The position numbers were made by a program, and so were the translations under genes. Of a stretch of 64,000 bases of DNA, positions 1 to 64,000 are shown in pieces (position 1 is the first letter of the stretch; every line of letters starts with the position of its first letter). The notes beneath the pieces are model-generated. The model ran no database searches and was not told the DNA's origin. It worked only from the letters and a program-made list of their open reading frames with translations. Origin of the DNA: an uncultured Bacteroidales bacterium (GTDB lineage: Bacteria; Bacteroidota; Bacteroidia; Bacteroidales; VadinHA17); NCBI GenBank assembly GCA_963750735.1, contig CAVVRY010000014.1, positions 143,568-207,567 of the forward strand. The letters are read 5' to 3'.

Positions 1-1
1 A

Positions 2-313
2 ATGAAGGCTTATAAACTGCAAGAAGAAGGTAGAGATACCATCCAGGCAAATGTTGAACTTGGATTTCAAGCTGATGAAAGAGATTATGGAGTTGGAGCC
101 AATATCCTCAGAGAACTCAACCTTGGTGAAATCAGGCTTATGACAAATAATCCTGTAAAAAGAGCAGGCCTTGAAGGATATGGATTAAAGATTATAGAAA
201 ATGTTCATCTTGAGTCAGAGCCAAATCCTTTCAATGAATTTTACCTTCAGACGAAAAAAGAAAAAATGGGCCATGTCCTTGAATTGGTGAAACCTTTACA
301 ATTTAAGAAATAA
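2..313 (+). CDS. ribA: GTP cyclohydrolase II domain, C-terminal end of RibA/RibBA (5' end cut by window edge)
   Basis: ORF is open to the window edge. [15 protein letters not shown]...[10 protein letters not shown]...[12 protein letters not shown] follows the conserved C-terminal half of GTP cyclohydrolase II (E. coli RibA: ANHQLGFAADERDF...RLLTNNPKK...YLDTKAEKMGH). Confidence 0.85.
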
Positions 314-347
314 AAAATCTCACCAGGACCAAATCACGCTTTCTGAG

Positions 348-1304
348 ATGAATAAAGAAAATTTCCGTATAGTGTTTATGGGTACTCCTGAGTTTGCTAA
401 GGAATCACTCAAGATGATTGTGGAAGTAGGATTTAATGTTGTAGCCGTAGTAACCGCGCCAGATAAACCATCTGGCAGGGGGAGAAAGCTTCAGCAATCG
501 GCTGTGAAAAAATTCGCTCTGGAAAATGATTTACCAGTTTTACAACCAAGTAACCTTAAAGATCCTGATTTTCTTAGTTCCTGAATAAAATTAAACGCAG
601 ATTTAATAGCTGTGGTTGCATTTCGGATGCTTCCTGAAGTTGTTTGGTCAATGCCACAAAAAGGAACAATAAATCTCCATGCATCACTCCTACCCGATTA
701 TCGCGGCGCTGCACCCATAAATTGGGTAATTATGAATGGGGAGAAAAAAACTGGTATCACTACTTTCTTTATTGAAAAGGAAATTGATACCGGGAATATT
801 TTGTTGCAGGAAGAAGTAGATATACCAGAAAATATGAATGCCGGTGAATTGCATGACAGCTTAATGAGAAAAGGTGCAAGTTTGCTAGTAGAAACCATTG
901 AAAAAGTAATTTCACAAAAAATAAAATCAGTTCCTCAGGAAAAAGATATCAGATATAAGCTAGCACCCAAAATCTATCCTCAAGCTTGTGAGATAGACTG
1001 GAAAGATGATGTTAAAGCAATATATAACAAAATCAGGGGATTATCACCATATCCAGGTGCATGGACTATGATTCAAACAGAAAATGATAAAAATTTTATT
1101 TTAAAAATATTTTCAGCAGAATATAGCAGGAAGTCAAATGATATATTAGAGCCTATTATCCTAAATGACTCAAATTTAAGATTTTCGGTGAAAGTTCCTG
1201 GAGGTATATTAAATATTCTTGAACTTCAGGTTCCGGGAAAAAAGAAAATGAAAATTCAAGAATTCCTAAGAGGAAATTCCATCGAGGGATGGAAATTATT
1301 ATAG
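348..1304 (+). pseudogene. fmt: methionyl-tRNA formyltransferase interrupted by one in-frame TGA (582-584)
   Basis: ORFs 348..584 and 612..1304 are in the same frame. Read-through gives ...LKDPDFLSS*IKLNADLIAVVAFRMLPEVVW...HASLLPDYRGAAPINW, a colinear Fmt (MGTPEFA N-terminus, HASLLP..RG..PI motif). The stop falls where homologs carry a hydrophobic residue (TTA->TGA is a one-base change). Confidence 0.85.
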
Positions 1305-1316
1305 GGCTTTCAATAC

Positions 1317-2417
1317 TTATTCAACTCTCAACCTGATTTTTTGTCCGGAACTCGGATTCTGGCCTGCCTTCATTTCATTCATTTCATACAACTTCCTGGT
1401 CCGAACAGCATATTTTTGACCAATATCCCTCATGGTTTCATTATCTCCTGCCATATGAAACATAATACCCTTTTCAGCCTGATTCCGCTTAGGTTGAAGA
1501 TAAATAACCATACCTGGGTGCAAGTTTGTATCCTCACTAAGTTCATTATATTTAATTATTTCCACTTTCAATAACTGATACTCTTCAGCCAGGCTTTCAA
1601 AAGTATCACCCGATCGGGTAATAATATAGTCTACTTTGTTTATTTTCTTTATTTGCCTTGCCCCAGTCCCTGTATGAACTACGAATTCTCCCTCGCTTTC
1701 AGCGTAAAAGGTCGACTCAGTCTGTGTTTTATTATCTGGATCCTCGGCTGTTGAGGAACTTGAAGGCGGAGTTGCTTCTGAAAAAGTTGGTAAAACTGTA
1801 GATTGCACTGGCACTATAGTCTTTTCTTTTTTCTTTGGCGCCTTACCAGTATCATAAATAGTTAAATCATTGGTTTCAATTATATCTATTAATAACTGTG
1901 CGTATTTCGGGTTTGTTGCATAACCTGCTTTCTTTAATCCCTTTGACCATCCTTTGTAATCAATCTGGTCCAGTTCAAAAAGAAATGAATATCGAGCTTT
2001 ATTTCTCAGGAAATCTGAGTGATCGCGATATGATTCTTCAACTGAATTGTATTTTCTAAAGCATTCATTTTTTCTATCATCATCCCAGGTAAATGTTTTC
2101 CCTTTCCAATCACTATGACATTTTATTCCAAAATGATTATTTGAACTTCTGGCCAGTGTACTATTACCATTTCCTGATTCAAGAACAGCCTGAGCCAAAG
2201 TTATACTCGCAGGAATCCCTGATCGATTCATCTCCCTTATTGCAATATCACTGTATTTATTAATGTAATCCTGCCGGGTTGAAGGAGCAGTTGACTTAGA
2301 TCTTGATGTAGATGTTTTAGGTACATACTTTTTAGAACTAGCTTTTTTTGAACTTTTACAGGCAGAGATCAATAATAAACTAACAAAAAAAAATATCAGG
2401 CTAATTCGCAGTGGCAT
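1317..2417 (-). CDS. lipoprotein N-acetylglucosaminidase (FlgJ-type glucosaminidase domain) with two C-terminal LysM domains
   Basis: Signal peptide plus lipobox (LLLISAC). ASITLAQAVLESGNGNSTLA..NNHFGIKC is a glucosaminidase-domain motif, and there are two LysM-like segments (YIITRSGDTFESLAEEY..., HMAGDNETMRDIGQKY...). ATG at 2417; the ORF track starts at an upstream TTG (2426). Confidence 0.8.
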   Translation of the reverse strand: MPLRISLIFFFVSLLLISACKSSKKASSKKYVPKTSTSRSKSTAPSTRQDYINKYSDIAIREMNRSGIPASITLAQAVLESGNGNSTLARSSNNHFGIKCHSDWKGKTFTWDDDRKNECFRKYNSVEESYRDHSDFLRNKARYSFLFELDQIDYKGWSKGLKKAGYATNPKYAQLLIDIIETNDLTIYDTGKAPKKKEKTIVPVQSTVLPTFSEATPPSSSSTAEDPDNKTQTESTFYAESEGEFVVHTGTGARQIKKINKVDYIITRSGDTFESLAEEYQLLKVEIIKYNELSEDTNLHPGMVIYLQPKRNQAEKGIMFHMAGDNETMRDIGQKYAVRTRKLYEMNEMKAGQNPSSGQKIRLRVE

Positions 2418-2504
2418 ACTCAACAAAAATGAATTATTCTCAGTTCAATCTGAACGAGGGTACAAATATGAAAACTAAATCGTAATTTTGAAAAAACGTT
2501 AAAA

Positions 2505-2996
2505 ATGAAAACGATAAAGGTAGAAACAATAGTATATGAATACTCAAATCTTTTTGAATTATCTGAGCTTGATCAAGAAGTAATTAGAAAAGCCAAAGAA
2601 TCAGCCATTAATTCATATTCTCCTTATTCGAAATTTCAGGTTGGATCAGCCGTTTACCTCGAAAATGGTGAAATAATCTCCGGCAATAATCAGGAAAACG
2701 CAGCATATCCCTCCGGCTTATGTGCTGAACGTGTTGCTCTTTTTTATGCTAATTCCAGGTTTCCTGATCAGAAGGTTAAAATTATAGCCATTGCTGCAAA
2801 AGGAAAAAATGGCTTTACAAGTGAACCTGTTTCTCCCTGTGGATCGTGTCGACAAGTTATGATAGAAAGTGAAGAGCGATTTGAAGAACCAATAAAACTT
2901 GTACTGGTTGGGGAAGATAAAATCCTGGTATTATCAAATATTGCACAACTATTGCCTCTCAGTTTTGATAAATCCCTTTTCCTGCAGAATAAATAA
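2505..2996 (+). CDS. cdd: cytidine deaminase
   Basis: Zinc-binding motifs CAERVAL and PCGSCRQVM at the spacing typical of cytidine deaminase; 163 aa. Confidence 0.85.
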   Translation: MKTIKVETIVYEYSNLFELSELDQEVIRKAKESAINSYSPYSKFQVGSAVYLENGEIISGNNQENAAYPSGLCAERVALFYANSRFPDQKVKIIAIAAKGKNGFTSEPVSPCGSCRQVMIESEERFEEPIKLVLVGEDKILVLSNIAQLLPLSFDKSLFLQNK

Positions 2997-2999
2997 AGT

Positions 3000-3686
3000 T
3001 TAATCCTTCAAAACTGCTTTAAATTCATCCCATAACACACCTCCTGGTGGATTTGCAATAATTTTGATGTTTGTTTGTTTAACGGGATGCACAAACTCTA
3101 ACTGCCTTGCATGCAGACAGATACTACCATCGGGGTTCGATCGTTTTGAGCCATACTTTAAATCACCTTTAACTGGGCATCCAATTTTAGACAACTGGCT
3201 TCTTATCTGGTGATGGCGACCAGTGTGTAATTCAACCTGAACAAAATAATACCTGTTGGAATTACCTTTCAATTCATAACTCAAACTGGCTTTTTTCGCT
3301 CCAGGTTTCTCGTGATCATATGCATATGACTTGTTTTGCCTTCGATTTCTAATTAAAAAATGATTAAGTGTAGCTGATTCCTCTGTAGGGCAAGACTGGA
3401 TAATGGCCCAATATACCTTCCTCAAATCTCTTTCCTTAAATAAATTATTCATTCGAGTCAGGGCTTTACTGGTCTTTGCAAAAACCACAATACCACTTAC
3501 CGGACGATCAATTCGGTGGACAACACCCAAAAAAATGTTTCCAGGTTTATTGTACTTAATCTTAAGAAATTGTTTTATCCTTACATCTAATGATTCATCT
3601 CCAGTCTGATCAGATTGTACCAGCTCGGAAGATTTTTTATTTACAACAATAATATGGTTGTCTTCAAATAAAATATCCGGGTCCAT
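3000..3686 (-). CDS. RluA-family pseudouridine synthase
   Basis: Catalytic motif HRIDRPVSGIVVFAK and C-terminal HTGRHHQIRSQL, typical of the RluA family. No S4 domain; 228 aa. Confidence 0.85.
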   Translation of the reverse strand: MDPDILFEDNHIIVVNKKSSELVQSDQTGDESLDVRIKQFLKIKYNKPGNIFLGVVHRIDRPVSGIVVFAKTSKALTRMNNLFKERDLRKVYWAIIQSCPTEESATLNHFLIRNRRQNKSYAYDHEKPGAKKASLSYELKGNSNRYYFVQVELHTGRHHQIRSQLSKIGCPVKGDLKYGSKRSNPDGSICLHARQLEFVHPVKQTNIKIIANPPGGVLWDEFKAVLKD

Positions 3687-3757
3687 ATTGAAAATAAAAA
3701 TTGATGGTGCAGCAGGATTTAGGAGCTTAGTGCACTAGATAAATACAATAGAGAATA

Positions 3758-4573
3758 TCAATACTGTTCATTTTCATTTGGGAAATGACCTTCCCGAACA
3801 TCTTCAATGTATGATTGAACTGCTCCAAGAATTTCCTGATTCAGGTTATGATACCTTCTTAGAAAACGTGGGGAAAACTCTTGTGTTAAACCAAGCATAT
3901 CATGTACGACCAGGATCTGTCCATCAACATCCCCTCCAGCACCAATTCCTATTATTGGAATTTTAATTTCTTCGGCTACTTTTTTTGCGAGTTTTGCAGG
4001 TATTTTTTCTACTACAATGGCAAAACATCCGGCTTTTTCTAGCAAATGTGCATCTTCAATTAGCTTGTCTGCCTCATCTTTGTCTCTGGCTCTTACTACA
4101 TAAGTGCCAAATTTATGTATTGCCTGGGGCATCAACCCTAAATGTCCCATGACAGGTATTCCTGCTGATAAGATTCTGTCAATTGATTCCAGAACTTCTT
4201 TTCCCCCTTCAAGCTTAACAGCATGAGCACCTGTTTCTTTCATTATTCTGATAGCAGATGATAAAGCCAATGTAGAATTTCCCTGATAAGTTCCAAAAGG
4301 GAGGTCAACAACAACCAGGGCTCGCTTTACTCCCCTTACAACAGAGCTTGCATGATAGATCATTTCATCAAGGGTAATGGGAATTGTTGTTTCATAACCT
4401 GCCATTACATTTGAGGCTGAGTCACCTACCAATATAGCATCAATTTTAGTTTTATCTAGAATTTTGGCGGTAGTAAAGTCATAGGCAGTTAGCATGGTAA
4501 TTTTCTCACCTTTAAGCTTCATCTCATTTAAAACATGAGTGGTAACTTTCCTAACTTGTTTGTGTAATGACAT
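3758..4573 (-). CDS. panB: 3-methyl-2-oxobutanoate hydroxymethyltransferase
   Basis: [14 protein letters not shown]...[14 protein letters not shown]...VKLEGG motifs and a 271-aa length match PanB. Ends in TGA at the expected length. Confidence 0.9.
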
Positions 4574-4835
4574 AATATAATTTTTATGTTACAAATTGAA
4601 TTGTAAAACAAAGCTACAAATTTGATTCTTTACCTCATCAATTATTACTACTATTTTTTAATTCCCTCCTTTCATAATACTGCCTTTTTGTCATTGAAAG
4701 AATTTTATAGAATCATTAGATAATCACTCTTAGTGACAATATAACATTTAATTGACATAAAACCAGAGTGGCATAATGATTGATTATTGAGATCGAAACA
4801 GAATAATTAATACGATATCAATAAAACAAAATAAT

Positions 4836-6749
4836 ATGGGTAAAATAATTGGAATAGATTTAGGGACAACCAATTCTTGCGTTGCTGTAATGGAGGGTAA
4901 TGAACCTGTTGTTATACCTAACAGCGAAGGTAAAAGAACTACACCATCTATGGTAGCATTTGTGGAAAATGGTGAAAGGAAAGTAGGTGATCCTGCTAAA
5001 AGGCAGGCAATTACCAATCCTACCAAAACCGTTGCATCAATAAAAAGATTTATGGGTGAAACCTGTGGAAATCTTGAAAAGGAGATAAGCAGAGTTCCCT
5101 ATAAGGTAGTAAAAGGGGAAAACAATTCTCCCCGAGTTAAAATAGATGACAGGTTGTATTCACCTCAAGAGATCTCTGCTATGGTTCTTCAGAAAATGAA
5201 GAAAACTGCTGAAGATTACCTAGGACAAGAAGTTACTGAAGCTGTTATTACATGTCCAGCATATTTTAACGATTCACAGCGTCAGGCCACCAAGGAAGCT
5301 GGTGAAATTGCCGGACTTACAGTGAAAAGAATTATAAATGAACCAACTGCAGCCTCATTGGCTTATGGTCTTGACAAAAAGGGAAAAGACATGAAGGTTG
5401 CCGTATTTGACCTTGGTGGTGGAACTTTCGACATTTCTATCCTTGAGTTAGGTGATGGAGTTTTTGAGGTTAAGTCAACCAATGGAAATACTCACCTGGG
5501 AGGTGATGACTTTGACCAGGTAATAATTGACTGGTTGGCTGATGAGTTTAAAAAAGAAGAGAACATTGATCTAAGAAAAGATCCAATGGCACTGCAGAGG
5601 CTTAAGGAAGCTGCTGAGAAGGCTAAAATTGAACTTTCAAGCAGTACGAGTACAGAAATTAATCTTCCTTATATAATGCCGGTTGATGGGATTCCCAAGC
5701 ATCTTGTAAAAACATTGACCAGAGCTCATTTCGAGAAACTTGCCGACAAATTAATCCAAGCCGTAAAACAGCCATGCAAGGAAGCATTGAAAGATGCTGG
5801 TCTGAGTTCCTCAGAAATTGATGAAGTTCTATTGGTAGGTGGCTCAACCAGAATTCCAGCGGTCCAGGAAATCGTAAAAGAATTTTTTGGAAAAGCACCT
5901 TCAAAAGGTGTAAACCCGGATGAGGTTGTTGCTGTTGGTGCAGCTATTCAGGGTGGTGTTTTAACCGGAGAGGTTAAAGATGTTTTATTGCTGGATGTTA
6001 CTCCTTTATCTCTTGGTATTGAGACTCTTGGTGGGGTTATGACCAAACTAATTGAGTCAAATACAACAATTCCTACTAAAAAGTCAGAATCTTTTACCAC
6101 AGCTGCTGATAATCAGCCTTCTGTTGAAATACATGTACTACAGGGTGAGAGACCGATGGCTAATGGAAACAAAACAATTGGAAGATTTCACCTTGATGGT
6201 ATTCCTCCTTCCCCACGCGGTATTCCACAGGTAGAAGTATCCTTTGACATAGATGCCAATGGTATTTTGAATGTTACTGCAAAAGATAAGGGAACCGGTA
6301 AGGAACAGAATATTAGGATTGAGGCCTCAACAGGACTTTCAGATGATGAAATAAACAGGATGAAAGAAGAAGCTAAGGCCAACGAGCAAGCTGATAAAGA
6401 CGCTCGCGAACAGGTTGATAAGCTTAATGCTGCCGATAGTTTGATTTTCCAGACCGAAAAACAACTAAAAGAATTTGGTGACAAGCTTCCTGAAGATAAA
6501 AAAGGTCCTATTAAGAAGGCACTTGAGGATCTAAAGGAAGTGCATAAGAACAAAGATATGGATGGAATCGAGAAAGCTACTGCTGAGTTAAATACAGTTT
6601 GGCAGGCTGCCTCAGAAGAAATGTACAAAGCAAGTCAAGCCTCAGCTGGCCAACCAGAAGGCCCTCAACCAGGCGCTCCTGAACCAGATCAGGGTGATAA
6701 GAAAGGTGACGATGAAGTTACAGATGTTGATTTCGAGGAAGTAAAATAA
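4836..6749 (+). CDS. dnaK: molecular chaperone DnaK (Hsp70)
   Basis: [23 protein letters not shown] and [14 protein letters not shown] signatures. 637 aa with an acidic C-terminal tail ending DVDFEEVK. Confidence 0.98.
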
Positions 6750-6768
6750 TTGGACAGAAATATATATG

Positions 6769-6797
6769 AAAGCCCCGATATCGGGGCTTTTTTTTAT
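6769..6797 (+). terminator. Rho-independent terminator after dnaK
   Basis: Perfect palindrome agccccga/tcggggct (6771-6788) followed by a run of 7 T, 20 nt after the dnaK stop. Confidence 0.85.
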
Positions 6798-6848
6798 TTT
6801 TACAGTAATAAGATATTAATATTAAAATAATAATCGTTTAAAGAATAA

Positions 6849-7667
6849 ATGAGATTAATGAAGTTGAGAATATTTTTTGTTTTGATCGGTTTCACTTTTT
6901 TTGGTATTTCAATTGCACAAAGCAAAGAAATTAAAAGTGATACCATTTTTAATACAATTGATGGCGCCGGTTTAAAACAAGGTTTTTGGAAAAAGTTTTA
7001 TCCTAATGGAAACATTAGATATACCGGTCAGTTTAATAATAACAAACCAATTGGAGAATTCCGCCGATACTATGAGAAGAAAGGTCTTCAATCAATATTA
7101 AAATATGATGAAAACGGGAAATCATCATCTGTAGAATTTTATTATAATAATGGAGAACTTGCCGCTACTGGAAAGTATATTGGTACTGAAAAAGACAGTG
7201 TTTGGAAATATTATTCTTATTATGGAGGATTTTTGTCAAAAGAAGAGCATTATAAAATCGGTAAGAAGAATGGTGCTTCCCGTGATTATTATGAAAATGG
7301 CACTATTTCACAGGAAATTATCTGGCAAAATGGAGTAAAGAACGGTATTTGGAAAATTTGGTTCTCTGATGCTTCTCTGCAACTGGAAACACAATACATC
7401 AATGGGATACTAAATGGCGGTTTTACAACCTATTATCCAGATGGAACTGTTGAAATCCAGGGTGTTTATAAGGACAACATAAGGATCGGATCATGGGAAT
7501 ATACTGATATAAAAACAAAAGAGATTAGAACAATCAAATATATTAACGGATTACCTGAAAATCAGGATGAAATAGATAAAAAGTTTCTTGAATCAATGGA
7601 GGAGTATGAAAAGAATAAAAATAAGATTAAAGAACCTGATTTAAACGATTTTAACATTAAAAGGTAA
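6849..7667 (+). CDS. secreted MORN-variant repeat (YwqK-like) protein
   Basis: Signal peptide, then repeated G.W..(F/Y)Y.NG......G.Y..(N/G)K..G.W units (GFWKKFYPNGNIRYTGQFNNNKPIGEF, GIWKIWFSDASL..., GSWEYTD). Confidence 0.7.
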   Translation: MRLMKLRIFFVLIGFTFFGISIAQSKEIKSDTIFNTIDGAGLKQGFWKKFYPNGNIRYTGQFNNNKPIGEFRRYYEKKGLQSILKYDENGKSSSVEFYYNNGELAATGKYIGTEKDSVWKYYSYYGGFLSKEEHYKIGKKNGASRDYYENGTISQEIIWQNGVKNGIWKIWFSDASLQLETQYINGILNGGFTTYYPDGTVEIQGVYKDNIRIGSWEYTDIKTKEIRTIKYINGLPENQDEIDKKFLESMEEYEKNKNKIKEPDLNDFNIKR

Positions 7668-7708
7668 ATTGTTTCTTTGCCATTTTATAATTAATATTTG
7701 AAAGTATT

Positions 7709-9352
7709 ATGCATAAATACTTGTTATATATGTTTTTCATGGTACTGGGTATCAATTCAAGTCTATCCCAATCGGCCAATGACAAGTATTGGGTAAAATT
7801 CAAAGATAAATCCAATAATGAGTATAGTATTGAGAGACCCGAAGAGTTTCTTTCTCCACGCAGCCTGGAAAGAAGGACTAAACAGGGCATCCAGATTAAT
7901 GAACAAGACCTACCTGTTTCAAAAATATACCTCGATAGCCTGATGAACCGAGGCATTACTATTCTTAACACCTCCAAGTGGTTTAATTCAGCAGTTATTA
8001 AATCAGAGGACGTTTCGCTTCCTGAAACATTAGAGGCTTTGGATTTTATTGTTGATTATGAAAAAGTATATTCTGAGCTCAACTTAAAATCCAAGATATC
8101 AAAATTTAATTCCAATATATTCAAAGGACAACTATTAAGAAACACATATTATGGAATGGGCTTTGAACAAATTTCTCTTTCTCAGGGGAATTTCCTCCAT
8201 GAAATGGGTTACAAAGGCAAAGGATTAATAATAGCTGTTCTTGATGCTGGATTTTACGGTGCAAATTATTATCCTGCATTTGATAGCCTTTGGGATAAAT
8301 CCAGAATTCTTGGCTACCGTAACTTTGTTGATGATCAGCAAAATATTTTCGAATCTCATCCACACGGAATGTATGTACTTTCTATTATGGGTGGGAATAT
8401 TCCAGGTCAATTGGTTGGGACAGCGCCAGAATCATCATACTGGTTGCTACGATCAGAAGATACCTCAAGTGAATTTCTCATAGAAGAAGATAACTGGATT
8501 GCAGCAGCAGAGTTTGCTGATAGTATAGGTGCGGATATTATAAATTCATCCCTTGGTTACTATGAATTTGATGATCCTGAAATGAATCATACCTACCAGG
8601 ATTTGGATGGCAAATCTACAAGAGTATCCATAGGTGCCAATATCGCATCGTCAAAAGGGATACTAGTTGTGGCAAGTGCTGGAAATGAGGGAAATGATCC
8701 ATGGCATTATATACTAGCTCCCTCCGATGCCATTGGTGTTCTTTCTATTGGTGCTGTAGATTCCCTTAATAATAAAGCTGAATTCAGTTCCTTTGGACCA
8801 AGTTCAGATGGCAGAATTAAACCAGATGTTACAGCTATGGGAAAAGCAGATGCTTTTCAGGGAACTAGCGGATTTATTGTAAGAGGGAATGGAACATCCT
8901 TTTCTTCTCCTGTGGTGGCTGGCCTATCAGCTTGCTTGTGGCAGTCATTTCCTGAGGCAAAAAGTTCAGATATTGCAGATGCAATTCAAAGAAGTGCTCG
9001 AAACTATTATTCTCCAGATGCTGGAGTTGGATATGGAACAGCTAATTTCTTATTGGCCTATCAATACTTAAAAGTTCTTAATTCAAATGAATTAGAACAA
9101 AAGGTTATCCTATTTCCAAATCCAGTAGACGATTACTTTACAATATTAGTACCAAATGATCCTGCATCTGGAATTGAAATGAAACTATACAACTCAACAG
9201 GTCAAATGGTTAAACAGGAATCGTACAAATCGACTGATCAAGTTATCTTTTTTGCAACAATTACAGGATTGTCAAGCCTGAGTTCCGGCACTTATTTACT
9301 GAAGGTATTCACTCGAGAAAAAACGTTTACAAATAAAATAATTAAACTATAG
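7709..9352 (+). CDS. S8 (subtilisin-like) serine peptidase with T9SS type-A C-terminal sorting domain
   Basis: Catalytic triad contexts VLDAGF (Asp), HGMYVLS (His) and GTSFSSPVVAG (Ser). The last ~80 aa (ILFPNPVDDYFTIL...GTYLLKVFT...KIIKL) resemble the Por secretion tail. Confidence 0.85.
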   Translation: MHKYLLYMFFMVLGINSSLSQSANDKYWVKFKDKSNNEYSIERPEEFLSPRSLERRTKQGIQINEQDLPVSKIYLDSLMNRGITILNTSKWFNSAVIKSEDVSLPETLEALDFIVDYEKVYSELNLKSKISKFNSNIFKGQLLRNTYYGMGFEQISLSQGNFLHEMGYKGKGLIIAVLDAGFYGANYYPAFDSLWDKSRILGYRNFVDDQQNIFESHPHGMYVLSIMGGNIPGQLVGTAPESSYWLLRSEDTSSEFLIEEDNWIAAAEFADSIGADIINSSLGYYEFDDPEMNHTYQDLDGKSTRVSIGANIASSKGILVVASAGNEGNDPWHYILAPSDAIGVLSIGAVDSLNNKAEFSSFGPSSDGRIKPDVTAMGKADAFQGTSGFIVRGNGTSFSSPVVAGLSACLWQSFPEAKSSDIADAIQRSARNYYSPDAGVGYGTANFLLAYQYLKVLNSNELEQKVILFPNPVDDYFTILVPNDPASGIEMKLYNSTGQMVKQESYKSTDQVIFFATITGLSSLSSGTYLLKVFTREKTFTNKIIKL

Positions 9353-9455
9353 GAGCCTTTATTAAGGTAAAGCAACAAAATGCATTCCCAACAATTAACT
9401 AAATAAGATTACATTTGATAGATGTATTCATTTAATAAAAATTGATCGGCATTTC

Positions 9456-10856
9456 TTGACTCAAAAAGTATCACTATATGAATTAAACAACAGAGTTAAG
9501 GGTATCTTAAATGAGACCCTACCAGAACTGGTATGGGTAATTGCAGAAATAAATGAGATAAATACAAATAAATCAGGACATTGCTATCTTGAACTTATTG
9601 AAAAAGATACCACCTCTGATCGGATTATTGCCAAAACGCGAGCAACGATATGGGCATTTACATTCCGGCTCCTAAAACCTTATTTTGAAACCACCACTGG
9701 ACAATCCTTTTCAAGCGGCATAAAGGTTCTTCTAAATGTGAAGATTGAATTCCATGAATTATTTGGCTACTCTCTGAATGTACATGATATTGACCCAACA
9801 TATACGGTTGGTGATCTTGCCAGGCAAAAAATGCAAACCATAAAGAAACTTAAGAAAGAAGGTGTCTTTTATATGAATATGGAGTTGCACATTCCACTTC
9901 TTCCTGCAAACATTGCAATTGTATCCTCTCATACAGCTGCAGGTTATCAGGACTTTGTCCATCAGTTAAAAAACAATCCATCCGGATATATATTTAATAC
10001 AAAACTTTTCCCATCCGTGGTTCAGGGAAAAGATGCTGAAGTATCAATCATTCAGGCATTAGATAGAATTTTTCAATATGAAAACTTTTTTGATGTAGTG
10101 GTCATAATTAGAGGCGGTGGTTCTCAAACTGATCTTAATTGTTTTAACAATTATTTTCTTTCCAGTCATATAGCACAGTACCCGATTCCAGTAATAACCG
10201 GAATTGGACATGAAAAAGATGAATCAGTTGCAGATATGGTAGCAGCCATAAATCTTAAAACCCCAACAGCTGTTGCAGAATTTCTTATTCAGTCCTTCCT
10301 TGATTTTGAAAATAAAATAAATGACATCCAGGAGAATATTATTGATCTTGTATTAGCATCAATATCTCAACTTAGAGATAATTTAACCTCCATAGCTCAG
10401 AAAATTGCGCCTAATATTCATCAGAGAATAGGAAGTAAGACCCGGAGACTTGATCACCTTGGCGTTTTAACCAGCTCAGGAGTGAAAAATTACTTAAATA
10501 CTCAGAGGGGGAATTTGGATTCCACGCCTTATGAAATTCAACGTAAAATGAAGGATAATTTCAGACTATTGTCCTATCAGCTTAAAGGATTAATTGGCTC
10601 CATTAAACTTTCAGCAAACCAGTTTAACAGGAATCATGAAAACAAACTTGAAATTCACCAACAATCCCTTAAACTTCTTGATCCAGGAAACATCCTTAAG
10701 CGAGGTTATAGCTTATCATATTCTGAAAATAAGCTGGTTACCAGGGTGTCTGGTTTAAAAAAAGACGACCTCCTCAAGACAAAGTTTTATGATGGAGAAG
10801 TATTTAGTAAAGTTAAAAATGTTATTTTAGGCAAATTGGAGAAAGAAGAAAAATAG
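9456..10856 (+). CDS. xseA: exodeoxyribonuclease VII large subunit
   Basis: N-terminal OB-fold region (VWVIAEINEIN..SGHCYLELIEKD), central IAIVSSHTAAGYQDF...IIRGGGS motifs and a long coiled-coil C-terminus. TTG start. Confidence 0.9.
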   Translation: MTQKVSLYELNNRVKGILNETLPELVWVIAEINEINTNKSGHCYLELIEKDTTSDRIIAKTRATIWAFTFRLLKPYFETTTGQSFSSGIKVLLNVKIEFHELFGYSLNVHDIDPTYTVGDLARQKMQTIKKLKKEGVFYMNMELHIPLLPANIAIVSSHTAAGYQDFVHQLKNNPSGYIFNTKLFPSVVQGKDAEVSIIQALDRIFQYENFFDVVVIIRGGGSQTDLNCFNNYFLSSHIAQYPIPVITGIGHEKDESVADMVAAINLKTPTAVAEFLIQSFLDFENKINDIQENIIDLVLASISQLRDNLTSIAQKIAPNIHQRIGSKTRRLDHLGVLTSSGVKNYLNTQRGNLDSTPYEIQRKMKDNFRLLSYQLKGLIGSIKLSANQFNRNHENKLEIHQQSLKLLDPGNILKRGYSLSYSENKLVTRVSGLKKDDLLKTKFYDGEVFSKVKNVILGKLEKEEK

Positions 10857-10882
10857 CCGCATTTAAAAACTGAATAACAGGT

Positions 10883-12835
10883 TTGAAAACCATTACGACA
10901 TATATAGTTTTAGTTTTTATTCTTTCATTAGAAGGCATAGGCCAGGTTAGCTATTCTGATTCGCTCAAATCAATGTTAACCAACTCTGATGACAGTACAA
11001 AGGTGAGGATCTATAGTAAGCTATCAGATTACTTCCTTGACTCTATACCTGATCAAAGCGTAAGTTTTGCGGATCAGGCATATCTTTTAAGTAATAAAAA
11101 CAGGTGGTTATGGGGTGAAGCAGATGCTGAAAACTTAATGGGAATAGCCTATTATAATATGGCAGAATACTCCAAATCACTGACCTATTTTAAAAGGTCT
11201 CTTAATAAAAGAAAACTCATTGGAACAAAGGAGGACCTGGCTGCTTCATACAACAATATAGCTATGGTTTATCTGGAATATAATAACTATAATCTGGCCA
11301 TTGAATGTATAAATAATTCTATGGCTATTAATCTTGAGGAAGGTCTTGAAGTTGATGTTGCTGATAATTTGCATAATCTTGCTGCAATATACTGGGAAAA
11401 GAATGATTATCAGACTGCTATTGACTATACTCAGGAGGCTCTCATAATTTATGAAGGTATCGGGAAAGAGGATGATATAGCAGATACTTATAATAATCTG
11501 GGGAATTTATACTCTAAAGTCGATAAACCTGGTGAAGCCAGAGAATATCTTGAAAGAGCGCTTGAAAGATATACAATGGATAAAGACCGGAAAGGAATTG
11601 CTACTGCCAAACTAAATATCGCGGAGTTATTATATACACTTAATCGTTATAATGAAGCTTACCTTTATCTTTCTGATGCCCTCAGTATTGCGCAAAGCCT
11701 CCAAGACTTAGACCTGCTGGTTGAAATTCATGAAAATATTTTTAAATATTTTAAACAAAAAAGGAACTACACTGAGGCATTAAAGCATCACAAGTTATTT
11801 GAAATCTATAAGGACAGCATCTATAATCAACTTCAAAATGATATCATTTTAGAGGAACAAGTAAAACTAGATAGCGAAAATAAGCGGAAAGAAATTCAAG
11901 CTTTTAAGAAAGACTATGAATTACAGGACGTTGAAATTCAAAAACAGAAGTCAGTAGGTGTTTTTCTGATAATCCTTATGGGCGTTTCTTTTTCAACCAT
12001 TTTCTTGTTTAATGTTCTTTTTAAATCTAGGAAGAAAACAAATGATCTGATAAAGGAGAAAAATGTTCAGCTATATTACTCAAACCAAGAATTAGAAGTA
12101 TCCAAACAAGAACTAACAAAACTAAATCATGAAAAGGACAGGTTCTTTTCAATAATAGCACATGATTTAATAAGTCCGTTTACCTCTTTTATTTCTCTAT
12201 CAGAAATACTACGTGACAATACAAACTCTCTGGATGAAAAGGATATAAAAAAGTATTCAGGCTGGATATTTACCTCAGCAAAAAACATTTACAACCTTGT
12301 TGACAACCTTTTACAATGGTCCAGGTCACAGTCAGGTAAATTGAATTATTCACCAAAATACCTTAATTTAAATAAAATTGTACAGGAGACTGTTGCATTA
12401 ATTAAACCCTCTGCAGATGACAAAAACATTCGCATTTTAACTCCTGTCTCAAGAAGCTTAAAGGTTTATGCCGATGCTGACATACTGTCAACTATTTTGC
12501 GAAACTTACTAAACAATGCTGTAAAATTTACTGATAAGGATGGAACCATTAGTGTCCTAACCAATGATACTGGCAAAATGGTTGAAGTTTCCGTAACTGA
12601 TAATGGTATTGGTATAAAAGAGGATGATTTAAATAAACTTTTCCAGCTTGACAGAAACTTTACTACAAAAGGAACTATTGGTGAAGAAGGAAATGGATTA
12701 GGCTTAATCCTTTGCAAAGAATTTGTTCAGGCAATTGGAGGAACAATTCATGTTAAAAGCAAAGTGAAATCTGGTAGTACATTTAAGTTTACTATTCCCA
12801 AAATACCCGTTCAAATTGAATCTCGAAAAGGATGA
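10883..12835 (+). CDS. TPR-repeat sensor histidine kinase (no receiver domain)
   Basis: Signal peptide, ~7 TPR-like repeats (AASYNNIAMVYLE..., ADTYNNLGNLYSK...), one TM segment, H-box FFSIIAHDLISPF, N-box LRNLLNNAVKFT, G-boxes DNGIGI / GNGLGL. Its stop overlaps the next start (ATGA). Confidence 0.85.
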   Translation: MKTITTYIVLVFILSLEGIGQVSYSDSLKSMLTNSDDSTKVRIYSKLSDYFLDSIPDQSVSFADQAYLLSNKNRWLWGEADAENLMGIAYYNMAEYSKSLTYFKRSLNKRKLIGTKEDLAASYNNIAMVYLEYNNYNLAIECINNSMAINLEEGLEVDVADNLHNLAAIYWEKNDYQTAIDYTQEALIIYEGIGKEDDIADTYNNLGNLYSKVDKPGEAREYLERALERYTMDKDRKGIATAKLNIAELLYTLNRYNEAYLYLSDALSIAQSLQDLDLLVEIHENIFKYFKQKRNYTEALKHHKLFEIYKDSIYNQLQNDIILEEQVKLDSENKRKEIQAFKKDYELQDVEIQKQKSVGVFLIILMGVSFSTIFLFNVLFKSRKKTNDLIKEKNVQLYYSNQELEVSKQELTKLNHEKDRFFSIIAHDLISPFTSFISLSEILRDNTNSLDEKDIKKYSGWIFTSAKNIYNLVDNLLQWSRSQSGKLNYSPKYLNLNKIVQETVALIKPSADDKNIRILTPVSRSLKVYADADILSTILRNLLNNAVKFTDKDGTISVLTNDTGKMVEVSVTDNGIGIKEDDLNKLFQLDRNFTTKGTIGEEGNGLGLILCKEFVQAIGGTIHVKSKVKSGSTFKFTIPKIPVQIESRKG

Positions 12836-14763
12836 AAAACGGTAAACTAAATATTATAATTTTCTTGTTCGCATTTTCATTGAATGGTTTTATTGTTCAA
12901 AGCCAGGAGAAAGTTGATAGCTTGCTAAATGTATTTCAGGGTGCTTCAGATAGTCTTAAGAAAGTTGTCCTTGATGAACTGGTGGATGAATATTTGCCAG
13001 TTTCATTAGAAAAAAGCCTTGAGTATGCTATTCAATCATTGGAAGTTGCTAATTACAATAGCAATCAAATATGGATTTCAGATGCTTATACAAGAATTGG
13101 TCAGGTCTATTTTCAAGCTGAAATGTTTCCTGAAGCCCTTGATTATTATTTGAAAAGTGAGAAAATTTCAACGCAATTATTAGATACTACCTATATACTT
13201 AGAGCATATGAAAACCTCGGGAAAGCCTACCTAAAGCTAGAGGATACATACAACAGTTTAAATTATATCACCAAGGCCATTGAGTTAAATGATCAATATG
13301 GTGATTCATTGTTGACAGGCAAGGCATATTTAAATGCAGCTGACCTTTATCTGGCTACCTCACAGGATAACGATGCGTTTAAATTTTACAACTTGAGTTT
13401 AATTTATTTGGAAAATACAAGTGAATACATGAGTTTAATTCATGTTTTAACAGCTCTGGGAGATTTAAAGAGGAAATCAGGTGATGCATTCTCTGCCAGA
13501 ATCTTATACTTCAGGGCCCTGGGCCTGGCCACCCGAAATGATCTGCTATATGAACAAGCAGAAATTGCTCATAAGGTTGGACAGGTTTTTATGGATGAGA
13601 AAAATTACAACCTGGCATCCAGCCATCTACTACTGGCATTAGGCATAAGTAATGATAAGGGTTTCCTCGATATATCTGCAAAAATAAATAAGACTCTATC
13701 TGAACTTTCTGAAATGGAGAATAAAAACAGGCAAGCTCTGCGTTATAGAGAAACATATAATGAACTCAGAGATTCTCTTAGAAACGTTAACCAGCAGAAA
13801 TATTTATCATTCCTGAACATGAAATATGATGCAGACCGAAAAGATCACGAGATAGGATTATTAACCAAAGCCAATGAAATTAATACTCAACAATTAGATA
13901 AGCAAAAGAACATACAAAAATTTACACTTATTGGAGTGATATTGTTATCTATTATAGCCATCATAATTGTGGTTTTTTATTATTACAACAGAAGGATGGC
14001 AACAATCCTGATTGAGAAGAGAAAGATGCTTGAAAAGACTCATCAGAACCTATTAAAATCCGAAAGAGAATTAAAAAAGATTAATGACACAAAAAATAAG
14101 ATTTTTTCAATTCTGGCACATGATCTTATAAACCCATTCAACGCCCTTTTGGGCTTTGCCTCACTTCTAGATGAAGAATCTCAATATCTGAATAAAGCTG
14201 AAATTAAGCAATATAGTAGTGTTATACATAAGACTGCCAGCAGCTTGCATCACCTTCTTGAAAACCTGCTGCAATGGAGCAGAAGTCAAACTGGAAAAAT
14301 AATCACAAAAAAGGAATTTATTGATTTGAATTTAGTTGTAAAGGAGGTATTAGATCTTGTGGTTATAAATGCCGAAGCAAAAAGCATATTAATCAATACT
14401 ACACTTTCTGAACCCTGTGTTGTTTATGTTGATAAAAATCTCCTTGTTTCCGCTTTAGGAAATATTTTACAGAATGCAATTAAATTCTCTTCTGAAAATA
14501 ATGAAATTAACATTCTTACACATTGTAATAAAGCTAAGGCTATAATAGAAGTTGCAGATAAAGGTATTGGTATAAGTCTGGAAGATCAGAAAAAATTGTT
14601 CCGTACTGACACCCACTTTTCAACTAGGGGCACTTCAAATGAGCAAGGGACAGGGCTTGGATTAATAATTGCAAATGACTTTGTTAAGTTAAACAAAGGA
14701 AAACTTGATATGAAAAGTCAATTAGGTAAAGGCAGTATTTTTACTATCAGTCTCCCAAAATAA
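12832..14763 (+). CDS. TPR-repeat sensor histidine kinase, tandem paralog of the preceding gene
   Basis: Same architecture as the preceding gene. H-box IFSILAHDLINPF, shared NLLQWSRSQ(S/T)GK motif, G-boxes DKGIGI / GTGLGL. Confidence 0.85.
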   Translation: MKNGKLNIIIFLFAFSLNGFIVQSQEKVDSLLNVFQGASDSLKKVVLDELVDEYLPVSLEKSLEYAIQSLEVANYNSNQIWISDAYTRIGQVYFQAEMFPEALDYYLKSEKISTQLLDTTYILRAYENLGKAYLKLEDTYNSLNYITKAIELNDQYGDSLLTGKAYLNAADLYLATSQDNDAFKFYNLSLIYLENTSEYMSLIHVLTALGDLKRKSGDAFSARILYFRALGLATRNDLLYEQAEIAHKVGQVFMDEKNYNLASSHLLLALGISNDKGFLDISAKINKTLSELSEMENKNRQALRYRETYNELRDSLRNVNQQKYLSFLNMKYDADRKDHEIGLLTKANEINTQQLDKQKNIQKFTLIGVILLSIIAIIIVVFYYYNRRMATILIEKRKMLEKTHQNLLKSERELKKINDTKNKIFSILAHDLINPFNALLGFASLLDEESQYLNKAEIKQYSSVIHKTASSLHHLLENLLQWSRSQTGKIITKKEFIDLNLVVKEVLDLVVINAEAKSILINTTLSEPCVVYVDKNLLVSALGNILQNAIKFSSENNEINILTHCNKAKAIIEVADKGIGISLEDQKKLFRTDTHFSTRGTSNEQGTGLGLIIANDFVKLNKGKLDMKSQLGKGSIFTISLPK

Positions 14764-14786
14764 TGTCACACTAAACCAAACTAAAT

Positions 14787-14996
14787 ATGACCAAGAAAAA
14801 GGAAATAACCTACTCCGAAGCTCTTGCTGAAATGGAATCAATACTAGCAAAAATTGAGCATGAAGAGCTAGATGTTGATGAACTTTCCTCCACCTTAAAA
14901 AGGGTATCACATTTAATGAAAATATGTCGCCGGAAACTTCGCACAACAGAATCTGAAGTAGAGAAAATCCTAAATGATATGGATGTTGAGGCCTAG
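14787..14996 (+). CDS. xseB: exodeoxyribonuclease VII small subunit
   Basis: 69-aa helical protein; YSEALAEMESILAKIEHEELDVDEL is the typical XseB N-terminal pattern. Confidence 0.8.
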   Translation: MTKKKEITYSEALAEMESILAKIEHEELDVDELSSTLKRVSHLMKICRRKLRTTESEVEKILNDMDVEA

Positions 14997-15011
14997 CTTA
15001 TAACATCCTTT

Positions 15012-16883
15012 TTACTTTCCTTTTTTTACCCCTGGGTAGTTTGGTTTAATCATATTTTCTGGTGCCAATAAACGTTCAAGCTCCTTTTTGGTGAGTAACT
15101 TCTTTTCCAAAACCAGATCATAAATCCCACGATTCGTTTCCAATGCTTCACTAGCCAATTTTGAGCTGGTTTCATATCCAAGCAAAGGATTCAATGCAGT
15201 TATCAAACCTATGCTGTTTTCCACAAGCATCCGACATCTTTCCTCATTTGCGGTGATTCCAACTATACAACGATCCCGTAAAGTCGACATGCCATTTATT
15301 AACATTTCAATAGATTCAAACAGACTTTGAACTATCACAGGCTCCATCACATTTAATTCAAGCTGTCCTGCCTCAGCAGCCATACTAACAGTTAAATCAT
15401 TACCAATAACCTTAAATGCAATCTGATTTACAACTTCTGGAATAACCGGATTAACCTTTCCTGGCATAATTGATGATCCAGGTTGGACCGGAGGCAAATT
15501 TATTTCATTAATTCCAGTTCGGGGTCCAGAAGATAATAAGCGTAAATCATTTGAAATTTTTGACAATTTTATTGCTAACCTTTTGATAGCTGAAGAATAC
15601 ATAACAAAAGAGCCTGTATCTTGTGTAGCTTCTACCAAATTTTTTGCATTTTCAACCGGAAGTTTAGAAATCTTACGTAAATGCTTTATAACTTTCTCCG
15701 AATATCTAGGATCTGCATTTATACCTGTACCAATGGCAGTTCCCCCCATGTTTACCTCTAATAAGAGTTTCGCATTCTCATCAAGTCGTTGTACCTCTTC
15801 GTCCAATGTGGCTGCGTAGGCCTCAAATGACTGTCCCAAGGTCATGGGAACGGCATCTTGTAATTGAGTCCGTCCCATTTTAATAACATGAAAGAATTCA
15901 GTTGCCTTTTTGCTGAAGGCTCCTATTAATTTTTCAACTTCTGTTATTAAATAATCATTGCTGTTTATTAAGGCAATTTTTATCGCAGTAGGATAGGCAT
16001 CATTCGTCGATTGTGATAGATTTACATGATTGTTAGGATGACAATATTCGTATTGTCCCTTATCATAGCCTAAAATTTCAAGAGCCCGGTTTGCAATAAC
16101 CTCATTGGTATTCATGTTGGTAGAGGTACCAGCCCCACCTTGGATCATATCAACAACAAAATGAAATTGATATCTACCTGAAATAATCTCATCACATGCC
16201 TGAGATATAGCATAATAAATATCTTTGTTAAGAATACCCAATTCGAAGTTTGCTTTTGCTGCAGCTTTTTTTACCATAACAAGGGCCTGAATCAGGCGTG
16301 GGTAAAAATTCAGGGTTACCCCTGAAATATCGAAATTTTCTATGGCCCTTAGCGTCTGAATGCCATAATAATACTCATACGGCACTTCTCTTTCTCCAAG
16401 TAAATCATGCTCTGTCCTTGTCCGTGCGGATTCATATTGAGCTGCAGTATTTAATAAACGGAAGTTGGCATGCTTCATCCTTCGAGAAATAACTCGAATT
16501 ATATTTGAGAATATTTTAACTGAGAGAGGTCCGTTTTCAATAAAATATGATTTCTTCAAAATGAAAACAGTGGTGGGATTCACCGCCCTTGCAGAGGTTG
16601 AATGAAGAGAGGTTTTATTCCAGGCCCCTTCACCAAGAAAGTCACCTGGAGTAAATATTGCCAATCTTTTTTCCTGCCCGATGCTGGTTAGTTTAAATAA
16701 TTCAACCTGTCCCTGAGAAATAATAAAAATATCTTTTCTGGGTTGATTTTCCTCAAACAGCATTTCTCCTGACTTGTATGCAATTTCATCCATGGAAGCC
16801 GTAAGAGAATTCAACTCACTATCGTCCATTCCTCTAAAAAGATCAATTCCTTTAATAAATGTAAATACTTCTTTGCTTTTCAT
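15012..16883 (-). CDS. aspA: aspartate ammonia-lyase fused to an N-terminal cyclic-nucleotide-binding-like domain
   Basis: Residues ~160-623: TRTEHDLLGEREVPYEYYYGIQTLRAIENF, GTSTNMNTNEV and the fumarate-lyase signature GSSIMPGKVNPVIPE. Residues 1-~150: CAP-effector-type fold pattern (LFRGMDDSEL...GEMLFEENQP..DIFIISQGQVELFK...PGDFLGEGAW). Confidence 0.85.
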   Translation of the reverse strand: MKSKEVFTFIKGIDLFRGMDDSELNSLTASMDEIAYKSGEMLFEENQPRKDIFIISQGQVELFKLTSIGQEKRLAIFTPGDFLGEGAWNKTSLHSTSARAVNPTTVFILKKSYFIENGPLSVKIFSNIIRVISRRMKHANFRLLNTAAQYESARTRTEHDLLGEREVPYEYYYGIQTLRAIENFDISGVTLNFYPRLIQALVMVKKAAAKANFELGILNKDIYYAISQACDEIISGRYQFHFVVDMIQGGAGTSTNMNTNEVIANRALEILGYDKGQYEYCHPNNHVNLSQSTNDAYPTAIKIALINSNDYLITEVEKLIGAFSKKATEFFHVIKMGRTQLQDAVPMTLGQSFEAYAATLDEEVQRLDENAKLLLEVNMGGTAIGTGINADPRYSEKVIKHLRKISKLPVENAKNLVEATQDTGSFVMYSSAIKRLAIKLSKISNDLRLLSSGPRTGINEINLPPVQPGSSIMPGKVNPVIPEVVNQIAFKVIGNDLTVSMAAEAGQLELNVMEPVIVQSLFESIEMLINGMSTLRDRCIVGITANEERCRMLVENSIGLITALNPLLGYETSSKLASEALETNRGIYDLVLEKKLLTKKELERLLAPENMIKPNYPGVKKGK

Positions 16884-16984
16884 TTTTTATTTTTTTGAAA
16901 ATGTCGACTCCAATTTTCCAATCACAGATTGTTGGTTTATAGTTTATTGATTTTAAAATATAAAAAGGAATTTTTATTTAGAGC

Positions 16985-19900
16985 TTAGATATACTTCTCC
17001 ATAAGGTTTAGCAAATCTAATGGCTTAATTGGTTTTGATATATAATCATCACAACCTGCTGACAATGCTCTATCTCTATCCTGACTCATGGCATAAGCTG
17101 TCTGAGCAATTACAGGTGTATTGATGTTTATTTCCTTAATAATTTTAGTAACCTCATAGCCATCTAATTCCGGAATTTGAATATCCATTAAAACAAGATC
17201 AATATCGGAAGTCTTCTTAAATATTTCTATAGCTTTTGTCCCGGTATCTGCCCATACCAATTGAGCATTTGTTTTTGATAGAACTGCTTTAATAAATTCA
17301 AAGTTTGATTCATTGTCTTCTACAACAAGTACTATTTTATCCTCCCAGTTAAAAACATTTTTCCAGGTATCCTCATGCAAATCTGAACTACCTGGAAAGG
17401 AATCTATAGGTTTATAAGGAATTGTAAAATAAAACTCTGATCCTTCATCTAGCTTTGACTCCACACCAATTTTACCTCCCATTAATTCTACCAAGCTTTT
17501 GGAGACCGACAAACCCAAGCCTGTTCCTTCGTATTTTCGAATAGATGATCCATCAAGCTGTCGGAAACGATCAAAAATTGAATAAATATCTTCCTTCTTT
17601 ATTCCAATTCCAGTATCCTTTATTGAAAATTCCAATTCATCGTTTTCATTTAAAAAACATCCTACTGAAATCATTCCTTCCTGAGTAAATTTAAATGCAT
17701 TCCCGAGGATGTTAGTTAAAATCTGCCGGAGTCTGTATTCATCCGTTTCTGTAATAAGGTCATCAGGTATATTTAGGTTTAACTCAAGACTAATAGATTT
17801 CTTAGATTTCCTAATCTCCTCTTCAAAAAACCTGCTAAGTTCCTTCATAATGGCTGCAGGATTGCAGGCTTCCTCAACAATCTTAATTTGACCTGCTTCA
17901 ATTCTGGCCAGATCAATAATATCATCTATAAGATTTGATAAAGATTTGCAGCTTGAATTAATAATACTAAAATACTCATCCCTATCAGGCCCTGAAACAT
18001 CACCTGTCCTCAATAATTCAGAGAAACCAACAATGGCATTCATAGGAGTCCTGATCTCGTGTGACATATTAGCCAGGAAGGCAGTTTTCAACCCATCCGA
18101 TTCTTCAGCTTTTCTTTTTGCTTCCAATAAAATCGATTCATTTTTCTTTTTTCCTGTAATATCTTCTTTAATGGCAATAAAATGAGTTACCTCCCCCTGA
18201 TCATTCTTTACTGCTGAAATGGTAGCTGATTCCCAAAATAATTCACCATCTTTTTTCCTGTTTTGGATTTCTCCAATCCATTCTCCGCCAGAAATTAAAG
18301 TCGCCCATAGCTCCGCATAGAACTCAGCAGACATTTTTCCTGATTTAAGAATTGCTGGTGTTTTCCCAATAGCCTCATCCTCTGAATAACCTGTAACTTC
18401 AGAGAACTTGGGATTTACATATTCAATAATCCCTTCAGTATTTGTTATTACAACACTGGCAGGTGAATGTCTAATTGCCTGAGAGAGAACCTTAATTCTT
18501 TTCTCTTGTTTAACTCTTTCACTCAAATCAATAATGGTAATTAACACAGTATCCCATGAATCCTCTTTACCCGGCAATATCACAGATCTCAATAAAGCTT
18601 CCCGTTTTACACCATTTTTTGATTCAAATACTACCTCCTCTTCAAATTTTCGTTCCTGATCCTTAAAGGCCAATAAAAGCTTCAGCTTTGTATTCATTAA
18701 AGCAGAATTCTGAATATAAATCTGCATTTCTTCAAGCTCCTGAATATCTGAAGCTCCAAAAAAATGTAATGCTGCCTGGTTGCAGTCAACAATTCTCATA
18801 TTCTTGCAACAACCTTCTAATTCAAGTGGATTTTCACAAAAATACTCCTCAAAATCCATAATCCCCTGATCTTCAATTTTCTGAATACGAAATTTTACCT
18901 CTGACAAATCTTCCTGTAAAAGAGGTAAGGGCAAATACTCAAGGGTAGCCCTGGTTTGAATATCCCGTTCGATCAGTTCATTCTCATATTTTTTTCTACT
19001 CCTAATGTCCTTTAGAAAGCACCAATACCCCAATGGTTTCTCTGAATCTTCATTCAGGTAACAATGGACCTCAACCGGGATAAATTCATTTCGTGAATTC
19101 TTAATATCCATTTCATAAGGCTGGGTTGTAGAAGAATTTAGCTTAGCATCCTCAAGCAACTCAAGCTTCAAACTTTCCCATTCGACCGGAATTAGAGAAT
19201 TGACATTCATATTTGATAAATCCTCCTGAGAATATCCAGTAAGTTCAATAAAAGAATTATTAAACTCAACAATATCACCTTCAACATCAACTCCCACTAA
19301 AGCCTCCAACATTCTTTCATGAAGGTCTCGATACCTTTTTTCAGACCGAATAATGTTTTCCGTTGATTTCTTTTGCTCAGTAATATCGATACAGGTTACC
19401 AATACGCCCTCAATTTCTTCATCATCCTGAATCAATCTGACATTAACCCTTACATATCTCCGCTCACCATCTTTGCTTTTAAATTTAATTTCAAAAGGTT
19501 CAGGCTCTGTTCGCTCTCCTGAAACAATCTCTCTAAAAACCTGAACGCCCTTTTCTTTTGCATCCTCATCTAAAGCAGAAATGTCTACTATACGTTTACC
19601 AAGAAATGTGTCTTTTGGATAACCAGTAATTTCTGCTAGGGCAGGATTGAGGTCAACTATTATTCCTTCCTGATTCAATACTATAATTCCATTGGGAGAT
19701 GAAAGGACAACTCCTCTATACTTTGCTTCAGATTCTTTCAGTGTCTTTTCAAAAATCACTCTATCTGTAATTTCAGTAACTAAATTTAGAGAGGCAGGTT
19801 TTCCTTCCCAATCAATTTTATGTCCTGATGTCTCAATCCAAACCTCCTTATTTTCATTTGAAATTGCCCTGAACCTATATTTTTCAACTTTCTTGCCTTT

Positions 19901-20515
19901 AATCCTATTCTTATAGCTTTGAATGATTAAGTCTCTATCATCAGGATGAACAAATTCCAGGAAAGGCGTGGATTTAAGCTGAGAGTCACTATATCCAAGA
20001 AAATTGCTTATTTGGAAATCCATATATCTTAAATAGCCCTCCTGGACAACCAGGACCCCTTCAGTAGCATTCTTAGTAATAAGATCAGGAAATAATTCAC
20101 GAATATTAGAATAATTACCATACTTTGGAATATTTCGTCCAGATTGAGTAAAATTCCAAAAGTTTCTTAGAACAATTCTAAAACTTCCTGGGTCACGGAG
20201 TGAGAGTAAATCCCAAACTCCATCGATCCTAGTCACTTTGCCGGGTAAAGAATTAATGTTTTGAGAGTAAAGGATAGTTGGTAGGTAATACCCATCCCTG
20301 TTAAAAGAATCAATTATACCTTTCCAGGCTCTTTGATTCTCATAATTAATCAGCAATAGATTCGGCCTTCTGGAAAGCAATTCATTTATTATTGTCTTGT
20401 TTTCATCACTATAAAAAAAATCGGTAGCAAAACCATCAATATCTGCACATTGCTTCACAATTGAACGGATCTTTTCTTCCTGCTCTATTACAAGAATTAG
20501 CAATGTGTTTTTCAT
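16985..20515 (-). CDS. hybrid sensor histidine kinase/response regulator with multiple PAS domains
   Basis: 1176 aa. Several PAS/PAC-like segments, H-box FLANMSHEIRTPMNAI, HATPase G-boxes DTGIGI / GTGLGLSVS, and a canonical C-terminal receiver (VLVVEDNESN...DLVLMDIQIPELDG...SKP). The N-terminal ~120 aa look like a degenerate receiver. Confidence 0.9.
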   Translation of the reverse strand: MKNTLLILVIEQEEKIRSIVKQCADIDGFATDFFYSDENKTIINELLSRRPNLLLINYENQRAWKGIIDSFNRDGYYLPTILYSQNINSLPGKVTRIDGVWDLLSLRDPGSFRIVLRNFWNFTQSGRNIPKYGNYSNIRELFPDLITKNATEGVLVVQEGYLRYMDFQISNFLGYSDSQLKSTPFLEFVHPDDRDLIIQSYKNRIKGKKVEKYRFRAISNENKEVWIETSGHKIDWEGKPASLNLVTEITDRVIFEKTLKESEAKYRGVVLSSPNGIIVLNQEGIIVDLNPALAEITGYPKDTFLGKRIVDISALDEDAKEKGVQVFREIVSGERTEPEPFEIKFKSKDGERRYVRVNVRLIQDDEEIEGVLVTCIDITEQKKSTENIIRSEKRYRDLHERMLEALVGVDVEGDIVEFNNSFIELTGYSQEDLSNMNVNSLIPVEWESLKLELLEDAKLNSSTTQPYEMDIKNSRNEFIPVEVHCYLNEDSEKPLGYWCFLKDIRSRKKYENELIERDIQTRATLEYLPLPLLQEDLSEVKFRIQKIEDQGIMDFEEYFCENPLELEGCCKNMRIVDCNQAALHFFGASDIQELEEMQIYIQNSALMNTKLKLLLAFKDQERKFEEEVVFESKNGVKREALLRSVILPGKEDSWDTVLITIIDLSERVKQEKRIKVLSQAIRHSPASVVITNTEGIIEYVNPKFSEVTGYSEDEAIGKTPAILKSGKMSAEFYAELWATLISGGEWIGEIQNRKKDGELFWESATISAVKNDQGEVTHFIAIKEDITGKKKNESILLEAKRKAEESDGLKTAFLANMSHEIRTPMNAIVGFSELLRTGDVSGPDRDEYFSIINSSCKSLSNLIDDIIDLARIEAGQIKIVEEACNPAAIMKELSRFFEEEIRKSKKSISLELNLNIPDDLITETDEYRLRQILTNILGNAFKFTQEGMISVGCFLNENDELEFSIKDTGIGIKKEDIYSIFDRFRQLDGSSIRKYEGTGLGLSVSKSLVELMGGKIGVESKLDEGSEFYFTIPYKPIDSFPGSSDLHEDTWKNVFNWEDKIVLVVEDNESNFEFIKAVLSKTNAQLVWADTGTKAIEIFKKTSDIDLVLMDIQIPELDGYEVTKIIKEININTPVIAQTAYAMSQDRDRALSAGCDDYISKPIKPLDLLNLMEKYI

Positions 20516-20663
20516 AGCTCGATTAGGATAAACAATGATAAGTTTTTAGGTGAATTCTTAATTTATATCATTTGAATAAACAACAAACCTACTATTTTTA
20601 AACTAAATAAAAAAGATAGAAATTAGATAAAAAAGCCTAATTAAATAGCTTATCTAACTAGTG

Positions 20664-20699
20664 CTAAAAACAAGAGACCAGAGAAAATTCTCTGGTCTC
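20664..20699 (-). terminator. Rho-independent terminator downstream of the TonB-dependent receptor
   Basis: 11-bp stem gagaccagaga/tctctggtctc (20674-20684 / 20689-20699) with a 4-nt loop, followed on the minus strand by TTGTTTTTA. Confidence 0.6.
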
Positions 20700-20916
20700 A
20701 AGCTTCATACCCTAAAAATTAAACCTAAAACTTTACGAAAAACCTACCAATTAAATTGGTATTAGTTACAATATAACTACATCTAGTTTAACGCAACAAA
20801 AAGATTTTTGTTGTATAAAGATATGAAATTAATGTAAGTCTTCCAAAGAATTTGATATTAATTTTGTATGAAATTATAAGGACTATATTATTCGTCTAAT
20901 TAATAAGAATTTACGT

Positions 20917-23320
20917 CTAGAACTTAAATTGTACTCCTAACATAAAATTTGTACCAGCCTGCGGGAAATAGCCATTATAAAATTGTTGGGTATCATTGTA
21001 ATAATATTTGTATATCCAGGCATTCGATTCGTACATTGCATTGAAAATATTATTAATTAACAACTTAAAGGAAATGTTCTTTATTATTTTAGTTTTTATT
21101 CCGTAGTTAAAGCTGAGATCATTAATAAAGTAAGCATTTAATATCCTATCCTTATTTGATGTATTATCTATATATTGCTTTCCCACATATTTTGAAATGA
21201 AGCTTATGCCCAGATTTTTTATTGGTTCATATGTAATTGAGCTTCCTGCGATTATATTTGGTGAAAAAGACAAGTTAGTTGTTCCAAGATTTTCAATACG
21301 TTGGCCCCATGTATCCCAATCGTCAATATAATCGGTATAACCCAGGATTTTATTCCGGCTAAAAGTTGCATTTATTTCCCAAACTAATTTTGAGACAATT
21401 TGAAAACCTGCAGCTATTTCAATGCCTGTACGATAGCTACTTTTAACATTTGTCATTACTGGTGCACCTACATCGTTTATTTGACCAGTTAGGACAAGTT
21501 GATTATTATAATCCATATAATAAACATTCAGTTCAAGCTTAGTTGATCTGCTGCTATATTTATATCCTAGCTCGTAATCGTAAAGAGTTTCATAAGGTTG
21601 GAACCTGCCCTGTCAGATCAGCATCCACTAGATTATCCCTATTGGGTTCACGATTCCCTACAGAAAAAGAAAAAAATGTGCTGTGCTTTTCAGATATTTT
21701 ATAGTTCAATCCAAGTTTCGGATTAAAGAAAAAGTAATTATGCTTTTGAGAAATGTTTCTTAAATCATCATCAAAACCATCAATTTCATACAATATTTTC
21801 CTAATCTGCAAATCAGCAAAAAGGTTGAGGGATGACAGTAACTGGTAATTTGCTTTTGCGTAAATGTTAAAATCGGTTTTTACTCCTTTATTTCTATACC
21901 ATTCATAATCATATTCTCCTTTTTCAGCAAACTGAGACCAAATAACCTTACCAAAATGATTTCCAAAGTATTTATTCCATGCTCCACCAAGGATAAAGTT
22001 CCATTTCAATTTTTTATAGGTCAAAGAATAGGTAATTCCGTAAAAATCGTTGTCCAACCATTTTTGTGTAATAAGATCTGAATTATAAATGGTGTCCATT
22101 CCAACTATTACATTATCCATACCATAGTTAGAAAATTTTCTGTCCTCCTTATACTGTTCGTAATTCCCTTTACCTTTTGTGTAATGAAATGCAAGGTTTA
22201 AATACAACTGTTTTATCAATTCTCTTGAATAAAAAACCTGCAGGTGGTTTTGCAAATAATTATCTGTTTCATTTTCGTAATATTTTACATTTCCATCTTT
22301 ATCGGTATACTCTCCTGCACTGTTGTAGGTTCTATTGGTATCAATGATATAACTTGGAACTCCATTCCATGCCTGGTATGTTTTTTCTTTGCCTGAAACA
22401 TAAACAACCTTCACGATATCCTTTTTTCCATAAAAACCTCCTGAAAGACTGTATGATAAAAGATCTGAAGATGCTCTGTCAATGTATCCATCTGAATTTA
22501 TCTTTGAGAATCGAGCATCAAAAGTAAATCGGTCATTAATCAACCCAGAGCCAAGCAGTATATTATTTTTAAAAGTATTGAAAGACCCGAAAGATGAATT
22601 TATTTCGGCATAAGGTTTATTTTTCTTTTTAAAGGTTTGTAGATTTATCGATGCTCCGAAAGCACTAGCTCCATTTGTAGATGTCCCAACACCTCTTTGT
22701 ATCTGAATATTGTCAACTGAAGTTGCAAAGTCAGGCAAATCAACCCACCATGTCCCATGAGATTCCGGATCATTTAAAGGAATACCATTTACAGTAATAT
22801 TTATCCTTGTCAGATCTGTCCCTCTAATCCTGTAAGTAGTATATCCCACTCCAGCTCCAGCATCTGAACTCACAACCATTGAGGGACTCAAATTTAGCAA
22901 GTATGGCATATCCTGACCCAGATTCCGCTTTTCAATATCTTCCTTTTTAATATTAGATTGAGTAACCGGATCATTTTGATCTGCCCGAGTAGCTCTGACA
23001 ATTACTTCTTCTGCAAGAACTGATGCAGCTTTCATTTTAATATTCAGAACAATGGATTCAGTCAGAATCTCGATATCATTTGAGCTCATTTCGAAACCAA
23101 CGTAAGTAACCTCAAGGATATAGGACCCTTTTTGCATATTAGAAAACTTGAAACTTCCATTTAAATCTGTAGATGCTCCATAATATGAATTTTTCAATAC
23201 TACATTGGCACCAATAAGTATATTGCCATTTTCATCGGTTACAGTGCCAGAAACGCTTACCTGCCCATAAATAATTCTAAATAGAAACAACAACCACAGA
23301 ATTAAAGTAATTCTTCTCAT
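20917..23320 (-). pseudogene. TonB-dependent outer-membrane receptor (TPP-riboswitch controlled), frame broken near 21595-21615
   Basis: ORF 21590..23320 carries a signal peptide, a carboxypeptidase-regulatory-like domain (VSGTVTDENGNILIGANVVL), the plug and part of the barrel. ORF 20917..21516 is the C-terminal barrel, ending in the terminal aromatic (...GVQFKF). My hand translation upstream of 21516 stays open (..PYETLYDYELGYKY..) to 21612 and overlaps the end of the N-terminal ORF in a different frame, implying a single indel. Confidence 0.85.
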
Positions 23321-23340
23321 AATGTTAAAATAAAATTCGT

Positions 23341-23427
23341 GGGGGAAGTTTTCTTTTCCCTACACCGGCATTACCCGGACCAGGTTCAAAGGGTGTGATC
23401 TCAGCCTGATGTATTAAGGCACCCCCA
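23341..23427 (-). ncRNA. TPP (THI-box) riboswitch in the 5' leader of the TonB-dependent receptor
   Basis: Minus-strand RNA reads GGGGGUGCCUUAAUACAUCAGGCUGAGAUCACACCCUUUGAACCUGGUCCGGGUAAUGCCGGUGUAGGGAAAAGAAAACUUCCCCC. It contains the conserved GGGGUGC, CUGAGA, ACCCUUUGAACCUG and UAAUGCCGGnGUAGGGA blocks with a closing GGGGG/CCCCC P1 stem, and ends ~20 nt before the ATG at 23320. Confidence 0.9.
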
Positions 23428-23560
23428 ATAACAAACAAAGGTAAATAATTATTTGGTTTATGAAATTAAATGCCTGTTTTTGAGATTATTCTTAAAAGCT
23501 CCTGCATGGGTTTTATAACTCAAATAAAATCTCATGAAACTCAAATAATAATATTAATCC

Positions 23561-23590
23561 AAAACAAAAAAAGCCGGTATTAACCGGCTT
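23561..23590 (-). terminator. Rho-independent terminator after thioredoxin gene
   Basis: Hairpin aagccggt-atta-accggctt (23571-23590), followed on the minus strand by TTTTTGTTTT, 20 nt after the stop. Confidence 0.75.
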
Positions 23591-23610
23591 TCATCACTAA
23601 ATATTTAGCT

Positions 23611-23973
23611 TTAGTTTTTCTCAACTTTTAAAACATCCTTTATAGCTTTTTCAAGAGTATCTTTTGGTAAAGCTCCCATAGCCATTTGTGGTTGATCATC
23701 TTGAGGTACAAAAAGTAAACTTGGAATACTTTTTATCCCAAACATCCCTGCTAACTCTTGTTCTTGCTCAGTATTAACCTTATAAATGTTTATATCTCCA
23801 TTATACTCATTATGAAGCTCTTCGAGAATGGGAGCGATAATTTTACAAGGTTGACACCAGTCAGCGTAAAAATCAATTAAACAAGGCTTGTCACCTTCAA
23901 ATTTCCATTCCTTGTTTTCTTCAAAGTTAAATACCTTTTCCTTAAATGTGTCCTTAGTTAAATGTTCCAGCAT
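23611..23973 (-). CDS. thioredoxin-family protein
   Basis: 120 aa with active site WCQPCK in the usual context (LIDFYADWCQPCKIIAPILEEL). Confidence 0.85.
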   Translation of the reverse strand: MLEHLTKDTFKEKVFNFEENKEWKFEGDKPCLIDFYADWCQPCKIIAPILEELHNEYNGDINIYKVNTEQEQELAGMFGIKSIPSLLFVPQDDQPQMAMGALPKDTLEKAIKDVLKVEKN

Positions 23974-24497
23974 TACAATAAATTATAATTAATAAAATAG
24001 TTCTTTCTAATATCTGCTTATACGTCAGCAAAAGTAATCAAATAACATACCAATAATTTTTTAATACGTATCAAAATGATCTTGAATAGTAATCACGGGA
24101 AAAGTTTCAAATCACTTAAATTCTATATAAGCATCAAGCAAACAGCACTTTGCATATAACCTGACTGGGTTTACTAAAGCTTCTTTAGTCTTTAGTTCAA
24201 ATAATTTATGGACCAAAAAGCTAACAAAAGAATTAGCTTTAGTAGTTCTGTCATATTTGCAGTATAATATGACATATTCGCCTAAAAGACTTAAAATTAA
24301 AGAAAATATAGACCAGACAGTTAAATTATGACAAACATTGAACTAGGCAATAATTATTTATATACATTTTTAGCATCTTTGATCTATAAATAACTATGAT
24401 TAATTTTTCTATTAAAACAGTCAGTTGCTTTCATGAAGTTTTATGGGAAATACTTCCAGGAATAAAATTTGACATTTTTGAAGAAAAATCTTAGAAA

Positions 24498-25505
24498 ATG
24501 ACCAAAAAAAAGAAGTTTCAGCAGCTTTTCAGTAAAGGAACCCTTGATGACGAAATTCTATTCAGGCCAATCCTAATGCACTTTGCAGCCAGGTATATTG
24601 GTAAATCGTATAAAGAATTTGCATCTGATTATAAGACTTTAGTAGAAAGTAATCTCAGGTGTCTTGAAGATTTTGACTTGGATGCAGTTGGATTGATCTC
24701 TGATCCTTATCGCGAAACTTCTGCTTTCGGTGCAAAAATAACCTTTCCTGATGAAGCTGTTCCTCGCTGCGAGGAATTAATTATCAAAACCCTTGAAGAT
24801 GTTAAATTGCTTAAAAATCCTGATGTTTATAAGGCTCAAAGGACATTGGATCGTATTAATGCAGCAAAATTATTGTACCGAGAAGTAGGTAACGAAGTCC
24901 CGGTTATCGGTTGGGTTGAAGGGCCACTGGCTGAGGCCTGTGACCTGGCTGGAATTAATGAAGTACTGCTTAACCTTCTGGTTAAGCCTGATTTTGTAAA
25001 ATTATTAATAGAAAAAACTACTGTAACTGCTATGAATTTTGCAAAGGCTCAAATTGATGCAGGCTGTGACATAATTGGTGTTGGAGATGCCATTTGTAGT
25101 CAAATTTCTCAAGAAAGTTATAAGGAATTTGTTAAAGACAAGCACGCTGAATTATTCGATTACATCCATGGTCAGGGTGCGAAAGTAAAACTACATATTT
25201 GTGGAAATATTTCACACCTGCTTGCAGATCTCAAGCAAACGCGGCCTGACATTGTAGATATAGATCACATGGTAAATATGGATGAAGCATACTATGTACT
25301 GGGTCCTGAAATTGTTAGATGTGGAAATATTGATCCGGTAACTGTAATTCAAAATCAGAATGAAAATAAGATAGCAGAAACTGTAAAAGTACTCTGTAAA
25401 AAAGAGCTAGGTAAAAGATTTATACTTTCTGGCGGTTGTGAGATAACCGTTTTAACTCCTCCTTTAAACTTAAAAGCAATGAGGGATTCCTCAAGGGCAT
25501 TTTAA
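24498..25505 (+). CDS. uroporphyrinogen decarboxylase (URO-D) family protein, MtaA/CmuA-like
   Basis: 335 aa with a TIM-barrel-like pattern. RPILMHFAARYIG, GWVEGPLAEACDL, DAICSQIS and HICGN resemble URO-D/methylcobamide methyltransferase family members. The specific function cannot be read from sequence. Confidence 0.6.
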   Translation: MTKKKKFQQLFSKGTLDDEILFRPILMHFAARYIGKSYKEFASDYKTLVESNLRCLEDFDLDAVGLISDPYRETSAFGAKITFPDEAVPRCEELIIKTLEDVKLLKNPDVYKAQRTLDRINAAKLLYREVGNEVPVIGWVEGPLAEACDLAGINEVLLNLLVKPDFVKLLIEKTTVTAMNFAKAQIDAGCDIIGVGDAICSQISQESYKEFVKDKHAELFDYIHGQGAKVKLHICGNISHLLADLKQTRPDIVDIDHMVNMDEAYYVLGPEIVRCGNIDPVTVIQNQNENKIAETVKVLCKKELGKRFILSGGCEITVLTPPLNLKAMRDSSRAF

Positions 25506-25506
25506 A

Positions 25507-26682
25507 TCACAATTGATCATTTCTTTTTATTAATTCAATTCTCTGGTTCACACAATCGATAGACCGGAGAGCATCAGGGGGAGTATTCTTAACATAATCA
25601 ACCAGCTTGTCTATGGTACTTGTAGCCACATTTAACCTTGTATCACTAGCGCCATAATATATCAACACTTCTCCATTAGATCTTTTTACCCAGCCATTTC
25701 CAAACACAACATTTGAAACATCGCCAACACGTTCTTCACCCATGGGGGAAAGAAAATGACCACCAGGCTCAAATATTTTCCGGGTAGGATCTTCCAGGCT
25801 GGTCATGAACATATACAATACGTATCTGGCTCCTGCGGCGGTCCCTCTAACAGCATGAGCTAAATGCAGCCAACCTTCACTGGTTTTTATTGGTGCAGGA
25901 CCCTGACCATTTTTACCTTCCTTAATAGTATGGTAAACTCGCTCGTCGAATATAATTTCCTTATCAAGCTTAGGATTTTCAATATTTTCACATAAACCCC
26001 ATCCGATTCCTTCTCCGGATCCAAGGGCAGCAAAATCGTTCAAAGGACGTGTATAAAACGCGTATTTACCATCAACAAATTCTGGATGTAACACACAATT
26101 TCTTTGTTGACTACTTGAAGTTTTTAAGTTTGGTAGACGTTCCCAGGATTTTAAATCCTTTGACCGAATAATTCCGCAACCGGCCAGAGCAGCAGAAATA
26201 TTGTGGGGTTGACTATCGTCGTGGCTTTCAGAACAAAAAGTACCATAAATCCATCCATCTTCGTGTTTTACAAGACGCATATCGTAAACATTTGTCTCAT
26301 TCGGATATAGATCTGGTATCTGAACCGGATAGTTCCAAAACCTAAAGTTATCAATACCATTCTGGCTTTCAGCTATCCCAAAAAAGGATTTTCTATCCCA
26401 ACCTTCAATCCGAGGCATCAATACCACTTTCCCATTGAATTCTATCGCACCACTATTCAATACAACATTAATTCCCAATCTCTGCATTAGATGAGGATTG
26501 CTTTCAAAATTAAAATCATATTTCCAATTCAATGGCACATGTTCATCAGTTAATACCGGATATTCATACCTGTCATAAATTCCATTCTCATATTTTTGCA
26601 AAATCCTGTTTGGCCTCCTAAGAAGAGCCTCATGGTTTTGAAGTAGCCTTTCCTTATTTGGTTTAAATTCTTCCTTATTCAT
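25507..26682 (-). CDS. GH130 glycoside phosphorylase (4-O-beta-D-mannosyl-D-glucose / beta-1,4-mannooligosaccharide phosphorylase-like)
   Basis: As far as I recall its sequence, colinear with Bacteroides fragilis mannosylglucose phosphorylase: YPVLTDEHVP..W.YD.N.E.NP.LM.R.G.N..LN.GAI...GK......R.EG.DRKSFF..AES.NGIDNFRFW. 391 aa. Confidence 0.8.
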   Translation of the reverse strand: MNKEEFKPNKERLLQNHEALLRRPNRILQKYENGIYDRYEYPVLTDEHVPLNWKYDFNFESNPHLMQRLGINVVLNSGAIEFNGKVVLMPRIEGWDRKSFFGIAESQNGIDNFRFWNYPVQIPDLYPNETNVYDMRLVKHEDGWIYGTFCSESHDDSQPHNISAALAGCGIIRSKDLKSWERLPNLKTSSSQQRNCVLHPEFVDGKYAFYTRPLNDFAALGSGEGIGWGLCENIENPKLDKEIIFDERVYHTIKEGKNGQGPAPIKTSEGWLHLAHAVRGTAAGARYVLYMFMTSLEDPTRKIFEPGGHFLSPMGEERVGDVSNVVFGNGWVKRSNGEVLIYYGASDTRLNVATSTIDKLVDYVKNTPPDALRSIDCVNQRIELIKRNDQL

Positions 26683-26816
26683 ATAATCGTTTCTTAATCA
26701 GTCAATTATCTCAAAATAAATGATCCGACAATAATTGATGATGTTTTTAGTATTATCTTTCCTCAAAAATATTAAAATAATAATCTGAATAAAATTTTGG
26801 ACTCATTTATATAAAT

Positions 26817-28577
26817 GTGAATACATCAACATACAATAAACTTCCCTTTGTTGAAGTAAAAGGAAAATATGCCGTTTACAAAGGTTGGGTGAATATAGCT
26901 GAGGCACTAAAAACTCATGCCAATAAAATAAATAAGGCACGATTAATAATAGTGGTTGAATGTTACCAGGGAGTTGTAATTGAAGAGATAGAACAGCAGT
27001 TGTCTAATCACCTGGATACAAATGAAACATTTCTATCAACTGAGGTCATGTATGAGGAAGAGGTAATAAAAAAAATGGTATATCCTGATGTTACGGATGA
27101 TCGAATTTTTGGCAATCTCACTGATCTGAACATGCAGGATTTCATTGATGAAAATAAGGTTAAGGCATTTTGCAGTGAAATCAACAAAATCGGGAAAGGA
27201 CTAATTCTGGTTATTGGTCCAGGGGCCAGTCTGATTTGCCCCGATTATGATTTATTGGTCTATGCAGATATGGCACGATGGGAGATCCAACAGCGCATGA
27301 GGCGGCATGAAGTAGACAATCTGGGTGTAAAAAATCGAAATACAAAAGATTGGATGCTACTTTATAAACAAGGTTATTTTGTTGATTGGCGTATTTGCGA
27401 CCGATTAAAGAAGCAATTATTTGATAATATAGACTTTGTTTTAGATACCAATAACAGGGAAGAACCCAAATTGGTGCCAAATAATGCCGTTCTCAGTGGT
27501 TACAAAACTGCTGTGAAACGTCCTTTTAGTGTTGTTCCTTTTTTCGATCCGGGACCTTGGGGTGGTCAGTGGTTGAAAGAAGTTTGCAATTTAGATCCGA
27601 ATCAAGATAACTATGCATGGTGTTTTAATTGTGTTCCTGAAGAAAATAGCCTTTTATTAAAAATTGGAGGTGAGCTCATTGAATTACCAAGCATTAACCT
27701 GGTATTCCGCCACCCAACAGAACTTTTAGGTATTTCTGTATACGAACGATTTGGTGATGAATTCCCAATCCGCTTCGACTTTTTAGATACTATGGGAGGT
27801 GGAAACTTAAGCCTTCAGGTGCATCCATTAACTGAATATATTCAGGCAAAATTTGGCTTGGGATATACTCAAGACGAAAGTTATTACATGCTCGATACGA
27901 AAGATGGGGCCTGTGTTTATCTTGGTCTAAAGGAAGATGTGGAGCAAGAATCTTGTATTCAAGATTTAAAAGAAGCTCGAAAAGGCCAAAAAGTTTTTGA
28001 CGACTGTAAGTATATTCAGACATGGCCAGCAAAAAAGCATGATCATTTCCTTATTCCTGCCGGAACAATCCATTGTTCTGGGAAAAATTGCATGGTGCTC
28101 GAAATAAGTGCAACTCCTTACATATTTACTTTTAAATTATGGGACTGGGGTCGCTTAGGTATGGATGGAAAGCCACGACCTATCAATATTGAACATGCAG
28201 AACAGGTAATTCAATGGGACAGGTCAACAGAATGGACAAAAGAAAATTTGATCAACAGATTTGAAATTGTTGATCAGGGTAAAGACTGGATTGAAGAACG
28301 AACCGGATTGCATGAGCTAGAGTTTATTGAAACGCGTCGCCATTGGTTCACAGGATTAGTAAAACACGAAACCAAATTTGGAGTAGAAGTTATTTGTTTA
28401 GTGGAGGGTGAAGAAATTATTGTAGAATGTCCAGAGAATAATTTTGAGCCATATGTAATACACTATGCAGAGGTATTCATTTTACCAGCCAGCATAAAAA
28501 AATATACAATTCGGCCATTCGGAAAATCCCTTGGCAAAAAATGCGGAACTATAAAAGCCTATGTTCGTCCTCAATAG
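26817..28577 (+). CDS. class I mannose-6-phosphate isomerase-like (cupin) protein, long form
   Basis: 586 aa. LSLQVHP, ESYYMLD and HFLIPAGTIHCSG resemble the zinc-ligand motifs of type I PMI. GTG start. Confidence 0.6.
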   Translation: MNTSTYNKLPFVEVKGKYAVYKGWVNIAEALKTHANKINKARLIIVVECYQGVVIEEIEQQLSNHLDTNETFLSTEVMYEEEVIKKMVYPDVTDDRIFGNLTDLNMQDFIDENKVKAFCSEINKIGKGLILVIGPGASLICPDYDLLVYADMARWEIQQRMRRHEVDNLGVKNRNTKDWMLLYKQGYFVDWRICDRLKKQLFDNIDFVLDTNNREEPKLVPNNAVLSGYKTAVKRPFSVVPFFDPGPWGGQWLKEVCNLDPNQDNYAWCFNCVPEENSLLLKIGGELIELPSINLVFRHPTELLGISVYERFGDEFPIRFDFLDTMGGGNLSLQVHPLTEYIQAKFGLGYTQDESYYMLDTKDGACVYLGLKEDVEQESCIQDLKEARKGQKVFDDCKYIQTWPAKKHDHFLIPAGTIHCSGKNCMVLEISATPYIFTFKLWDWGRLGMDGKPRPINIEHAEQVIQWDRSTEWTKENLINRFEIVDQGKDWIEERTGLHELEFIETRRHWFTGLVKHETKFGVEVICLVEGEEIIVECPENNFEPYVIHYAEVFILPASIKKYTIRPFGKSLGKKCGTIKAYVRPQ

Positions 28578-28767
28578 CAGCTTAAATCCTAAAATTATTA
28601 AACATTAAATCCTATAGGTGCAACTAATAAACCAATGAAGGCAAAAATTGACAAGGAGTGAGTCTTGCTGCTGTAATGTTTATGCCTGTTGAAAAATTGT
28701 TGCTAAATTTGAACACTAAAAAACCACGATTTAGTTTCTCGAAGCTTATTGTAAAATAACCATAGTT

Positions 28768-30180
28768 GTGAAGAGCGGACTCACCAATCCAATTTTTAAA
28801 ATCATCTCAGAGATTTCTGCTCAGGAAGAAATTCCTGCATACGTTGTTGGTGGTTATGTTAGAGATCTTTTTTTGGATCGTTCTAAAGAGGAGCAGGATA
28901 TTGATGTGGTGGTGGTAGGCAATGGGATTGAAATGGCAAGGAAGGTTGCAAAGGCTGCAAAACCTAAAACTAAAGTATCGGTTTTTAAAAATTTTGGTAC
29001 GGCCATGTTTAGGTATGGAACAAATGAAATTGAGTTTGTTGGAGCACGGAAAGAATCTTATCGAAAATCTTCACGAAAACCTCTTGTTGAAGATGGATCA
29101 CTTGAGGATGATCAGAAGCGCAGGGATTTTACTATTAATGCAATGGCCATTAGTTTAAATAAAGATTCATATGGATCTTTTATTGATCCATTTAATGGTA
29201 TTTCAGATTTAGAAAATAAGATTATCCGAACACCTCTTGATCCGGATCAGACATTTTCTGATGATCCATTGCGAATGATCCGAGCAGTCAGGTTTGCTGC
29301 ACAGCTGAATTTTACAATTGAAGAGGAGACATTTAATGCAATTGAAAGAAATTATGAACGTATAAAAATTGTATCACAGGAAAGGATTATTACTGAACTT
29401 CAAAAAATCATTTTATCCGATAAACCATCTAAAGGATTTATTTTACTTGAACAAACACACCTTCTTGAAATTATTTTTCCTGAATTGCAAAGCATGAAGG
29501 GAGTGGATTCAATTGATGGCAAACAGCATAAAGATAATTTTTACCATACTTTGATGGTTTTGGACAACATCAGTCTAAAAACCAATAATATTTGGTTGAG
29601 ATGGGCAGCCATATTGCATGATATTGGAAAGCCCAGTACAAAAAAATATATACCTGAACTCGGTTGGACATTTCACGGGCACGACTTTATTGGATCAAAA
29701 ATGGTTCCAGGTATTTTTAGAAGAATGAAACTACCCTTAAGTGACAGTATGAAGTATGTGCAGAAAATTGTCCTGCTTCATCTGAGACCCATTGCCCTGG
29801 CTGAGGATGTTGTTTCTGACTCTGCCATCCGCAGGCTTTTATTTGACGCAGGAGAAGATATCGAGGATCTTATGACACTCAGCGAAGCTGATATTACTTC
29901 GAAAAATGAGAAAAAGATAAAAACATATCTTAAAAACTTCAGGAAAGTCAGACAGAAGTTAAAAACGATTGAAGAAAAAGATGCTGTAAAAAATTTCCAA
30001 CCGCCTATTAGTGGGGATGATATTATTAAAACCTTTAACATCAATCCATCCAGGGAAGTCGGTTTAATCAAAACAGCCATAAAAGAAGCCATATTGGATG
30101 GTATTATTGGTAACAATTATGAAGAGGCATATGAGTTTATGCTTCAAAAAGGGAAAGATCTTGGTCTGACTAGAAAATAA
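28768..30180 (+). CDS. cca: CCA-adding tRNA nucleotidyltransferase / poly(A) polymerase family protein with HD domain
   Basis: N-terminal nucleotidyltransferase motifs (YVVGGYVRD..., DIDVVV, RRDFTINAM, DDPLRMIRAVRF) and an HD region (AAILHDIGK). GTG start. Confidence 0.75.
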   Translation: MKSGLTNPIFKIISEISAQEEIPAYVVGGYVRDLFLDRSKEEQDIDVVVVGNGIEMARKVAKAAKPKTKVSVFKNFGTAMFRYGTNEIEFVGARKESYRKSSRKPLVEDGSLEDDQKRRDFTINAMAISLNKDSYGSFIDPFNGISDLENKIIRTPLDPDQTFSDDPLRMIRAVRFAAQLNFTIEEETFNAIERNYERIKIVSQERIITELQKIILSDKPSKGFILLEQTHLLEIIFPELQSMKGVDSIDGKQHKDNFYHTLMVLDNISLKTNNIWLRWAAILHDIGKPSTKKYIPELGWTFHGHDFIGSKMVPGIFRRMKLPLSDSMKYVQKIVLLHLRPIALAEDVVSDSAIRRLLFDAGEDIEDLMTLSEADITSKNEKKIKTYLKNFRKVRQKLKTIEEKDAVKNFQPPISGDDIIKTFNINPSREVGLIKTAIKEAILDGIIGNNYEEAYEFMLQKGKDLGLTRK

Positions 30181-30202
30181 TTTTGGCAAGTGAATGTAAT
30201 AG

Positions 30203-31288
30203 TTAATTCCTAGAAGAATCTCCGGGTTTTGGAATAAGCAGATTGACCTTCACTGGAAAATGATCGCTGAATCCACCTAAATATTTATACCCGGAATAGG
30301 TTGCAAAGGGCTTGATTCCTAGATTCCTTTCATCCTCAATCGTTAGGAATGGTGGTTTGAAAACCCCAAAAGTAGCCAGATCAACCTGAATCTTTAACTC
30401 ATTATTAAGTAAATTTCCTGAGACAATAATTTGATCAAATTTATTCCACATGCTCCGGTATTTATAAGAACCAGATTTATTATCGGTAATACCATCCAGA
30501 TTGTAGAGGAGTCCTGATAGTGGCTCATCCATTGATAGTTTCGCATCCAAAACAATATTAAGGCTTTGATTATCCGGATCATCATTAAAATCCCCCATAA
30601 TTAGAACACCCTCACCCGGAGAATTTAAGCGAATGCTTTCAATTTTGGTTTTTAGGGTTTTAGCTGCCTGAATACGCCTTGATTCAGATTCAAGCTGACC
30701 ACCCCTGCGAGAAGGCCAGTGGTTAACGAAAATATGAATAGTATCTGAGGAGTGTATAAAAACCCCTTTTACATAAAGTATATCTCTGGTAAGATAAGAA
30801 GTGGATTCCTTAAAGTAAACTGGTATTGGTTCTGCATGGGTAGGTTCAAAAACTGCCTCATTGTAGAGGAGAGCAACATCTATTCCACGGCTATCAGGTG
30901 ATTCAAAATGTTTATATTTATACTTAAACTTAGAAAGTGGAGTATCGTAAATTAAGTCATTCAATACTCTTCTATTTTCTACCTCACAAAGTCCAATTAT
31001 AGCTGGTGGATCCCATCCTCCTGCAGCAACAATTGCTTTATAAAGCTTGCTAATTTTTGAATTATACCTATCAATGGTCCAGTGTTTTTCACCATATGGC
31101 AAAAATTCTTCATCGACTTTTAAGGTATCGTCCCAGGTATCAAAAAGGTTCTCTACATTGTAAAATAATAGTCCAACATGATTAGAGTTATCATTATTTT
31201 GAGCAATTAAGTTAGAGCCAATAATAAATGAAAGGAGAATTAATATTAAAGGTTTACGCAAACCGAAAAATAAAAAGATATTCTTCAT
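30203..31288 (-). CDS. secreted endonuclease/exonuclease/phosphatase (EEP) family protein
   Basis: Signal peptide, then EEP-like motifs (LLFYNVENLFD, GLCEVEN, VNHWPSRRGG, IMGDFND, FSDHFPV). Confidence 0.8.
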   Translation of the reverse strand: MKNIFLFFGLRKPLILILLSFIIGSNLIAQNNDNSNHVGLLFYNVENLFDTWDDTLKVDEEFLPYGEKHWTIDRYNSKISKLYKAIVAAGGWDPPAIIGLCEVENRRVLNDLIYDTPLSKFKYKYKHFESPDSRGIDVALLYNEAVFEPTHAEPIPVYFKESTSYLTRDILYVKGVFIHSSDTIHIFVNHWPSRRGGQLESESRRIQAAKTLKTKIESIRLNSPGEGVLIMGDFNDDPDNQSLNIVLDAKLSMDEPLSGLLYNLDGITDNKSGSYKYRSMWNKFDQIIVSGNLLNNELKIQVDLATFGVFKPPFLTIEDERNLGIKPFATYSGYKYLGGFSDHFPVKVNLLIPKPGDSSRN

Positions 31289-32745
31289 TACCTTGAATTC
31301 CTAGTTGGTGCAACCTCTTCAATACGCTCGAAAACTCCAAGATCCGGCCCGGAATCATCCAATCGACTGTTTCCTAACAAATCTATTGGAAATGGCTCGG
31401 CTATTTCCAATAAACCCAAATCCTTTGCAAAAGCAAGTGTATCAAGCTGAAAATTAAATTCTCCAGGAGAAATGAAGCCTGGTTCTTCGTTAACCCAAAC
31501 ATTGTTATAATTAGCTGAGCCTGCCACATCAACAGAAGTATCAGCCTTTACAAGACAATGATCAAAAGTATAATTGAATACTCCACCAGTCTCTAATTCA
31601 TCTACAAATACTTCATTTTCTAAACTCCCATAAATGATACAATTTCCAAACTCTGCTTGTAATAAATCTCCGGTAAACAAAGCAGTATCATTTAAATTAT
31701 AATAATTTGATAGTAGAAAAGTAGGTGTAGCCCTGTGTGACCAACCCCAATAATTTGCAAATGTGCACTGGATGAATTCATACAAACCTCCTGTTGTCAG
31801 AGCTGTTGTAAAAGCTGCACAATCAGCAATCAAACAATTATTTGCCTCAATTTTAGCCCCAACAGATGATATCCCAGCATAAGTCATATGTTGAATGATT
31901 GTATTTGAAAGCTTCAAATCCGGGGGTGGATCATTTGAGTAGAAATTTCCTAGATGAATACCAGTAATCCCATTGAGGATATTTGCATAATTAATTTCAT
32001 TTCCAACGCTGCCATTAATAAAATAAATTCCACTCCATTGCCCAGGTATATCTTTGTACATCTCATCAAGCCTGTCTCCCTGGAAAAAAACTGGCTCATC
32101 CAGAGTTCCATTTACTTTTAAAGTCCCACTGATATACATGGTAGAACCCTTATGAAAATACAGTCGTGTACCTGGAGAAATAGTAAGGACCTCTAAAGTA
32201 TCCACCATAAATGAATTATAAATAAGATATGGTTTATCGTTTATCCAGGTCTGACTGCTAATTACCTCTCCATTTATCAGGTGAACATCCTGCCCCCAGG
32301 CTACAAGGTCGACATCCTGCATATTGTTATTGGTAATAAACACAATTGAATCCTGAACCACCATTGGGTTATTCAAATTAAAAGGATCAATGGTTGCTTC
32401 AACAAAAACATACAGACTATCCCCACCTTCAATTGGGACATCCTCAACAAACAGTCCTTTTCTACCATCAACATTCATCCTAAAAAAGGAACTTGTTCCC
32501 TCACCCAACGAAATGGATGAAATCATAACACTCTCTTTATTCGGATTATGGACAGTAAATTCAAGGGTAACTGTACCAATACTTGTAAAAACTGTATCAA
32601 ACATCAAGGTATCAACCGAGAATAAAAGTTTGACTGAAGGATCATCTGTAAAATGCTCCTTTTCGCAGCTTCCAAATAGAACAACAAAGAGAATTACAAA
32701 AAAAGTAGAATTCGAAAATGCTGATATATTTAATTTAAGATTCAA
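31288..32745 (-). CDS. lipoprotein of unknown function with probable right-handed beta-helix region
   Basis: Signal peptide plus lipobox (LFGSCEK). The central region has repetitive short beta-strand/Gly-Asn turns (INGSVGNEINYANILNGITGIHLG..., NNCLIADCA...). No catalytic motif recognised. Its stop shares one base with the EEP start (TAATG). Confidence 0.5.
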   Translation of the reverse strand: MNLKLNISAFSNSTFFVILFVVLFGSCEKEHFTDDPSVKLLFSVDTLMFDTVFTSIGTVTLEFTVHNPNKESVMISSISLGEGTSSFFRMNVDGRKGLFVEDVPIEGGDSLYVFVEATIDPFNLNNPMVVQDSIVFITNNNMQDVDLVAWGQDVHLINGEVISSQTWINDKPYLIYNSFMVDTLEVLTISPGTRLYFHKGSTMYISGTLKVNGTLDEPVFFQGDRLDEMYKDIPGQWSGIYFINGSVGNEINYANILNGITGIHLGNFYSNDPPPDLKLSNTIIQHMTYAGISSVGAKIEANNCLIADCAAFTTALTTGGLYEFIQCTFANYWGWSHRATPTFLLSNYYNLNDTALFTGDLLQAEFGNCIIYGSLENEVFVDELETGGVFNYTFDHCLVKADTSVDVAGSANYNNVWVNEEPGFISPGEFNFQLDTLAFAKDLGLLEIAEPFPIDLLGNSRLDDSGPDLGVFERIEEVAPTRNSR

Positions 32746-32897
32746 ATTGCAGGTTGTATTACAAGGTTTTAAATATAGATAAATGTTGACTTAGCAAGAA
32801 CGGTATAAAGTTAAAAACATTATAAATTCTAATGGAATCGGAATCTGTTGCTTTTAAAAAAACTTATCTTTGATAAAATTTTTACCATTATAATATT

Positions 32898-34541
32898 ATG
32901 AAAAACGTTTTAATATCCTTTCTAACAATACTTTTCATAGGTGCAGGTAGTTGCAGTTCCCCGAAAAAAAATATTGATCTGATTGTTCACAATGCAACAA
33001 TCTATACTGTTGACAAGCAATTCTCAATCCAAGAATGTATTGCTATCAACAATGGTAAAATTGTTGCTGTTGGATCTGATAAGGAGATATTAGCTAAATA
33101 TCAGGGAGAAGTGTTTGTTGACTTGAATAAAAAATTCATCTACCCGGGTTTAATTGATGCACATTGTCACTATGTTGGTTATGGCATGAATTTAAAGAAT
33201 GTTGACCTGGTAGGAACCACATCGTTTGATGAAATTATTGAAAGAATTGTAAAACATCATGAACAATTTCCCTCCGATTGGATTCTGGGACGGGGCTGGG
33301 ATCAGAATGATTGGGAGATAAAAGAATTTCCAACCCGACAAAAGCTTGATGAGTTATTTCCTAACACTCCCATATTTCTTAGGAGAATTGACGGACATGG
33401 AGCTATTGCAAATGGGAAAGCGCTTGAATTAGCCGGGGTTACTATAAGCACTAAAATTGATGGTGGAGATTTAATTATGAAAAACGGAGAACTCACCGGT
33501 GTTTTGATTGACAATGCCATGGGTATAGTAGGACGAGTGATTCCGTCAGACAGCAAGAAAGATATAATTACTGGTTTATTACAGGCCCAGGATAATTGTT
33601 TTCAAGTTGGTTTAACCACAGTTTTTGATGCAGGTCTAGGAAACTCCGTACTGCATATAATTGATAGTCTTCAGGCAGAAGATAAACTTAAGATGAGGAT
33701 TAATGCCATGTTAAGCCCTTCAAAGAAGAATTTTGAAGAATATTTATATGAAGGAGTTTATCAAACCGATCTGCTAACCATTCGATCAATCAAATTATTT
33801 GCTGATGGAGCTCTTGGTTCCAGAGGTGCCAAATTGCTATGGCCATACTCTGATGACCCGGGTAATACAGGGCTGCTGGTTTCACATCCGGATGATTTAA
33901 TTGATATCTGCCAGCAAGCTTTTGAGCATGGATATCAAATAAATACTCATTGCATTGGAGACTCTGCCAACAGGCTTATGATGAATATATATAGAGATAT
34001 TTTAAAAGGAAAAAATGACAAACGGTGGAGAATTGAGCATGCGCAGATCATTCATCCGGATGATTTTCACTTTTTCGGAGAATATAGTATAATACCTTCT
34101 GTCCAATCTACTCATGCTACTTCTGATATGTACTGGGCCGAGGACCGTTTGGGACCAGAAAGAATTAAAGGGGCATATGCTTATCGTCAACTCTTAGAAC
34201 AAAATGGTTGGATTCCAAACGGTAGTGATTTCCCGGTTGAAGATATAAATCCACTTTACGGCTTCTTCTCACTAACAGCAAGAAAAGACCAATCTGGATT
34301 CCCGGAAAACGGATTTCAAATGGAAAATTCTCTTTCACGGGAGGAGGCATTGAAAGCCATGACTATTTGGGCTGCCAAATCAGGATTTGAAGAGGACCGA
34401 ATAGGCAGCCTCGAGCCAGGTAAATTTGCCGATTTTATAGTTCTGGATGAAAATATAATGGAATGTGATCTTATGGAAATTCCCAAATTAAAGATCCAAA
34501 AAACATTTATCCAGGGAGAAGAAGTATTTGTAAATAAATAA
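32898..34541 (+). CDS. amidohydrolase-family (Amidohydro_3 / YtcJ-like) metal-dependent hydrolase, lipoprotein
   Basis: Lipobox (GAGSCSS), metal-binding GLIDAHCHY, later HCIGD and HAQI motifs; 547 aa. Confidence 0.8.
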   Translation: MKNVLISFLTILFIGAGSCSSPKKNIDLIVHNATIYTVDKQFSIQECIAINNGKIVAVGSDKEILAKYQGEVFVDLNKKFIYPGLIDAHCHYVGYGMNLKNVDLVGTTSFDEIIERIVKHHEQFPSDWILGRGWDQNDWEIKEFPTRQKLDELFPNTPIFLRRIDGHGAIANGKALELAGVTISTKIDGGDLIMKNGELTGVLIDNAMGIVGRVIPSDSKKDIITGLLQAQDNCFQVGLTTVFDAGLGNSVLHIIDSLQAEDKLKMRINAMLSPSKKNFEEYLYEGVYQTDLLTIRSIKLFADGALGSRGAKLLWPYSDDPGNTGLLVSHPDDLIDICQQAFEHGYQINTHCIGDSANRLMMNIYRDILKGKNDKRWRIEHAQIIHPDDFHFFGEYSIIPSVQSTHATSDMYWAEDRLGPERIKGAYAYRQLLEQNGWIPNGSDFPVEDINPLYGFFSLTARKDQSGFPENGFQMENSLSREEALKAMTIWAAKSGFEEDRIGSLEPGKFADFIVLDENIMECDLMEIPKLKIQKTFIQGEEVFVNK

Positions 34542-34573
34542 TTGTTAAGATACTATACAGGAAACTCTTCCTA

Positions 34574-35938
34574 CTATAGCTTAAAGGGTACACCATTGTA
34601 GAAGTCAAGAATTTTTGTAGTAAAAATAAACTCAAATTTTGCTTGTAAAAGCTCTGCCTGCGCTTTAATCAAGTTGTTCTTGGCTATATTATAATCCACT
34701 GCATTTTCAGTTCCAGCATCCAGCTTTTCCTGAGAATAATCAAAGGCTGCCTGCCGCGAATCCACTACTTCAGTAGAGGTTCTGTACTTTTCTAGAGCTG
34801 CAGTCGCATCGAGGTGGGTCTGCTGAATAGTTTTATACAATATCTGCTTCGATTGATCGAGATTCACCTCAGCATCCAACATTGAAATTTTTGCATTGCT
34901 GATTGTATTTTGAATGGCCCATTGCTGAAAAATTGGAATGCTCAAATTTATCGAAACCTGTTGATAACGATTATCTTTAATCTGATCACCGTATGGGTAT
35001 GGTGCATCGGGTTCAAGAGGGTTTCTCCCCAACTGAGAGTAACGCGAGTAAATCAATCCTCTTAGGTAAATATTAGGACTTCTGGTTCCACGTGCGATAG
35101 ACAGGTTCTTTTCTTCTGCCTTTAGATTGTATTCCGCACTTTTAATCTCTGGAAAACTAGCTACTGCATTTTGGAATACCTCCGAAAAAGGAATAATTAT
35201 AATCTCATCTCCAATTTCTGTATCCTCTGGTTTCAAAACTCTAAAGTTTCCTACAGAATCCAAATCAAGAAGTTGTGTTAGATCAAGATAGTTTGTTTTT
35301 AATTGATTTGTTACGGTGGTGAAATTTAATCGCTCTGCTGCAGCTTGAGATTTCATATCCAGTAACTGCCCCTGTGAAGTTTTTCCTAATTTTACAAACT
35401 GGCTGGTTCGCTCAACCTCCTGATTAATGGCTTCGAGCTGAGATTTTGCTATTTCAAGTAATTCCTCGTTAAATAAAATTTTCATATAAGCCAGTACTAT
35501 ATCAATCATAAGGTCATTCTTCTCCTTATCAACATTGGCATTACTGACTAAAAAACTAAACTTATTCCGTTTAATGATGTTTGTTTGTTGCATTCCGTTA
35601 AATAAATTTAACGATGCCTGTGCTCCCAGGTTCCCATCCTGAAATTGTTGCTGAACGTATGTATAATCTTCATAGTTTACTGTTTTACCGGCACTAAAGC
35701 TATGCTGTGCGAATCCACTTAAACTGGGAAGCATTTGCAATTTAGATTGAAGCAGATTGTTCTCAGAGGTATTTGCCTGAAATTTTCTTCTTTTAAGCTG
35801 AAGATTGTTTTCCATTGCATAGTTTATACAATCCTCAAGCGACCAAACTTCCTGAGAAAATGTGGAAGTTGGCATAAAAAATACAAATGTAAATATGCTC
35901 CAGGTGATAAAACTTCTGAAAATCTTATAAATATGCAT
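34574..35938 (-). CDS. TolC-family outer-membrane efflux protein
   Basis: Signal peptide and two-fold repeat of coiled-coil/beta segments. The N-terminal WSLEDCINYAMENNLQLK pattern is typical of Bacteroidota TolC-like proteins. Confidence 0.85.
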   Translation of the reverse strand: MHIYKIFRSFITWSIFTFVFFMPTSTFSQEVWSLEDCINYAMENNLQLKRRKFQANTSENNLLQSKLQMLPSLSGFAQHSFSAGKTVNYEDYTYVQQQFQDGNLGAQASLNLFNGMQQTNIIKRNKFSFLVSNANVDKEKNDLMIDIVLAYMKILFNEELLEIAKSQLEAINQEVERTSQFVKLGKTSQGQLLDMKSQAAAERLNFTTVTNQLKTNYLDLTQLLDLDSVGNFRVLKPEDTEIGDEIIIIPFSEVFQNAVASFPEIKSAEYNLKAEEKNLSIARGTRSPNIYLRGLIYSRYSQLGRNPLEPDAPYPYGDQIKDNRYQQVSINLSIPIFQQWAIQNTISNAKISMLDAEVNLDQSKQILYKTIQQTHLDATAALEKYRTSTEVVDSRQAAFDYSQEKLDAGTENAVDYNIAKNNLIKAQAELLQAKFEFIFTTKILDFYNGVPFKL

Positions 35939-35944
35939 TTCTAT

Positions 35945-36238
35945 TTATTCTCCTTTTTTTCTATAAAGAACCTGTATAAACTTCGCGTCATCGAGTGGAG
36001 TATAAATTTGAATTAATTCCCAGGCCGAATCATAATTTCTTATTGACTTTTTCAATCGGGTAATTCGGGCCAAAGACTTTGATAATTCATCTGCTCCGCT
36101 TGAATAGTCATCCTCAACATCCCACTCAAATGAAACTACTCTGAAATTATACTGAACCTCTTTCCCTCCAATTTTTAACAATATCTCTGCATTTTCATTT
36201 TCTCCAAAATGCAAGATCGGTACACATAGTTCTTTCAT
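35945..36238 (-). CDS. hypothetical 97-aa cytoplasmic protein inside the efflux operon
   Basis: ORF sits 6 nt upstream of the tolC-like gene on the same strand. No TM segment or signal peptide, and no motif I recognise. Confidence 0.5.
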   Translation of the reverse strand: MKELCVPILHFGENENAEILLKIGGKEVQYNFRVVSFEWDVEDDYSSGADELSKSLARITRLKKSIRNYDSAWELIQIYTPLDDAKFIQVLYRKKGE

Positions 36239-36349
36239 AATACTGTATATTTATTAATAAATCCTATAAAGACTTCTCAAATAATACCTACAGATACTAA
36301 TTACCGCAACAAAAAGCAGAGGTAATAAAGTTCAGCTTACGATAGAATA

Positions 36350-37033
36350 CTAAACAGTATGCTTAATATTCTCTGTAACAATATGTCCATCAAACAATTG
36401 AATAATTCGATGGGCATATTCGGCATCTGTTGGTGAGTGTGTAACCATTACTATGGTTGTTCCATCCTTATTAAGTTCTGTCAACAAATTCATAACTTCC
36501 TCGCCATTAGCAGAGTCAAGGTTACCTGTTGGCTCATCCGCTAATATTAATTTGGGATTTGCTACAACTGCTCTTGCAATAGCAACTCTCTGCTGCTGAC
36601 CACCTGACAATTGTTGTGGAAAATGCTTCTTCCTATGAATTATCTTCATCCGTTCCAAAACAGTTTCAACTTTCTTCCTTCTTTCAGATGCAGATACCTT
36701 CATGTATAATAGAGGAAGTTCAACATTCTCATATACTGTAAGTTCGTCAATTAAATTAAAGCTTTGAAAAACAAAACCAATATTTCCCTTTCTCAGGTTA
36801 GTCCTGTTTCTCTCTGACATTTTTGATACCTCGGTATCATTAAAATAGAATTCTCCGTTAGATGGATTATCCAATAATCCGATAATGTTCAAAAGGGTTG
36901 ATTTTCCACAACCGGAAGGACCCATAACGGCCACCATTTCTCCATTCTTTACTTCCAAATCCACATTATTAAGGGCTGTTGTTTCAACCTCTTCTGTCCT
37001 GAAGATTTTAGTTAGACTTTTTGTGCGAATCAT
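36350..37033 (-). CDS. ABC transporter ATP-binding protein (MacB/LolD-type ATPase, no fused permease)
   Basis: Walker A GPSGCGKST, signature LSGGQQQRVAIARA, Walker B LILADEPTGNLD. 227 aa, ATPase domain only. Confidence 0.9.
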   Translation of the reverse strand: MIRTKSLTKIFRTEEVETTALNNVDLEVKNGEMVAVMGPSGCGKSTLLNIIGLLDNPSNGEFYFNDTEVSKMSERNRTNLRKGNIGFVFQSFNLIDELTVYENVELPLLYMKVSASERRKKVETVLERMKIIHRKKHFPQQLSGGQQQRVAIARAVVANPKLILADEPTGNLDSANGEEVMNLLTELNKDGTTIVMVTHSPTDAEYAHRIIQLFDGHIVTENIKHTV

Positions 37034-37061
37034 AGCTTACATTTTTAATGGTTGATATTAA

Positions 37062-38315
37062 TTATCTTTTAAGGATTAGTTTATCGACATTTCCAAAATT
37101 GTCATAGCTTGAGGTAATAACTTTTTCACCTTGATCAAGGCCTTCAAGTACCTCATAAAATCTTGGGTTCTGAGCACCCAGACTAATATTTCTTTTTGTT
37201 GCAAACTCTTCTGATGGATCTAAAATATATACCCACTGGCCTCCAGTGCTCTGGTAAAATCCACCCCGTGGGATTAGAATGGCCGTTTTCGGAGCACCTA
37301 ACTCGAGCTTAATCCTAGAAGTTTGACCAATTTTTATTGAAGGAGGTACTGTATCAATAAAAACCATATCTGAATAGAAATTCCCTGCAGTCACTTCCGG
37401 ATATATCTTTGCAATCGTCCCTTTGTAGGATGTACCAGAAAAATCACATTCGCCTGCCAATCCTCTTGAAACTTTGGAAATATAATATTCATCTATTTCA
37501 ACTCGCATTTTATATGAATCAAGAATATTTATTTGACCTACCCTTTGCCCACGATTAAGAACCTGACCTATCTCCAGATCAAGAGAAGCTAATTCACCAC
37601 TAACTGGAGCTTTAAAATTTAAACTCTCAAGTTTTTCATTTACAAGAATAAGATTATCCTGCATGCGTTGAACAGACACTTCAAGAGCACCCACCTGGAC
37701 ACCTCTAAAAATTGAATCCTTTTTCAGGTTCTCCAGCAATAACTCCAGCCTTTTCTGTGATAACTCAAGTTGTTCTTTAGAGATATTAAATTCTTCCTGA
37801 GAAATATGATTGCCTTGCAACAATATCATATTGTTCTCGAAATCACGCTTTTGCTGAAGAATATCATATTCTACACCCAGAATCTGACTACGGGAGTTCA
37901 GTGTTTGCTGATCCATTAATAGCCTTGCCTGCCTCAACTCATTAGAAGTTCTTGAAACCAAGGCTTCATAATTTGAGATCTCAAGGATAAGGCTGGTATT
38001 GCTAAGCTTTAAAAGAAGGTCACCCTTTTCCACCATTGTTCCTTCCTCAGCGACAATTTCCTCAACGCGTCCCCCTTCCATTGCATCAAGATAAACCGTC
38101 GTTATCGGTTCAACAGTTCCAGTAACTGAAATATAATTTTTGAAATACCCTTCTGTAACTTCACTTATTGAAATTTTTTCAATGTCAACGTTGTACTTCG
38201 AGCTTTTATCCCCAAATATGAGATTCCAAAGCACCAATAGTACTATAATCACCGAAACTGCTATCCATACATGCTTTTTAGTGATCTTGTTTTTCTTTTC
38301 AATAGGTCTATCCAT
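37062..38315 (-). CDS. HlyD/MacA-family periplasmic adaptor (membrane fusion protein)
   Basis: N-terminal TM anchor, lipoyl-like segment (VEEGTMVEKGDLLLKL), long coiled-coil and C-terminal beta-barrel region. Confidence 0.85.
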   Translation of the reverse strand: MDRPIEKKNKITKKHVWIAVSVIIVLLVLWNLIFGDKSSKYNVDIEKISISEVTEGYFKNYISVTGTVEPITTVYLDAMEGGRVEEIVAEEGTMVEKGDLLLKLSNTSLILEISNYEALVSRTSNELRQARLLMDQQTLNSRSQILGVEYDILQQKRDFENNMILLQGNHISQEEFNISKEQLELSQKRLELLLENLKKDSIFRGVQVGALEVSVQRMQDNLILVNEKLESLNFKAPVSGELASLDLEIGQVLNRGQRVGQINILDSYKMRVEIDEYYISKVSRGLAGECDFSGTSYKGTIAKIYPEVTAGNFYSDMVFIDTVPPSIKIGQTSRIKLELGAPKTAILIPRGGFYQSTGGQWVYILDPSEEFATKRNISLGAQNPRFYEVLEGLDQGEKVITSSYDNFGNVDKLILKR

Positions 38316-38340
38316 ATTATTCTCTCAAATTACACAAAAT

Positions 38341-38358
38341 AAACATGAATTGTGCCAA
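38341..38358 (-). promoter_or_regulatory. weak candidate sigma-54 (-24/-12) promoter for the efflux operon
   Basis: Minus strand reads TTGGCACAATTCATGTTT. TGGCAC is a perfect -24 element, but the -12 element is ATGT rather than consensus TTGC. It lies ~25-40 nt upstream of the hlyD-like ATG and next to a sigma-54 activator gene. Confidence 0.25.
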
Positions 38359-38545
38359 AGGCTACAAAGTCCTAATAGGCAGATCGTTAACCTTATCGAT
38401 ATATATGGCATTTAGCCCCCTGTGTTCGAAATTAGAACAATTACAGTACGAATCCGAACAATCTAAAAATAAATTATATTTTTGTAATAATAAGGGATTA
38501 TGTGAAAAAAATCCCCGATCATCAATAATAAAAATAAAATTCAAA

Positions 38546-39922
38546 ATGAAGGAACCTGAAGGAAGAATACTGGCAATTGATGACAATGAAGATATCCTTT
38601 TTGCATTAAAGCTTTTGTTGAAACCGCATGTAGAAAGAATTGACACTCTGAACTCTCCACAAAACGCGTTAGAATATTTATCCAAAAATGACTACGATGT
38701 CATCTTACTTGACATGAATTTCACAAAAGATGCGATCAGTGGCCAGGAGGGTTTTGATTGGCTTGCTAAAATTCATGATGCCTATCCTACCGCTGTTGTT
38801 GTATTTATTACAGCATACGGAGATGCAGAAAAAGCTGTTAAAGCAATAAAAGCAGGAGCCTCTGATTTCATTCTAAAGCCATGGCAGAATGAAAAACTCT
38901 TAGCCACAATCTCCTCCTCAATTCAATTGGCAAGGAGCAAAAAAGAAAATAAAGAGCTCCGAAACAAGCACCAGGAGTTAAGTGCAGTATTGAGTCAGCC
39001 ATTTGAAGAATTTATTGGTGAATCGGATGAAATGAAGGAAGTCTTTACTACCATTAAGAAAGTTGCTCTTACTGATGCGAATGTTCTAATATTGGGAGAA
39101 AATGGAACCGGTAAAGAATTGGTGGCCAGGGCTCTACACAAAAACTCTCTTCGCAAAGATGAAATCTTTATTAGTGTCGATCTTGGTTCTATAAGCGAAA
39201 CTCTATTTGAGAGTGAATTATTTGGACATGAAAAAGGAGCCTTCACAGATGCTATTAAGGAAAAGGCCGGACGCTTTGAAATTGCAAAAGGAGGTACATT
39301 GTTTTTGGATGAGATCGGCAACCTTTCTATGCCCTTGCAAACGAAGCTTTTAACAGTTATTGAAAGAAGAGAAGTCACTCGGGTTGGGTCAAATAAATCT
39401 ATTCCTGTAAATGTCAGGCTAATTTGTGCTACTAACAACAATATTCATAGTTTGGTGGCAAAAGAGAACTTCAGACAGGATTTGCTTTATCGTATTAATA
39501 CTGTTGAAATTCATCTTCCACCCCTGCGCGATCGAATTTCTGATATTCCTCTCCTTTCTGATCATTTTCTTAAAATGTATATTAAAAAATACCGGAAAAA
39601 CATTAGGAAAATCAGTAGTGATGCAATGAAGTGCCTCAAACAATATACCTGGCCAGGAAATGTTCGAGAATTACAACATTCTTTGGAGAGAGCGGTAATA
39701 TTAACTGACTCAGATGAATTAGATAGAGATGATTTTATGCTTTCTTCCGGACAAAAATCCATTGAAGATACTGAGTTTACTACCTTTGATCTTGATGCCA
39801 TTGAAAAACAGGTAATTCAAAAAGCCATGAAGAAAAATGCCGGAAATGTTACTCAGGCAGCAAGTGATCTTGGATTAACCCGAACATCTTTATACAGACG
39901 AATGGAAAAACATGATTTATAA
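38546..39922 (+). CDS. sigma-54-dependent response regulator (NtrC family: REC-AAA+-Fis HTH)
   Basis: Receiver (ILAIDDNEDIL...VILLDMNF...KPW), AAA+ Walker A GENGTGKE, sigma-54 contact loop GAFTDA, and C-terminal HTH (AASDLGLTRTSLYRRMEK). I prefer the ATG at 38546; the ORF-track start at 38345 adds 67 non-homologous residues. Confidence 0.9.
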   Translation: MKEPEGRILAIDDNEDILFALKLLLKPHVERIDTLNSPQNALEYLSKNDYDVILLDMNFTKDAISGQEGFDWLAKIHDAYPTAVVVFITAYGDAEKAVKAIKAGASDFILKPWQNEKLLATISSSIQLARSKKENKELRNKHQELSAVLSQPFEEFIGESDEMKEVFTTIKKVALTDANVLILGENGTGKELVARALHKNSLRKDEIFISVDLGSISETLFESELFGHEKGAFTDAIKEKAGRFEIAKGGTLFLDEIGNLSMPLQTKLLTVIERREVTRVGSNKSIPVNVRLICATNNNIHSLVAKENFRQDLLYRINTVEIHLPPLRDRISDIPLLSDHFLKMYIKKYRKNIRKISSDAMKCLKQYTWPGNVRELQHSLERAVILTDSDELDRDDFMLSSGQKSIEDTEFTTFDLDAIEKQVIQKAMKKNAGNVTQAASDLGLTRTSLYRRMEKHDL

Positions 39923-41267
39923 AAAATTTCGGTTCATTATATTTATAAGGTTATTCTTGCTTACTGCATCAATATTCCTATTTGTATACACACTGGAATC
40001 ACAGTTTTTTCTTACTCCGGTTTTTATTGGGTTGATCATAATCTTTGAACTTGTTTCAATGTTCCGTTATATTGACCGGACAAATAGGGACCTTGCCAGT
40101 TTTCTTGAATCAATTAGGTTTTCGGAGTTTACCAGAAGTTTTGAAATAGAAGGAATGGGCTCCTCCTTTGATGAGTTAAGTAAAGCTTTCAATGACGTAA
40201 TTAAGGATTTTCAAACTATCCGATCAGAAAAAGAAGAACACTTCCAATATCTACATAGCATTGTTCAAAATACTGACATCAGTATTATTGCATTTCAAAA
40301 AAATGGATCAGTTGATTTAATAAACAACGCAGCAAAAAAATTATTCCAGGTATCATCCTTAAAAAATATTCAAACACTGGAATCATTAAGTTCAGATCTT
40401 GTAAATACTCTTCTCAATCTCAAACCTGGCGTAATTACATTGTTAAAAGTGCAGGATCAGGATGATATTTTGCAACTGGCAATTTCTTCCAGTGAAGTTA
40501 AAATTGGGAATAAGCTCATAGTTCTTGCTACTATCAAGAATATTCAGGCAGTTCTTGATGAACAGGAGACAGAGGCCTGGCAGAAGCTTATCAGGGTATT
40601 GACTCACGAGATCATGAATTCCATTACCCCTATTGCTTCCATTACCAACACCCTGGAATTGATGCTGAAAGACCTGAAGAAAGAAGATCGATATAGCACT
40701 TATCATATAAGTCCGCCATCAGTAGATGAATTTAAGGAAGCTTTACACACAATCAGTAAAAGAAGTACCGGTCTACTGCATTTTGTAAATACCTACAGGA
40801 ACCTTACCCGTATTCCTAAACCAAACTTTAAAGTGGTAAAAGTTAAAGATATCTTTGATCATATAAGATCATTGATGACGGAGGAACTGGATGCAAAAGG
40901 AATTAAATTTGAGAGTCCGGTATATCCTTCAAATCTTGAACTTTTTGCTGATGAGAAATTAATTGAACAGGTATTAATTAACCTGATGAAAAACTCTATT
41001 CATGCCGTTGACAATGTCCCAGATCCAATAATTACAATGAAAGCTTATAAAAATAAACGTGAAAGGGTTACAATCCATGTAATAGACAACGGGAATGGTA
41101 TTTTGCAGGATGTCTTAGATAAGATCTTTATTCCATTCTTTACAACGAAACCAAAGGGATCAGGGATAGGGTTAAGTTTATCAAGAGAAATTCTCAGACT
41201 TCATGGAGGATCTATATATGCACACTCCACTCCTGAAAAAGAAACAACTTTTACACTTACTTTTTAA
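39912..41267 (+). CDS. membrane sensor histidine kinase (NtrB-like partner)
   Basis: Two N-terminal TM segments, H-box LTHEIMNSITPI, N-box LINLMKNSIHA, G-boxes DNGNGI / GSGIGLSLS. Overlaps the regulator gene by 11 nt. Confidence 0.85.
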   Translation: MIYKKFRFIIFIRLFLLTASIFLFVYTLESQFFLTPVFIGLIIIFELVSMFRYIDRTNRDLASFLESIRFSEFTRSFEIEGMGSSFDELSKAFNDVIKDFQTIRSEKEEHFQYLHSIVQNTDISIIAFQKNGSVDLINNAAKKLFQVSSLKNIQTLESLSSDLVNTLLNLKPGVITLLKVQDQDDILQLAISSSEVKIGNKLIVLATIKNIQAVLDEQETEAWQKLIRVLTHEIMNSITPIASITNTLELMLKDLKKEDRYSTYHISPPSVDEFKEALHTISKRSTGLLHFVNTYRNLTRIPKPNFKVVKVKDIFDHIRSLMTEELDAKGIKFESPVYPSNLELFADEKLIEQVLINLMKNSIHAVDNVPDPIITMKAYKNKRERVTIHVIDNGNGILQDVLDKIFIPFFTTKPKGSGIGLSLSREILRLHGGSIYAHSTPEKETTFTLTF

Positions 41268-41309
41268 TTGAATATAGGGATCTAATTGCAATTCTATCCA
41301 AATATCACA

Positions 41310-42299
41310 TTAATATCTGCTTAACCAACGATATCTCCTTGCATTGTCTCCAAACTTAACTGCAAACATGAATTCATGTGAACCATATGTGTACTTTGAA
41401 ATACTGCTAAAGCCATAGTCAAATGCATATCCAATGTGGAAATTCTCAATCTTAATGCCTGCAAAAATAACAACTGCATCAGGTGATCTATAGGATAAGC
41501 CTCCCCAATAAGATTCTTTATACTCAACCTTACCACTTATATCCATCTGGAAAGTTCTTAGGTTATCAGGTGATTTCATTAAGGCCGATGGGATAATTGA
41601 AAAATTATCGTTTAGTACAAATTCGTATCCGCCTGTTATATAATAATACCGTAGCATCTTATAATTATTATCTCCCTGCTGTCCGATCTTAAACATGGAC
41701 TGAAATAAGTTTATCGCTGAAAATCCAACATAATAGTCTCTTGTCCGGTAAAATACTCCAAAGTTTACATCCGGTATAAAAACCGAACGATCATAATTTA
41801 ACAATACCGGATCATCGGGATCATAAGCATCGAAAAATCCATCTCCACTAATACTCAATTGATAGCCTACTGCAGTTAATCCAAAAGATAACTGTGACTT
41901 TCGCAATTGAATATGGTAGGCATAAGTAAATTGAAGACCTGTTCTGCGAAGCATCCCATTTCGATCCGTAAAGAAGTGACTTCCCAAGCCTACACGGCCA
42001 CTTCTGGAGGGCTTTTGCATCTTTTTCTTAACTGATCTGGATCTCGATATATAACTCTTTTTCAATAGTCTGGTCTGAAAACTTACGGCCTGGGTGCTGG
42101 GCGAATTCTGTAAACCCAACCATTGCTCCCGGGCAGTAACGTTTATGGAAGTATAGCCATCAGCTCCTGCAATCGCCGGGTTTATAAGAAACATATTCAT
42201 CATATACTGGCTATAAACCGGTAATTGCTGTCCAAAGGTGGTTCCAATAATAAGGCTTGCTCCCAGAACCATTAATCCTTTTTTTACAAAATTCATCAT
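41310..42299 (-). CDS. sprF: PorP/SprF-family type IX secretion system membrane protein
   Basis: Signal peptide, then QQLPVYSQYMMNMFLINPAIAG...REQW.G....P.T, the hallmark N-terminus of PorP/SprF proteins. C-terminal beta-barrel ending ...WLSRY. Starts 20 nt downstream of the giant adhesin stop. Confidence 0.9.
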   Translation of the reverse strand: MMNFVKKGLMVLGASLIIGTTFGQQLPVYSQYMMNMFLINPAIAGADGYTSINVTAREQWLGLQNSPSTQAVSFQTRLLKKSYISRSRSVKKKMQKPSRSGRVGLGSHFFTDRNGMLRRTGLQFTYAYHIQLRKSQLSFGLTAVGYQLSISGDGFFDAYDPDDPVLLNYDRSVFIPDVNFGVFYRTRDYYVGFSAINLFQSMFKIGQQGDNNYKMLRYYYITGGYEFVLNDNFSIIPSALMKSPDNLRTFQMDISGKVEYKESYWGGLSYRSPDAVVIFAGIKIENFHIGYAFDYGFSSISKYTYGSHEFMFAVKFGDNARRYRWLSRY

Positions 42300-42319
42300 T
42301 CAACTATAGAATTTAAGAA

Positions 42320-43440
42320 TTATAAAATTATAGTTACATTTCCTGTGATAGGATCACTTCCATCACCCAGAGTCAATATAAACTGGTACGAATCCATTGG
42401 CAATGCTTTTCCTCCATCGGTACCATCCCATGGAATATCATATCCATTTGAGGAACTGTAAACCATCTTACCCCACCTTGTAAAGATTTCCATTCTAGCA
42501 TCCGGATACAATTCAATTCCACGTATTTGCCATGTATCGTTGAATCCATCTCCATTCGGTGTAAACACCTTAGGTATTTCGAGGCAATCGCCATCATAAG
42601 GTACATCAATATCATCTTCAACAACACACATGTTTGCATCCATAACTTCAACATGATATGCACCGCCCTCTAGATTAGTTCTATCCTCAGATGATGAAAG
42701 ATCTTCCCATGTAATACTGTATGGTTCAGTTCCGCCTGAAATATTCAAGTTAATAGCTCCATCTGCATCACCAGGACAACTTGCCGGAGTTACAGTAGGA
42801 TTAATTCTCAATACATCAGGTTGTCCAACATCAAAGGAACCATTCTGACTACATCCATCACTATCAGTGACCGTAACTGTATAGCTACCTGCTGAAAGAT
42901 TAGATACTGTTGAAACAGTCTGGCCATTAAACCATTCATAACTAAATGTTCCACTTCCTCCTGATGCTGATACAGTGGCCTCTCCATCTGAATCTCCGTT
43001 GCAACTTACATCTGTTACAGTTACATTTACTACTATTGCTGCTGGTTCATTCAAGGTAAAGCTTCCAGTTCCTGTTAATAGATTATTATCTGTCACAATT
43101 ACCTCATAATCACCTGCACCCAAAGTATTCTGATCTCTTTGTCCCTGTATAATTCCACCGCCATTTGTCGTACTCCAGTTATAGGTATATGGACTTGTTC
43201 CTCCTGCCACAGTTAAGATTATTGTACCATCGCCTGAAGAATTACAGGATAGATCGGTTGTAATACCAGTTACTGTTACTCCAAGTGGTTCAGTGACTAT
43301 GTAACTTTCATTTTCAACACATCCGTTCGCATCTGTTACAATAACATCATAGGTACCTGCAGTTAAGCCGCTTTGATCTTCATCACCTGGTACCAGACCA
43401 CTTCCATCTGAAGTACTCCAGGAGTATGTATAAGCAATAC
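42320..43440 (-). CDS. giant adhesin C-terminal fragment with type-B T9SS sorting domain
   Basis: The ORF track starts at an internal GTG (43210). My hand translation is open back to ~43440 (..YTYSWSTSDGSGLVPGDEDQSGLTAGTYDVIVTDANGC..). Ends with FTPNGDGFNDTWQI...MDSYQFILTLGDGSDPITGNVTIIL. Confidence 0.85.
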
Positions 43441-43818
43441 ACCACCATTTACATTTAAATCAATTGCACCATCATTTCCGCCATTTAAGCTTACATCTGT
43501 TACAACTGCAGTAAGTACTATTTGGGCTGGTTCAGAAATTGAAATTGTTGATCCAAATACCTCACAACCATTCACATCCCTTACTCCTATATCATAGTTA
43601 CCTGCTCCAAGTCCTGTAAAGATGCCGCCATTGGATACATAGTTTAATCCTCCGTCTACGGAATATTCATAGGGTGATGTTCCGCCTGAAACTACTATCG
43701 ATATAGTTCCATCATTTGCTCCATTACAAGTTAAATCTGTTGATGATTCACTGTCGATACTAATCGCTAGTGGATCTGTTATGGTTAAAGTCGATCCGAA
43801 AATTTCGCATCCATTCAC
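43363..43818 (-). CDS. giant adhesin frame fragment (diverged SprB-type modules)
   Basis: Modules such as TDLTCNGANDGTISIVVSGGTSPYEYSVDGGLNYVSNGGIFTGLGAGNYDIGVRDVNGC. The tail is out of frame after ..NVNGGVL. Confidence 0.8.
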   Translation of the reverse strand: MNGCEIFGSTLTITDPLAISIDSESSTDLTCNGANDGTISIVVSGGTSPYEYSVDGGLNYVSNGGIFTGLGAGNYDIGVRDVNGCEVFGSTISISEPAQIVLTAVVTDVSLNGGNDGAIDLNVNGGVLLIHTPGVLQMEVVWYQVMKIKAA

Positions 43819-44163
43819 ATCTCTTACACCTATATCATAATTACCTGCTGCAAGTCCTGTAAAGCTTCCTCCATTTGATAAATAGTTTAATCCTCCGTCT
43901 ACTGAGTATTCATATGGTGATGTTCCACCTGATACTACTATCGATATAGATCCATCATTCGCTCCATTACAGCTAATGTCTGTTGAACTTCGGAGTCTAT
44001 GTGTTATGGCGACTGGCTCAGTCTACTGATTAAGGTTGATGCCTGCAATGACCTCACAACCATTTACATCTCTTACACTTCCTATATCAGTAATTTCCTG
44101 CACTAAGGCCTATAAAACTGCCACCATTTGATTACATAATTTAATCCACCATCTACGGAATAC

Positions 44164-44799
44164 TCATACGGCTGATGTTCCACCGCTTGCGGTGACCGTT
44201 ACTGTTCCATCATTTGCTCCGTTGCATGTAATATCTGTTGATGCTTCTGAGTCTATTGTTATGGCTGCTGGTTCGGCTATGATCAGGTTGCTGCTTGCAA
44301 CTGGTCCACATCCATTGGCATCTGTTACACTTACTGTATAAGTATTTGCTGGTAAGCTTGTAAATGATCCGGTTCCATTGCTGATTGCTCCGGGGTTCAA
44401 TGTATAGATCAAAGCTCCGGTTCCACCACTGGCTGATACCGTTACTGTTCCATCATTTGCTCCGTTGCAGGTGATATCTGTCGATGCTTCTGAGTCTATG
44501 CTTATCGCTGCTGGTTCTGCTATGATCAGGTTGCTACTTACAACTGGTCCACATCCATTGGCATCGGTTACACTTACTGTATAGCTATTGGCTGAAAGGT
44601 TCGTAAATGATCCGGTTCCATTGCTGATCGCTCCTGGGTTCAATGTATAGATCAAGGCTCCTGTTCCGCCACTGGCTGTTACCGTTACTGTTCCATCATT
44701 TGCTCCGTTGCATGTAATATCTGTCGATGCTTCTGAGTCTATGTTTATCGCTACTGGTTCTGCTATGACTAAGGTTGATACGTTACTTCTGGTCCACAT
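44164..44799 (-). CDS. giant adhesin frame fragment (243-bp array, C-terminal-most copies)
   Basis: About 2.5 modules. Confidence 0.8.
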   Translation of the reverse strand: MWTRSNVSTLVIAEPVAINIDSEASTDITCNGANDGTVTVTASGGTGALIYTLNPGAISNGTGSFTNLSANSYTVSVTDANGCGPVVSSNLIIAEPAAISIDSEASTDITCNGANDGTVTVSASGGTGALIYTLNPGAISNGTGSFTSLPANTYTVSVTDANGCGPVASSNLIIAEPAAITIDSEASTDITCNGANDGTVTVTASGGTSAV

Positions 44800-45284
44800 C
44801 CATTTACATCTGTTACACTTACTGTATAGTTATTTGCTGACAGGTTTATAAATGTTCCGGTTCCATTGCTGATCGCTCCAGGGTTCAAGGTATAGATCAA
44901 GGCTGAGGTTCCACCGCTTGCTGTTACCGTTACTGTTCCATCATTTGCTCCATTGCATGTAATATCTGTTGATGCTTCTGAGTCTATGCTTATCGCTGCT
45001 GGTTCTGCTATGATCAGGTTGCTGCTTGCAACTGGTCCACATCCATTGGCATCGGTTACACTTACTGTATAAGTATTTGCTGGTAAGTTTGTAAATGATC
45101 CGGTTCCATTGCTGATTGCTCCGGGGTTCAATGTATAGATCAAAGCTCCGGTTCCGCCACTTGCGGTTACCGTTACTGTTCCATCATTTGCTCCGTTGCA
45201 GGTAATATCTGTTGATGCTTCTGAGTCTATGCTTATCGCTGCTGGTTCTGCTATGATAAGGTTGAACTTACTTCTGGTCCACAT
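44769..45284 (-). CDS. giant adhesin frame fragment (243-bp array)
   Basis: Two modules. Confidence 0.8.
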   Translation of the reverse strand: MWTRSKFNLIIAEPAAISIDSEASTDITCNGANDGTVTVTASGGTGALIYTLNPGAISNGTGSFTNLPANTYTVSVTDANGCGPVASSNLIIAEPAAISIDSEASTDITCNGANDGTVTVTASGGTSALIYTLNPGAISNGTGTFINLSANNYTVSVTDVNGCGPEVTYQP

Positions 45285-46012
45285 CCATTGGCATCGGTTA
45301 CACTTACTGTATAGCTATTGGCTGACAGGTTCGTAAATGATCCGGTTCCATTGCTGATCGCTCCAGGGTTCAATGTATAGATCAAGGCTCCGGTTCCACC
45401 GCTTGCTGTTACCGTTACTGTTCCATCATTCGCTCCGTTGCAGGTAATATCTGTTGATGCTTCTGAGTCTATGCTTATCGCTGCTGGTTCTGCTATGACT
45501 AAGCTTGAACTTACTTCTGGTCCGCATCCATTGGCATCGGTTACACTTACTGTATAAGTATTGGCTGACAGGTTTGTAAATGATCCGGTTCCATTGCTGA
45601 TCGCTCCGGGGTTCAATGTATAGATCAAAGCTCCGGTTCCGCCACTGGCTGATACTGTTACTGTTCCATCATTTGCTCCGTTGCATGTAATATCTGTTGA
45701 TGCTTCTGAGTCTATGCTTATCGCTGCTGGTTCTGCTATGACTAAGCTTGAACTTACTTCTGGTCCACATCCATTGGCATCAGTTACACTTACTGTATAG
45801 CTATTGGCTGACAGGTTCGTGAATGATCCGGTTCCATTGCTTATCGCTCCTGGGTTCAATGTATAGATCAAGGCTCCGGTTCCGCCACTGGCTGATACTG
45901 TTACTGTTCCATCATTCGCTCCGTTGCATGTAATATCTGTCGATGCTTCTGAGTCTATCGTTATGGCAGCTGGTTCGGCTATGATAAGGTTGAACTTACA
46001 TCTGGTCCGCAT
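45251..46012 (-). CDS. giant adhesin frame fragment (243-bp array)
   Basis: Three modules. Confidence 0.8.
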   Translation of the reverse strand: MRTRCKFNLIIAEPAAITIDSEASTDITCNGANDGTVTVSASGGTGALIYTLNPGAISNGTGSFTNLSANSYTVSVTDANGCGPEVSSSLVIAEPAAISIDSEASTDITCNGANDGTVTVSASGGTGALIYTLNPGAISNGTGSFTNLSANTYTVSVTDANGCGPEVSSSLVIAEPAAISIDSEASTDITCNGANDGTVTVTASGGTGALIYTLNPGAISNGTGSFTNLSANSYTVSVTDANGCGPEVSSTLS

Positions 46013-47073
46013 CCATTGGCGTCGGTTACACTTACTGTATAAGTATTGGCTGACAGGTTGGTAAAGGTTCCGGTTCCATTGCTGATCGCTCCAGGGTTCA
46101 ATGTATAGATCAGGGCTCCGGTTCCGCCACTGGCTGATACTGTTACTGTTCCATCATTTGCTCCGTTGCAGGTAATATCTGTCGATGCTTCTGAGTCTAT
46201 CGTTATGGCAGCCGGTTCGGCTATGACTAAGCTTGAACTTACTTCTGGTCCGCATCCATTGGCGTCGGTTACACTTACTGTATAAGTATTGGCTGACAGG
46301 TTGGTAAAGGTTCCGGTTCCATTGCTGATCGCTCCCGGGTTCAATGTATAGATCAAGGCTCCGGTTCCACCGCTTGCTGTTACTGTTACTGTTCCATCAT
46401 TTGCTCCGTTGCATGTAATATCTGTCGATGCTTCTGAGTCTATTGTTATCGCTGCTGGTTCTGCTATGATAAGCTTGCTACTTACAACTGGTCCACATCC
46501 ATTGGCATCGGTTACACTTACTGTATAGCTATTGGCTGACAGGTTCGTAAAGGTTCCGGTTCCATTGCTTATCGCTCCAGGGTTCAATGTATAGATCAGG
46601 GCTCCGGTTCCACCGCTTGCTGTTACTGTTACTGTTCCATCATTTGCTCCGTTGCATGTAATATCTGTCGATGCTTCTGAGTCTATTGTTATGGCTGCTG
46701 GTTCGGCTATGATCAGGTTGCTGCTTGCAACTGGTCCACATCCATTGGCATCGGTTACACTTACTGTATAGCTATTGGCTGACAGGTTCGTAAATGATCC
46801 GGTTCCATTGCTGATCGCTCCAGGGTTCAATGTATAGATCAAGGCTCCGGTTCCACCGCTTGCTGTTACCGTTACTGTTCCATCATTTGCTCCATTGCAA
46901 GTAATATCTGTTGATGCTTCTGAGTCGATGCTTATCGCTGCTGGTTCTGCTATGATCAGGTTGCTGCTGGCAACTGGTCCACATCCATTGGCATCGGTTA
47001 CACTTACTGTATAGCTATTGGCTGACAGGTTCGTAAAGGTTCCGGTTCCATTGCTGATCGCTCCCGGGTTCAA
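45979..47073 (-). CDS. giant adhesin frame fragment (243-bp array)
   Basis: About 4.5 modules. Confidence 0.8.
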   Translation of the reverse strand: MNPGAISNGTGTFTNLSANSYTVSVTDANGCGPVASSNLIIAEPAAISIDSEASTDITCNGANDGTVTVTASGGTGALIYTLNPGAISNGTGSFTNLSANSYTVSVTDANGCGPVASSNLIIAEPAAITIDSEASTDITCNGANDGTVTVTASGGTGALIYTLNPGAISNGTGTFTNLSANSYTVSVTDANGCGPVVSSKLIIAEPAAITIDSEASTDITCNGANDGTVTVTASGGTGALIYTLNPGAISNGTGTFTNLSANTYTVSVTDANGCGPEVSSSLVIAEPAAITIDSEASTDITCNGANDGTVTVSASGGTGALIYTLNPGAISNGTGTFTNLSANTYTVSVTDANGCGPDVSSTLS

Positions 47074-47168
47074 TGTATAGATCAGGGCTCCGGTTCCGCC
47101 ACTTGCTGTTACCGTTACTGTTCCATCATTCGCTCCATTGCAGGTAATATCTGTTGATGCTTCTGAGT

Positions 47169-47468
47169 CTATGTTATCGCTGCTGGTTCTGCTATGATCA
47201 GGTTGCTACTTGCAACTGGTCCACATCCATTGGCATCGGTTACACTTACTGTATAGCTATTGGCTGACAGGTTCGTAAAGGTTCCGGTTCCATTGCTGAT
47301 CGCTCCAGGGTTCAATGTATAGATCAAGGCTCCGGTTCCGCCACTTGCTGTTACCGTTACTGTTCCATCATTTGCTCCGTTGCATGTAATATCTGTCGAT
47401 GCTTCTGAGTCTATGCTTATCGCTGCTGGTTCTGCTATGATCAGGTTGTACTTGCAACTGGTCCACAT
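47169..47468 (-). CDS. giant adhesin frame fragment (243-bp array)
   Basis: One module. Confidence 0.8.
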   Translation of the reverse strand: MWTSCKYNLIIAEPAAISIDSEASTDITCNGANDGTVTVTASGGTGALIYTLNPGAISNGTGTFTNLSANSYTVSVTDANGCGPVASSNLIIAEPAAIT

Positions 47469-47800
47469 CCATTGGCATCGGTTACACTTACTGTATAGCT
47501 ATTGGCTGACAGGTTCGTAAATGATCCGGTTCCATTGCTGATAGCTCCAGGGTTCAATGTATAGATCAGGGCTCCGGTTCCGCCGCTTGCGGTTACTGTT
47601 ACTGTTCCATCATTTGCTCCGTTGCATGTAATATCTGTTGATGCTTCTGAGTCTATGCTTATCGCTGCTGGTTCTGCTATGACTAAGCTTGAACTTACTT
47701 CTGGTCCACATCCATTGGCATCGGTTACACTTACTGTATAGCTATTGGCTGAAAGGTTTGTAAATGATCCGGTTCCATTGCTGATCGCTCCAGGGTTCAA
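47441..47800 (-). CDS. giant adhesin frame fragment (243-bp array)
   Basis: About 1.5 modules. Confidence 0.8.
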   Translation of the reverse strand: MNPGAISNGTGSFTNLSANSYTVSVTDANGCGPEVSSSLVIAEPAAISIDSEASTDITCNGANDGTVTVTASGGTGALIYTLNPGAISNGTGSFTNLSANSYTVSVTDANGCGPVASTT

Positions 47801-47808
47801 TGTATAGA

Positions 47809-48297
47809 TCAGGCTCCTGTTCCGCCGCTTGCAGTTACCGTTACTGTTCCATCATTTGCTCCGTTACAGGTAATATCTGTTGATGCTTCTGAGTCTATGC
47901 TTATCGCTGCTGGTTCTGCTATGACTAAGCTTGAACTTACTTCTGGTCCACATCCATTGGCATCGGTTACACTTACTGTATAGCTATTGGCTGACAGGTT
48001 GGTGAATGATCCGGTTCCATTGCTTATAGCTCCAGGGTTCAATGTATAGATCAAGGCTCCGGTTCCGCCACTGGCTGATACTGTTACTGTTCCATCATTT
48101 GCTCCATTACAGGTAATATCTGTTGATGCTTCTGAGTCTATGCTTATCGCTGCTGGTTCTGCTATGACTAAGTTTGAACTTACTTCTGGTCCACATCCAT
48201 TGGCATCGGTTACACTTACTGTATAGCTATTGGCTGACAGGTTCGTAAATGATCCGGTTCCATTGCTGATCGCTCCCGGGTTCAATGTATAGATCAA
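47809..48297 (-). CDS. giant adhesin frame fragment (243-bp array)
   Basis: Two modules. Confidence 0.8.
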   Translation of the reverse strand: MIYTLNPGAISNGTGSFTNLSANSYTVSVTDANGCGPEVSSNLVIAEPAAISIDSEASTDITCNGANDGTVTVSASGGTGALIYTLNPGAISNGTGSFTNLSANSYTVSVTDANGCGPEVSSSLVIAEPAAISIDSEASTDITCNGANDGTVTVTASGGTGA

Positions 48298-48337
48298 AGC
48301 TCCGGTTCCGCCACTGGCTGTTACCGTTACTGTTCCA

Positions 48338-48547
48338 TCATTTGCTCCGTTGCAGGTAATATCTGTTGATGCTTCTGAGTCTATTGCTTATCGCTGCTGG
48401 TTCTGCTATGATCAGGTTGCTGCTGAGCTCGTAACTGGTCCACATCCATTGGCATCGGTTACACTTACTGTATAAGCTATTGGCTGACAGGTTCGTAAAT
48501 GATCCGGTTCCATTGCTGATTGCTCCAGGGTTCAAGGTATAGATCAA
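48338..48547 (-). CDS. giant adhesin frame fragment (243-bp array, locally scrambled)
   Basis: Starts in the module frame (IYTLNPGAISNGTGSFTNLSANS), then drifts out of frame; several indels within one repeat unit. Confidence 0.65.
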   Translation of the reverse strand: MIYTLNPGAISNGTGSFTNLSANSLYSKCNRCQWMWTSYELSSNLIIAEPAAISNRLRSINRYYLQRSK

Positions 48548-48630
48548 GGCTCCGGTTCCACCACTTGCTGATACCGTTACTGTTCCATCATTTGCTCCGT
48601 TGCATGTAATATCTGTTGATGCTTCTGAGT

Positions 48631-49419
48631 CTATGTTATGGCTGCTGGTTCTGCTATGATCAGGTTGCTACTTACTTCTGGTCCACATCCATTGGCATCG
48701 GTTACACTTACTGTATAGCTATTGGCTGACAGGTTCGTAAATGATCCGGTTCCATTGCTTATAGCTCCAGGGTTCAATGTATAGATCAAGGCTCCGGTTC
48801 CACCACTTGCGGTTACCGTTACTGTTCCATCATTTGCTCCGTTGCATGTAATATCTGTTGATGCTTCTGAGTCTATGCTTATGGCTGCTGGTTCTGCTAT
48901 GATCAGGTTGCTACTTACTTCTGGTCCACATCCATTGGCATCGGTTACACTTACTGTATAGCTATTGGCTGACAGGTTGGTGAATGATCCGGTTCCATTG
49001 CTTATAGCTCCAGGGTTCAATGTATAGATCAAGGCTCCGGTTCCGCCGCTTGCTGTTACCGTTACTGTTCCATCATTTGCTCCATTACAGGTAATATCTG
49101 TTGATGCTTCTGAGTCTATGCTTATCGCTGCTGGTTCTGCTATGACTAAGCTTGAACTTACTTCTGGTCCACATCCATTGGCATCGGTTACACTTACTGT
49201 ATAGCTATTGGCTGACAGGTTGGTGAATGATCCGGTTCCATTGCTGATCGCTCCCGGGTTCAATGTATAGATCAGGGCTCCGGTTCCGCCACTGGCTGAT
49301 ACCGTTACTGTTCCATCATTCGCTCCATTGCAGGTAATATCTGTTGATGCTTCTGAGTCTATGCTTATCGCTGCTGGTTCTGCTATGATCAGGTTGCTGA
49401 ACTGACAACTGGTCCACAT
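48631..49419 (-). CDS. giant adhesin frame fragment (243-bp array)
   Basis: Three modules, bounded by frame breaks. Confidence 0.8.
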   Translation of the reverse strand: MWTSCQFSNLIIAEPAAISIDSEASTDITCNGANDGTVTVSASGGTGALIYTLNPGAISNGTGSFTNLSANSYTVSVTDANGCGPEVSSSLVIAEPAAISIDSEASTDITCNGANDGTVTVTASGGTGALIYTLNPGAISNGTGSFTNLSANSYTVSVTDANGCGPEVSSNLIIAEPAAISIDSEASTDITCNGANDGTVTVTASGGTGALIYTLNPGAISNGTGSFTNLSANSYTVSVTDANGCGPEVSSNLIIAEPAAIT

Positions 49420-49661
49420 CCATTGGCATCGGTTACACTTACTGTATAGCTATTGGCTGACAGGTTCGTAAATGTTCCGGTTCCATTGCTTATAGCTCCA
49501 GGGTTCAATGTATAGATCAAGGCTCCGGTTCCGCCACTTGCTGTTACCGTTACTGTTCCATCATTTGCTCCGTTGCATGTAATATCTGTTGATGCTTCTG
49601 AGTCGATGCTTATGGCTGCTGGTTCTGCTATGATCAGGTTGAACTTACTTCTGGTCCACAT
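49389..49661 (-). CDS. giant adhesin frame fragment (243-bp array)
   Basis: One module, bounded by linker frame breaks. Confidence 0.8.
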   Translation of the reverse strand: MWTRSKFNLIIAEPAAISIDSEASTDITCNGANDGTVTVTASGGTGALIYTLNPGAISNGTGTFTNLSANSYTVSVTDANGCGPVVSSAT

Positions 49662-50146
49662 CCATTGGCATCGGTTACACTTACTGTATAGCTATTGGCT
49701 GACAGGTTGGTAAATGTTCCGGTTCCATTGCTGATTGCTCCAGGGTTCAAGGTATAGATCAAGGCTCCGGTTCCGCCGCTTGCGGTTACTGTTACTGTTC
49801 CATCATTTGCTCCGTTGCATGTGATATCTGTTGATGCTTCTGAGTCTATGCTTATCGCTGCTGGTTCTGCTATGACTAAGCTTGAACTTACTTCTGGTCC
49901 ACATCCGTTGGCATCGGTTACACTTACTGTATAGCTATTGGCTGACAGGTTTGTAAATGATCCGGTTCCATTGCTGATCGCTCCAGGGTTCAAGGTATAG
50001 ATCAAAGCTCCTGTTCCGCCGCTTGCTGTTACCGTTACTGTTCCATCATTTGCTCCGTTACAGGTAATATCTGTCGATGCTTCTGAGTCTATGCTTATCG
50101 CTGCTGGTTCTGCTATGATCAGGTTGTACTTACTTCTGGTCCACAT
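49634..50146 (-). CDS. giant adhesin frame fragment (243-bp array)
   Basis: Two modules, bounded by breaks in the inter-module linker. Confidence 0.8.
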   Translation of the reverse strand: MWTRSKYNLIIAEPAAISIDSEASTDITCNGANDGTVTVTASGGTGALIYTLNPGAISNGTGSFTNLSANSYTVSVTDANGCGPEVSSSLVIAEPAAISIDSEASTDITCNGANDGTVTVTASGGTGALIYTLNPGAISNGTGTFTNLSANSYTVSVTDANGCGPEVSST

Positions 50147-51705
50147 CCGTTGGCATCGGTTACACTTACTGTATAGCTATTGGCTGACAGGTTGGTGAAT
50201 GATCCGGTTCCATTGCTTATAGCTCCAGGGTTCAATGTATAGATCAAGGCTCCTGTTCCGCCACTGGCTGATACCGTTACTGTTCCATCATTTGCTCCAT
50301 TGCAGGTAATATCTGTTGATGCTTCTGAGTCTATAGTTATCGCTGCTGGTTCTGCTATGACTAAGTTTGAACTTACTTCTGGTCCACATCCATTGGCATC
50401 GGTTACACTTACTGTATAGCTATTGGCTGACAGGTTGGTAAATGATCCGGTTCCATTGCTTATAGCTCCAGGGTTCAATGTATAGATCAAGGCTCCGGTT
50501 CCGCCACTTGCTGTTACCGTTACTGTTCCATCATTTGCTCCGTTGCATGTAATATCTGTTGATGCTTCTGAGTCGATGCTTATCGCTGCTGGTTCGGCTA
50601 TGATCAGGTTGCTGCTTACAACTGGTCCACATCCATTGGCATCTGTTACACTTACTGTATAGCTATTGGCTGACAGGTTCGTGAATGATCCGGTTCCATT
50701 GCTTATTGCTCCAGGGTTCAAGGTATAGATCAGGGCTCCGGTGCCGCCGCTTGCGGTTACTGTTACTGTTCCATCGTTTGCTCCGTTGCATGTGATATCT
50801 GTTGATGCTTCTGAGTCTATGCTTATCGCTGCTGGTTCTGCTATGACTAAGCTTGAACTTACTTCTGGTCCACATCCGTTGGCATCGGTTACACTTACTG
50901 TATAGCTATTGGCTGACAGGTTCGTAAATGATCCGGTTCCATTGCTGATAGCTCCTGGGTTCAAGGTATAGATCAAGGCTCCGGTTCCGCCGCTTGCAGT
51001 TACAGTTACTGTTCCATCATTTGCTCCGTTGCAGGTAATATCTGTCGATGTTTCTGAGTCTATGCTTATCGCTGCTGGTTCTGCTATGATCAGGTTGCTG
51101 CTTACAACTGGTCCACATCCATTGGCATCGGTTACACTTACTGTATAGCTATTGGCTGACAGGTTCGTGAATGATCCGGTTCCATTGCTTATAGCTCCCG
51201 GGTTCAATGTATAGATCAAGGCTCCGGTTCCGCCGCTGGCTGTTACTGTTACTGTTCCATCATTTGCTCCATTGCAGGTAATATCTGTTGATGCTTCTGA
51301 GTCTATACTTATCGCTGCTGGTTCTGCTATGACTAAGTTTGAACTTACTTCTGGTCCACATCCATTGGCATCGGTTACACTTACTGTATAGCTATTGGCT
51401 GACAGGTTCGTGAATGATCCGGTTCCATTGCTTATAGCTCCAGGGTTCAATGTATAGATCAGGGCTCCGGTTCCGCCACTGGCTGATACCGTTACTGTTC
51501 CATCATTTGCTCCGTTGCATGTAATATCTGTTGATGCTTCTGAGTCGATGCTTATCGCTGCTGGTTCGGCTATGATCAGGTTGCTGCTTACTACTGGTCC
51601 ACATCCATTGGCGTCGGTTACACTTACTGTATAGCTATTGGCTGACAGGTTCGTAAATGATCCGGTTCCATTGCTGATTGCTCCAGGGTTCAATGTATAG
51701 ATCAA
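50119..51705 (-). CDS. giant adhesin frame fragment (243-bp array, ~6.5 intact modules)
   Basis: 528 aa of uninterrupted 81-aa modules. Confidence 0.85.
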   Translation of the reverse strand: MIYTLNPGAISNGTGSFTNLSANSYTVSVTDANGCGPVVSSNLIIAEPAAISIDSEASTDITCNGANDGTVTVSASGGTGALIYTLNPGAISNGTGSFTNLSANSYTVSVTDANGCGPEVSSNLVIAEPAAISIDSEASTDITCNGANDGTVTVTASGGTGALIYTLNPGAISNGTGSFTNLSANSYTVSVTDANGCGPVVSSNLIIAEPAAISIDSETSTDITCNGANDGTVTVTASGGTGALIYTLNPGAISNGTGSFTNLSANSYTVSVTDANGCGPEVSSSLVIAEPAAISIDSEASTDITCNGANDGTVTVTASGGTGALIYTLNPGAISNGTGSFTNLSANSYTVSVTDANGCGPVVSSNLIIAEPAAISIDSEASTDITCNGANDGTVTVTASGGTGALIYTLNPGAISNGTGSFTNLSANSYTVSVTDANGCGPEVSSNLVIAEPAAITIDSEASTDITCNGANDGTVTVSASGGTGALIYTLNPGAISNGTGSFTNLSANSYTVSVTDANGCGPEVSTT

Positions 51706-52576
51706 AGCTCCGGTTCCGCCGCTTGCTGTTACTGTTACTGTTCCATCGTTTGCTCCGTTGCATGTAATATCTGTTGATGCTTCTGAGTCTATGCTTATCG
51801 CTGCTGGTTCTGCTATGACTAAGCTTGATACTTACTTCTGGTCCACATCCATTGGCATCGGTTACACTTACTGTATAGCTATTGGCTGACAGGTTCGTAA
51901 ATGTTCCGGTTCCATTGCTTATAGCTCCAGGGTTCAAGGTATAGATCAGGGCTCCGGTTCCGCCGCTTGCTGTTACCGTTACTGTTCCATCATTTGCTCC
52001 GTTGCATGTAATATCTGTCGATGCTTCTGAGTCTATGCTTATCGCTGCTGGTTCGGCTATGATCAGGTTGCTGCTTGCAACTGGTCCACATCCATTGGCA
52101 TCGGTTACACTTACTGTATAGCTATTGGCTGACAGGTTCGTAAATGATCCGGTTCCATTGCTGATTGCTCCGGGGTTCAATGTATAGATCAGGGCTCCGG
52201 TTCCACCGCTTGCTGTTACCGTTACTGTTCCATCATTTGCTCCGTTGCATGTAATATCTGTCGATGCTTCTGAGTCTATGCTTATCGCTGCTGGTTCTGC
52301 TATGATCAGCTTGCAACTTACTTCTGGTCCACATCCATTGGCATCGGTTACACTTACTGTATAGCTATTGGCTGACAGGTTGGTAAATGATCCGGTTCCA
52401 TTGCTGATCGCTCCCGGGTTCAATGTATAGATCAAGGCTCCGGTTCCGCCGCTGGCTGATACTGTTACTGTTCCATCATTTGCTCCGTTGCATGTAATAT
52501 CTGTTGATGCTTCTGAGTCTATGTTATCGCTGCTGGTTCTGCTATGATCAGGTTGCTGCTGGCAACTGGTCCACAT
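51635..52576 (-). CDS. giant adhesin frame fragment (243-bp array)
   Basis: Module sequence in its middle part. The first and last ~40-80 aa are out-of-frame readings of the same repeat (..SHSRTSSDKHRLRSINRY..). Confidence 0.75.
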   Translation of the reverse strand: MWTSCQQQPDHSRTSSDNIDSEASTDITCNGANDGTVTVSASGGTGALIYTLNPGAISNGTGSFTNLSANSYTVSVTDANGCGPEVSCKLIIAEPAAISIDSEASTDITCNGANDGTVTVTASGGTGALIYTLNPGAISNGTGSFTNLSANSYTVSVTDANGCGPVASSNLIIAEPAAISIDSEASTDITCNGANDGTVTVTASGGTGALIYTLNPGAISNGTGTFTNLSANSYTVSVTDANGCGPEVSIKLSHSRTSSDKHRLRSINRYYMQRSKRWNSNSNSKRRNRSFDLYIEPWSNQQWNRIIYEPVSQ

Positions 52577-52908
52577 CCATTGGCATCGGTTACACTTACT
52601 GTATAGCTATTGGCTGACAGGTTCGTAAAGGTTCCGGTTCCATTGCTTATAGCTCCAGGGTTCAATGTATAGATCAAAGCTCCGGTTCCACCACTTGCGG
52701 TTACCGTTACTGTTCCATCGTTTGCTCCGTTGCATGTAATATCTGTCGATGCTTCTGAGTCGATGCTTATGACTGCTGGTTCAGCTATGATCAGGTTGCT
52801 GCTGGCAACTGGTCCACATCCATTGGCATCGGTTACACTTACTGTATAGTTATTGGCTGACAGGTTCGTAAATGATCCGGTTCCATTGCTGATTGCTCCG
52901 GGGTTCAA
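52519..52908 (-). CDS. giant adhesin frame fragment (243-bp array)
   Basis: 81-aa module sequence (TDITCNGANDGTVTVTASGGTGALIYTLNPGAISNGTG.FTNLSAN.YTVSVTDANGCGP), bounded by frame breaks. Confidence 0.8.
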   Translation of the reverse strand: MNPGAISNGTGSFTNLSANNYTVSVTDANGCGPVASSNLIIAEPAVISIDSEASTDITCNGANDGTVTVTASGGTGALIYTLNPGAISNGTGTFTNLSANSYTVSVTDANGCGPVASSNLIIAEPAAIT

Positions 52909-53092
52909 TGTATAGATCAGGGCTCCGGTTCCGCCGCTTGCAGTTACCGTTACTGTTCCATCATTTGCTCCGTTGCAGGTAATATCTGTTGATGCTTCTG
53001 AGTCTATGCTTATCGCTGCTGGTTCGGCTATGACTCAGGTTGTGCTGACAACTGGTCCACATCCATTGGCATCGGTTACACTTACTGTATAG

Positions 53093-56000
53093 CTATTGGC
53101 TGACAGGTTCGTAAATGTATCCGGTTCCATTGCTGATTGCTCCAGGGTTCAATGTATAGATCAGGGCTCCGGTTCCGCCACTTGCTGTTACAGTTACTGT
53201 TCCATCATTTGCTCCGTTGCAGGTAATATCTGTTGATGCTTCTGTGTCTATGCTTATCGCTGCTGGTTCTGCTATGACTAAGCTTGAACTTACTTCTGGT
53301 CCACATCCATTGGCGTCGGTTACACTTACTGTATAAGTATTTGCTGACAGGTTTGTGAATGATCCGGTTCCATTGCTGATCGCTCCAGGGTTCAAGGTAT
53401 AGATCAGGGCTCCGGTGCCGCCGCTTGCTGTTACTGTTACTGTTCCATCATTCGCTCCGTTGCAGGTAATATCTGTTGATGCTTCTGAGTCTATCGTTAT
53501 GGCAGCCGGTTCGGCTATGACTAAGCTTGAACTTACTTCTGGTCCGCATCCATTGGCGTCGGTTACACTTACTGTATAAGTATTGGCTGACAGGTTGGTA
53601 AAGGTTCCGGTTCCATTGCTGATCGCTCCCGGGTTCAATGTATAGATCAAAGCTCCGGTTCCGCCACTGGCTGATACTGTTACTGTTCCATCATTTGCTC
53701 CGTTGCATGTAATATCTGTTGATGCTTCTGTGTCTATGCTTATCGCTGCTGGTTCTGTTACTACTAAGCTTGAACTTACTTCCGGTCCACATCCATTGGC
53801 ATCAGTTACACTTACTGTATAAGTATTGGCTGACAGGTTCGTAAATGATCCGGTTCCATTGCTTATAGCTCCGGGGTTCAATGTATAGATCAAGGCTCCT
53901 GTTCCGCCACTGGCTGATACTGTTACTGTTCCATCATTTGCTCCGTTGCATGTGATATCTGTCGATGTTTCTGAGTCTATTGTTATGGCTGCTGGTTCAG
54001 CTACAACATAATTATCACTAATAGTTGCTGAATTAGCATCTGTAACAATTACTGTATAGGTTCCTGCTGTTAATCCTGTTTGATCCTCATCTCCAACCAC
54101 TAATCCACTTCCATCTAATGTACTCCATGCATAACTGTATGGACTTATTCCTCCTCCTACTGTTATACTTATTGAGCCACTATTTGTTCCATTGCAATCA
54201 ACATCTGTTACTACACCTGTCAAGGTTAATGAACCAGGTTCTGTGACTGTATAGATACCACTTTCTGTACATCCATTTATATCGGTTACAAGTACTGTAT
54301 ATGTTCCTGCAGTTAATCCGGTTTGATCCTCATCTCCTACTACTAATCCACTTCCATCCAATGTGCTCCATGCAAAAGTATAAGGGCTCGTTCCTCCAAT
54401 TACAGTTAAAGCTATAGCTCCATCATTCCCTCCTGCTACACTAACATTTGTAATTACACCAGTAACTGAAAGAGTAGCTCCCGGTTGGGTAATCGTTACC
54501 GCTACATCAAAGATACATAGGCCTGCATCTCTTACTCTGACTGTATAATTGTTCGCTGACAGTGAACCAAATGTGCCTGAAGCCTGGTAAGTTGTTCCTC
54601 CGTCTATTGAGTATTCATATGGGGCTGTGCCATCTGAACCGGCTACCGTTACTGTTCCTGTTGCATCTCCAAAGCAGGCTACATCTGTTTGTGCTGTTAT
54701 GCTGCCTGAAAGTGCTGCTGCCGGTTGGGTAATCGTTACCGCTACATCAAAGGTACATAGGCCTGCATCTCTTACTCTGACTGTATAGTTGTTGGCTGAT
54801 AATCCTGCAAAAGTACCTGAAGCCTGGTAAGTTGTTCCTCCGTCTATTGAGTATTCATATGGTGCGGTCCCATCTGATCCGGCTACCGTTACTGTTCCTG
54901 TTGCATCGCCGAAGCAGGCTACATCTGTCTGTGCTGTTATGCTTCCGCTTAGGGCTGCCGCCGGTTGGGTGATCGTTACCGCTACATCAAAGGTACATAG
55001 GCCTGCATCTCTTACTCTGACAGTATAGTTGTTGGCTGACAGTGAACCAAATGTGCCTGAAGCCTGGTAAGTTGTTCCTCCGTCTATTGAGTATTCATAT
55101 GGGGCGGTTCCATCTGATCCGGCTACCGTTACTGTTCCTGTTGCATCGCCGAAGCAGGCTACATCTGTTTGTGCTGTTATGCTTCCTGTAAGTGCTGCTG
55201 CCGGTTGGGTAATCGTTACCGCTACATCAAAGGTACATAGGCCTGCATCTCTTACTCTGACTGTATAGTTGTTGGCTGACAGTAACTCAAATGTGCCTGA
55301 AGCCTGGTAGGTTGTGCCTCCGTCTATTGAGTATTCATATGGTGCTGTCCCATCTGATCCGGCTACCGTTACTGTTCCTGTTGCATCTCCAAAGCAGGCT
55401 ACATCTGTTTGTGCTGTTATGCTTCCTCTTAGTGCTGCTGCCGGTTGGGTAATCGTTACCGCTACATCAAAGGTACATAGGCCTGCATCTCTTACTCTAA
55501 CTGTATAGTTGTTGGCTGATAATCCTGCAAAAGTACCTGAAGCCTGGTAAGTTGTTCCTCCGTCTATTGAGTATTCATATGGGGCGGTTCCATCTGATCC
55601 GGCTACCGTTACTGTTCCTGTTGCATCTCCAAAGCAGGCTACATCTGTCTGTGCTGTTATGCTTCCTGAAAGTGCTGCTGCCGGTTGGGTAATCGTTACC
55701 GCTACATCAAAGGTACATAGGCCTGCATCTCTTACTCTAACTGTATAGTTGTTGGCTGATAATCCTGCAAATGTACCTGAAGCCTGGTAGGTTGTTCCTC
55801 CGTCTATTGAGTATTCATATGGAGCTGTGCCATCTGATCCGGCTACCGTTACTGTTCCTGTTGCATCTCCAAAGCAGGCTACATCTGTTTGTGCTGTTAT
55901 GCTTCCGCTTAGTGCTGCGGCTGGTTGGGTAATCGTTACCGCTACATCAAAGGTACATAGGCCTGCATCTCTTACTCTGACTGTATAGTTGTTCGCTGAC

Positions 56001-56385
56001 AGTGAACCAAATGTGCCTGAAGCCTGGTAAGTTGTTCCTCCGTCTATTGAGTATTCATATGGGGCGGTCCCATCTGAGCCGGCTACCGTTACTGTTCCTG
56101 TTGCATCTCCGAAGCAGGCTACATCTGTCTGTGCTGTTATGCTTCCGCTTAGGGCTGCTGCCGGTTGGGTAATCGTTACCGCTACATCAAAGGTACATAG
56201 GCCTGCATCTCTTACTCTAACTGTATAGTTGTTGGCTGATAATCCTGCAAAAGTACCTGAAGCCTGGTAAGTTGTTCCTCCGTCTATTGAGTATTCATAT
56301 GGAGCTGTGCCATCTGATCCGGCTACCGTTACTGTTCCTGTTGCATCTCCGAAGCAGGCTACATCTGTTTGTGCTGTTATGCTTC
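53093..56385 (-). CDS. giant adhesin frame fragment spanning the junction of the 240-bp and 243-bp arrays
   Basis: The ORF track lists only 53093..54361 because the first start-type codon is a TTG at 54361. My hand translation stays open upstream (..AGLCIFDVAVTITQPGATLSVTGVITNVSVAGGNDGAIALTVIGGTSPYTFAWSTLDGSG..). The repeat marker ccggttgggt recurs exactly every 240 nt from 54481 to 56161, so there is no net indel until ~56387. Confidence 0.75.
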
Positions 56386-56425
56386 CTAAAGTGCTGCTGC
56401 CGGTTGGGTGATCGTTACCGCTACA

Positions 56426-56929
56426 TCAAAGGTACATAGGCCTGCATCTCTTACTCTGACTGTATAATTGTTCGCTGATAAACGCAAATGTACCTGAAGC
56501 CTGGTAAGTTGTTCCTCCGTCTATTGAGTATTCATATGGGGCGGTCCCATCTGAACCGGCTACCGTTATTGTTCCTGTTGCATCTCCAAAGCAGGCTACA
56601 TCTGTCTGTGCTGTTATGCTTCCGCTTAGGGCTGCTGCCGGTTGGGTAATCGTTACCGCTACATCAAAGGTACAACCATTTAAATCCTGAACCGTAACAA
56701 TGTAATTATTTGCAATTAGACCACTGAATGTACCTGAAGCCTGGTAAGCTCCTCCATTTAAACTGTATTGGTATGTTGGAACACCTCCTGCTCCTGCCAC
56801 AGTAGCTGATCCTGTTGCATCGCCGAAGCAGGCTATATTCGTTTGGGCAGAAATAGAACCAGATACAGCTGAGGCTGGCTGAGTAATCGTTACATTAACA
56901 TCATAAGTACAGGAATTGGCATCACGCAC
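56426..56929 (-). CDS. giant adhesin frame fragment (240-bp module array)
   Basis: Same modules; nearly identical to residues of fragment 57088..58218. The tail is out of frame (FISEQLYSQSKRCRPMYL*). Confidence 0.8.
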   Translation of the reverse strand: MRDANSCTYDVNVTITQPASAVSGSISAQTNIACFGDATGSATVAGAGGVPTYQYSLNGGAYQASGTFSGLIANNYIVTVQDLNGCTFDVAVTITQPAAALSGSITAQTDVACFGDATGTITVAGSDGTAPYEYSIDGGTTYQASGTFAFISEQLYSQSKRCRPMYL

Positions 56930-57087
56930 AGTAACGATGTAATTATTAGCACTTAAACTACTGAAGGTGCCCGAAAGTTGGAATGATCCACCGTCCAGAC
57001 TATATTGATATGGTGCAGTTCCATCTGAGCCGGCTACCGTTACTGTTCCGGTTGCATCTCCAAAGCAGGCTACATCGGTTTGTGCTG

Positions 57088-58218
57088 TTATGCTTCCGCT
57101 AATGCTGCGGCTGGTTGGGTAATCGTTACCGCTACATCAAAGGTACATAGGCCTGCATCTCTTACTCTAACTGTATAATTATTCGCTGACAGAGAACCAA
57201 ATGTGCCTGATGCCTGGTAGGTTGTTCCTCCGTCTATTGAGTATTCATATGGGGCGGTCCCATCTGAACCGGCTACCGTAATTGTTCCTGTTGCATCTCC
57301 AAAGCAGGCTACATCTGTCTGTGCTGTTATGCTTCCGCTTAGGGCTGCTGCCGGTTGGGTAATCGTTACCGCTACATCAAAGGTACAACCATTTAAATCC
57401 TGAACCGTAACAATGTAATTATTTGCAATTAGACCACTGAATGTACCAGAAGCCTGGTAAGCTCCTCCATTTAAACTGTATTGGTATGTTGGAACACCTC
57501 CTGCTCCTGCCACAGTAACTGATCCTGTTGCATCGCCGAAGCAGGCTATATTCGTTTGGGCAGAAATAGAACCAGATACAGCTGAGGCTGGCTGAGTAAT
57601 CGTTACATTAACATCATAAGTACAGGAATTGGCATCACGCACAGTAACGATGTAATTATTAGCACTTAAACTACTGAAGGTGCCCGAAAGTTGGAATGAT
57701 CCACCGTCCAGACTATATTGATATGGTGCAGTTCCATCTGAGCCGGCTACCGTTACTGTTCCGGTTGCATCTCCGAAGCAAGCTACATCTGTCTGCGCCG
57801 TTATACTTCCTGAAAGAGCTGCGGCTGGTTGGGTGATTGTTACCGCTACATCAAAGGTACATAGGCCTGCATCTCTTACTCTGACTGTATAATTATTGAC
57901 TGATAATCCTGCAAATGTGCCTGATGCCTGGTAAGTTGTTCCTCCGTCTATTGAGTATTCATATGGAGCTGTGCCATCTGATCCGGCTACCGTTACTGTT
58001 CCTGTTGCATCGCCGAAGCAGGCTACATTGGTCTGGGAAGCAATAATGCCTGTTAGGGCTGCTACCGGTTGGGTAATCGTTACTGCTACATCAAAGGTAC
58101 ATAGGCCTGCATCTCTTACTCTGACTGTATAATTGTTCGCTGACAGGGAACCTAAATGTGCCTGAAGCCTGGTAGGTCGTACCACCATCAATTGAGTATT
58201 CATATGGAGCTGTGCCAT
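57088..58218 (-). CDS. giant adhesin frame fragment (240-bp module array)
   Basis: Continues the 80-aa ACFGDATG...YEYSIDGGTTYQASGTF modules. Overlaps the previous fragment in another frame, so it is not an independent gene. Confidence 0.8.
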   Translation of the reverse strand: MAQLHMNTQLMVVRPTRLQAHLGSLSANNYTVRVRDAGLCTFDVAVTITQPVAALTGIIASQTNVACFGDATGTVTVAGSDGTAPYEYSIDGGTTYQASGTFAGLSVNNYTVRVRDAGLCTFDVAVTITQPAAALSGSITAQTDVACFGDATGTVTVAGSDGTAPYQYSLDGGSFQLSGTFSSLSANNYIVTVRDANSCTYDVNVTITQPASAVSGSISAQTNIACFGDATGSVTVAGAGGVPTYQYSLNGGAYQASGTFSGLIANNYIVTVQDLNGCTFDVAVTITQPAAALSGSITAQTDVACFGDATGTITVAGSDGTAPYEYSIDGGTTYQASGTFGSLSANNYTVRVRDAGLCTFDVAVTITQPAAALAEA

Positions 58219-61200
58219 CTGAGCCGGCTACCGTTACTATTCCTGTTGCATCGCCGAAGCAGGCTACATTGCTCTGTGATGATATGCTTCCTGTTAGAGG
58301 GGCTGCAGGTTGTGTAATGGTAATATTCACATTGTATATACATCCATTTAAATCACGAACAATTACAAGGTAACTTTGAGCCGTTAAACCAGAGTATGTC
58401 CCAGAAGCCTGATATGGAGCTCCATCAAGACTATAAGTATATGGAGATGTTCCACCTAATCCCGATACTGAAACCGAACCGCTGGCATCTCCAAAACAAG
58501 CAACATTGGTTTGCGAATCTATGTTCCCTGACAGGGCAGTTGCAGGTTGAGTAATAGTAACTGCAACATCATATATACATGAATTATTATCTCGAATTCG
58601 TACTGTATAATTGTTGGCTGATAATCCTGTGAAGGTTCCTGATACCTGATATGTAGAACCTCCGTTAATACTGTATTGGTAAGGTGCCGTGCCACCTGAA
58701 CCAGCAATTGTAACACTCCCATCTGCACCACCAAAACAAGCTACATTGGTTTGAGCAGATATACTTCCGGTAAGGGCAGTTGCTGGCTGTGTAATGTTTA
58801 ATGCAACATCGAATGTACAAAGATTGGTATCTTGAATTCTAACAGTGTAATTATTGGCAGATAGAGAACCAAATGTACCTGATCCCTGGTAAGTAGTCCC
58901 ACCATCTATACTGTATAAGTATCCAGGAGTTCCACCTGATCCATTTATAGTTACACTTCCTGAGGCATCTCCGAAACAGCTAACATTGGTTTGTGAACCG
59001 ATACTTCCTGAAAGAGGGGAACCAGGTTGGCTTATGTTAACTGCAACATCAAAAGTACACAGATTAGCATCCCGAATGGTTACTGTATAGTTATTGGCAG
59101 ATAAAGAGTTAAATGTACCTGCGCCCTGATAAGTTGTTCCGCCATCTATGGTAAATTGATATGGAGGAGTTCCATCTGTACCGATTACAGTTACTGACCC
59201 AGTCGCATCACCGAAACAGGCTACATTCGTTTGCGCAGTAATACTTCCTGAAAGAGCTACAGCAGGTTCTGTAATGATAACAGCAACATCAAAGGTACAT
59301 AGGCCTGCATCTCTTACTCTGACTGTATAGTTGTTCGCTGATAAGCCTGCAAATGTGCCTGAGGCCTGGTAAGTCGTTCCTCCGTCTATTGAGTATTCAT
59401 ATGGGGCTGTGCCATCGGACCCGGCAACAGTTACAGAGCCATTTGCTCCTCCAAAACATGCAACATTGATCTGAGAACTTATTCCACCTGAGAGAGCAGT
59501 AGCAGGCTGAGTTATGGTCACTGCAATATCAAAAGTACACAATGCTGCATCGCGCACAGTGATTGTATAATTATTCGCTGAAAGGGTACCAAATGTTCCT
59601 GAGGCCTGGTATGTGGCACCCCCATCAATACTATATTCATATGGTGCTGTGCCATCTGAGCCGGCTACCGTCACTGTTCCTGTAGCATCACCGAAGCAGG
59701 CTACATTGGTCTGAGAACTAATACTTCCTGCAAGAGACAAAGGTTCAGTAACTACAATATCTTTTGTTCCAATACAACCATTAACATCCTGTATCAAAAC
59801 AGTATATGTTCCGGCAGTCAGTCCGGTTTGATCTTCATCAGTTGTAACCACGCCACTGCCATCAATTGTACTCCATAATATATTAAATGGTGCTGTTCCA
59901 CCCGATATAGTAATATCAATTTCGCCATTATTACCTCCATTACAAGTGACATTAGTAACACTCTCTGAAATTGATATAGCTGCTGGTTGAGTTACTGAGT
60001 AAAGCCCATTAGTAATACAGCCATTGGCATCGGTTACTGTAACACCGTATCCCCCTGCGGTAAGTCCACTAATATCTTCCGTTGTTTCACTATTTGTCCA
60101 AACAAAAGAATAAGGGGCAGTACCATCGGAAACTGTTAGATTGATCTCACCATTGCTTCCACCAAAGCAGGTTACATTGGTTATAAACTCAGAAACAGTA
60201 AATGGAGCACAAACAAAGCCAAGTCCGAATTGTGTGCTAGTAGTAATTCCACCCGTTAAATTATTTCTGTAAACGGATGGATTGCTGGCATCAACATGAG
60301 TTCCATCAAAAGTCCAATTACCAGCATTGGTTCTTTTTAAAATTCTTGTATTTATATTAACCTGCCTACTGGTAAAATCCTGAGCTAGCAGCTCAAGATT
60401 ATAGTCCGTTGTAGTCAATCCACCTGCTACAGAAAAATCCCAGTAACCGTCAGTAAATTGGTTGGTGACTGTTGTAGCAACATCCACAAGTGGTAAACCA
60501 GCCGATCCAGGATCGGCGGCTATAAATTCTGCAATCAACGCACCACCATTTAAGTTTGTAAAATTCACAATTGCAGGTCTATAAGAACTAGCAGTACCTA
60601 TTGGAAATAAATAATCAGTTCCTGTACTACCTGCCCACCTCTGGATCTGTCCGATCACAGTTCCTGCGGAATGCACCAATGTTCCTTCAGTTCCGGCCCC
60701 GGCGGCTGTACCTATCTGTAGGATGTTCCCCTGAGTAAATATGTTACCACTATTCATTGTTAAAGTCCCTGTGGATCCAATATTTACATTAGAATTTAAC
60801 AGGATACTTCCTGAAAGTTTATTAGCTGTGAGGTTATTAAAACTAAGTATCCCTGTGGTAGTTTGGTCCGCAGTTCCATCAAATGTTACAGTTCCTGACT
60901 GTTGTAAGAAAGATCCACCCAGCAACGAAAAATCACCGCCCAGGTTAATAGAATAGTTGTTGGCTGCTGAAACATCCAGGCTACCATTTAATATTGTGAG
61001 GTTACCTAAAACAGTAAGGTTGGAGACCATTGTTTTGGTGCCTGCCTGGTCAAAAGAAATATTGTAATATGTTGAAGAAAGAGGATCTTTTATATTCTGT
61101 GCGGCAGCGCCATTATATACAACTGTATTCCCGGTAGCTGTTGCATCTAATACACCATTGGATGTCATTAATGTTCCGCTTACCTCAAGGTTAGAATTGG

Positions 61201-63739
61201 TGGAATTTATCCATTTCGAAGTAGCATCAGCATCCAGCAGATTACCTCCAATAGAAATGCTTCCTTCATTTACGATTGTTACTGATGATCCCAGGGTCAG
61301 GTTACTAGTCGTCAGTGAAAGAACAGCAGTAGGAGCAATAGTTTTATCCCCAGAGGTAATATCAACATCCTCGCTTATTGTTCCAATTCCATCAATTATT
61401 TTATCAACTCCATCAAGATATAGGGTATTAGAACCATTACCCCAATAAGTTCCGTTATTTGTAAAATCTCCATAGATATAAAAATTCCTATTCCTTGAAT
61501 CTAGGTCACCATTAATCTCAATAATTAGGTTGTTAATTTCTCGGGGCTGACCATTTGGAAGGGTCACTGAATGCCCACCATTTATCCTGACATTTTCAGT
61601 TGGTAAAGGAATGCAACCACAATCCCAGGTGCCAGTACTGCTCCATGATCCGGAATTAATACTTTCAATTATTACATATTTATTTACATTTAGGTTCTCA
61701 GCAGGAGCTGCTGTATAACCAGGTTTTTGGGCAACTACACTAACTGTACCCAAACCGGCGCTTCCCCAATCAATTGTTATGCTATTCGTGTTTCCACCCG
61801 AAGCCTGACTTCCACCTGTAATGGTCCAGTAATATAAATATCCCGACTGTAATGGCACAGAGTAAGTCACGCCGTTGGTATTTTCAGAAATTGAGGATCT
61901 ACCAGTTATTGAAATCGGTGCTACTGAATGAATGGTTACAGGAAGAAGTACAGGTGCACTGTTTGTACAAGTATTGGATTCTACTACCTGGACATAAGCA
62001 TTGTCCATACCTGTGGCTCCCCAGTTTACAGTAATACTGTTTGTATTGGTTCCTGATGCCTGGCTTCCACCAAATATAGTCCAGGAATATGTGTTTGGAG
62101 GATTATTTATAACTGAATAACTAACTCCTGTCTGACTGATATCCACTTCAATGGCTCCAGTAATTGCAGAGGCTATTGGTCGTGAGCAGTTTGTGGAATC
62201 TCCCAGAGCAAATTCAGCTGGTAAAGTACCTAATCCAACCCGATTGACCAGGGAACCAGTAGCATCTAAATGGGTACCATCGGTAACCCATGAACTCCCT
62301 GAGTTTGGCCTTGATAATATTCTCGTAGCAGCGTTAATTGGGAAAGAGGTCAATCCATTTCCATCCAGGGATAGATCGAAAGTATTTGCACCTCCAAGGT
62401 TAAATCCATTTAATTCGCTTAAAGTCCAGTAACCCTCAACAAACGTATTGTGTATGGTTATTGTACCGTCAACCAGGGGTAATCCATTATTTCCAGGATC
62501 ATTTTCAATGAACTCTGAGATAACACTTCCGCCTGAATTCAGGCCATTTAAAGTAAAATATATCGTTTTCTGACTGGAGGAACCTACAGGGAAAATAACA
62601 GTACCGGTAGAGTTTATCCATCTTTCAAATTTTCCATTTATATAACCAGATATAGGATTTAATGTGCCAACTGAAACTGTGCTGGTTCCCAGTGTTAGTT
62701 TGTTCGATCCAGTTTGTACATTCCCACCTGATAGCTGAAGTGTGTTTGATGCGACTACATCGTTTGCAAGGACTAAATTTCCGCCAGATTTATTGACGAT
62801 TAATCTATAAAAAGTTTCTATTGTCGAATTTGTTATTGTTTGGTCGGAAGCTCCTGAAAAGATAACATCTCCAGTACCTTCATCAAAAAGGGATTCATTC
62901 GTCCAATTTCCAGCCACATTTATATTGTAGTTATTACTAACTAGCGTGGGGGAATTGTTAATTTCCATATTTCCAGCCAAGATCAAATCTGAGCCCATAT
63001 TCTTATTGCCGGATCCACTAATATTAAGGTTGTAATAGGTATTGGATGAGGGGCTTTTTACAGTTTGTAGCCCAGTATTGTTATATGATACAGTATTGCC
63101 AGTTGAAGAAGCGCTTAAAATACCATTTAAGAGAAGTACTCCATTTATTGTAAGATAAGAATCATTGGAGTTGGTCCAAATTGAAGTAGTGGCATTTGTA
63201 CCAACCATATCTCCACTAATCTCAACCGCTCCATTGTTTGTGACAGTTACCGCTGAGCCAATATTTACTGGGCCAGAGATAAACAAATCAGCTGAACTAC
63301 TCACGCTCAGATTGGAATTTATTCGAAAGTAAGCTCCAGTTCCGTTAATAATAATGTTTCCAAGCCCATCCAATACGCCTCCGGTGAGTATTAAATCACT
63401 ACCAGCAGCAACTTTTGAAGTATATGTTCCGTTAACTGTAAGATTTCCAGATACTCTCGTGATTCGATTGTCACCATTTAAAATACCACCTGCATCGATC
63501 GTCAGATTTTGTATTCTGGCACCCTGTGCACCGTTCACATTATTGGTTACTGTTGTTCCATTTGCAATAATTGCATGATCATTTATCCCTGGGGAAGATC
63601 CCAGGTCCCAGGTTGACCCAGAAGTCCAGTTTCCTGATTGAATGGAAGTGTAGGTGGTTTGACTAAAAGAGGCTTTGAAATTTCCTGAAATTATCAGAAT
63701 CAAACTTATTAGTAAAAAGAACTTAATTCTTGATGGCAT
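58091..63739 (-). CDS. giant adhesin, N-terminal fragment (signal peptide, duplicated beta-helix-like region, first ~9 Ig-like modules)
   Basis: 1882-aa ORF. It ends where the module sequence GTF(A/G)(G/S)LSANNYTV switches to out-of-frame RFPVSEQLYSQSKRCRPMYL*. Confidence 0.9.
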   Translation of the reverse strand: MPSRIKFFLLISLILIISGNFKASFSQTTYTSIQSGNWTSGSTWDLGSSPGINDHAIIANGTTVTNNVNGAQGARIQNLTIDAGGILNGDNRITRVSGNLTVNGTYTSKVAAGSDLILTGGVLDGLGNIIINGTGAYFRINSNLSVSSSADLFISGPVNIGSAVTVTNNGAVEISGDMVGTNATTSIWTNSNDSYLTINGVLLLNGILSASSTGNTVSYNNTGLQTVKSPSSNTYYNLNISGSGNKNMGSDLILAGNMEINNSPTLVSNNYNINVAGNWTNESLFDEGTGDVIFSGASDQTITNSTIETFYRLIVNKSGGNLVLANDVVASNTLQLSGGNVQTGSNKLTLGTSTVSVGTLNPISGYINGKFERWINSTGTVIFPVGSSSQKTIYFTLNGLNSGGSVISEFIENDPGNNGLPLVDGTITIHNTFVEGYWTLSELNGFNLGGANTFDLSLDGNGLTSFPINAATRILSRPNSGSSWVTDGTHLDATGSLVNRVGLGTLPAEFALGDSTNCSRPIASAITGAIEVDISQTGVSYSVINNPPNTYSWTIFGGSQASGTNTNSITVNWGATGMDNAYVQVVESNTCTNSAPVLLPVTIHSVAPISITGRSSISENTNGVTYSVPLQSGYLYYWTITGGSQASGGNTNSITIDWGSAGLGTVSVVAQKPGYTAAPAENLNVNKYVIIESINSGSWSSTGTWDCGCIPLPTENVRINGGHSVTLPNGQPREINNLIIEINGDLDSRNRNFYIYGDFTNNGTYWGNGSNTLYLDGVDKIIDGIGTISEDVDITSGDKTIAPTAVLSLTTSNLTLGSSVTIVNEGSISIGGNLLDADATSKWINSTNSNLEVSGTLMTSNGVLDATATGNTVVYNGAAAQNIKDPLSSTYYNISFDQAGTKTMVSNLTVLGNLTILNGSLDVSAANNYSINLGGDFSLLGGSFLQQSGTVTFDGTADQTTTGILSFNNLTANKLSGSILLNSNVNIGSTGTLTMNSGNIFTQGNILQIGTAAGAGTEGTLVHSAGTVIGQIQRWAGSTGTDYLFPIGTASSYRPAIVNFTNLNGGALIAEFIAADPGSAGLPLVDVATTVTNQFTDGYWDFSVAGGLTTTDYNLELLAQDFTSRQVNINTRILKRTNAGNWTFDGTHVDASNPSVYRNNLTGGITTSTQFGLGFVCAPFTVSEFITNVTCFGGSNGEINLTVSDGTAPYSFVWTNSETTEDISGLTAGGYGVTVTDANGCITNGLYSVTQPAAISISESVTNVTCNGGNNGEIDITISGGTAPFNILWSTIDGSGVVTTDEDQTGLTAGTYTVLIQDVNGCIGTKDIVVTEPLSLAGSISSQTNVACFGDATGTVTVAGSDGTAPYEYSIDGGATYQASGTFGTLSANNYTITVRDAALCTFDIAVTITQPATALSGGISSQINVACFGGANGSVTVAGSDGTAPYEYSIDGGTTYQASGTFAGLSANNYTVRVRDAGLCTFDVAVIITEPAVALSGSITAQTNVACFGDATGSVTVIGTDGTPPYQFTIDGGTTYQGAGTFNSLSANNYTVTIRDANLCTFDVAVNISQPGSPLSGSIGSQTNVSCFGDASGSVTINGSGGTPGYLYSIDGGTTYQGSGTFGSLSANNYTVRIQDTNLCTFDVALNITQPATALTGSISAQTNVACFGGADGSVTIAGSGGTAPYQYSINGGSTYQVSGTFTGLSANNYTVRIRDNNSCIYDVAVTITQPATALSGNIDSQTNVACFGDASGSVSVSGLGGTSPYTYSLDGAPYQASGTYSGLTAQSYLVIVRDLNGCIYNVNITITQPAAPLTGSISSQSNVACFGDATGIVTVAGSDGTAPYEYSIDGGTTYQASGTFRFPVSEQLYSQSKRCRPMYL

Positions 63740-64000
63740 ATGATTTTGAAAATATCTTCGTAATTCTTTAATTAAATTTCCATTTTGACTAAAAAACTGC
63801 CAGAAGTTTCATTCTTTATTCAGTAGGTCATTGTTGTAATTATATTTTCATACGGAAAAATGAGAAAAGGTTAAAAAAATTATAACTCTCAGCTAATAAT
63901 TAATGCTTAATAAATTGGCAATATGGAACTTAGCTTACATTTCTTTTGGTTCTGAAAGGATGATGCATTTGGAGGTAATAAAGACTCATTTATCAACGAA

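What the first reader, a model, noticed from the sequence alone, without database searches (positions are those of the whole stretch)
41310..63739. A single ~21.4-kb SprB-like giant adhesin gene with a dedicated PorP/SprF partner fills one third of the window
Seen in sequence: there is a signal peptide at 63739. More than 20 abutting or overlapping minus-strand ORFs all encode the same Ig-like ~80-aa modules, each with a C.G..(D/N)G..-V..SGGT SprB-repeat motif. The C-terminal ~90 aa (IPKVFTPNGDGFNDTWQIRG...GNVTIIL) match the gliding-motility-associated type-B T9SS sorting domain. A PorP/SprF gene starts 20 nt downstream. Established knowledge: in Flavobacterium johnsoniae the ~6,500-aa adhesin SprB is followed by sprF, and type-B CTD cargo needs a cognate PorP/SprF-like protein for T9SS export. 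Inference: if the frame is repaired, this is one ~7,140-aa surface filament or adhesin. Its module set and N-terminal region are not simply SprB-like and may define its binding specificity.
Basis: partly seen in the sequence, partly recalled or inferred. Interest (0 to 1): 0.7.

Follow-up and report, generated by a model that had tools for sequence, protein, structure and literature searches.

The report
Giant SprB-repeat adhesin with dedicated carrier
This is one very long (about 7,100 amino acids) surface-fibre gene of a marine-sediment Bacteroidota bacterium, followed by the gene for its own outer-membrane carrier; it is a known kind of secretion pair, and the many breaks in its reading frame look like assembly errors.

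Summary
Minus strand 63739-42320 is a chain of 26 open segments. It encodes a signal peptide, a 1,150-aa N-terminal head, 73 SprB-type units of about 80 aa, and a T9SS type-B sorting domain (TIGR04131, 72.6 bits against a cutoff of 35). A full-length PorP/SprF gene (TIGR03519, 250.8 bits) starts 20 nt downstream.

The 25 or more frame breaks lie only in the repeat arrays (58.2-43.4 kb). They sit where two repeat subtypes differ, and the shifted copies are chimeras of the two subtypes. Contigs of near-identical strains in public sediment metagenomes restore the frame wherever they span a break. I read the breaks as consensus or polishing artefacts and the gene as intact (about 0.75).

Nine relatives in Bacteroidota MAGs have uninterrupted genes of 1,809-2,994 aa with the same head, CTD and downstream carrier. 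This copy is the longest seen.

It is not simply SprB/SprF. The head is an uncharacterised double beta-solenoid module that also occurs on type-A CTD proteins. The carrier has no cysteine, so it lacks the Cys-X-Cys tail that ties F. johnsoniae SprF to the gliding track.

Verdict: a new member of a known kind, of moderate interest.

The parts
42320..63739 (-). Conceptual single gene for a ~7,139-codon T9SS type-B surface fibre; as assembled it is interrupted by at least 25 frame switches
   Evidence: domain content
63659..63739 (-). Sec-type signal peptide (27 aa, MPSRIKFFLLISLILIISGNFKASFSQ)
   Evidence: by inspection; the position is conserved in homolog alignments
62174..63658 (-). Head module 1 (aa 28-522): about 30 short strands in a beta-solenoid-like pattern, then a long hairpin and a beta-sandwich
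   Evidence: AF2 pLDDT 96.2, pTM 0.90; no significant PDB match; weak phage parallel-beta-helix matches
61679..62173 (-). Two PKD-like domains (PF19408 PKD_6)
   Evidence: Foldseek tandem-Ig matches
60209..61678 (-). Head module 2, 38% identical to module 1
   Evidence: BLASTP E 3e-70; AF2 model
42602..60190 (-). Stalk of 73 SprB-type units of about 80 aa
   Evidence: unit HMM; PF13573
54477..58318 (-). 240-nt repeat array (16 copies), including a 3-unit (714-nt) higher-order duplication at 57861-56437
   Evidence: 688 of 711-714 positions identical
44177..54003 (-). 243-nt repeat array (40 copies; mean pairwise DNA identity 92%, protein 94.5%); holds most of the frame breaks
43990..44190 (-). 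Corrupted unit with about 10 extra single bases relative to paralogous units and to metagenome contigs
43434..43435 (.). One-base deletion that switches the frame in a non-repeated unit; contigs from six metagenomes carry an extra A here and read through
42323..42580 (-). T9SS type-B C-terminal sorting domain
   Evidence: PF13585 75.9 bits and TIGR04131 72.6 bits; 60% identical to the CTD of L010
41310..42299 (-). PorP/SprF-family outer-membrane carrier (329 aa, no cysteine, tail GDNARRYRWLSRY)
63839..63866 (-). Best promoter-like match upstream of the start codon (sigma-70 consensus only; weak evidence for a Bacteroidota)

Best explanation
One operon encodes a cell-surface fibre and its dedicated carrier.

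Proposed mechanism (all steps inferred from domain content and published work on the family):
1. The ~7,100-aa protein crosses the inner membrane by Sec, using its signal peptide.
2. Its type-B C-terminal domain is recognised at the type IX secretion translocon.
3. It is handed to the PorP/SprF-like beta-barrel encoded 20 nt downstream.
4. It stays bound to that barrel, which anchors it in the outer membrane.
5. A stalk of 73 SprB-type repeats, roughly 0.2-0.3 um long, holds a two-lobed beta-solenoid head with two PKD-like domains away from the cell. The head most likely does the binding.

The 25 or more frame breaks are errors of a long-read assembly whose consensus or polishing mixed reads from different near-identical repeat copies. 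In the organism the gene is most likely intact.

The carrier has no cysteine. It therefore cannot make the SprF-GldK type disulfide to the gliding track. I predict, with lower confidence (about 0.5), a static or only loosely track-coupled adhesin rather than a SprB-like propelled gliding adhesin.
For: Domain content
- SprB repeats throughout, CHU_C/TIGR04131 at the extreme C-terminus, and a full-length PorP/SprF 20 nt downstream.

Conserved pair in relatives
- Nine relatives have uninterrupted genes of 1,809-2,994 aa with the same head (about 50% identity) and CTD (60% identity).
- Each has a carrier gene 21-223 nt downstream that is 47-53% identical to this one.

Frame breaks look like artefacts
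- All 25 switches lie within 58227-43366. None lies in the 5.6-kb unique 5' part, the 3' end, the carrier gene or the other 33 genes of the window. Under a uniform rate within the gene, P is about 1e-4.
- In the 243-nt array, 9 of 16 indels fall in one 7-nt stretch of the unit (P about 1e-10).
- Every indel sits where the two repeat subtypes differ at several adjacent bases, and the shifted copies are hybrids of the two subtypes.
- In-frame hybrids also occur, for example GTFELLSANNY.
- One unit carries about 10 extra single bases.
- Contigs of near-identical strains restore the frame at 43434 (six metagenomes), at 56387 (two) and through 44024-44172 (two). Run X5 holds 74% of the window's 31-mers at 30-40 kb.
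- Contig cover falls to zero exactly at the first break, 58146-58187, between flanks covered hundreds-fold.
- Clean units differ mainly at third codon positions: 69% of differences, and 74% of differing codons are synonymous. The array therefore evolved as coding sequence.

Published support for the mechanism
- Type-B substrates stay bound to a dedicated PorP/SprF-like carrier (PMC9143113, PMC12618676, PMC12635249).
- Residual indels and repeat misassembly in long-read assemblies are well described (PMC13577107).

Carrier
- No cysteine.
- None of the 150 closest family representatives, and none of the nine syntenic orthologs, has C-x-C in the tail.
Against: - No reads from the source sample were available, so the artefact reading is indirect. 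The metagenome contigs come from related strains, not demonstrably the same one.
- The break at 43434 lies in a unit that is not a near-identical repeat and is not in a homopolymer. The hybrid-consensus explanation does not cover it.
- Eight of the most similar 240-nt units (56377-54467) carry no break.
- Repeat copy number may itself be wrong: metagenome contigs join 43749 to 44004, which is one unit fewer.
- The static-anchor prediction is weakened because no porE-like gene lies next to the carrier here or in relatives. PMC9143113 postulated that pairs without PorE are the mobile ones.
- T9SS core genes are not in the window.
Confidence: 0.75

Rival explanations
1. The frame breaks are real. 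In this strain the gene is a decaying pseudogene, and at most a 1,882-aa N-terminal fragment without a sorting domain is made.
For: The sequence as given has at least 25 frame switches. The break at 43434 is in a unique, non-homopolymer context. Giant repeat adhesins are often lost or phase-varied in strains.
Against: The breaks are confined to the repeat arrays and recur at the same unit positions as subtype hybrids. There is a cluster of about 10 single-base insertions within 200 nt. No nonsense substitutions were seen apart from those made by paired indels. Every metagenome contig that spans a break reads through it. The carrier gene and the unique parts of the gene are intact.
Confidence: 0.17
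2. It is the SprB orthologue of this lineage: the main gliding adhesin, propelled along the cell on the GldJKN track through its SprF-like carrier.
For: It has the same overall design as sprB-sprF: a giant SprB-repeat protein, a type-B CTD and an adjacent PorP/SprF gene. No porE-like gene lies beside the carrier, as at sprF (PMC9143113). Some non-SprB type-B adhesins also ride the track (PMC12618676).
Against: The carrier has no cysteine. SprF Cys324/Cys326 are invariant in its close homologs and are required for the GldK disulfide and for sustained movement (PMC12635249). The head module is shared with type-A CTD proteins, which are not track-coupled. Relatives have unrelated stalks (HYR_4C) and unrelated upstream genes.
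Confidence: 0.2
3. Several independent adjacent genes, each encoding a shorter SprB-repeat protein.
For: Gene callers would report more than 20 ORFs.
Against: Only the first ORF has a signal peptide and only the last has a sorting domain. ORF boundaries fall inside repeat units. There is no excess of promoter-like or terminator-like sites inside the region. Relatives have a single gene.
Confidence: 0.02

Closest known systems
SprB-SprF of Flavobacterium johnsoniae (gliding adhesin and its carrier)
   Same: A giant protein (SprB is 6,497 aa, from my own knowledge) built of SprB repeats, a type-B CTD, and a PorP/SprF-family gene immediately downstream. The carrier anchors the adhesin at the surface (PMC9143113, PMC12635249).
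   Different: The carrier lacks the C-terminal Cys-X-Cys (no cysteine at all). The N-terminal 1,150 aa form a separate head module that also occurs on type-A CTD proteins. Whether sprC/sprD-like genes lie upstream cannot be seen, because the window ends 261 nt upstream. No SprB or SprF sequence was at hand for direct comparison.
Fjoh_3952-Fjoh_3951 and other non-SprB type-B adhesin/shuttle pairs of F. johnsoniae
   Same: A type-B CTD putative adhesin genetically linked to a cognate PorP/SprF-like shuttle. Fjoh_3952 forms static foci, which shows that type-B pairs need not feed the gliding machinery (PMC12618676).
   Different: This protein is far larger and carries a different head.
Uninterrupted homologs in Bacteroidota MAGs (loci L002, L010, L015, L018, L019, L022, L023, L032, L037)
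   Same: Same signal peptide and head (about 50% identity), same type-B CTD (60% identity), and a carrier downstream (47-53% identity, cysteine-poor, RRYRWLNxY tail).
   Different: They are 1,809-2,994 aa, against about 7,139 aa here. At least in L010 the stalk is made of HYR_4C/HYR domains with few SprB repeats. Here two near-identical SprB-unit arrays (16 and 40 copies) have expanded.
GhpA grappling-hook protein of Aureispira (PDB 9flp, 9flu, 9g8b and others)
   Same: A giant fibre of tandem Ig-like domains. Foldseek matches the PKD-like pair of the head region (E about 1e-4).
   Different: The resemblance is only a generic tandem-Ig one (TM about 0.1 over the query). There is no evidence of homology in the head or the CTD.

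Membership tests
SprB-repeat proteins (Pfam PF13573) | Multiple SprB repeats scoring above the gathering threshold | tested here: met
   266.8, 399.2, 229.9, 99.1 and 99.1 bits against a cutoff of 28 in five segments; 73 units by a unit HMM
T9SS type-B cargo | Type-B sorting domain at the extreme C-terminus (TIGR04131 / PF13585) | tested here: met
   72.6 bits against a cutoff of 35 and 75.9 bits against 27; covers residues 294-377 of the last 379-aa segment
T9SS type-B cargo | N-terminal Sec signal peptide | tested here: met
   Charged n-region, 12-residue hydrophobic core and small residues before Q27. Judged by inspection only; no predictor was available.
T9SS type-B cargo | Cognate PorP/SprF-like gene adjacent | tested here: met
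   20 nt downstream on the same strand; conserved in nine relatives
T9SS type-B cargo | Genome encodes the T9SS core (SprA/Sov, GldK/L/M/N and others) | not testable with these tools
   None of these genes lies in the window. An S8 peptidase with a type-A sorting domain at 7709-9352 suggests that a T9SS exists.
PorP/SprF family (TIGR03519 / PF11751) | Full-length match above the curated cutoff | tested here: met
   250.8 bits against a cutoff of 90.55, profile positions 5-292 of 292; PF11751 E 6e-75
SprB/SprF gliding adhesin system in the strict sense | Carrier C-tail with an invariant Cys-X-Cys that forms the disulfide to GldK (PMC12635249) | tested here: not met
   No cysteine in the 329-aa protein. 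None of the 150 nearest representatives has C-x-C in the last 30 aa, and none of the nine syntenic orthologs has it.
SprB/SprF gliding adhesin system in the strict sense | sprC and sprD upstream in the same operon (my own knowledge of F. johnsoniae) | not testable with these tools
   The window ends 261 nt upstream of the start codon. In relatives the upstream gene is a metallophosphoesterase (L019) or another cargo-carrier pair (L022).
SprB/SprF gliding adhesin system in the strict sense | Helical movement along the cell; needed for gliding | not testable with these tools
   Requires experiment.
Static type-B adhesins anchored through PorP-PorE (postulate of PMC9143113) | porE-like gene (OmpA-type peptidoglycan-binding lipoprotein) next to the porP-like gene | tested here: not met
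   The neighbours are a histidine kinase and a sigma-54 regulator on the opposite strand. In relatives they are a 468-aa protein with no Pfam match and an Exo_endo_phos_3 protein.

The most novel reading that the evidence does not exclude
A previously uncharacterised family of T9SS surface fibres carries a duplicated beta-solenoid head with no solved structural relative. The head is mounted on interchangeable stalks (SprB repeats, HYR domains) and interchangeable sorting signals (type A or type B). Here the stalk is extended to about 7,100 aa by recent expansion of near-identical repeats, and the fibre is held by a cysteine-free carrier that cannot be disulfide-linked to the gliding track. On this reading it is a very long, static tether for attachment to particles or other cells in sediment, with a reach that varies between strains.
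Probability: 0.4. Interest if true: 0.5.

Novelty: new member of a known kind. Interest (0 to 1): 0.35.

Why it matters
This is a practical warning. Giant repeat adhesins in long-read MAGs are shredded into dozens of pseudo-ORFs by consensus errors. The result is missed or mis-annotated genes and inflated pseudogene counts.

Biologically, the locus adds a clear example of a type-B cargo-carrier pair outside Flavobacterium. Its carrier lacks the track-coupling cysteines, which makes it a useful natural contrast to SprF when asking which type-B adhesins are propelled and which are static.

The conserved head module is widespread in sediment Bacteroidota and has unknown ligand specificity. It would be a reasonable target for structural and binding studies.

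Tried and rejected
- The look-up of the window's own 1,882-aa ORF in the contig index found nothing, so neither the source contig beyond the window nor the upstream genes could be read.
I used the representative library instead.
- The genome scan with the 50-sequence alignment failed for lack of a conserved stretch. It worked with 9 closer sequences.
- No Nanopore-labelled run holding the sequence could be listed, so the spanning-read test could not be run.
- The PDB sequence search with the carrier gave nothing.
- Foldseek with the whole 1,163-aa head model returned only generic tandem-Ig hits. With module 1 alone nothing was significant in the PDB, and BFVD gave only weak beta-helix tail proteins.
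- A loose test of whether indels lie within 2 nt of a polymorphic column was uninformative, because 68% of unit columns qualify. I replaced it with the clustering test.
- A first count of variable codons was distorted by units with compensating indels and was redone on 24 clean units.
- Homopolymer slippage was considered as the cause of the breaks and rejected: the indels are not in homopolymer runs.
- Programmed frameshifting or phase variation was considered and rejected: there are too many sites, no slippery or simple-repeat context, and hybrid sequences at the breaks.
Full report
**What is in the sequence**

Between 63739 and 42320 the minus strand carries 22 ORFs of at least 80 aa that abut or overlap. 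A minimal stop-free path from the ATG at 63739 to the stop at 42322-42320 needs 26 open segments, that is 25 frame switches. The first segment is an intact 1,882-aa ORF. Translations of all segments show the same kind of ~80-aa unit.

- Pfam finds the SprB repeat (PF13573) in every segment tested, at E 1e-28 to 1e-122.
- The last segment ends in CHU_C (PF13585, 75.9 bits) and the NCBIfam type-B sorting domain TIGR04131 (72.6 bits, cutoff 35).
- The ORF 42299-41310 matches PorP/SprF over its full length: PF11751 at E 6e-75, and TIGR03519 at 250.8 bits against a cutoff of 90.55.
- It starts 20 nt after the stop codon of the big gene.

The total is 7,139 codons.

**Anatomy of the protein**

- A 27-aa Sec-type signal peptide comes first (by inspection).
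- Two ~570-aa modules follow. They are 38% identical to each other (E 3e-70).
- Two PKD_6 domains sit between the modules.
- Then come 73 SprB-type units from 60190 to 42602. They include a 240-nt array of 16 copies at 58318-54477 and a 243-nt array of 40 copies at 54003-44177.
- The 243-nt units average 92% pairwise DNA identity.
- The 240-nt array contains a three-unit, 714-nt duplication.
- The type-B CTD occupies 42580-42323.
- AlphaFold2 with 49 homologs models the 1,163-aa head at pLDDT 90 and module 1 alone at pLDDT 96 with pTM 0.90.
- Module 1 shows about 30 short strands in a solenoid-like pattern, then a long hairpin and a beta-sandwich.
- Foldseek finds no significant solved relative for module 1. 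The best PDB hit is a phage tailspike beta-helix at E 0.04. BFVD gives only weak parallel-beta-helix tail proteins with TM up to 0.3.
- The whole-head model matches only generic tandem-Ig proteins through its PKD pair.

**Are the frame breaks real?**

Several independent lines say probably not.

1. Location. All 25 switches lie between 58227 and 43366. None lies in the 5.6-kb unique 5' part, the 3' end, the carrier gene or the 33 other genes of the window, which are densely packed and give full-length domain matches. If the breaks were spread evenly over the gene, the chance of this is about 1e-4.
2. Position within the unit. In the 243-nt array, 9 of 16 indels fall in one 7-nt stretch of the unit and 4 more in a 3-nt stretch (P about 1e-10). 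These are not homopolymer runs.
3. Hybrid sequence. The indels sit exactly where two repeat subtypes differ at several adjacent bases, for example GAAGTAAGTTCAAGCTTAGTC against GTTGCAAGCAGCAACCTGATC. The shifted copies are hybrids such as GAAGTAAGTA-CAACCTGATC. The 240-nt array behaves the same way at its two multi-base variant sites, and it also holds in-frame hybrids that give odd residues such as GTFELLSANNY. This is what a consensus built from reads of different copies produces.
4. A corrupted unit. The unit at 44190-43990 has about 10 extra single bases relative to its paralogs.
5. Natural populations read through.
   - Public salt-marsh and sediment metagenomes hold this organism. Run X5 contains 74% of the sampled 31-mers of the housekeeping part of the window.
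   - Contigs spanning 43434 in runs X1, X2, X3, X5 and X10, and a loose end in X4, carry one extra A. It restores the frame to ..NGGVLSYTYSWS...
   - Two runs carry an extra G after 56387, at another break.
   - Two runs lack the extra bases of the corrupted unit.
   - Contig cover drops to zero exactly over the first break (58146-58187), between flanks covered hundreds-fold.
6. Coding history. The 24 clean 243-nt units differ mainly at third codon positions (69% of differences), and 74% of differing codons are synonymous. The array has been maintained as coding sequence.

Residual indels and repeat misassembly in long-read assemblies are a well-known problem (PMC13577107).

Some points cut the other way. 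I had no reads from the source sample, and no Nanopore-labelled run could be listed. The 43434 deletion lies in a unit that is not a near-identical repeat. The copy number of the units may also be wrong: metagenome contigs join 43749 to 44004, which is one unit fewer. I put the artefact reading at about 0.75-0.8 and a true pseudogene at about 0.17.

**Relatives**

- The head region finds 169 proteins, all from Bacteroidota-type metagenome bins. Some have SprB repeats and a type-B CTD, and many have a type-A CTD (PF18962).
- A scan of species-representative genomes gave 40 loci. The closest is 77% identical ("Bacteroidota bacterium MAG244"). Others are labelled Bacteroidales, Rikenellaceae, Salinivirgaceae or Cyclobacteriaceae.
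- Nine loci hold uninterrupted genes of 1,809-2,994 aa that end in a type-B CTD, and one runs off its contig at 3,901 aa or more.
- All nine are followed, 21-223 nt downstream, by a PorP/SprF-like gene that is 47-53% identical to the window's.
- In L010 the head is about 50% and the CTD 60% identical to the window's, but the stalk is made of HYR_4C/HYR domains with few SprB repeats.
- The family therefore keeps the head, the CTD and the carrier, and swaps or resizes the stalk. The window's copy is the longest seen.

**How it most likely works**

From published work, type-B substrates pass the SprA translocon, are taken by their own PorP/SprF-like carrier, and remain bound to it at the cell surface (PMC9143113, PMC12618676, PMC12635249). 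The domain content and the conserved gene pair fit that model. The secretion and anchoring steps are inferred, not shown here. The head at the distal N-terminus is the likely binding part, which is also an inference.

**Is it SprB/SprF?**

It works like that pair, but it fails one defining feature.

- F. johnsoniae SprF has a periplasmic C-tail Cys324-X-Cys326 that is invariant in close homologs. It makes a disulfide to GldK of the moving track. It is needed for sustained helical movement and gliding, but not for the carrier function (PMC12635249).
- The window's carrier has no cysteine at all.
- None of its 150 closest family representatives has C-x-C in the tail, and none of the nine syntenic orthologs does. 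Their conserved tail is ..GDNARRYRWLNRY.
- Not all type-B adhesins go to the gliding machinery. Fjoh_3952 with Fjoh_3951 is static (PMC12618676).

This points to a static or weakly coupled adhesin. The counter-argument is that no porE-like gene lies beside the carrier, and PMC9143113 suggested that PorE-less pairs are the mobile ones. I hold the static prediction at about 0.5.

**Independent genes?**

This is unlikely. Only the first ORF has a signal peptide and only the last has a CTD. ORF boundaries fall inside units. Promoter-like and terminator-like sites inside the region are fewer than in shuffled sequence.

**Verdict**

This is a real single gene pair of a known kind: a giant type-B T9SS adhesin with its dedicated carrier. 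It is most likely intact in nature and was broken up by the assembly. Three features stand out: its size, an uncharacterised and widespread head module, and a cysteine-free carrier. I rate it a new member of a known kind, with moderate interest.

Noticed in passing
window 30203-32745 (minus strand); L010 11245-13675; L019 18929-21368: A 485-aa protein with no Pfam match (45% identical to its counterpart in L010) and an Exo_endo_phos_3 protein follow the carrier gene directly in relatives. In the window they lie 8.6 kb further on, behind six inserted genes: a histidine kinase, a sigma-54 regulator, HlyD/ABC/OEP efflux genes and an amidohydrolase. This looks like a synteny remnant, and the pair may be linked in function to the adhesin locus.
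   Followed up: partly
window 15012-16883 (minus strand): A 623-aa protein fuses an N-terminal cyclic-nucleotide-binding domain to a class-II fumarase/aspartase-type lyase (Lyase_1 + FumaraseC_C). This domain combination looks unusual to me (my own judgement, not checked).
   Followed up: no
window 7709-9352 (plus strand): An S8 subtilase carries a type-A T9SS sorting domain (Por_Secre_tail). It is a second T9SS substrate in the window and indirect evidence that the organism has a T9SS.
   Followed up: no
window 10883-14763 and 16985-20515: Two tandem TPR-HisKA-HATPase sensor kinases have overlapping stop and start codons. Nearby is a 1,176-aa multi-PAS hybrid histidine kinase.
   Followed up: no
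L022 3795-9778: In one relative a second SprB-repeat/CHU_C cargo (1,655 aa) with its own PorP/SprF gene lies directly upstream of the homologous pair. Cargo-carrier pairs can therefore occur in tandem.
   Followed up: partly
L001 10001-18703: In a 459-kb metagenome contig ('contig_57337'; I could not confirm the sequencing platform) the homologous cargo gene, and even its PorP/SprF gene, are split into several ORFs. This suggests the same kind of assembly damage elsewhere.
   Followed up: no
window 44000-58000: The repeat arrays have 45-47% G+C against about 35% in the rest of the window, and a strong A-over-T excess on the coding strand. Both follow from the Thr/Ala/Gly/Ser/Asn-rich units and are not evidence of foreign origin.
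   Followed up: partly
window 26817-28577 (plus strand): A 586-aa ORF has no Pfam match.
   Followed up: no

What the first reader, a model, noticed from the sequence alone, without database searches (positions are those of the whole stretch)
44165..54000. About 40 tandem 243-bp repeats that are a mosaic of a few two-state sites
Seen in sequence: the period is exactly 243 nt (81 codons) over ~9.8 kb. Copies differ almost only at a few positions: GP(E/V)(V/A)SS(S/N/K)L(V/I)IAEP in the linker, AAI(S/T)ID, TV(T/S)ASGG, GTG(S/T)FTN and SAN(S/T/N)YTV, plus some wobble bases. All combinations of these states occur, for example EVSSSLVI, VASSNLII, EVSSNLII, EVSSNLVI and VVSSNLII. Inference: this shuffling is what repeated unequal crossover and gene conversion within the array would produce. 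Such an array should be unstable in copy number, giving strain-to-strain or within-population variation in filament length.
Basis: partly seen in the sequence, partly recalled or inferred. Interest (0 to 1): 0.7.

Follow-up and report, generated by a model that had tools for sequence, protein, structure and literature searches.

The report
Adhesin repeat array with assembly-blurred mosaic
The roughly 40 near-identical 243-bp repeats are real and form the stalk of a giant SprB-type surface adhesin gene of a sediment Bacteroidales bacterium, but the fine shuffling of variants between copies cannot be trusted, because the assembly has demonstrably blended different copies together.

Summary
The array is real: TRF finds 44177-54003, period 243, 40.4 copies, coding on the minus strand. 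It is the middle of one ~21.4 kb (~7,100 codon) gene, 63739->42320. That gene has a signal peptide, SprB repeats, a CHU_C type-B T9SS C-terminal domain, and a PorP/SprF gene directly downstream.

The two-state sites are real. Of 49 variable columns, 37 lie at codon position 3. The same sites recur in two other contigs and in Illumina unitigs. All state combinations do occur: linkage falls to background within ~20 nt.

However, "exactly 243" is wrong. Fourteen of 40 units are 242-248 nt, and the reading frame is broken about 17 times. All 17 indels sit at two-state sites and read as hybrids of the in-frame states. In four Illumina metagenomes the tested hybrid has zero support. Flanking genes are intact. 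So the consensus mixed different units or strains, and the unit-by-unit mosaic is unreliable.

Short-read depth supports at least 30-70 units per genome equivalent. The locus architecture differs between populations. Recombination and length variation are therefore plausible, but not shown.

This is a known kind of protein (SprB-like, "periscope"-type adhesin) and of modest interest.

The parts
42320..63739 (-). One giant SprB-family adhesin gene of ~7,100 codons. As assembled, about 20 frame breaks cut it into pieces, all of them within its repeats.
   Evidence: An ORF of 1,882 aa starts at ATG 63739 (MPSRIKFFLLISLILIISGNFKASFSQ...). Open pieces in alternating frames continue down to the stop at 42320. 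Pfam SprB (PF13573) matches every piece tested.
60221..63739 (-). N-terminal signal peptide and ~1,170-aa non-SprB region containing PKD-like domains. This is the likely distal, functional end.
   Evidence: Translation. PF19408 PKD_6 matches at aa 607-672. The frame is intact across this stretch.
54477..58318 (-). Older array of 16 SprB-repeat units with a 240-nt period and 81% matches. It contains three frame breaks.
   Evidence: TRF and the frame map. Illumina unitigs carry an extra G after 56387, which restores the frame there.
54003..54454 (-). Boundary module of two divergent SprB units just upstream of the 243-nt array.
   Evidence: It is 99% identical to L011:1581-2032. In L011 this module occurs twice, 3,647 nt apart, and the two copies are 729/729 identical. 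Illumina unitigs of X5, X7 and X28 enter it from a 243-type unit rather than from the 240-nt array. Only X1 shows the window's own junction.
44278..54001 (-). The finding itself: 40 units (u01-u40) of an 81-codon SprB-repeat domain. Twenty-six units are 243 nt long and 14 are 242-248 nt.
52521..52523 (-). Example of a frame-breaking hybrid: unit u07 reads ATAACATA, a blend of the in-frame states ATAAGCATA and ATAACAATA. The same class occurs in u23 and u29, and u24 has the +1 form ATAAGCAATA.
   Evidence: In X5, X7, X28 and X1, 100% of the unitig depth spanning this site carries a 1-nt insertion (AGC, ACA or ACG state). The hybrid has 0 of 56.8, 104.7, 54.8 and 523.9 depth units.
50114..50136 (-). 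Example of a linker hybrid in u16: GAAGTAAGTACAACCTGATCATA, 24 nt where 25 are expected. It is an out-of-register chimera of the in-frame linker haplotypes.
   Evidence: No Illumina unitig crosses it. The loose ends at this place show only the in-frame linker states: EVSSSLVI, EVSSNLVI, and the V(A/V)SS (AGCAG) linker type.
43559..44331 (-). Three divergent 243-nt units (76% matches) between the array and the C-terminal region. Further frame breaks lie here.
   Evidence: TRF. The Illumina-supported insertion of A after 43434 turns 42320-44022 into one open frame. One X5 unitig lacks one unit here, skipping 254 nt.
42332..42580 (-). CHU_C type-B T9SS C-terminal sorting domain.
   Evidence: PF13585, E = 2.8e-21, covering aa 294-376 of the piece 42320-43459. 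This region is 79% identical to the C-terminus of the ortholog in L009.
41310..42299 (-). PorP/SprF-family outer-membrane protein gene directly downstream. It is the presumed cognate secretion and anchoring partner.
   Evidence: TIGR03519, E = 1.8e-74, 250.8 bits against a cut-off of 90.55.

Best explanation
The region is the central stalk of a single giant SprB-family cell-surface adhesin gene of an uncultured coastal-sediment Bacteroidales bacterium.

What the protein is and does:
- It is exported by Sec.
- It is carried across the outer membrane by the type IX secretion system through its type-B (CHU_C) C-terminal domain.
- It is held on the surface by the PorP/SprF-like protein encoded immediately downstream.
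- About 40 head-to-tail copies of an 81-residue SprB-repeat domain, predicted to be an Ig-like beta-sandwich, make a long rod. The rod projects the ~1,170-residue N-terminal region away from the cell.

What the array variation means:
- The array is a young or continually homogenised expansion (concerted evolution) under purifying selection on the protein.
- Its two-state sites are real differences among copies.
- The particular combination of states in each unit of this window is not a faithful record.
- The sequence is a consensus, most likely from long-read metagenome assembly or polishing, in which reads from different units or co-existing strains were piled together.
- That mixing produced column-wise blends. 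They are visible as frame-breaking hybrids at the multi-nucleotide sites. They are invisible, but presumably as frequent, at the single-nucleotide sites.

Shown versus inferred:
- Shown: gene identity and architecture; reality of the variant sites; assembly hybrids; high copy number in nature; differing locus architectures.
- Inferred: rod function, gliding or adhesion role, recombination as the homogenising process, and the technology behind the errors.
For: Family and architecture:
- SprB repeats, CHU_C and PKD_6.
- PorP/SprF downstream.
- Type-B CTD proteins bind their adjacent PorP-like partner (PMC9143113).
- The unit model has 7 beta-strands, pLDDT 79. Its weak best structural matches are Ig-like, intimin, FN3 and PKD domains.

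Real variants:
- 37 of 49 variable columns are at codon position 3.
- The same sites occur in L010 and L011, with frequencies correlated at r = 0.66-0.70.
- The AGC, ACA and ACG states and the linker haplotypes are seen in Illumina unitigs.

Consensus mixing:
- 17 of 17 indels lie at two-state sites. Fourteen of them fall in 12 of the 243 positions (P = 3e-16).
- They read as blends or out-of-register chimeras of the in-frame states.
- The hybrid tested has zero support in four Illumina runs.
- Illumina-supported single-base insertions repair frame breaks at 43434 and 56387.
- There are 17 indel events in 9.7 kb of array, but no broken gene in ~42 kb of flank and no coding indel against X5 or X7 in 34000-43400.
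- The same hybrid class occurs in the independent contigs L010 and L011.
- L011's two super-copies are 729/729 identical in the divergent module but differ at 173 of 3,310 positions in the array part.
- Array 31-mers are held 3-5 times less often than flank 31-mers by the closest runs: X5 0.15 against 0.72.
- Four gametes occur between wobble sites 3 nt apart.

Copy number:
- Unitig depth piled on one unit is ~340, 300, 180 and 1,250, against single-copy depth of ~5, 4, 3 and 38 in X5, X7, X28 and X1.
Against: - No reads of the source sample could be examined. The Illumina runs are related populations (31-mer share 0.4-0.7 in the flank), not the source, so absence of a hybrid there does not strictly prove its absence in the source strain.
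- Simple mis-registration of reads should homogenise units rather than randomise them. Why minor states persist at 10-45% is not explained in detail.
- Illumina unitigs inside the array are only 45-122 nt long at k = 31. The real sequence graph is therefore also highly branched, and much local recombination of states may be genuine.
- The depth-based copy number is rough. It may include a paralogous array (the L010-type gene).
- The fold matches are weak: no E-value at or below 0.001.
Confidence: 0.72

Rival explanations
1. The mosaic is faithful. Within one genome, the ~50 two-state sites really are in near linkage equilibrium. They have been shuffled by very frequent unequal crossover and short-tract gene conversion, or by patchy mismatch repair of heteroduplex. 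Only the few indels are errors.
For: - Four gametes in 84-93% of site pairs, with a smooth decay of LD over distance.
- The same variant pool is present in three assembled arrays.
- Illumina unitigs in the array are very short (45-122 nt). Between 62 and 190 distinct unitigs were laid on a single 241-nt stretch, so real DNA holds many local combinations.
- L011's identical 729-nt modules flank array parts that differ by 5.2%, which fast conversion restricted to the homogeneous units would also produce.
Against: - The consensus demonstrably blended states at 17 places, all of them two-state sites. The same blending at SNP sites would be invisible.
- Random association already holds between sites 3 nt apart, for example 93/96 and 159/162.
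- None of 84 units in three assemblies is identical to another, and neighbouring units are not more alike. This is unlike arrays that grow by duplication.
- Illumina diversity may come from several strains and paralogous arrays rather than from one array.
Confidence: 0.2
2. The array length and layout themselves are mis-assembled. The true locus has a substantially different number of units, or it contains internal copies of the 486/729-nt module, as in L011. The assembler dropped or collapsed them.
For: - In X5, X7 and X28, which are among the runs closest to the window in the flank, every unitig leaving the boundary module at 54454 continues into a 243-type unit (the L011-type junction). The module has about twice single-copy depth: 10.8 against ~5.
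- The window-type junction is seen only in X1, with 6 mismatches in 143 nt.
- L011 shows a 3,647-nt super-period.
Against: - The window-type junction does exist in one natural population.
- Depth ratios fit tens of units per genome.
- The different layouts can simply be strain variants.
Confidence: 0.25
3. The gene is a decaying pseudogene, and the frameshifts are real mutations.
For: About 20 frame breaks and one in-frame stop in the assembled sequence.
Against: - Variation among units is overwhelmingly synonymous.
- Breaks occur only at two-state sites, as hybrids of in-frame states.
- They are absent from Illumina populations, which carry only in-frame states.
- Illumina-supported bases repair two breaks outside the array.
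- The 5.6-kb non-repetitive N-terminal part has no break.
Confidence: 0.03

Closest known systems
SprB of Flavobacterium johnsoniae (669-kDa gliding-motility adhesin) with its partner SprF
   Same: - Giant, highly repetitive surface protein built of SprB repeats (PF13573).
- Type-B CHU_C C-terminal domain.
- porP/sprF-like gene immediately downstream, with no porE-like gene beside it. PMC9143113 associates that arrangement with mobile adhesins.
- Similar size: ~7,100 aa here.
   Different: - The organism is an uncultured, probably anaerobic sediment Bacteroidales. Gliding is not shown.
- Here 40 units are ~91% identical at the DNA level.
- The N-terminal 1,170-aa region is not shown to be homologous to that of SprB.
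- The upstream sprC and sprD genes cannot be checked, because the window ends 261 nt upstream of the start codon.
Periscope proteins (Whelan et al. 2021, PMC8201768), for example Sgo_0707, SasG, Rib, Esp, CdrA
   Same: - A tandem array of highly similar folded domains forms a rod between the cell anchor and a distal domain.
- High DNA identity is expected to allow intragenic recombination and length variation between strains.
   Different: - That class was defined from isolate genomes with demonstrated length variation. Here, length variation of this array is only indirectly suggested.
- Neither SprB nor Bacteroidetes is mentioned in that paper's main text.
- The anchor is at the C-terminus, through a T9SS PorP-like protein rather than sortase or LPXTG.
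Consensus (allele- or copy-mixing) errors of long-read assemblies in tandem repeats. This rests on general knowledge, not on a cited source.
   Same: Indels and chimeric strings appear exactly where the piled-up sequences differ by multi-nucleotide replacements. The error rate is high in repeats and negligible in unique flanks.
   Different: The sequencing technology and pipeline of this window are unknown. The inference rests on the error pattern and on comparison with short-read unitigs.

Membership tests
SprB-family T9SS type-B adhesin | Multiple SprB repeats (Pfam PF13573) | tested here: met
   E = 4e-81, 1.6e-122, 1e-28 and 6.6e-51 on the four pieces tested. Nine, 14, 3 and 5 repeat stretches were matched.
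SprB-family T9SS type-B adhesin | Type-B C-terminal sorting domain (CHU_C, PF13585) at the extreme C-terminus | tested here: met
   PF13585, E = 2.8e-21, covering aa 294-376 of the last 379 residues. The stop codon is at 42320.
SprB-family T9SS type-B adhesin | Cognate PorP/SprF-family gene adjacent and co-directional | tested here: met
   41310-42299 (-) matches TIGR03519 at 250.8 bits, against a cut-off of 90.55. It starts 21 nt after the adhesin's stop codon.
SprB-family T9SS type-B adhesin | N-terminal Sec signal peptide | tested here: inconclusive
   MPSRIKFFLLISLILIISGNFKASFSQ looks like a signal peptide on inspection. No predictor was available.
SprB-family T9SS type-B adhesin | Propelled along the cell surface and required for gliding; sprC and sprD upstream | not testable with these tools
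   This needs experiments. The window ends 261 nt upstream of the start codon.
Periscope proteins (variable-length surface rods) | Tandem array of long, highly identical repeats that encode folded domains | tested here: met
   Forty units, 92% matches by TRF. Units are 93-100% identical at the protein level. The unit model is a beta-sandwich with pLDDT 79.
Periscope proteins (variable-length surface rods) | Repeat number differs between strains | tested here: inconclusive
   - The ortholog in the nearest GTDB MAG has 2.7 related units, but that is a short-read contig that could be collapsed.
- L011 and Illumina unitigs show a different layout.
- No read spans the array, and no long-read run was listed by the Nanopore-restricted search.
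Periscope proteins (variable-length surface rods) | Rod projects a functional domain away from the anchored end | not tested
   The architecture fits: C-terminal anchor, N-terminal 1,170-aa region with PKD-like domains. The function of the N-terminal region is unknown.

The most novel reading that the evidence does not exclude
The array, and a second array of the same unit family in another gene or strain (L010), really share a pool of ~50 mostly synonymous two-state sites that are reshuffled down to single-site resolution. This would mean an unusually fine-grained conversion process, such as patchy repair of heteroduplex between repeats, acting continuously inside and between giant adhesin genes. 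It would generate a different stalk sequence in almost every cell line.
Probability: 0.12. Interest if true: 0.55.

Novelty: new member of a known kind. Interest (0 to 1): 0.25.

Why it matters
There are two practical points.

First, it is a clear worked example of a general trap. The "mosaic" fine structure of near-identical tandem repeats in metagenome-assembled sequence can be produced or exaggerated by consensus calling. The tell-tale is frame-breaking hybrids located exactly at multi-nucleotide variant sites. Population-genetic tests such as the four-gamete test should not be run on such consensus sequence.

Second, it documents that sediment Bacteroidales carry SprB-type adhesins with very large, highly homogeneous repeat stalks: tens of units per genome in four independent metagenomes. 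The locus layouts differ between populations. This extends the "variable-length surface rod" idea to T9SS type-B adhesins, if spanning reads confirm length variation.

Tried and rejected
1. An exact-pattern scan of JGI metagenome contigs for the unit gave 0 hits.
2. A protein-based scan of the same collection found only distant SprB proteins, at most 45% identical. It was of no use for this array.
3. No gene with exactly the window's SprF product is on record in the encoding-contig collection.
4. The raw Illumina runs X41 and X42 gave no reads on the locus.
5. A search for Nanopore runs listed none.
6. I suspected that site 51 (A/C next to CATG) was a methylation-type basecalling artefact, because no alternative letter was listed there. 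I rejected this: a unit with the other state recruits equal depth. Both states exist in Illumina data, and the table under-reports variants where mismatches are dense.
7. A higher-order period in the window's array was not found. Mean differences by offset are flat, and there is no neighbour effect.
8. A single-sequence AlphaFold model of two units was useless (pLDDT 41). The PDB sequence search found nothing.
9. Programmed frameshifting or simple-repeat phase variation was rejected. The breaks are not in homopolymers or short repeats; they are at hybrid variant sites.
10. Recoding of TGA was considered because of the stop in fmt. It is rejected as a genome-wide feature, since the other ORFs are intact under table 11.

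Full report
OBSERVATION

Tandem Repeats Finder reports an array at 44177-54003 with period 243, 40.4 copies and 92% matches. A second, older array lies upstream at 54477-58318 (period 240, 16 copies, 81% matches). A short divergent 243-nt array lies at 43559-44331.

The coding strand is minus. One unit reads AEPAAITIDSETSTDITCNGANDGTVTVSASGGTGALIYTLNPGAISNGTGSFTNLSANTYTVSVTDANGCGPEVSSSLV(I/V).

I cut the array at a conserved anchor and obtained 40 units plus a divergent 41st. Twenty-six units are 243 nt. Fourteen are 242, 244, 245 or 248 nt, caused by 17 indel events. The period is therefore not exact. The minus-strand frame is broken into about 17 open pieces in three frames between 58227 and 43363.

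At the nucleotide level, 49 columns have a minor state in at least 3 units, and 37 of them are at codon position 3 (P = 2e-9).

The four-gamete test supports "all combinations occur". All four gametes appear in 84-93% of site pairs more than 20 nt apart. Mean r2 is 0.39 at 1-3 nt, 0.26 at 4-9 nt, 0.11 at 10-20 nt and ~0.04 beyond, against 0.025 for permuted data. Twenty of 28 pairs of variable residues show four gametes.

No two units are identical (minimum 5, mean 21.3 differences). Neighbouring units are not more alike than distant ones, and there is no clear higher-order period.

WHAT THE LOCUS IS

The array is the middle of one gene that runs from ATG 63739 to the stop at 42320, about 21.4 kb or ~7,100 codons once the frame is repaired. 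Its parts are:
- a signal-peptide-like N-terminus;
- a ~1,170-aa non-repeat region with PKD-like domains;
- diverged SprB repeats;
- the 240-nt array;
- a two-unit boundary module (54003-54454);
- the 40-unit array;
- three divergent units;
- a CHU_C type-B T9SS sorting domain.

The next gene downstream, 41310-42299 on the same strand, is a PorP/SprF-family protein. [quoted passage not shown] Mobile adhesins have no porE-like gene beside it (PMC9143113), and the window fits that arrangement.

SprB of F. johnsoniae is a 669-kDa repetitive adhesin that forms surface filaments (PMC7918930).

A unit model built on an alignment of the window's own diverged units has seven beta-strands (pLDDT 79). 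Its best, weak, PDB matches are Ig-like, intimin, FN3 and PKD domains.

The organism is an uncultured Bacteroidales:
- The best SprF match in GTDB is 84% identical, to a Bacteroidales MAG (isolate ChS5.bin.2).
- Salt-marsh and sediment metagenomes hold 0.4-0.7 of the flank's 31-mers.
- A subtilase with a type-A T9SS tail is also in the window.

ARE THE TWO-STATE SITES REAL?

Yes. Three results support this:
- The codon-position bias cannot come from sequencing error.
- The same sites, with correlated frequencies (r = 0.66-0.70), occur in two contigs of an independent ENA assembly, L010 and L011.
- When Illumina unitigs of four metagenomes are piled on one unit, the in-frame states appear. AGC takes 59-91%, ACA 7-30% and ACG 0-11% of the spanning depth at the S/T site, and the loose ends at the linker show only the in-frame linker states.

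IS THE MOSAIC FAITHFUL?

There is strong evidence that it is not, at least not unit by unit.

(a) All 17 indels lie at two-state sites. Fourteen fall in the two multi-nucleotide sites, which together occupy 12 of 243 positions (P = 3e-16).

(b) The aberrant strings are blends of the in-frame states:
- ATAACATA and ATAAGCAATA, from ATAAGCATA and ATAACAATA;
- TACA, from TCA and ACA;
- AGCT, from AGC and ACT;
- linkers of 24, 26, 27 and 30 nt, three of which are simple two-piece chimeras joined one base out of register.
In-register recombination in a cell cannot change the length. A column-wise or graph consensus over a mixed pile of reads can.

(c) In X5, X7, X28 and X1, every unitig spanning 52521-52523 carries a one-base insertion relative to the window. 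The hybrid has 0 of 56.8, 104.7, 54.8 and 523.9 depth units, although it makes up 3 of 40 units in the window. No unitig crosses the linker hybrid of u16.

(d) Outside the array, single-base insertions seen in Illumina unitigs repair the frame. One A after 43434 turns 42320-44022 into one ORF. One G after 56387 restores the frame there.

(e) The errors are specific to repeats. There are 1.7 indels per kb in the array. No broken gene is visible in ~42 kb of flank: DnaK, XseA, AspA, kinases and others are full length. There is no coding indel against X5 or X7 in 34000-43400.

(f) L010 and L011 show the same hybrid class at the same sites. In L011, two super-copies 3,647 nt apart are 729/729 identical in the divergent module but differ at 173 of 3,310 positions in the array part, at the same two-state sites.

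(g) L011's boundary module is 99% identical to the window's. Yet its array matches the window's at only 92-93% in every register, and the natural register is no better than the others. None of the 84 units in the three assemblies is identical to another.

(h) The closest Illumina runs hold 0.15 of the array's 31-mers, against 0.72 of the flank's.

(i) Wobble sites only 3 nt apart already show all four gametes with low D', for example 93/96 and 159/162. Recombination junctions can hardly produce this.

CAVEATS THAT KEEP THE BIOLOGICAL READING ALIVE

- The Illumina runs are related populations, not the source sample.
- Unitigs in the array are only 45-122 nt long, and 62-190 distinct unitigs were laid on one 241-nt stretch. 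Real DNA therefore contains many local combinations as well. This diversity may reside in one array, in paralogous arrays, or in different strains.
- I therefore rate a real, substantial mosaic as likely. I rate this window's exact pattern as unreliable.

COPY NUMBER AND INSTABILITY

Depth piled on one unit is ~340 (X5), ~300 (X7), ~180 (X28) and ~1,250 (X1). Single-copy depth in the flank is ~5, ~4, ~3 and ~38. This gives at least 30-70 units per genome equivalent. It is a lower bound, because dense mismatches limit recruitment of unitigs. It may also include the L010-type gene, which has a different N-terminal part with 405/408-nt repeats followed by at least 20 units of the same family.

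The nearest GTDB relative has an ortholog of 1,771 aa. Its C-terminus is 79% identical, and it has only 2.7 related units. That is a short-read contig, so collapse cannot be excluded.

The layout of the locus varies. In X5, X7 and X28, the boundary module is entered from a 243-type unit, as in L011. Only X1 shows the window's junction from the 240-nt array.

These results make structural variation credible. They do not measure length variation of this array. No spanning reads were available.

COMPARISON WITH KNOWN SYSTEMS

By every sequence criterion that could be tested, the gene belongs to the SprB / type-B-CTD adhesin kind. Its homogeneous stalk matches the concept of Periscope proteins, in which high DNA identity between tandem domains allows intragenic recombination and variable length (PMC8201768). 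Strain-level length variation, the defining behaviour of that class, remains untested here.

VERDICT

This is a real and large SprB-repeat array in a known kind of adhesin. The variant sites are real. The mosaic is substantially blurred by assembly consensus errors. Recombination and length variation are plausible but undemonstrated. Interest is low to moderate.

Noticed in passing
window 374-1304 (+), stop codon at 582-584: The methionyl-tRNA formyltransferase gene has an in-frame TGA (DPDFLSS*IKLNADL). Illumina unitigs of X5, X14 and the near-identical strain in X1 read TGC (Cys) at this codon. An abundant ~95%-identical strain in X1 keeps the A. This could be a base error, a nonsense polymorphism or a Sec/Cys pair. 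No Rfam SECIS match was found.
   Followed up: partly
window 23340-23436 (-): A TPP riboswitch (RF00059, 66.7 bits) lies directly upstream of the TonB-dependent receptor gene 21590-23320. This suggests thiamine-regulated outer-membrane uptake.
   Followed up: no
window 15012-16883 (-): An aspartate ammonia-lyase carries an N-terminal cyclic-nucleotide-binding domain (PF00027, aa 35-115). This is an unusual fusion.
   Followed up: no
L010 1-9100 (ENA ERZ25039514 contig_92315): A different giant gene, with CUB- and PKD-like parts and 405/408-nt repeat arrays, has no DNA similarity to the window's N-terminal part. It runs into at least 20 units of the same 243-nt repeat family (~91% identical). 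The unit family is therefore shared between two gene contexts, or the contig is chimeric.
   Followed up: partly
window 54454 and L011 1305-2033, 4952-5680: The two-unit boundary module upstream of the array occurs twice in L011, 3,647 nt apart, and the two copies are 729/729 identical. In X5, X7 and X28 the module has about twice single-copy depth and is preceded by a 243-type unit. The window's junction with the 240-nt array is seen only in X1.
   Followed up: partly
window 43749-44004: One X5 unitig skips 254 nt, that is one unit, of the divergent 3-copy array. It also lacks about 9 bases that the window has in 44024-44076. This is either a copy-number difference or further consensus insertions in the window.
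   Followed up: no
window 10883-14763 (+) and 7709-9352 (+): Two tandem paralogous TPR-histidine kinase genes, and a subtilase with a type-A T9SS sorting tail.
   Followed up: no
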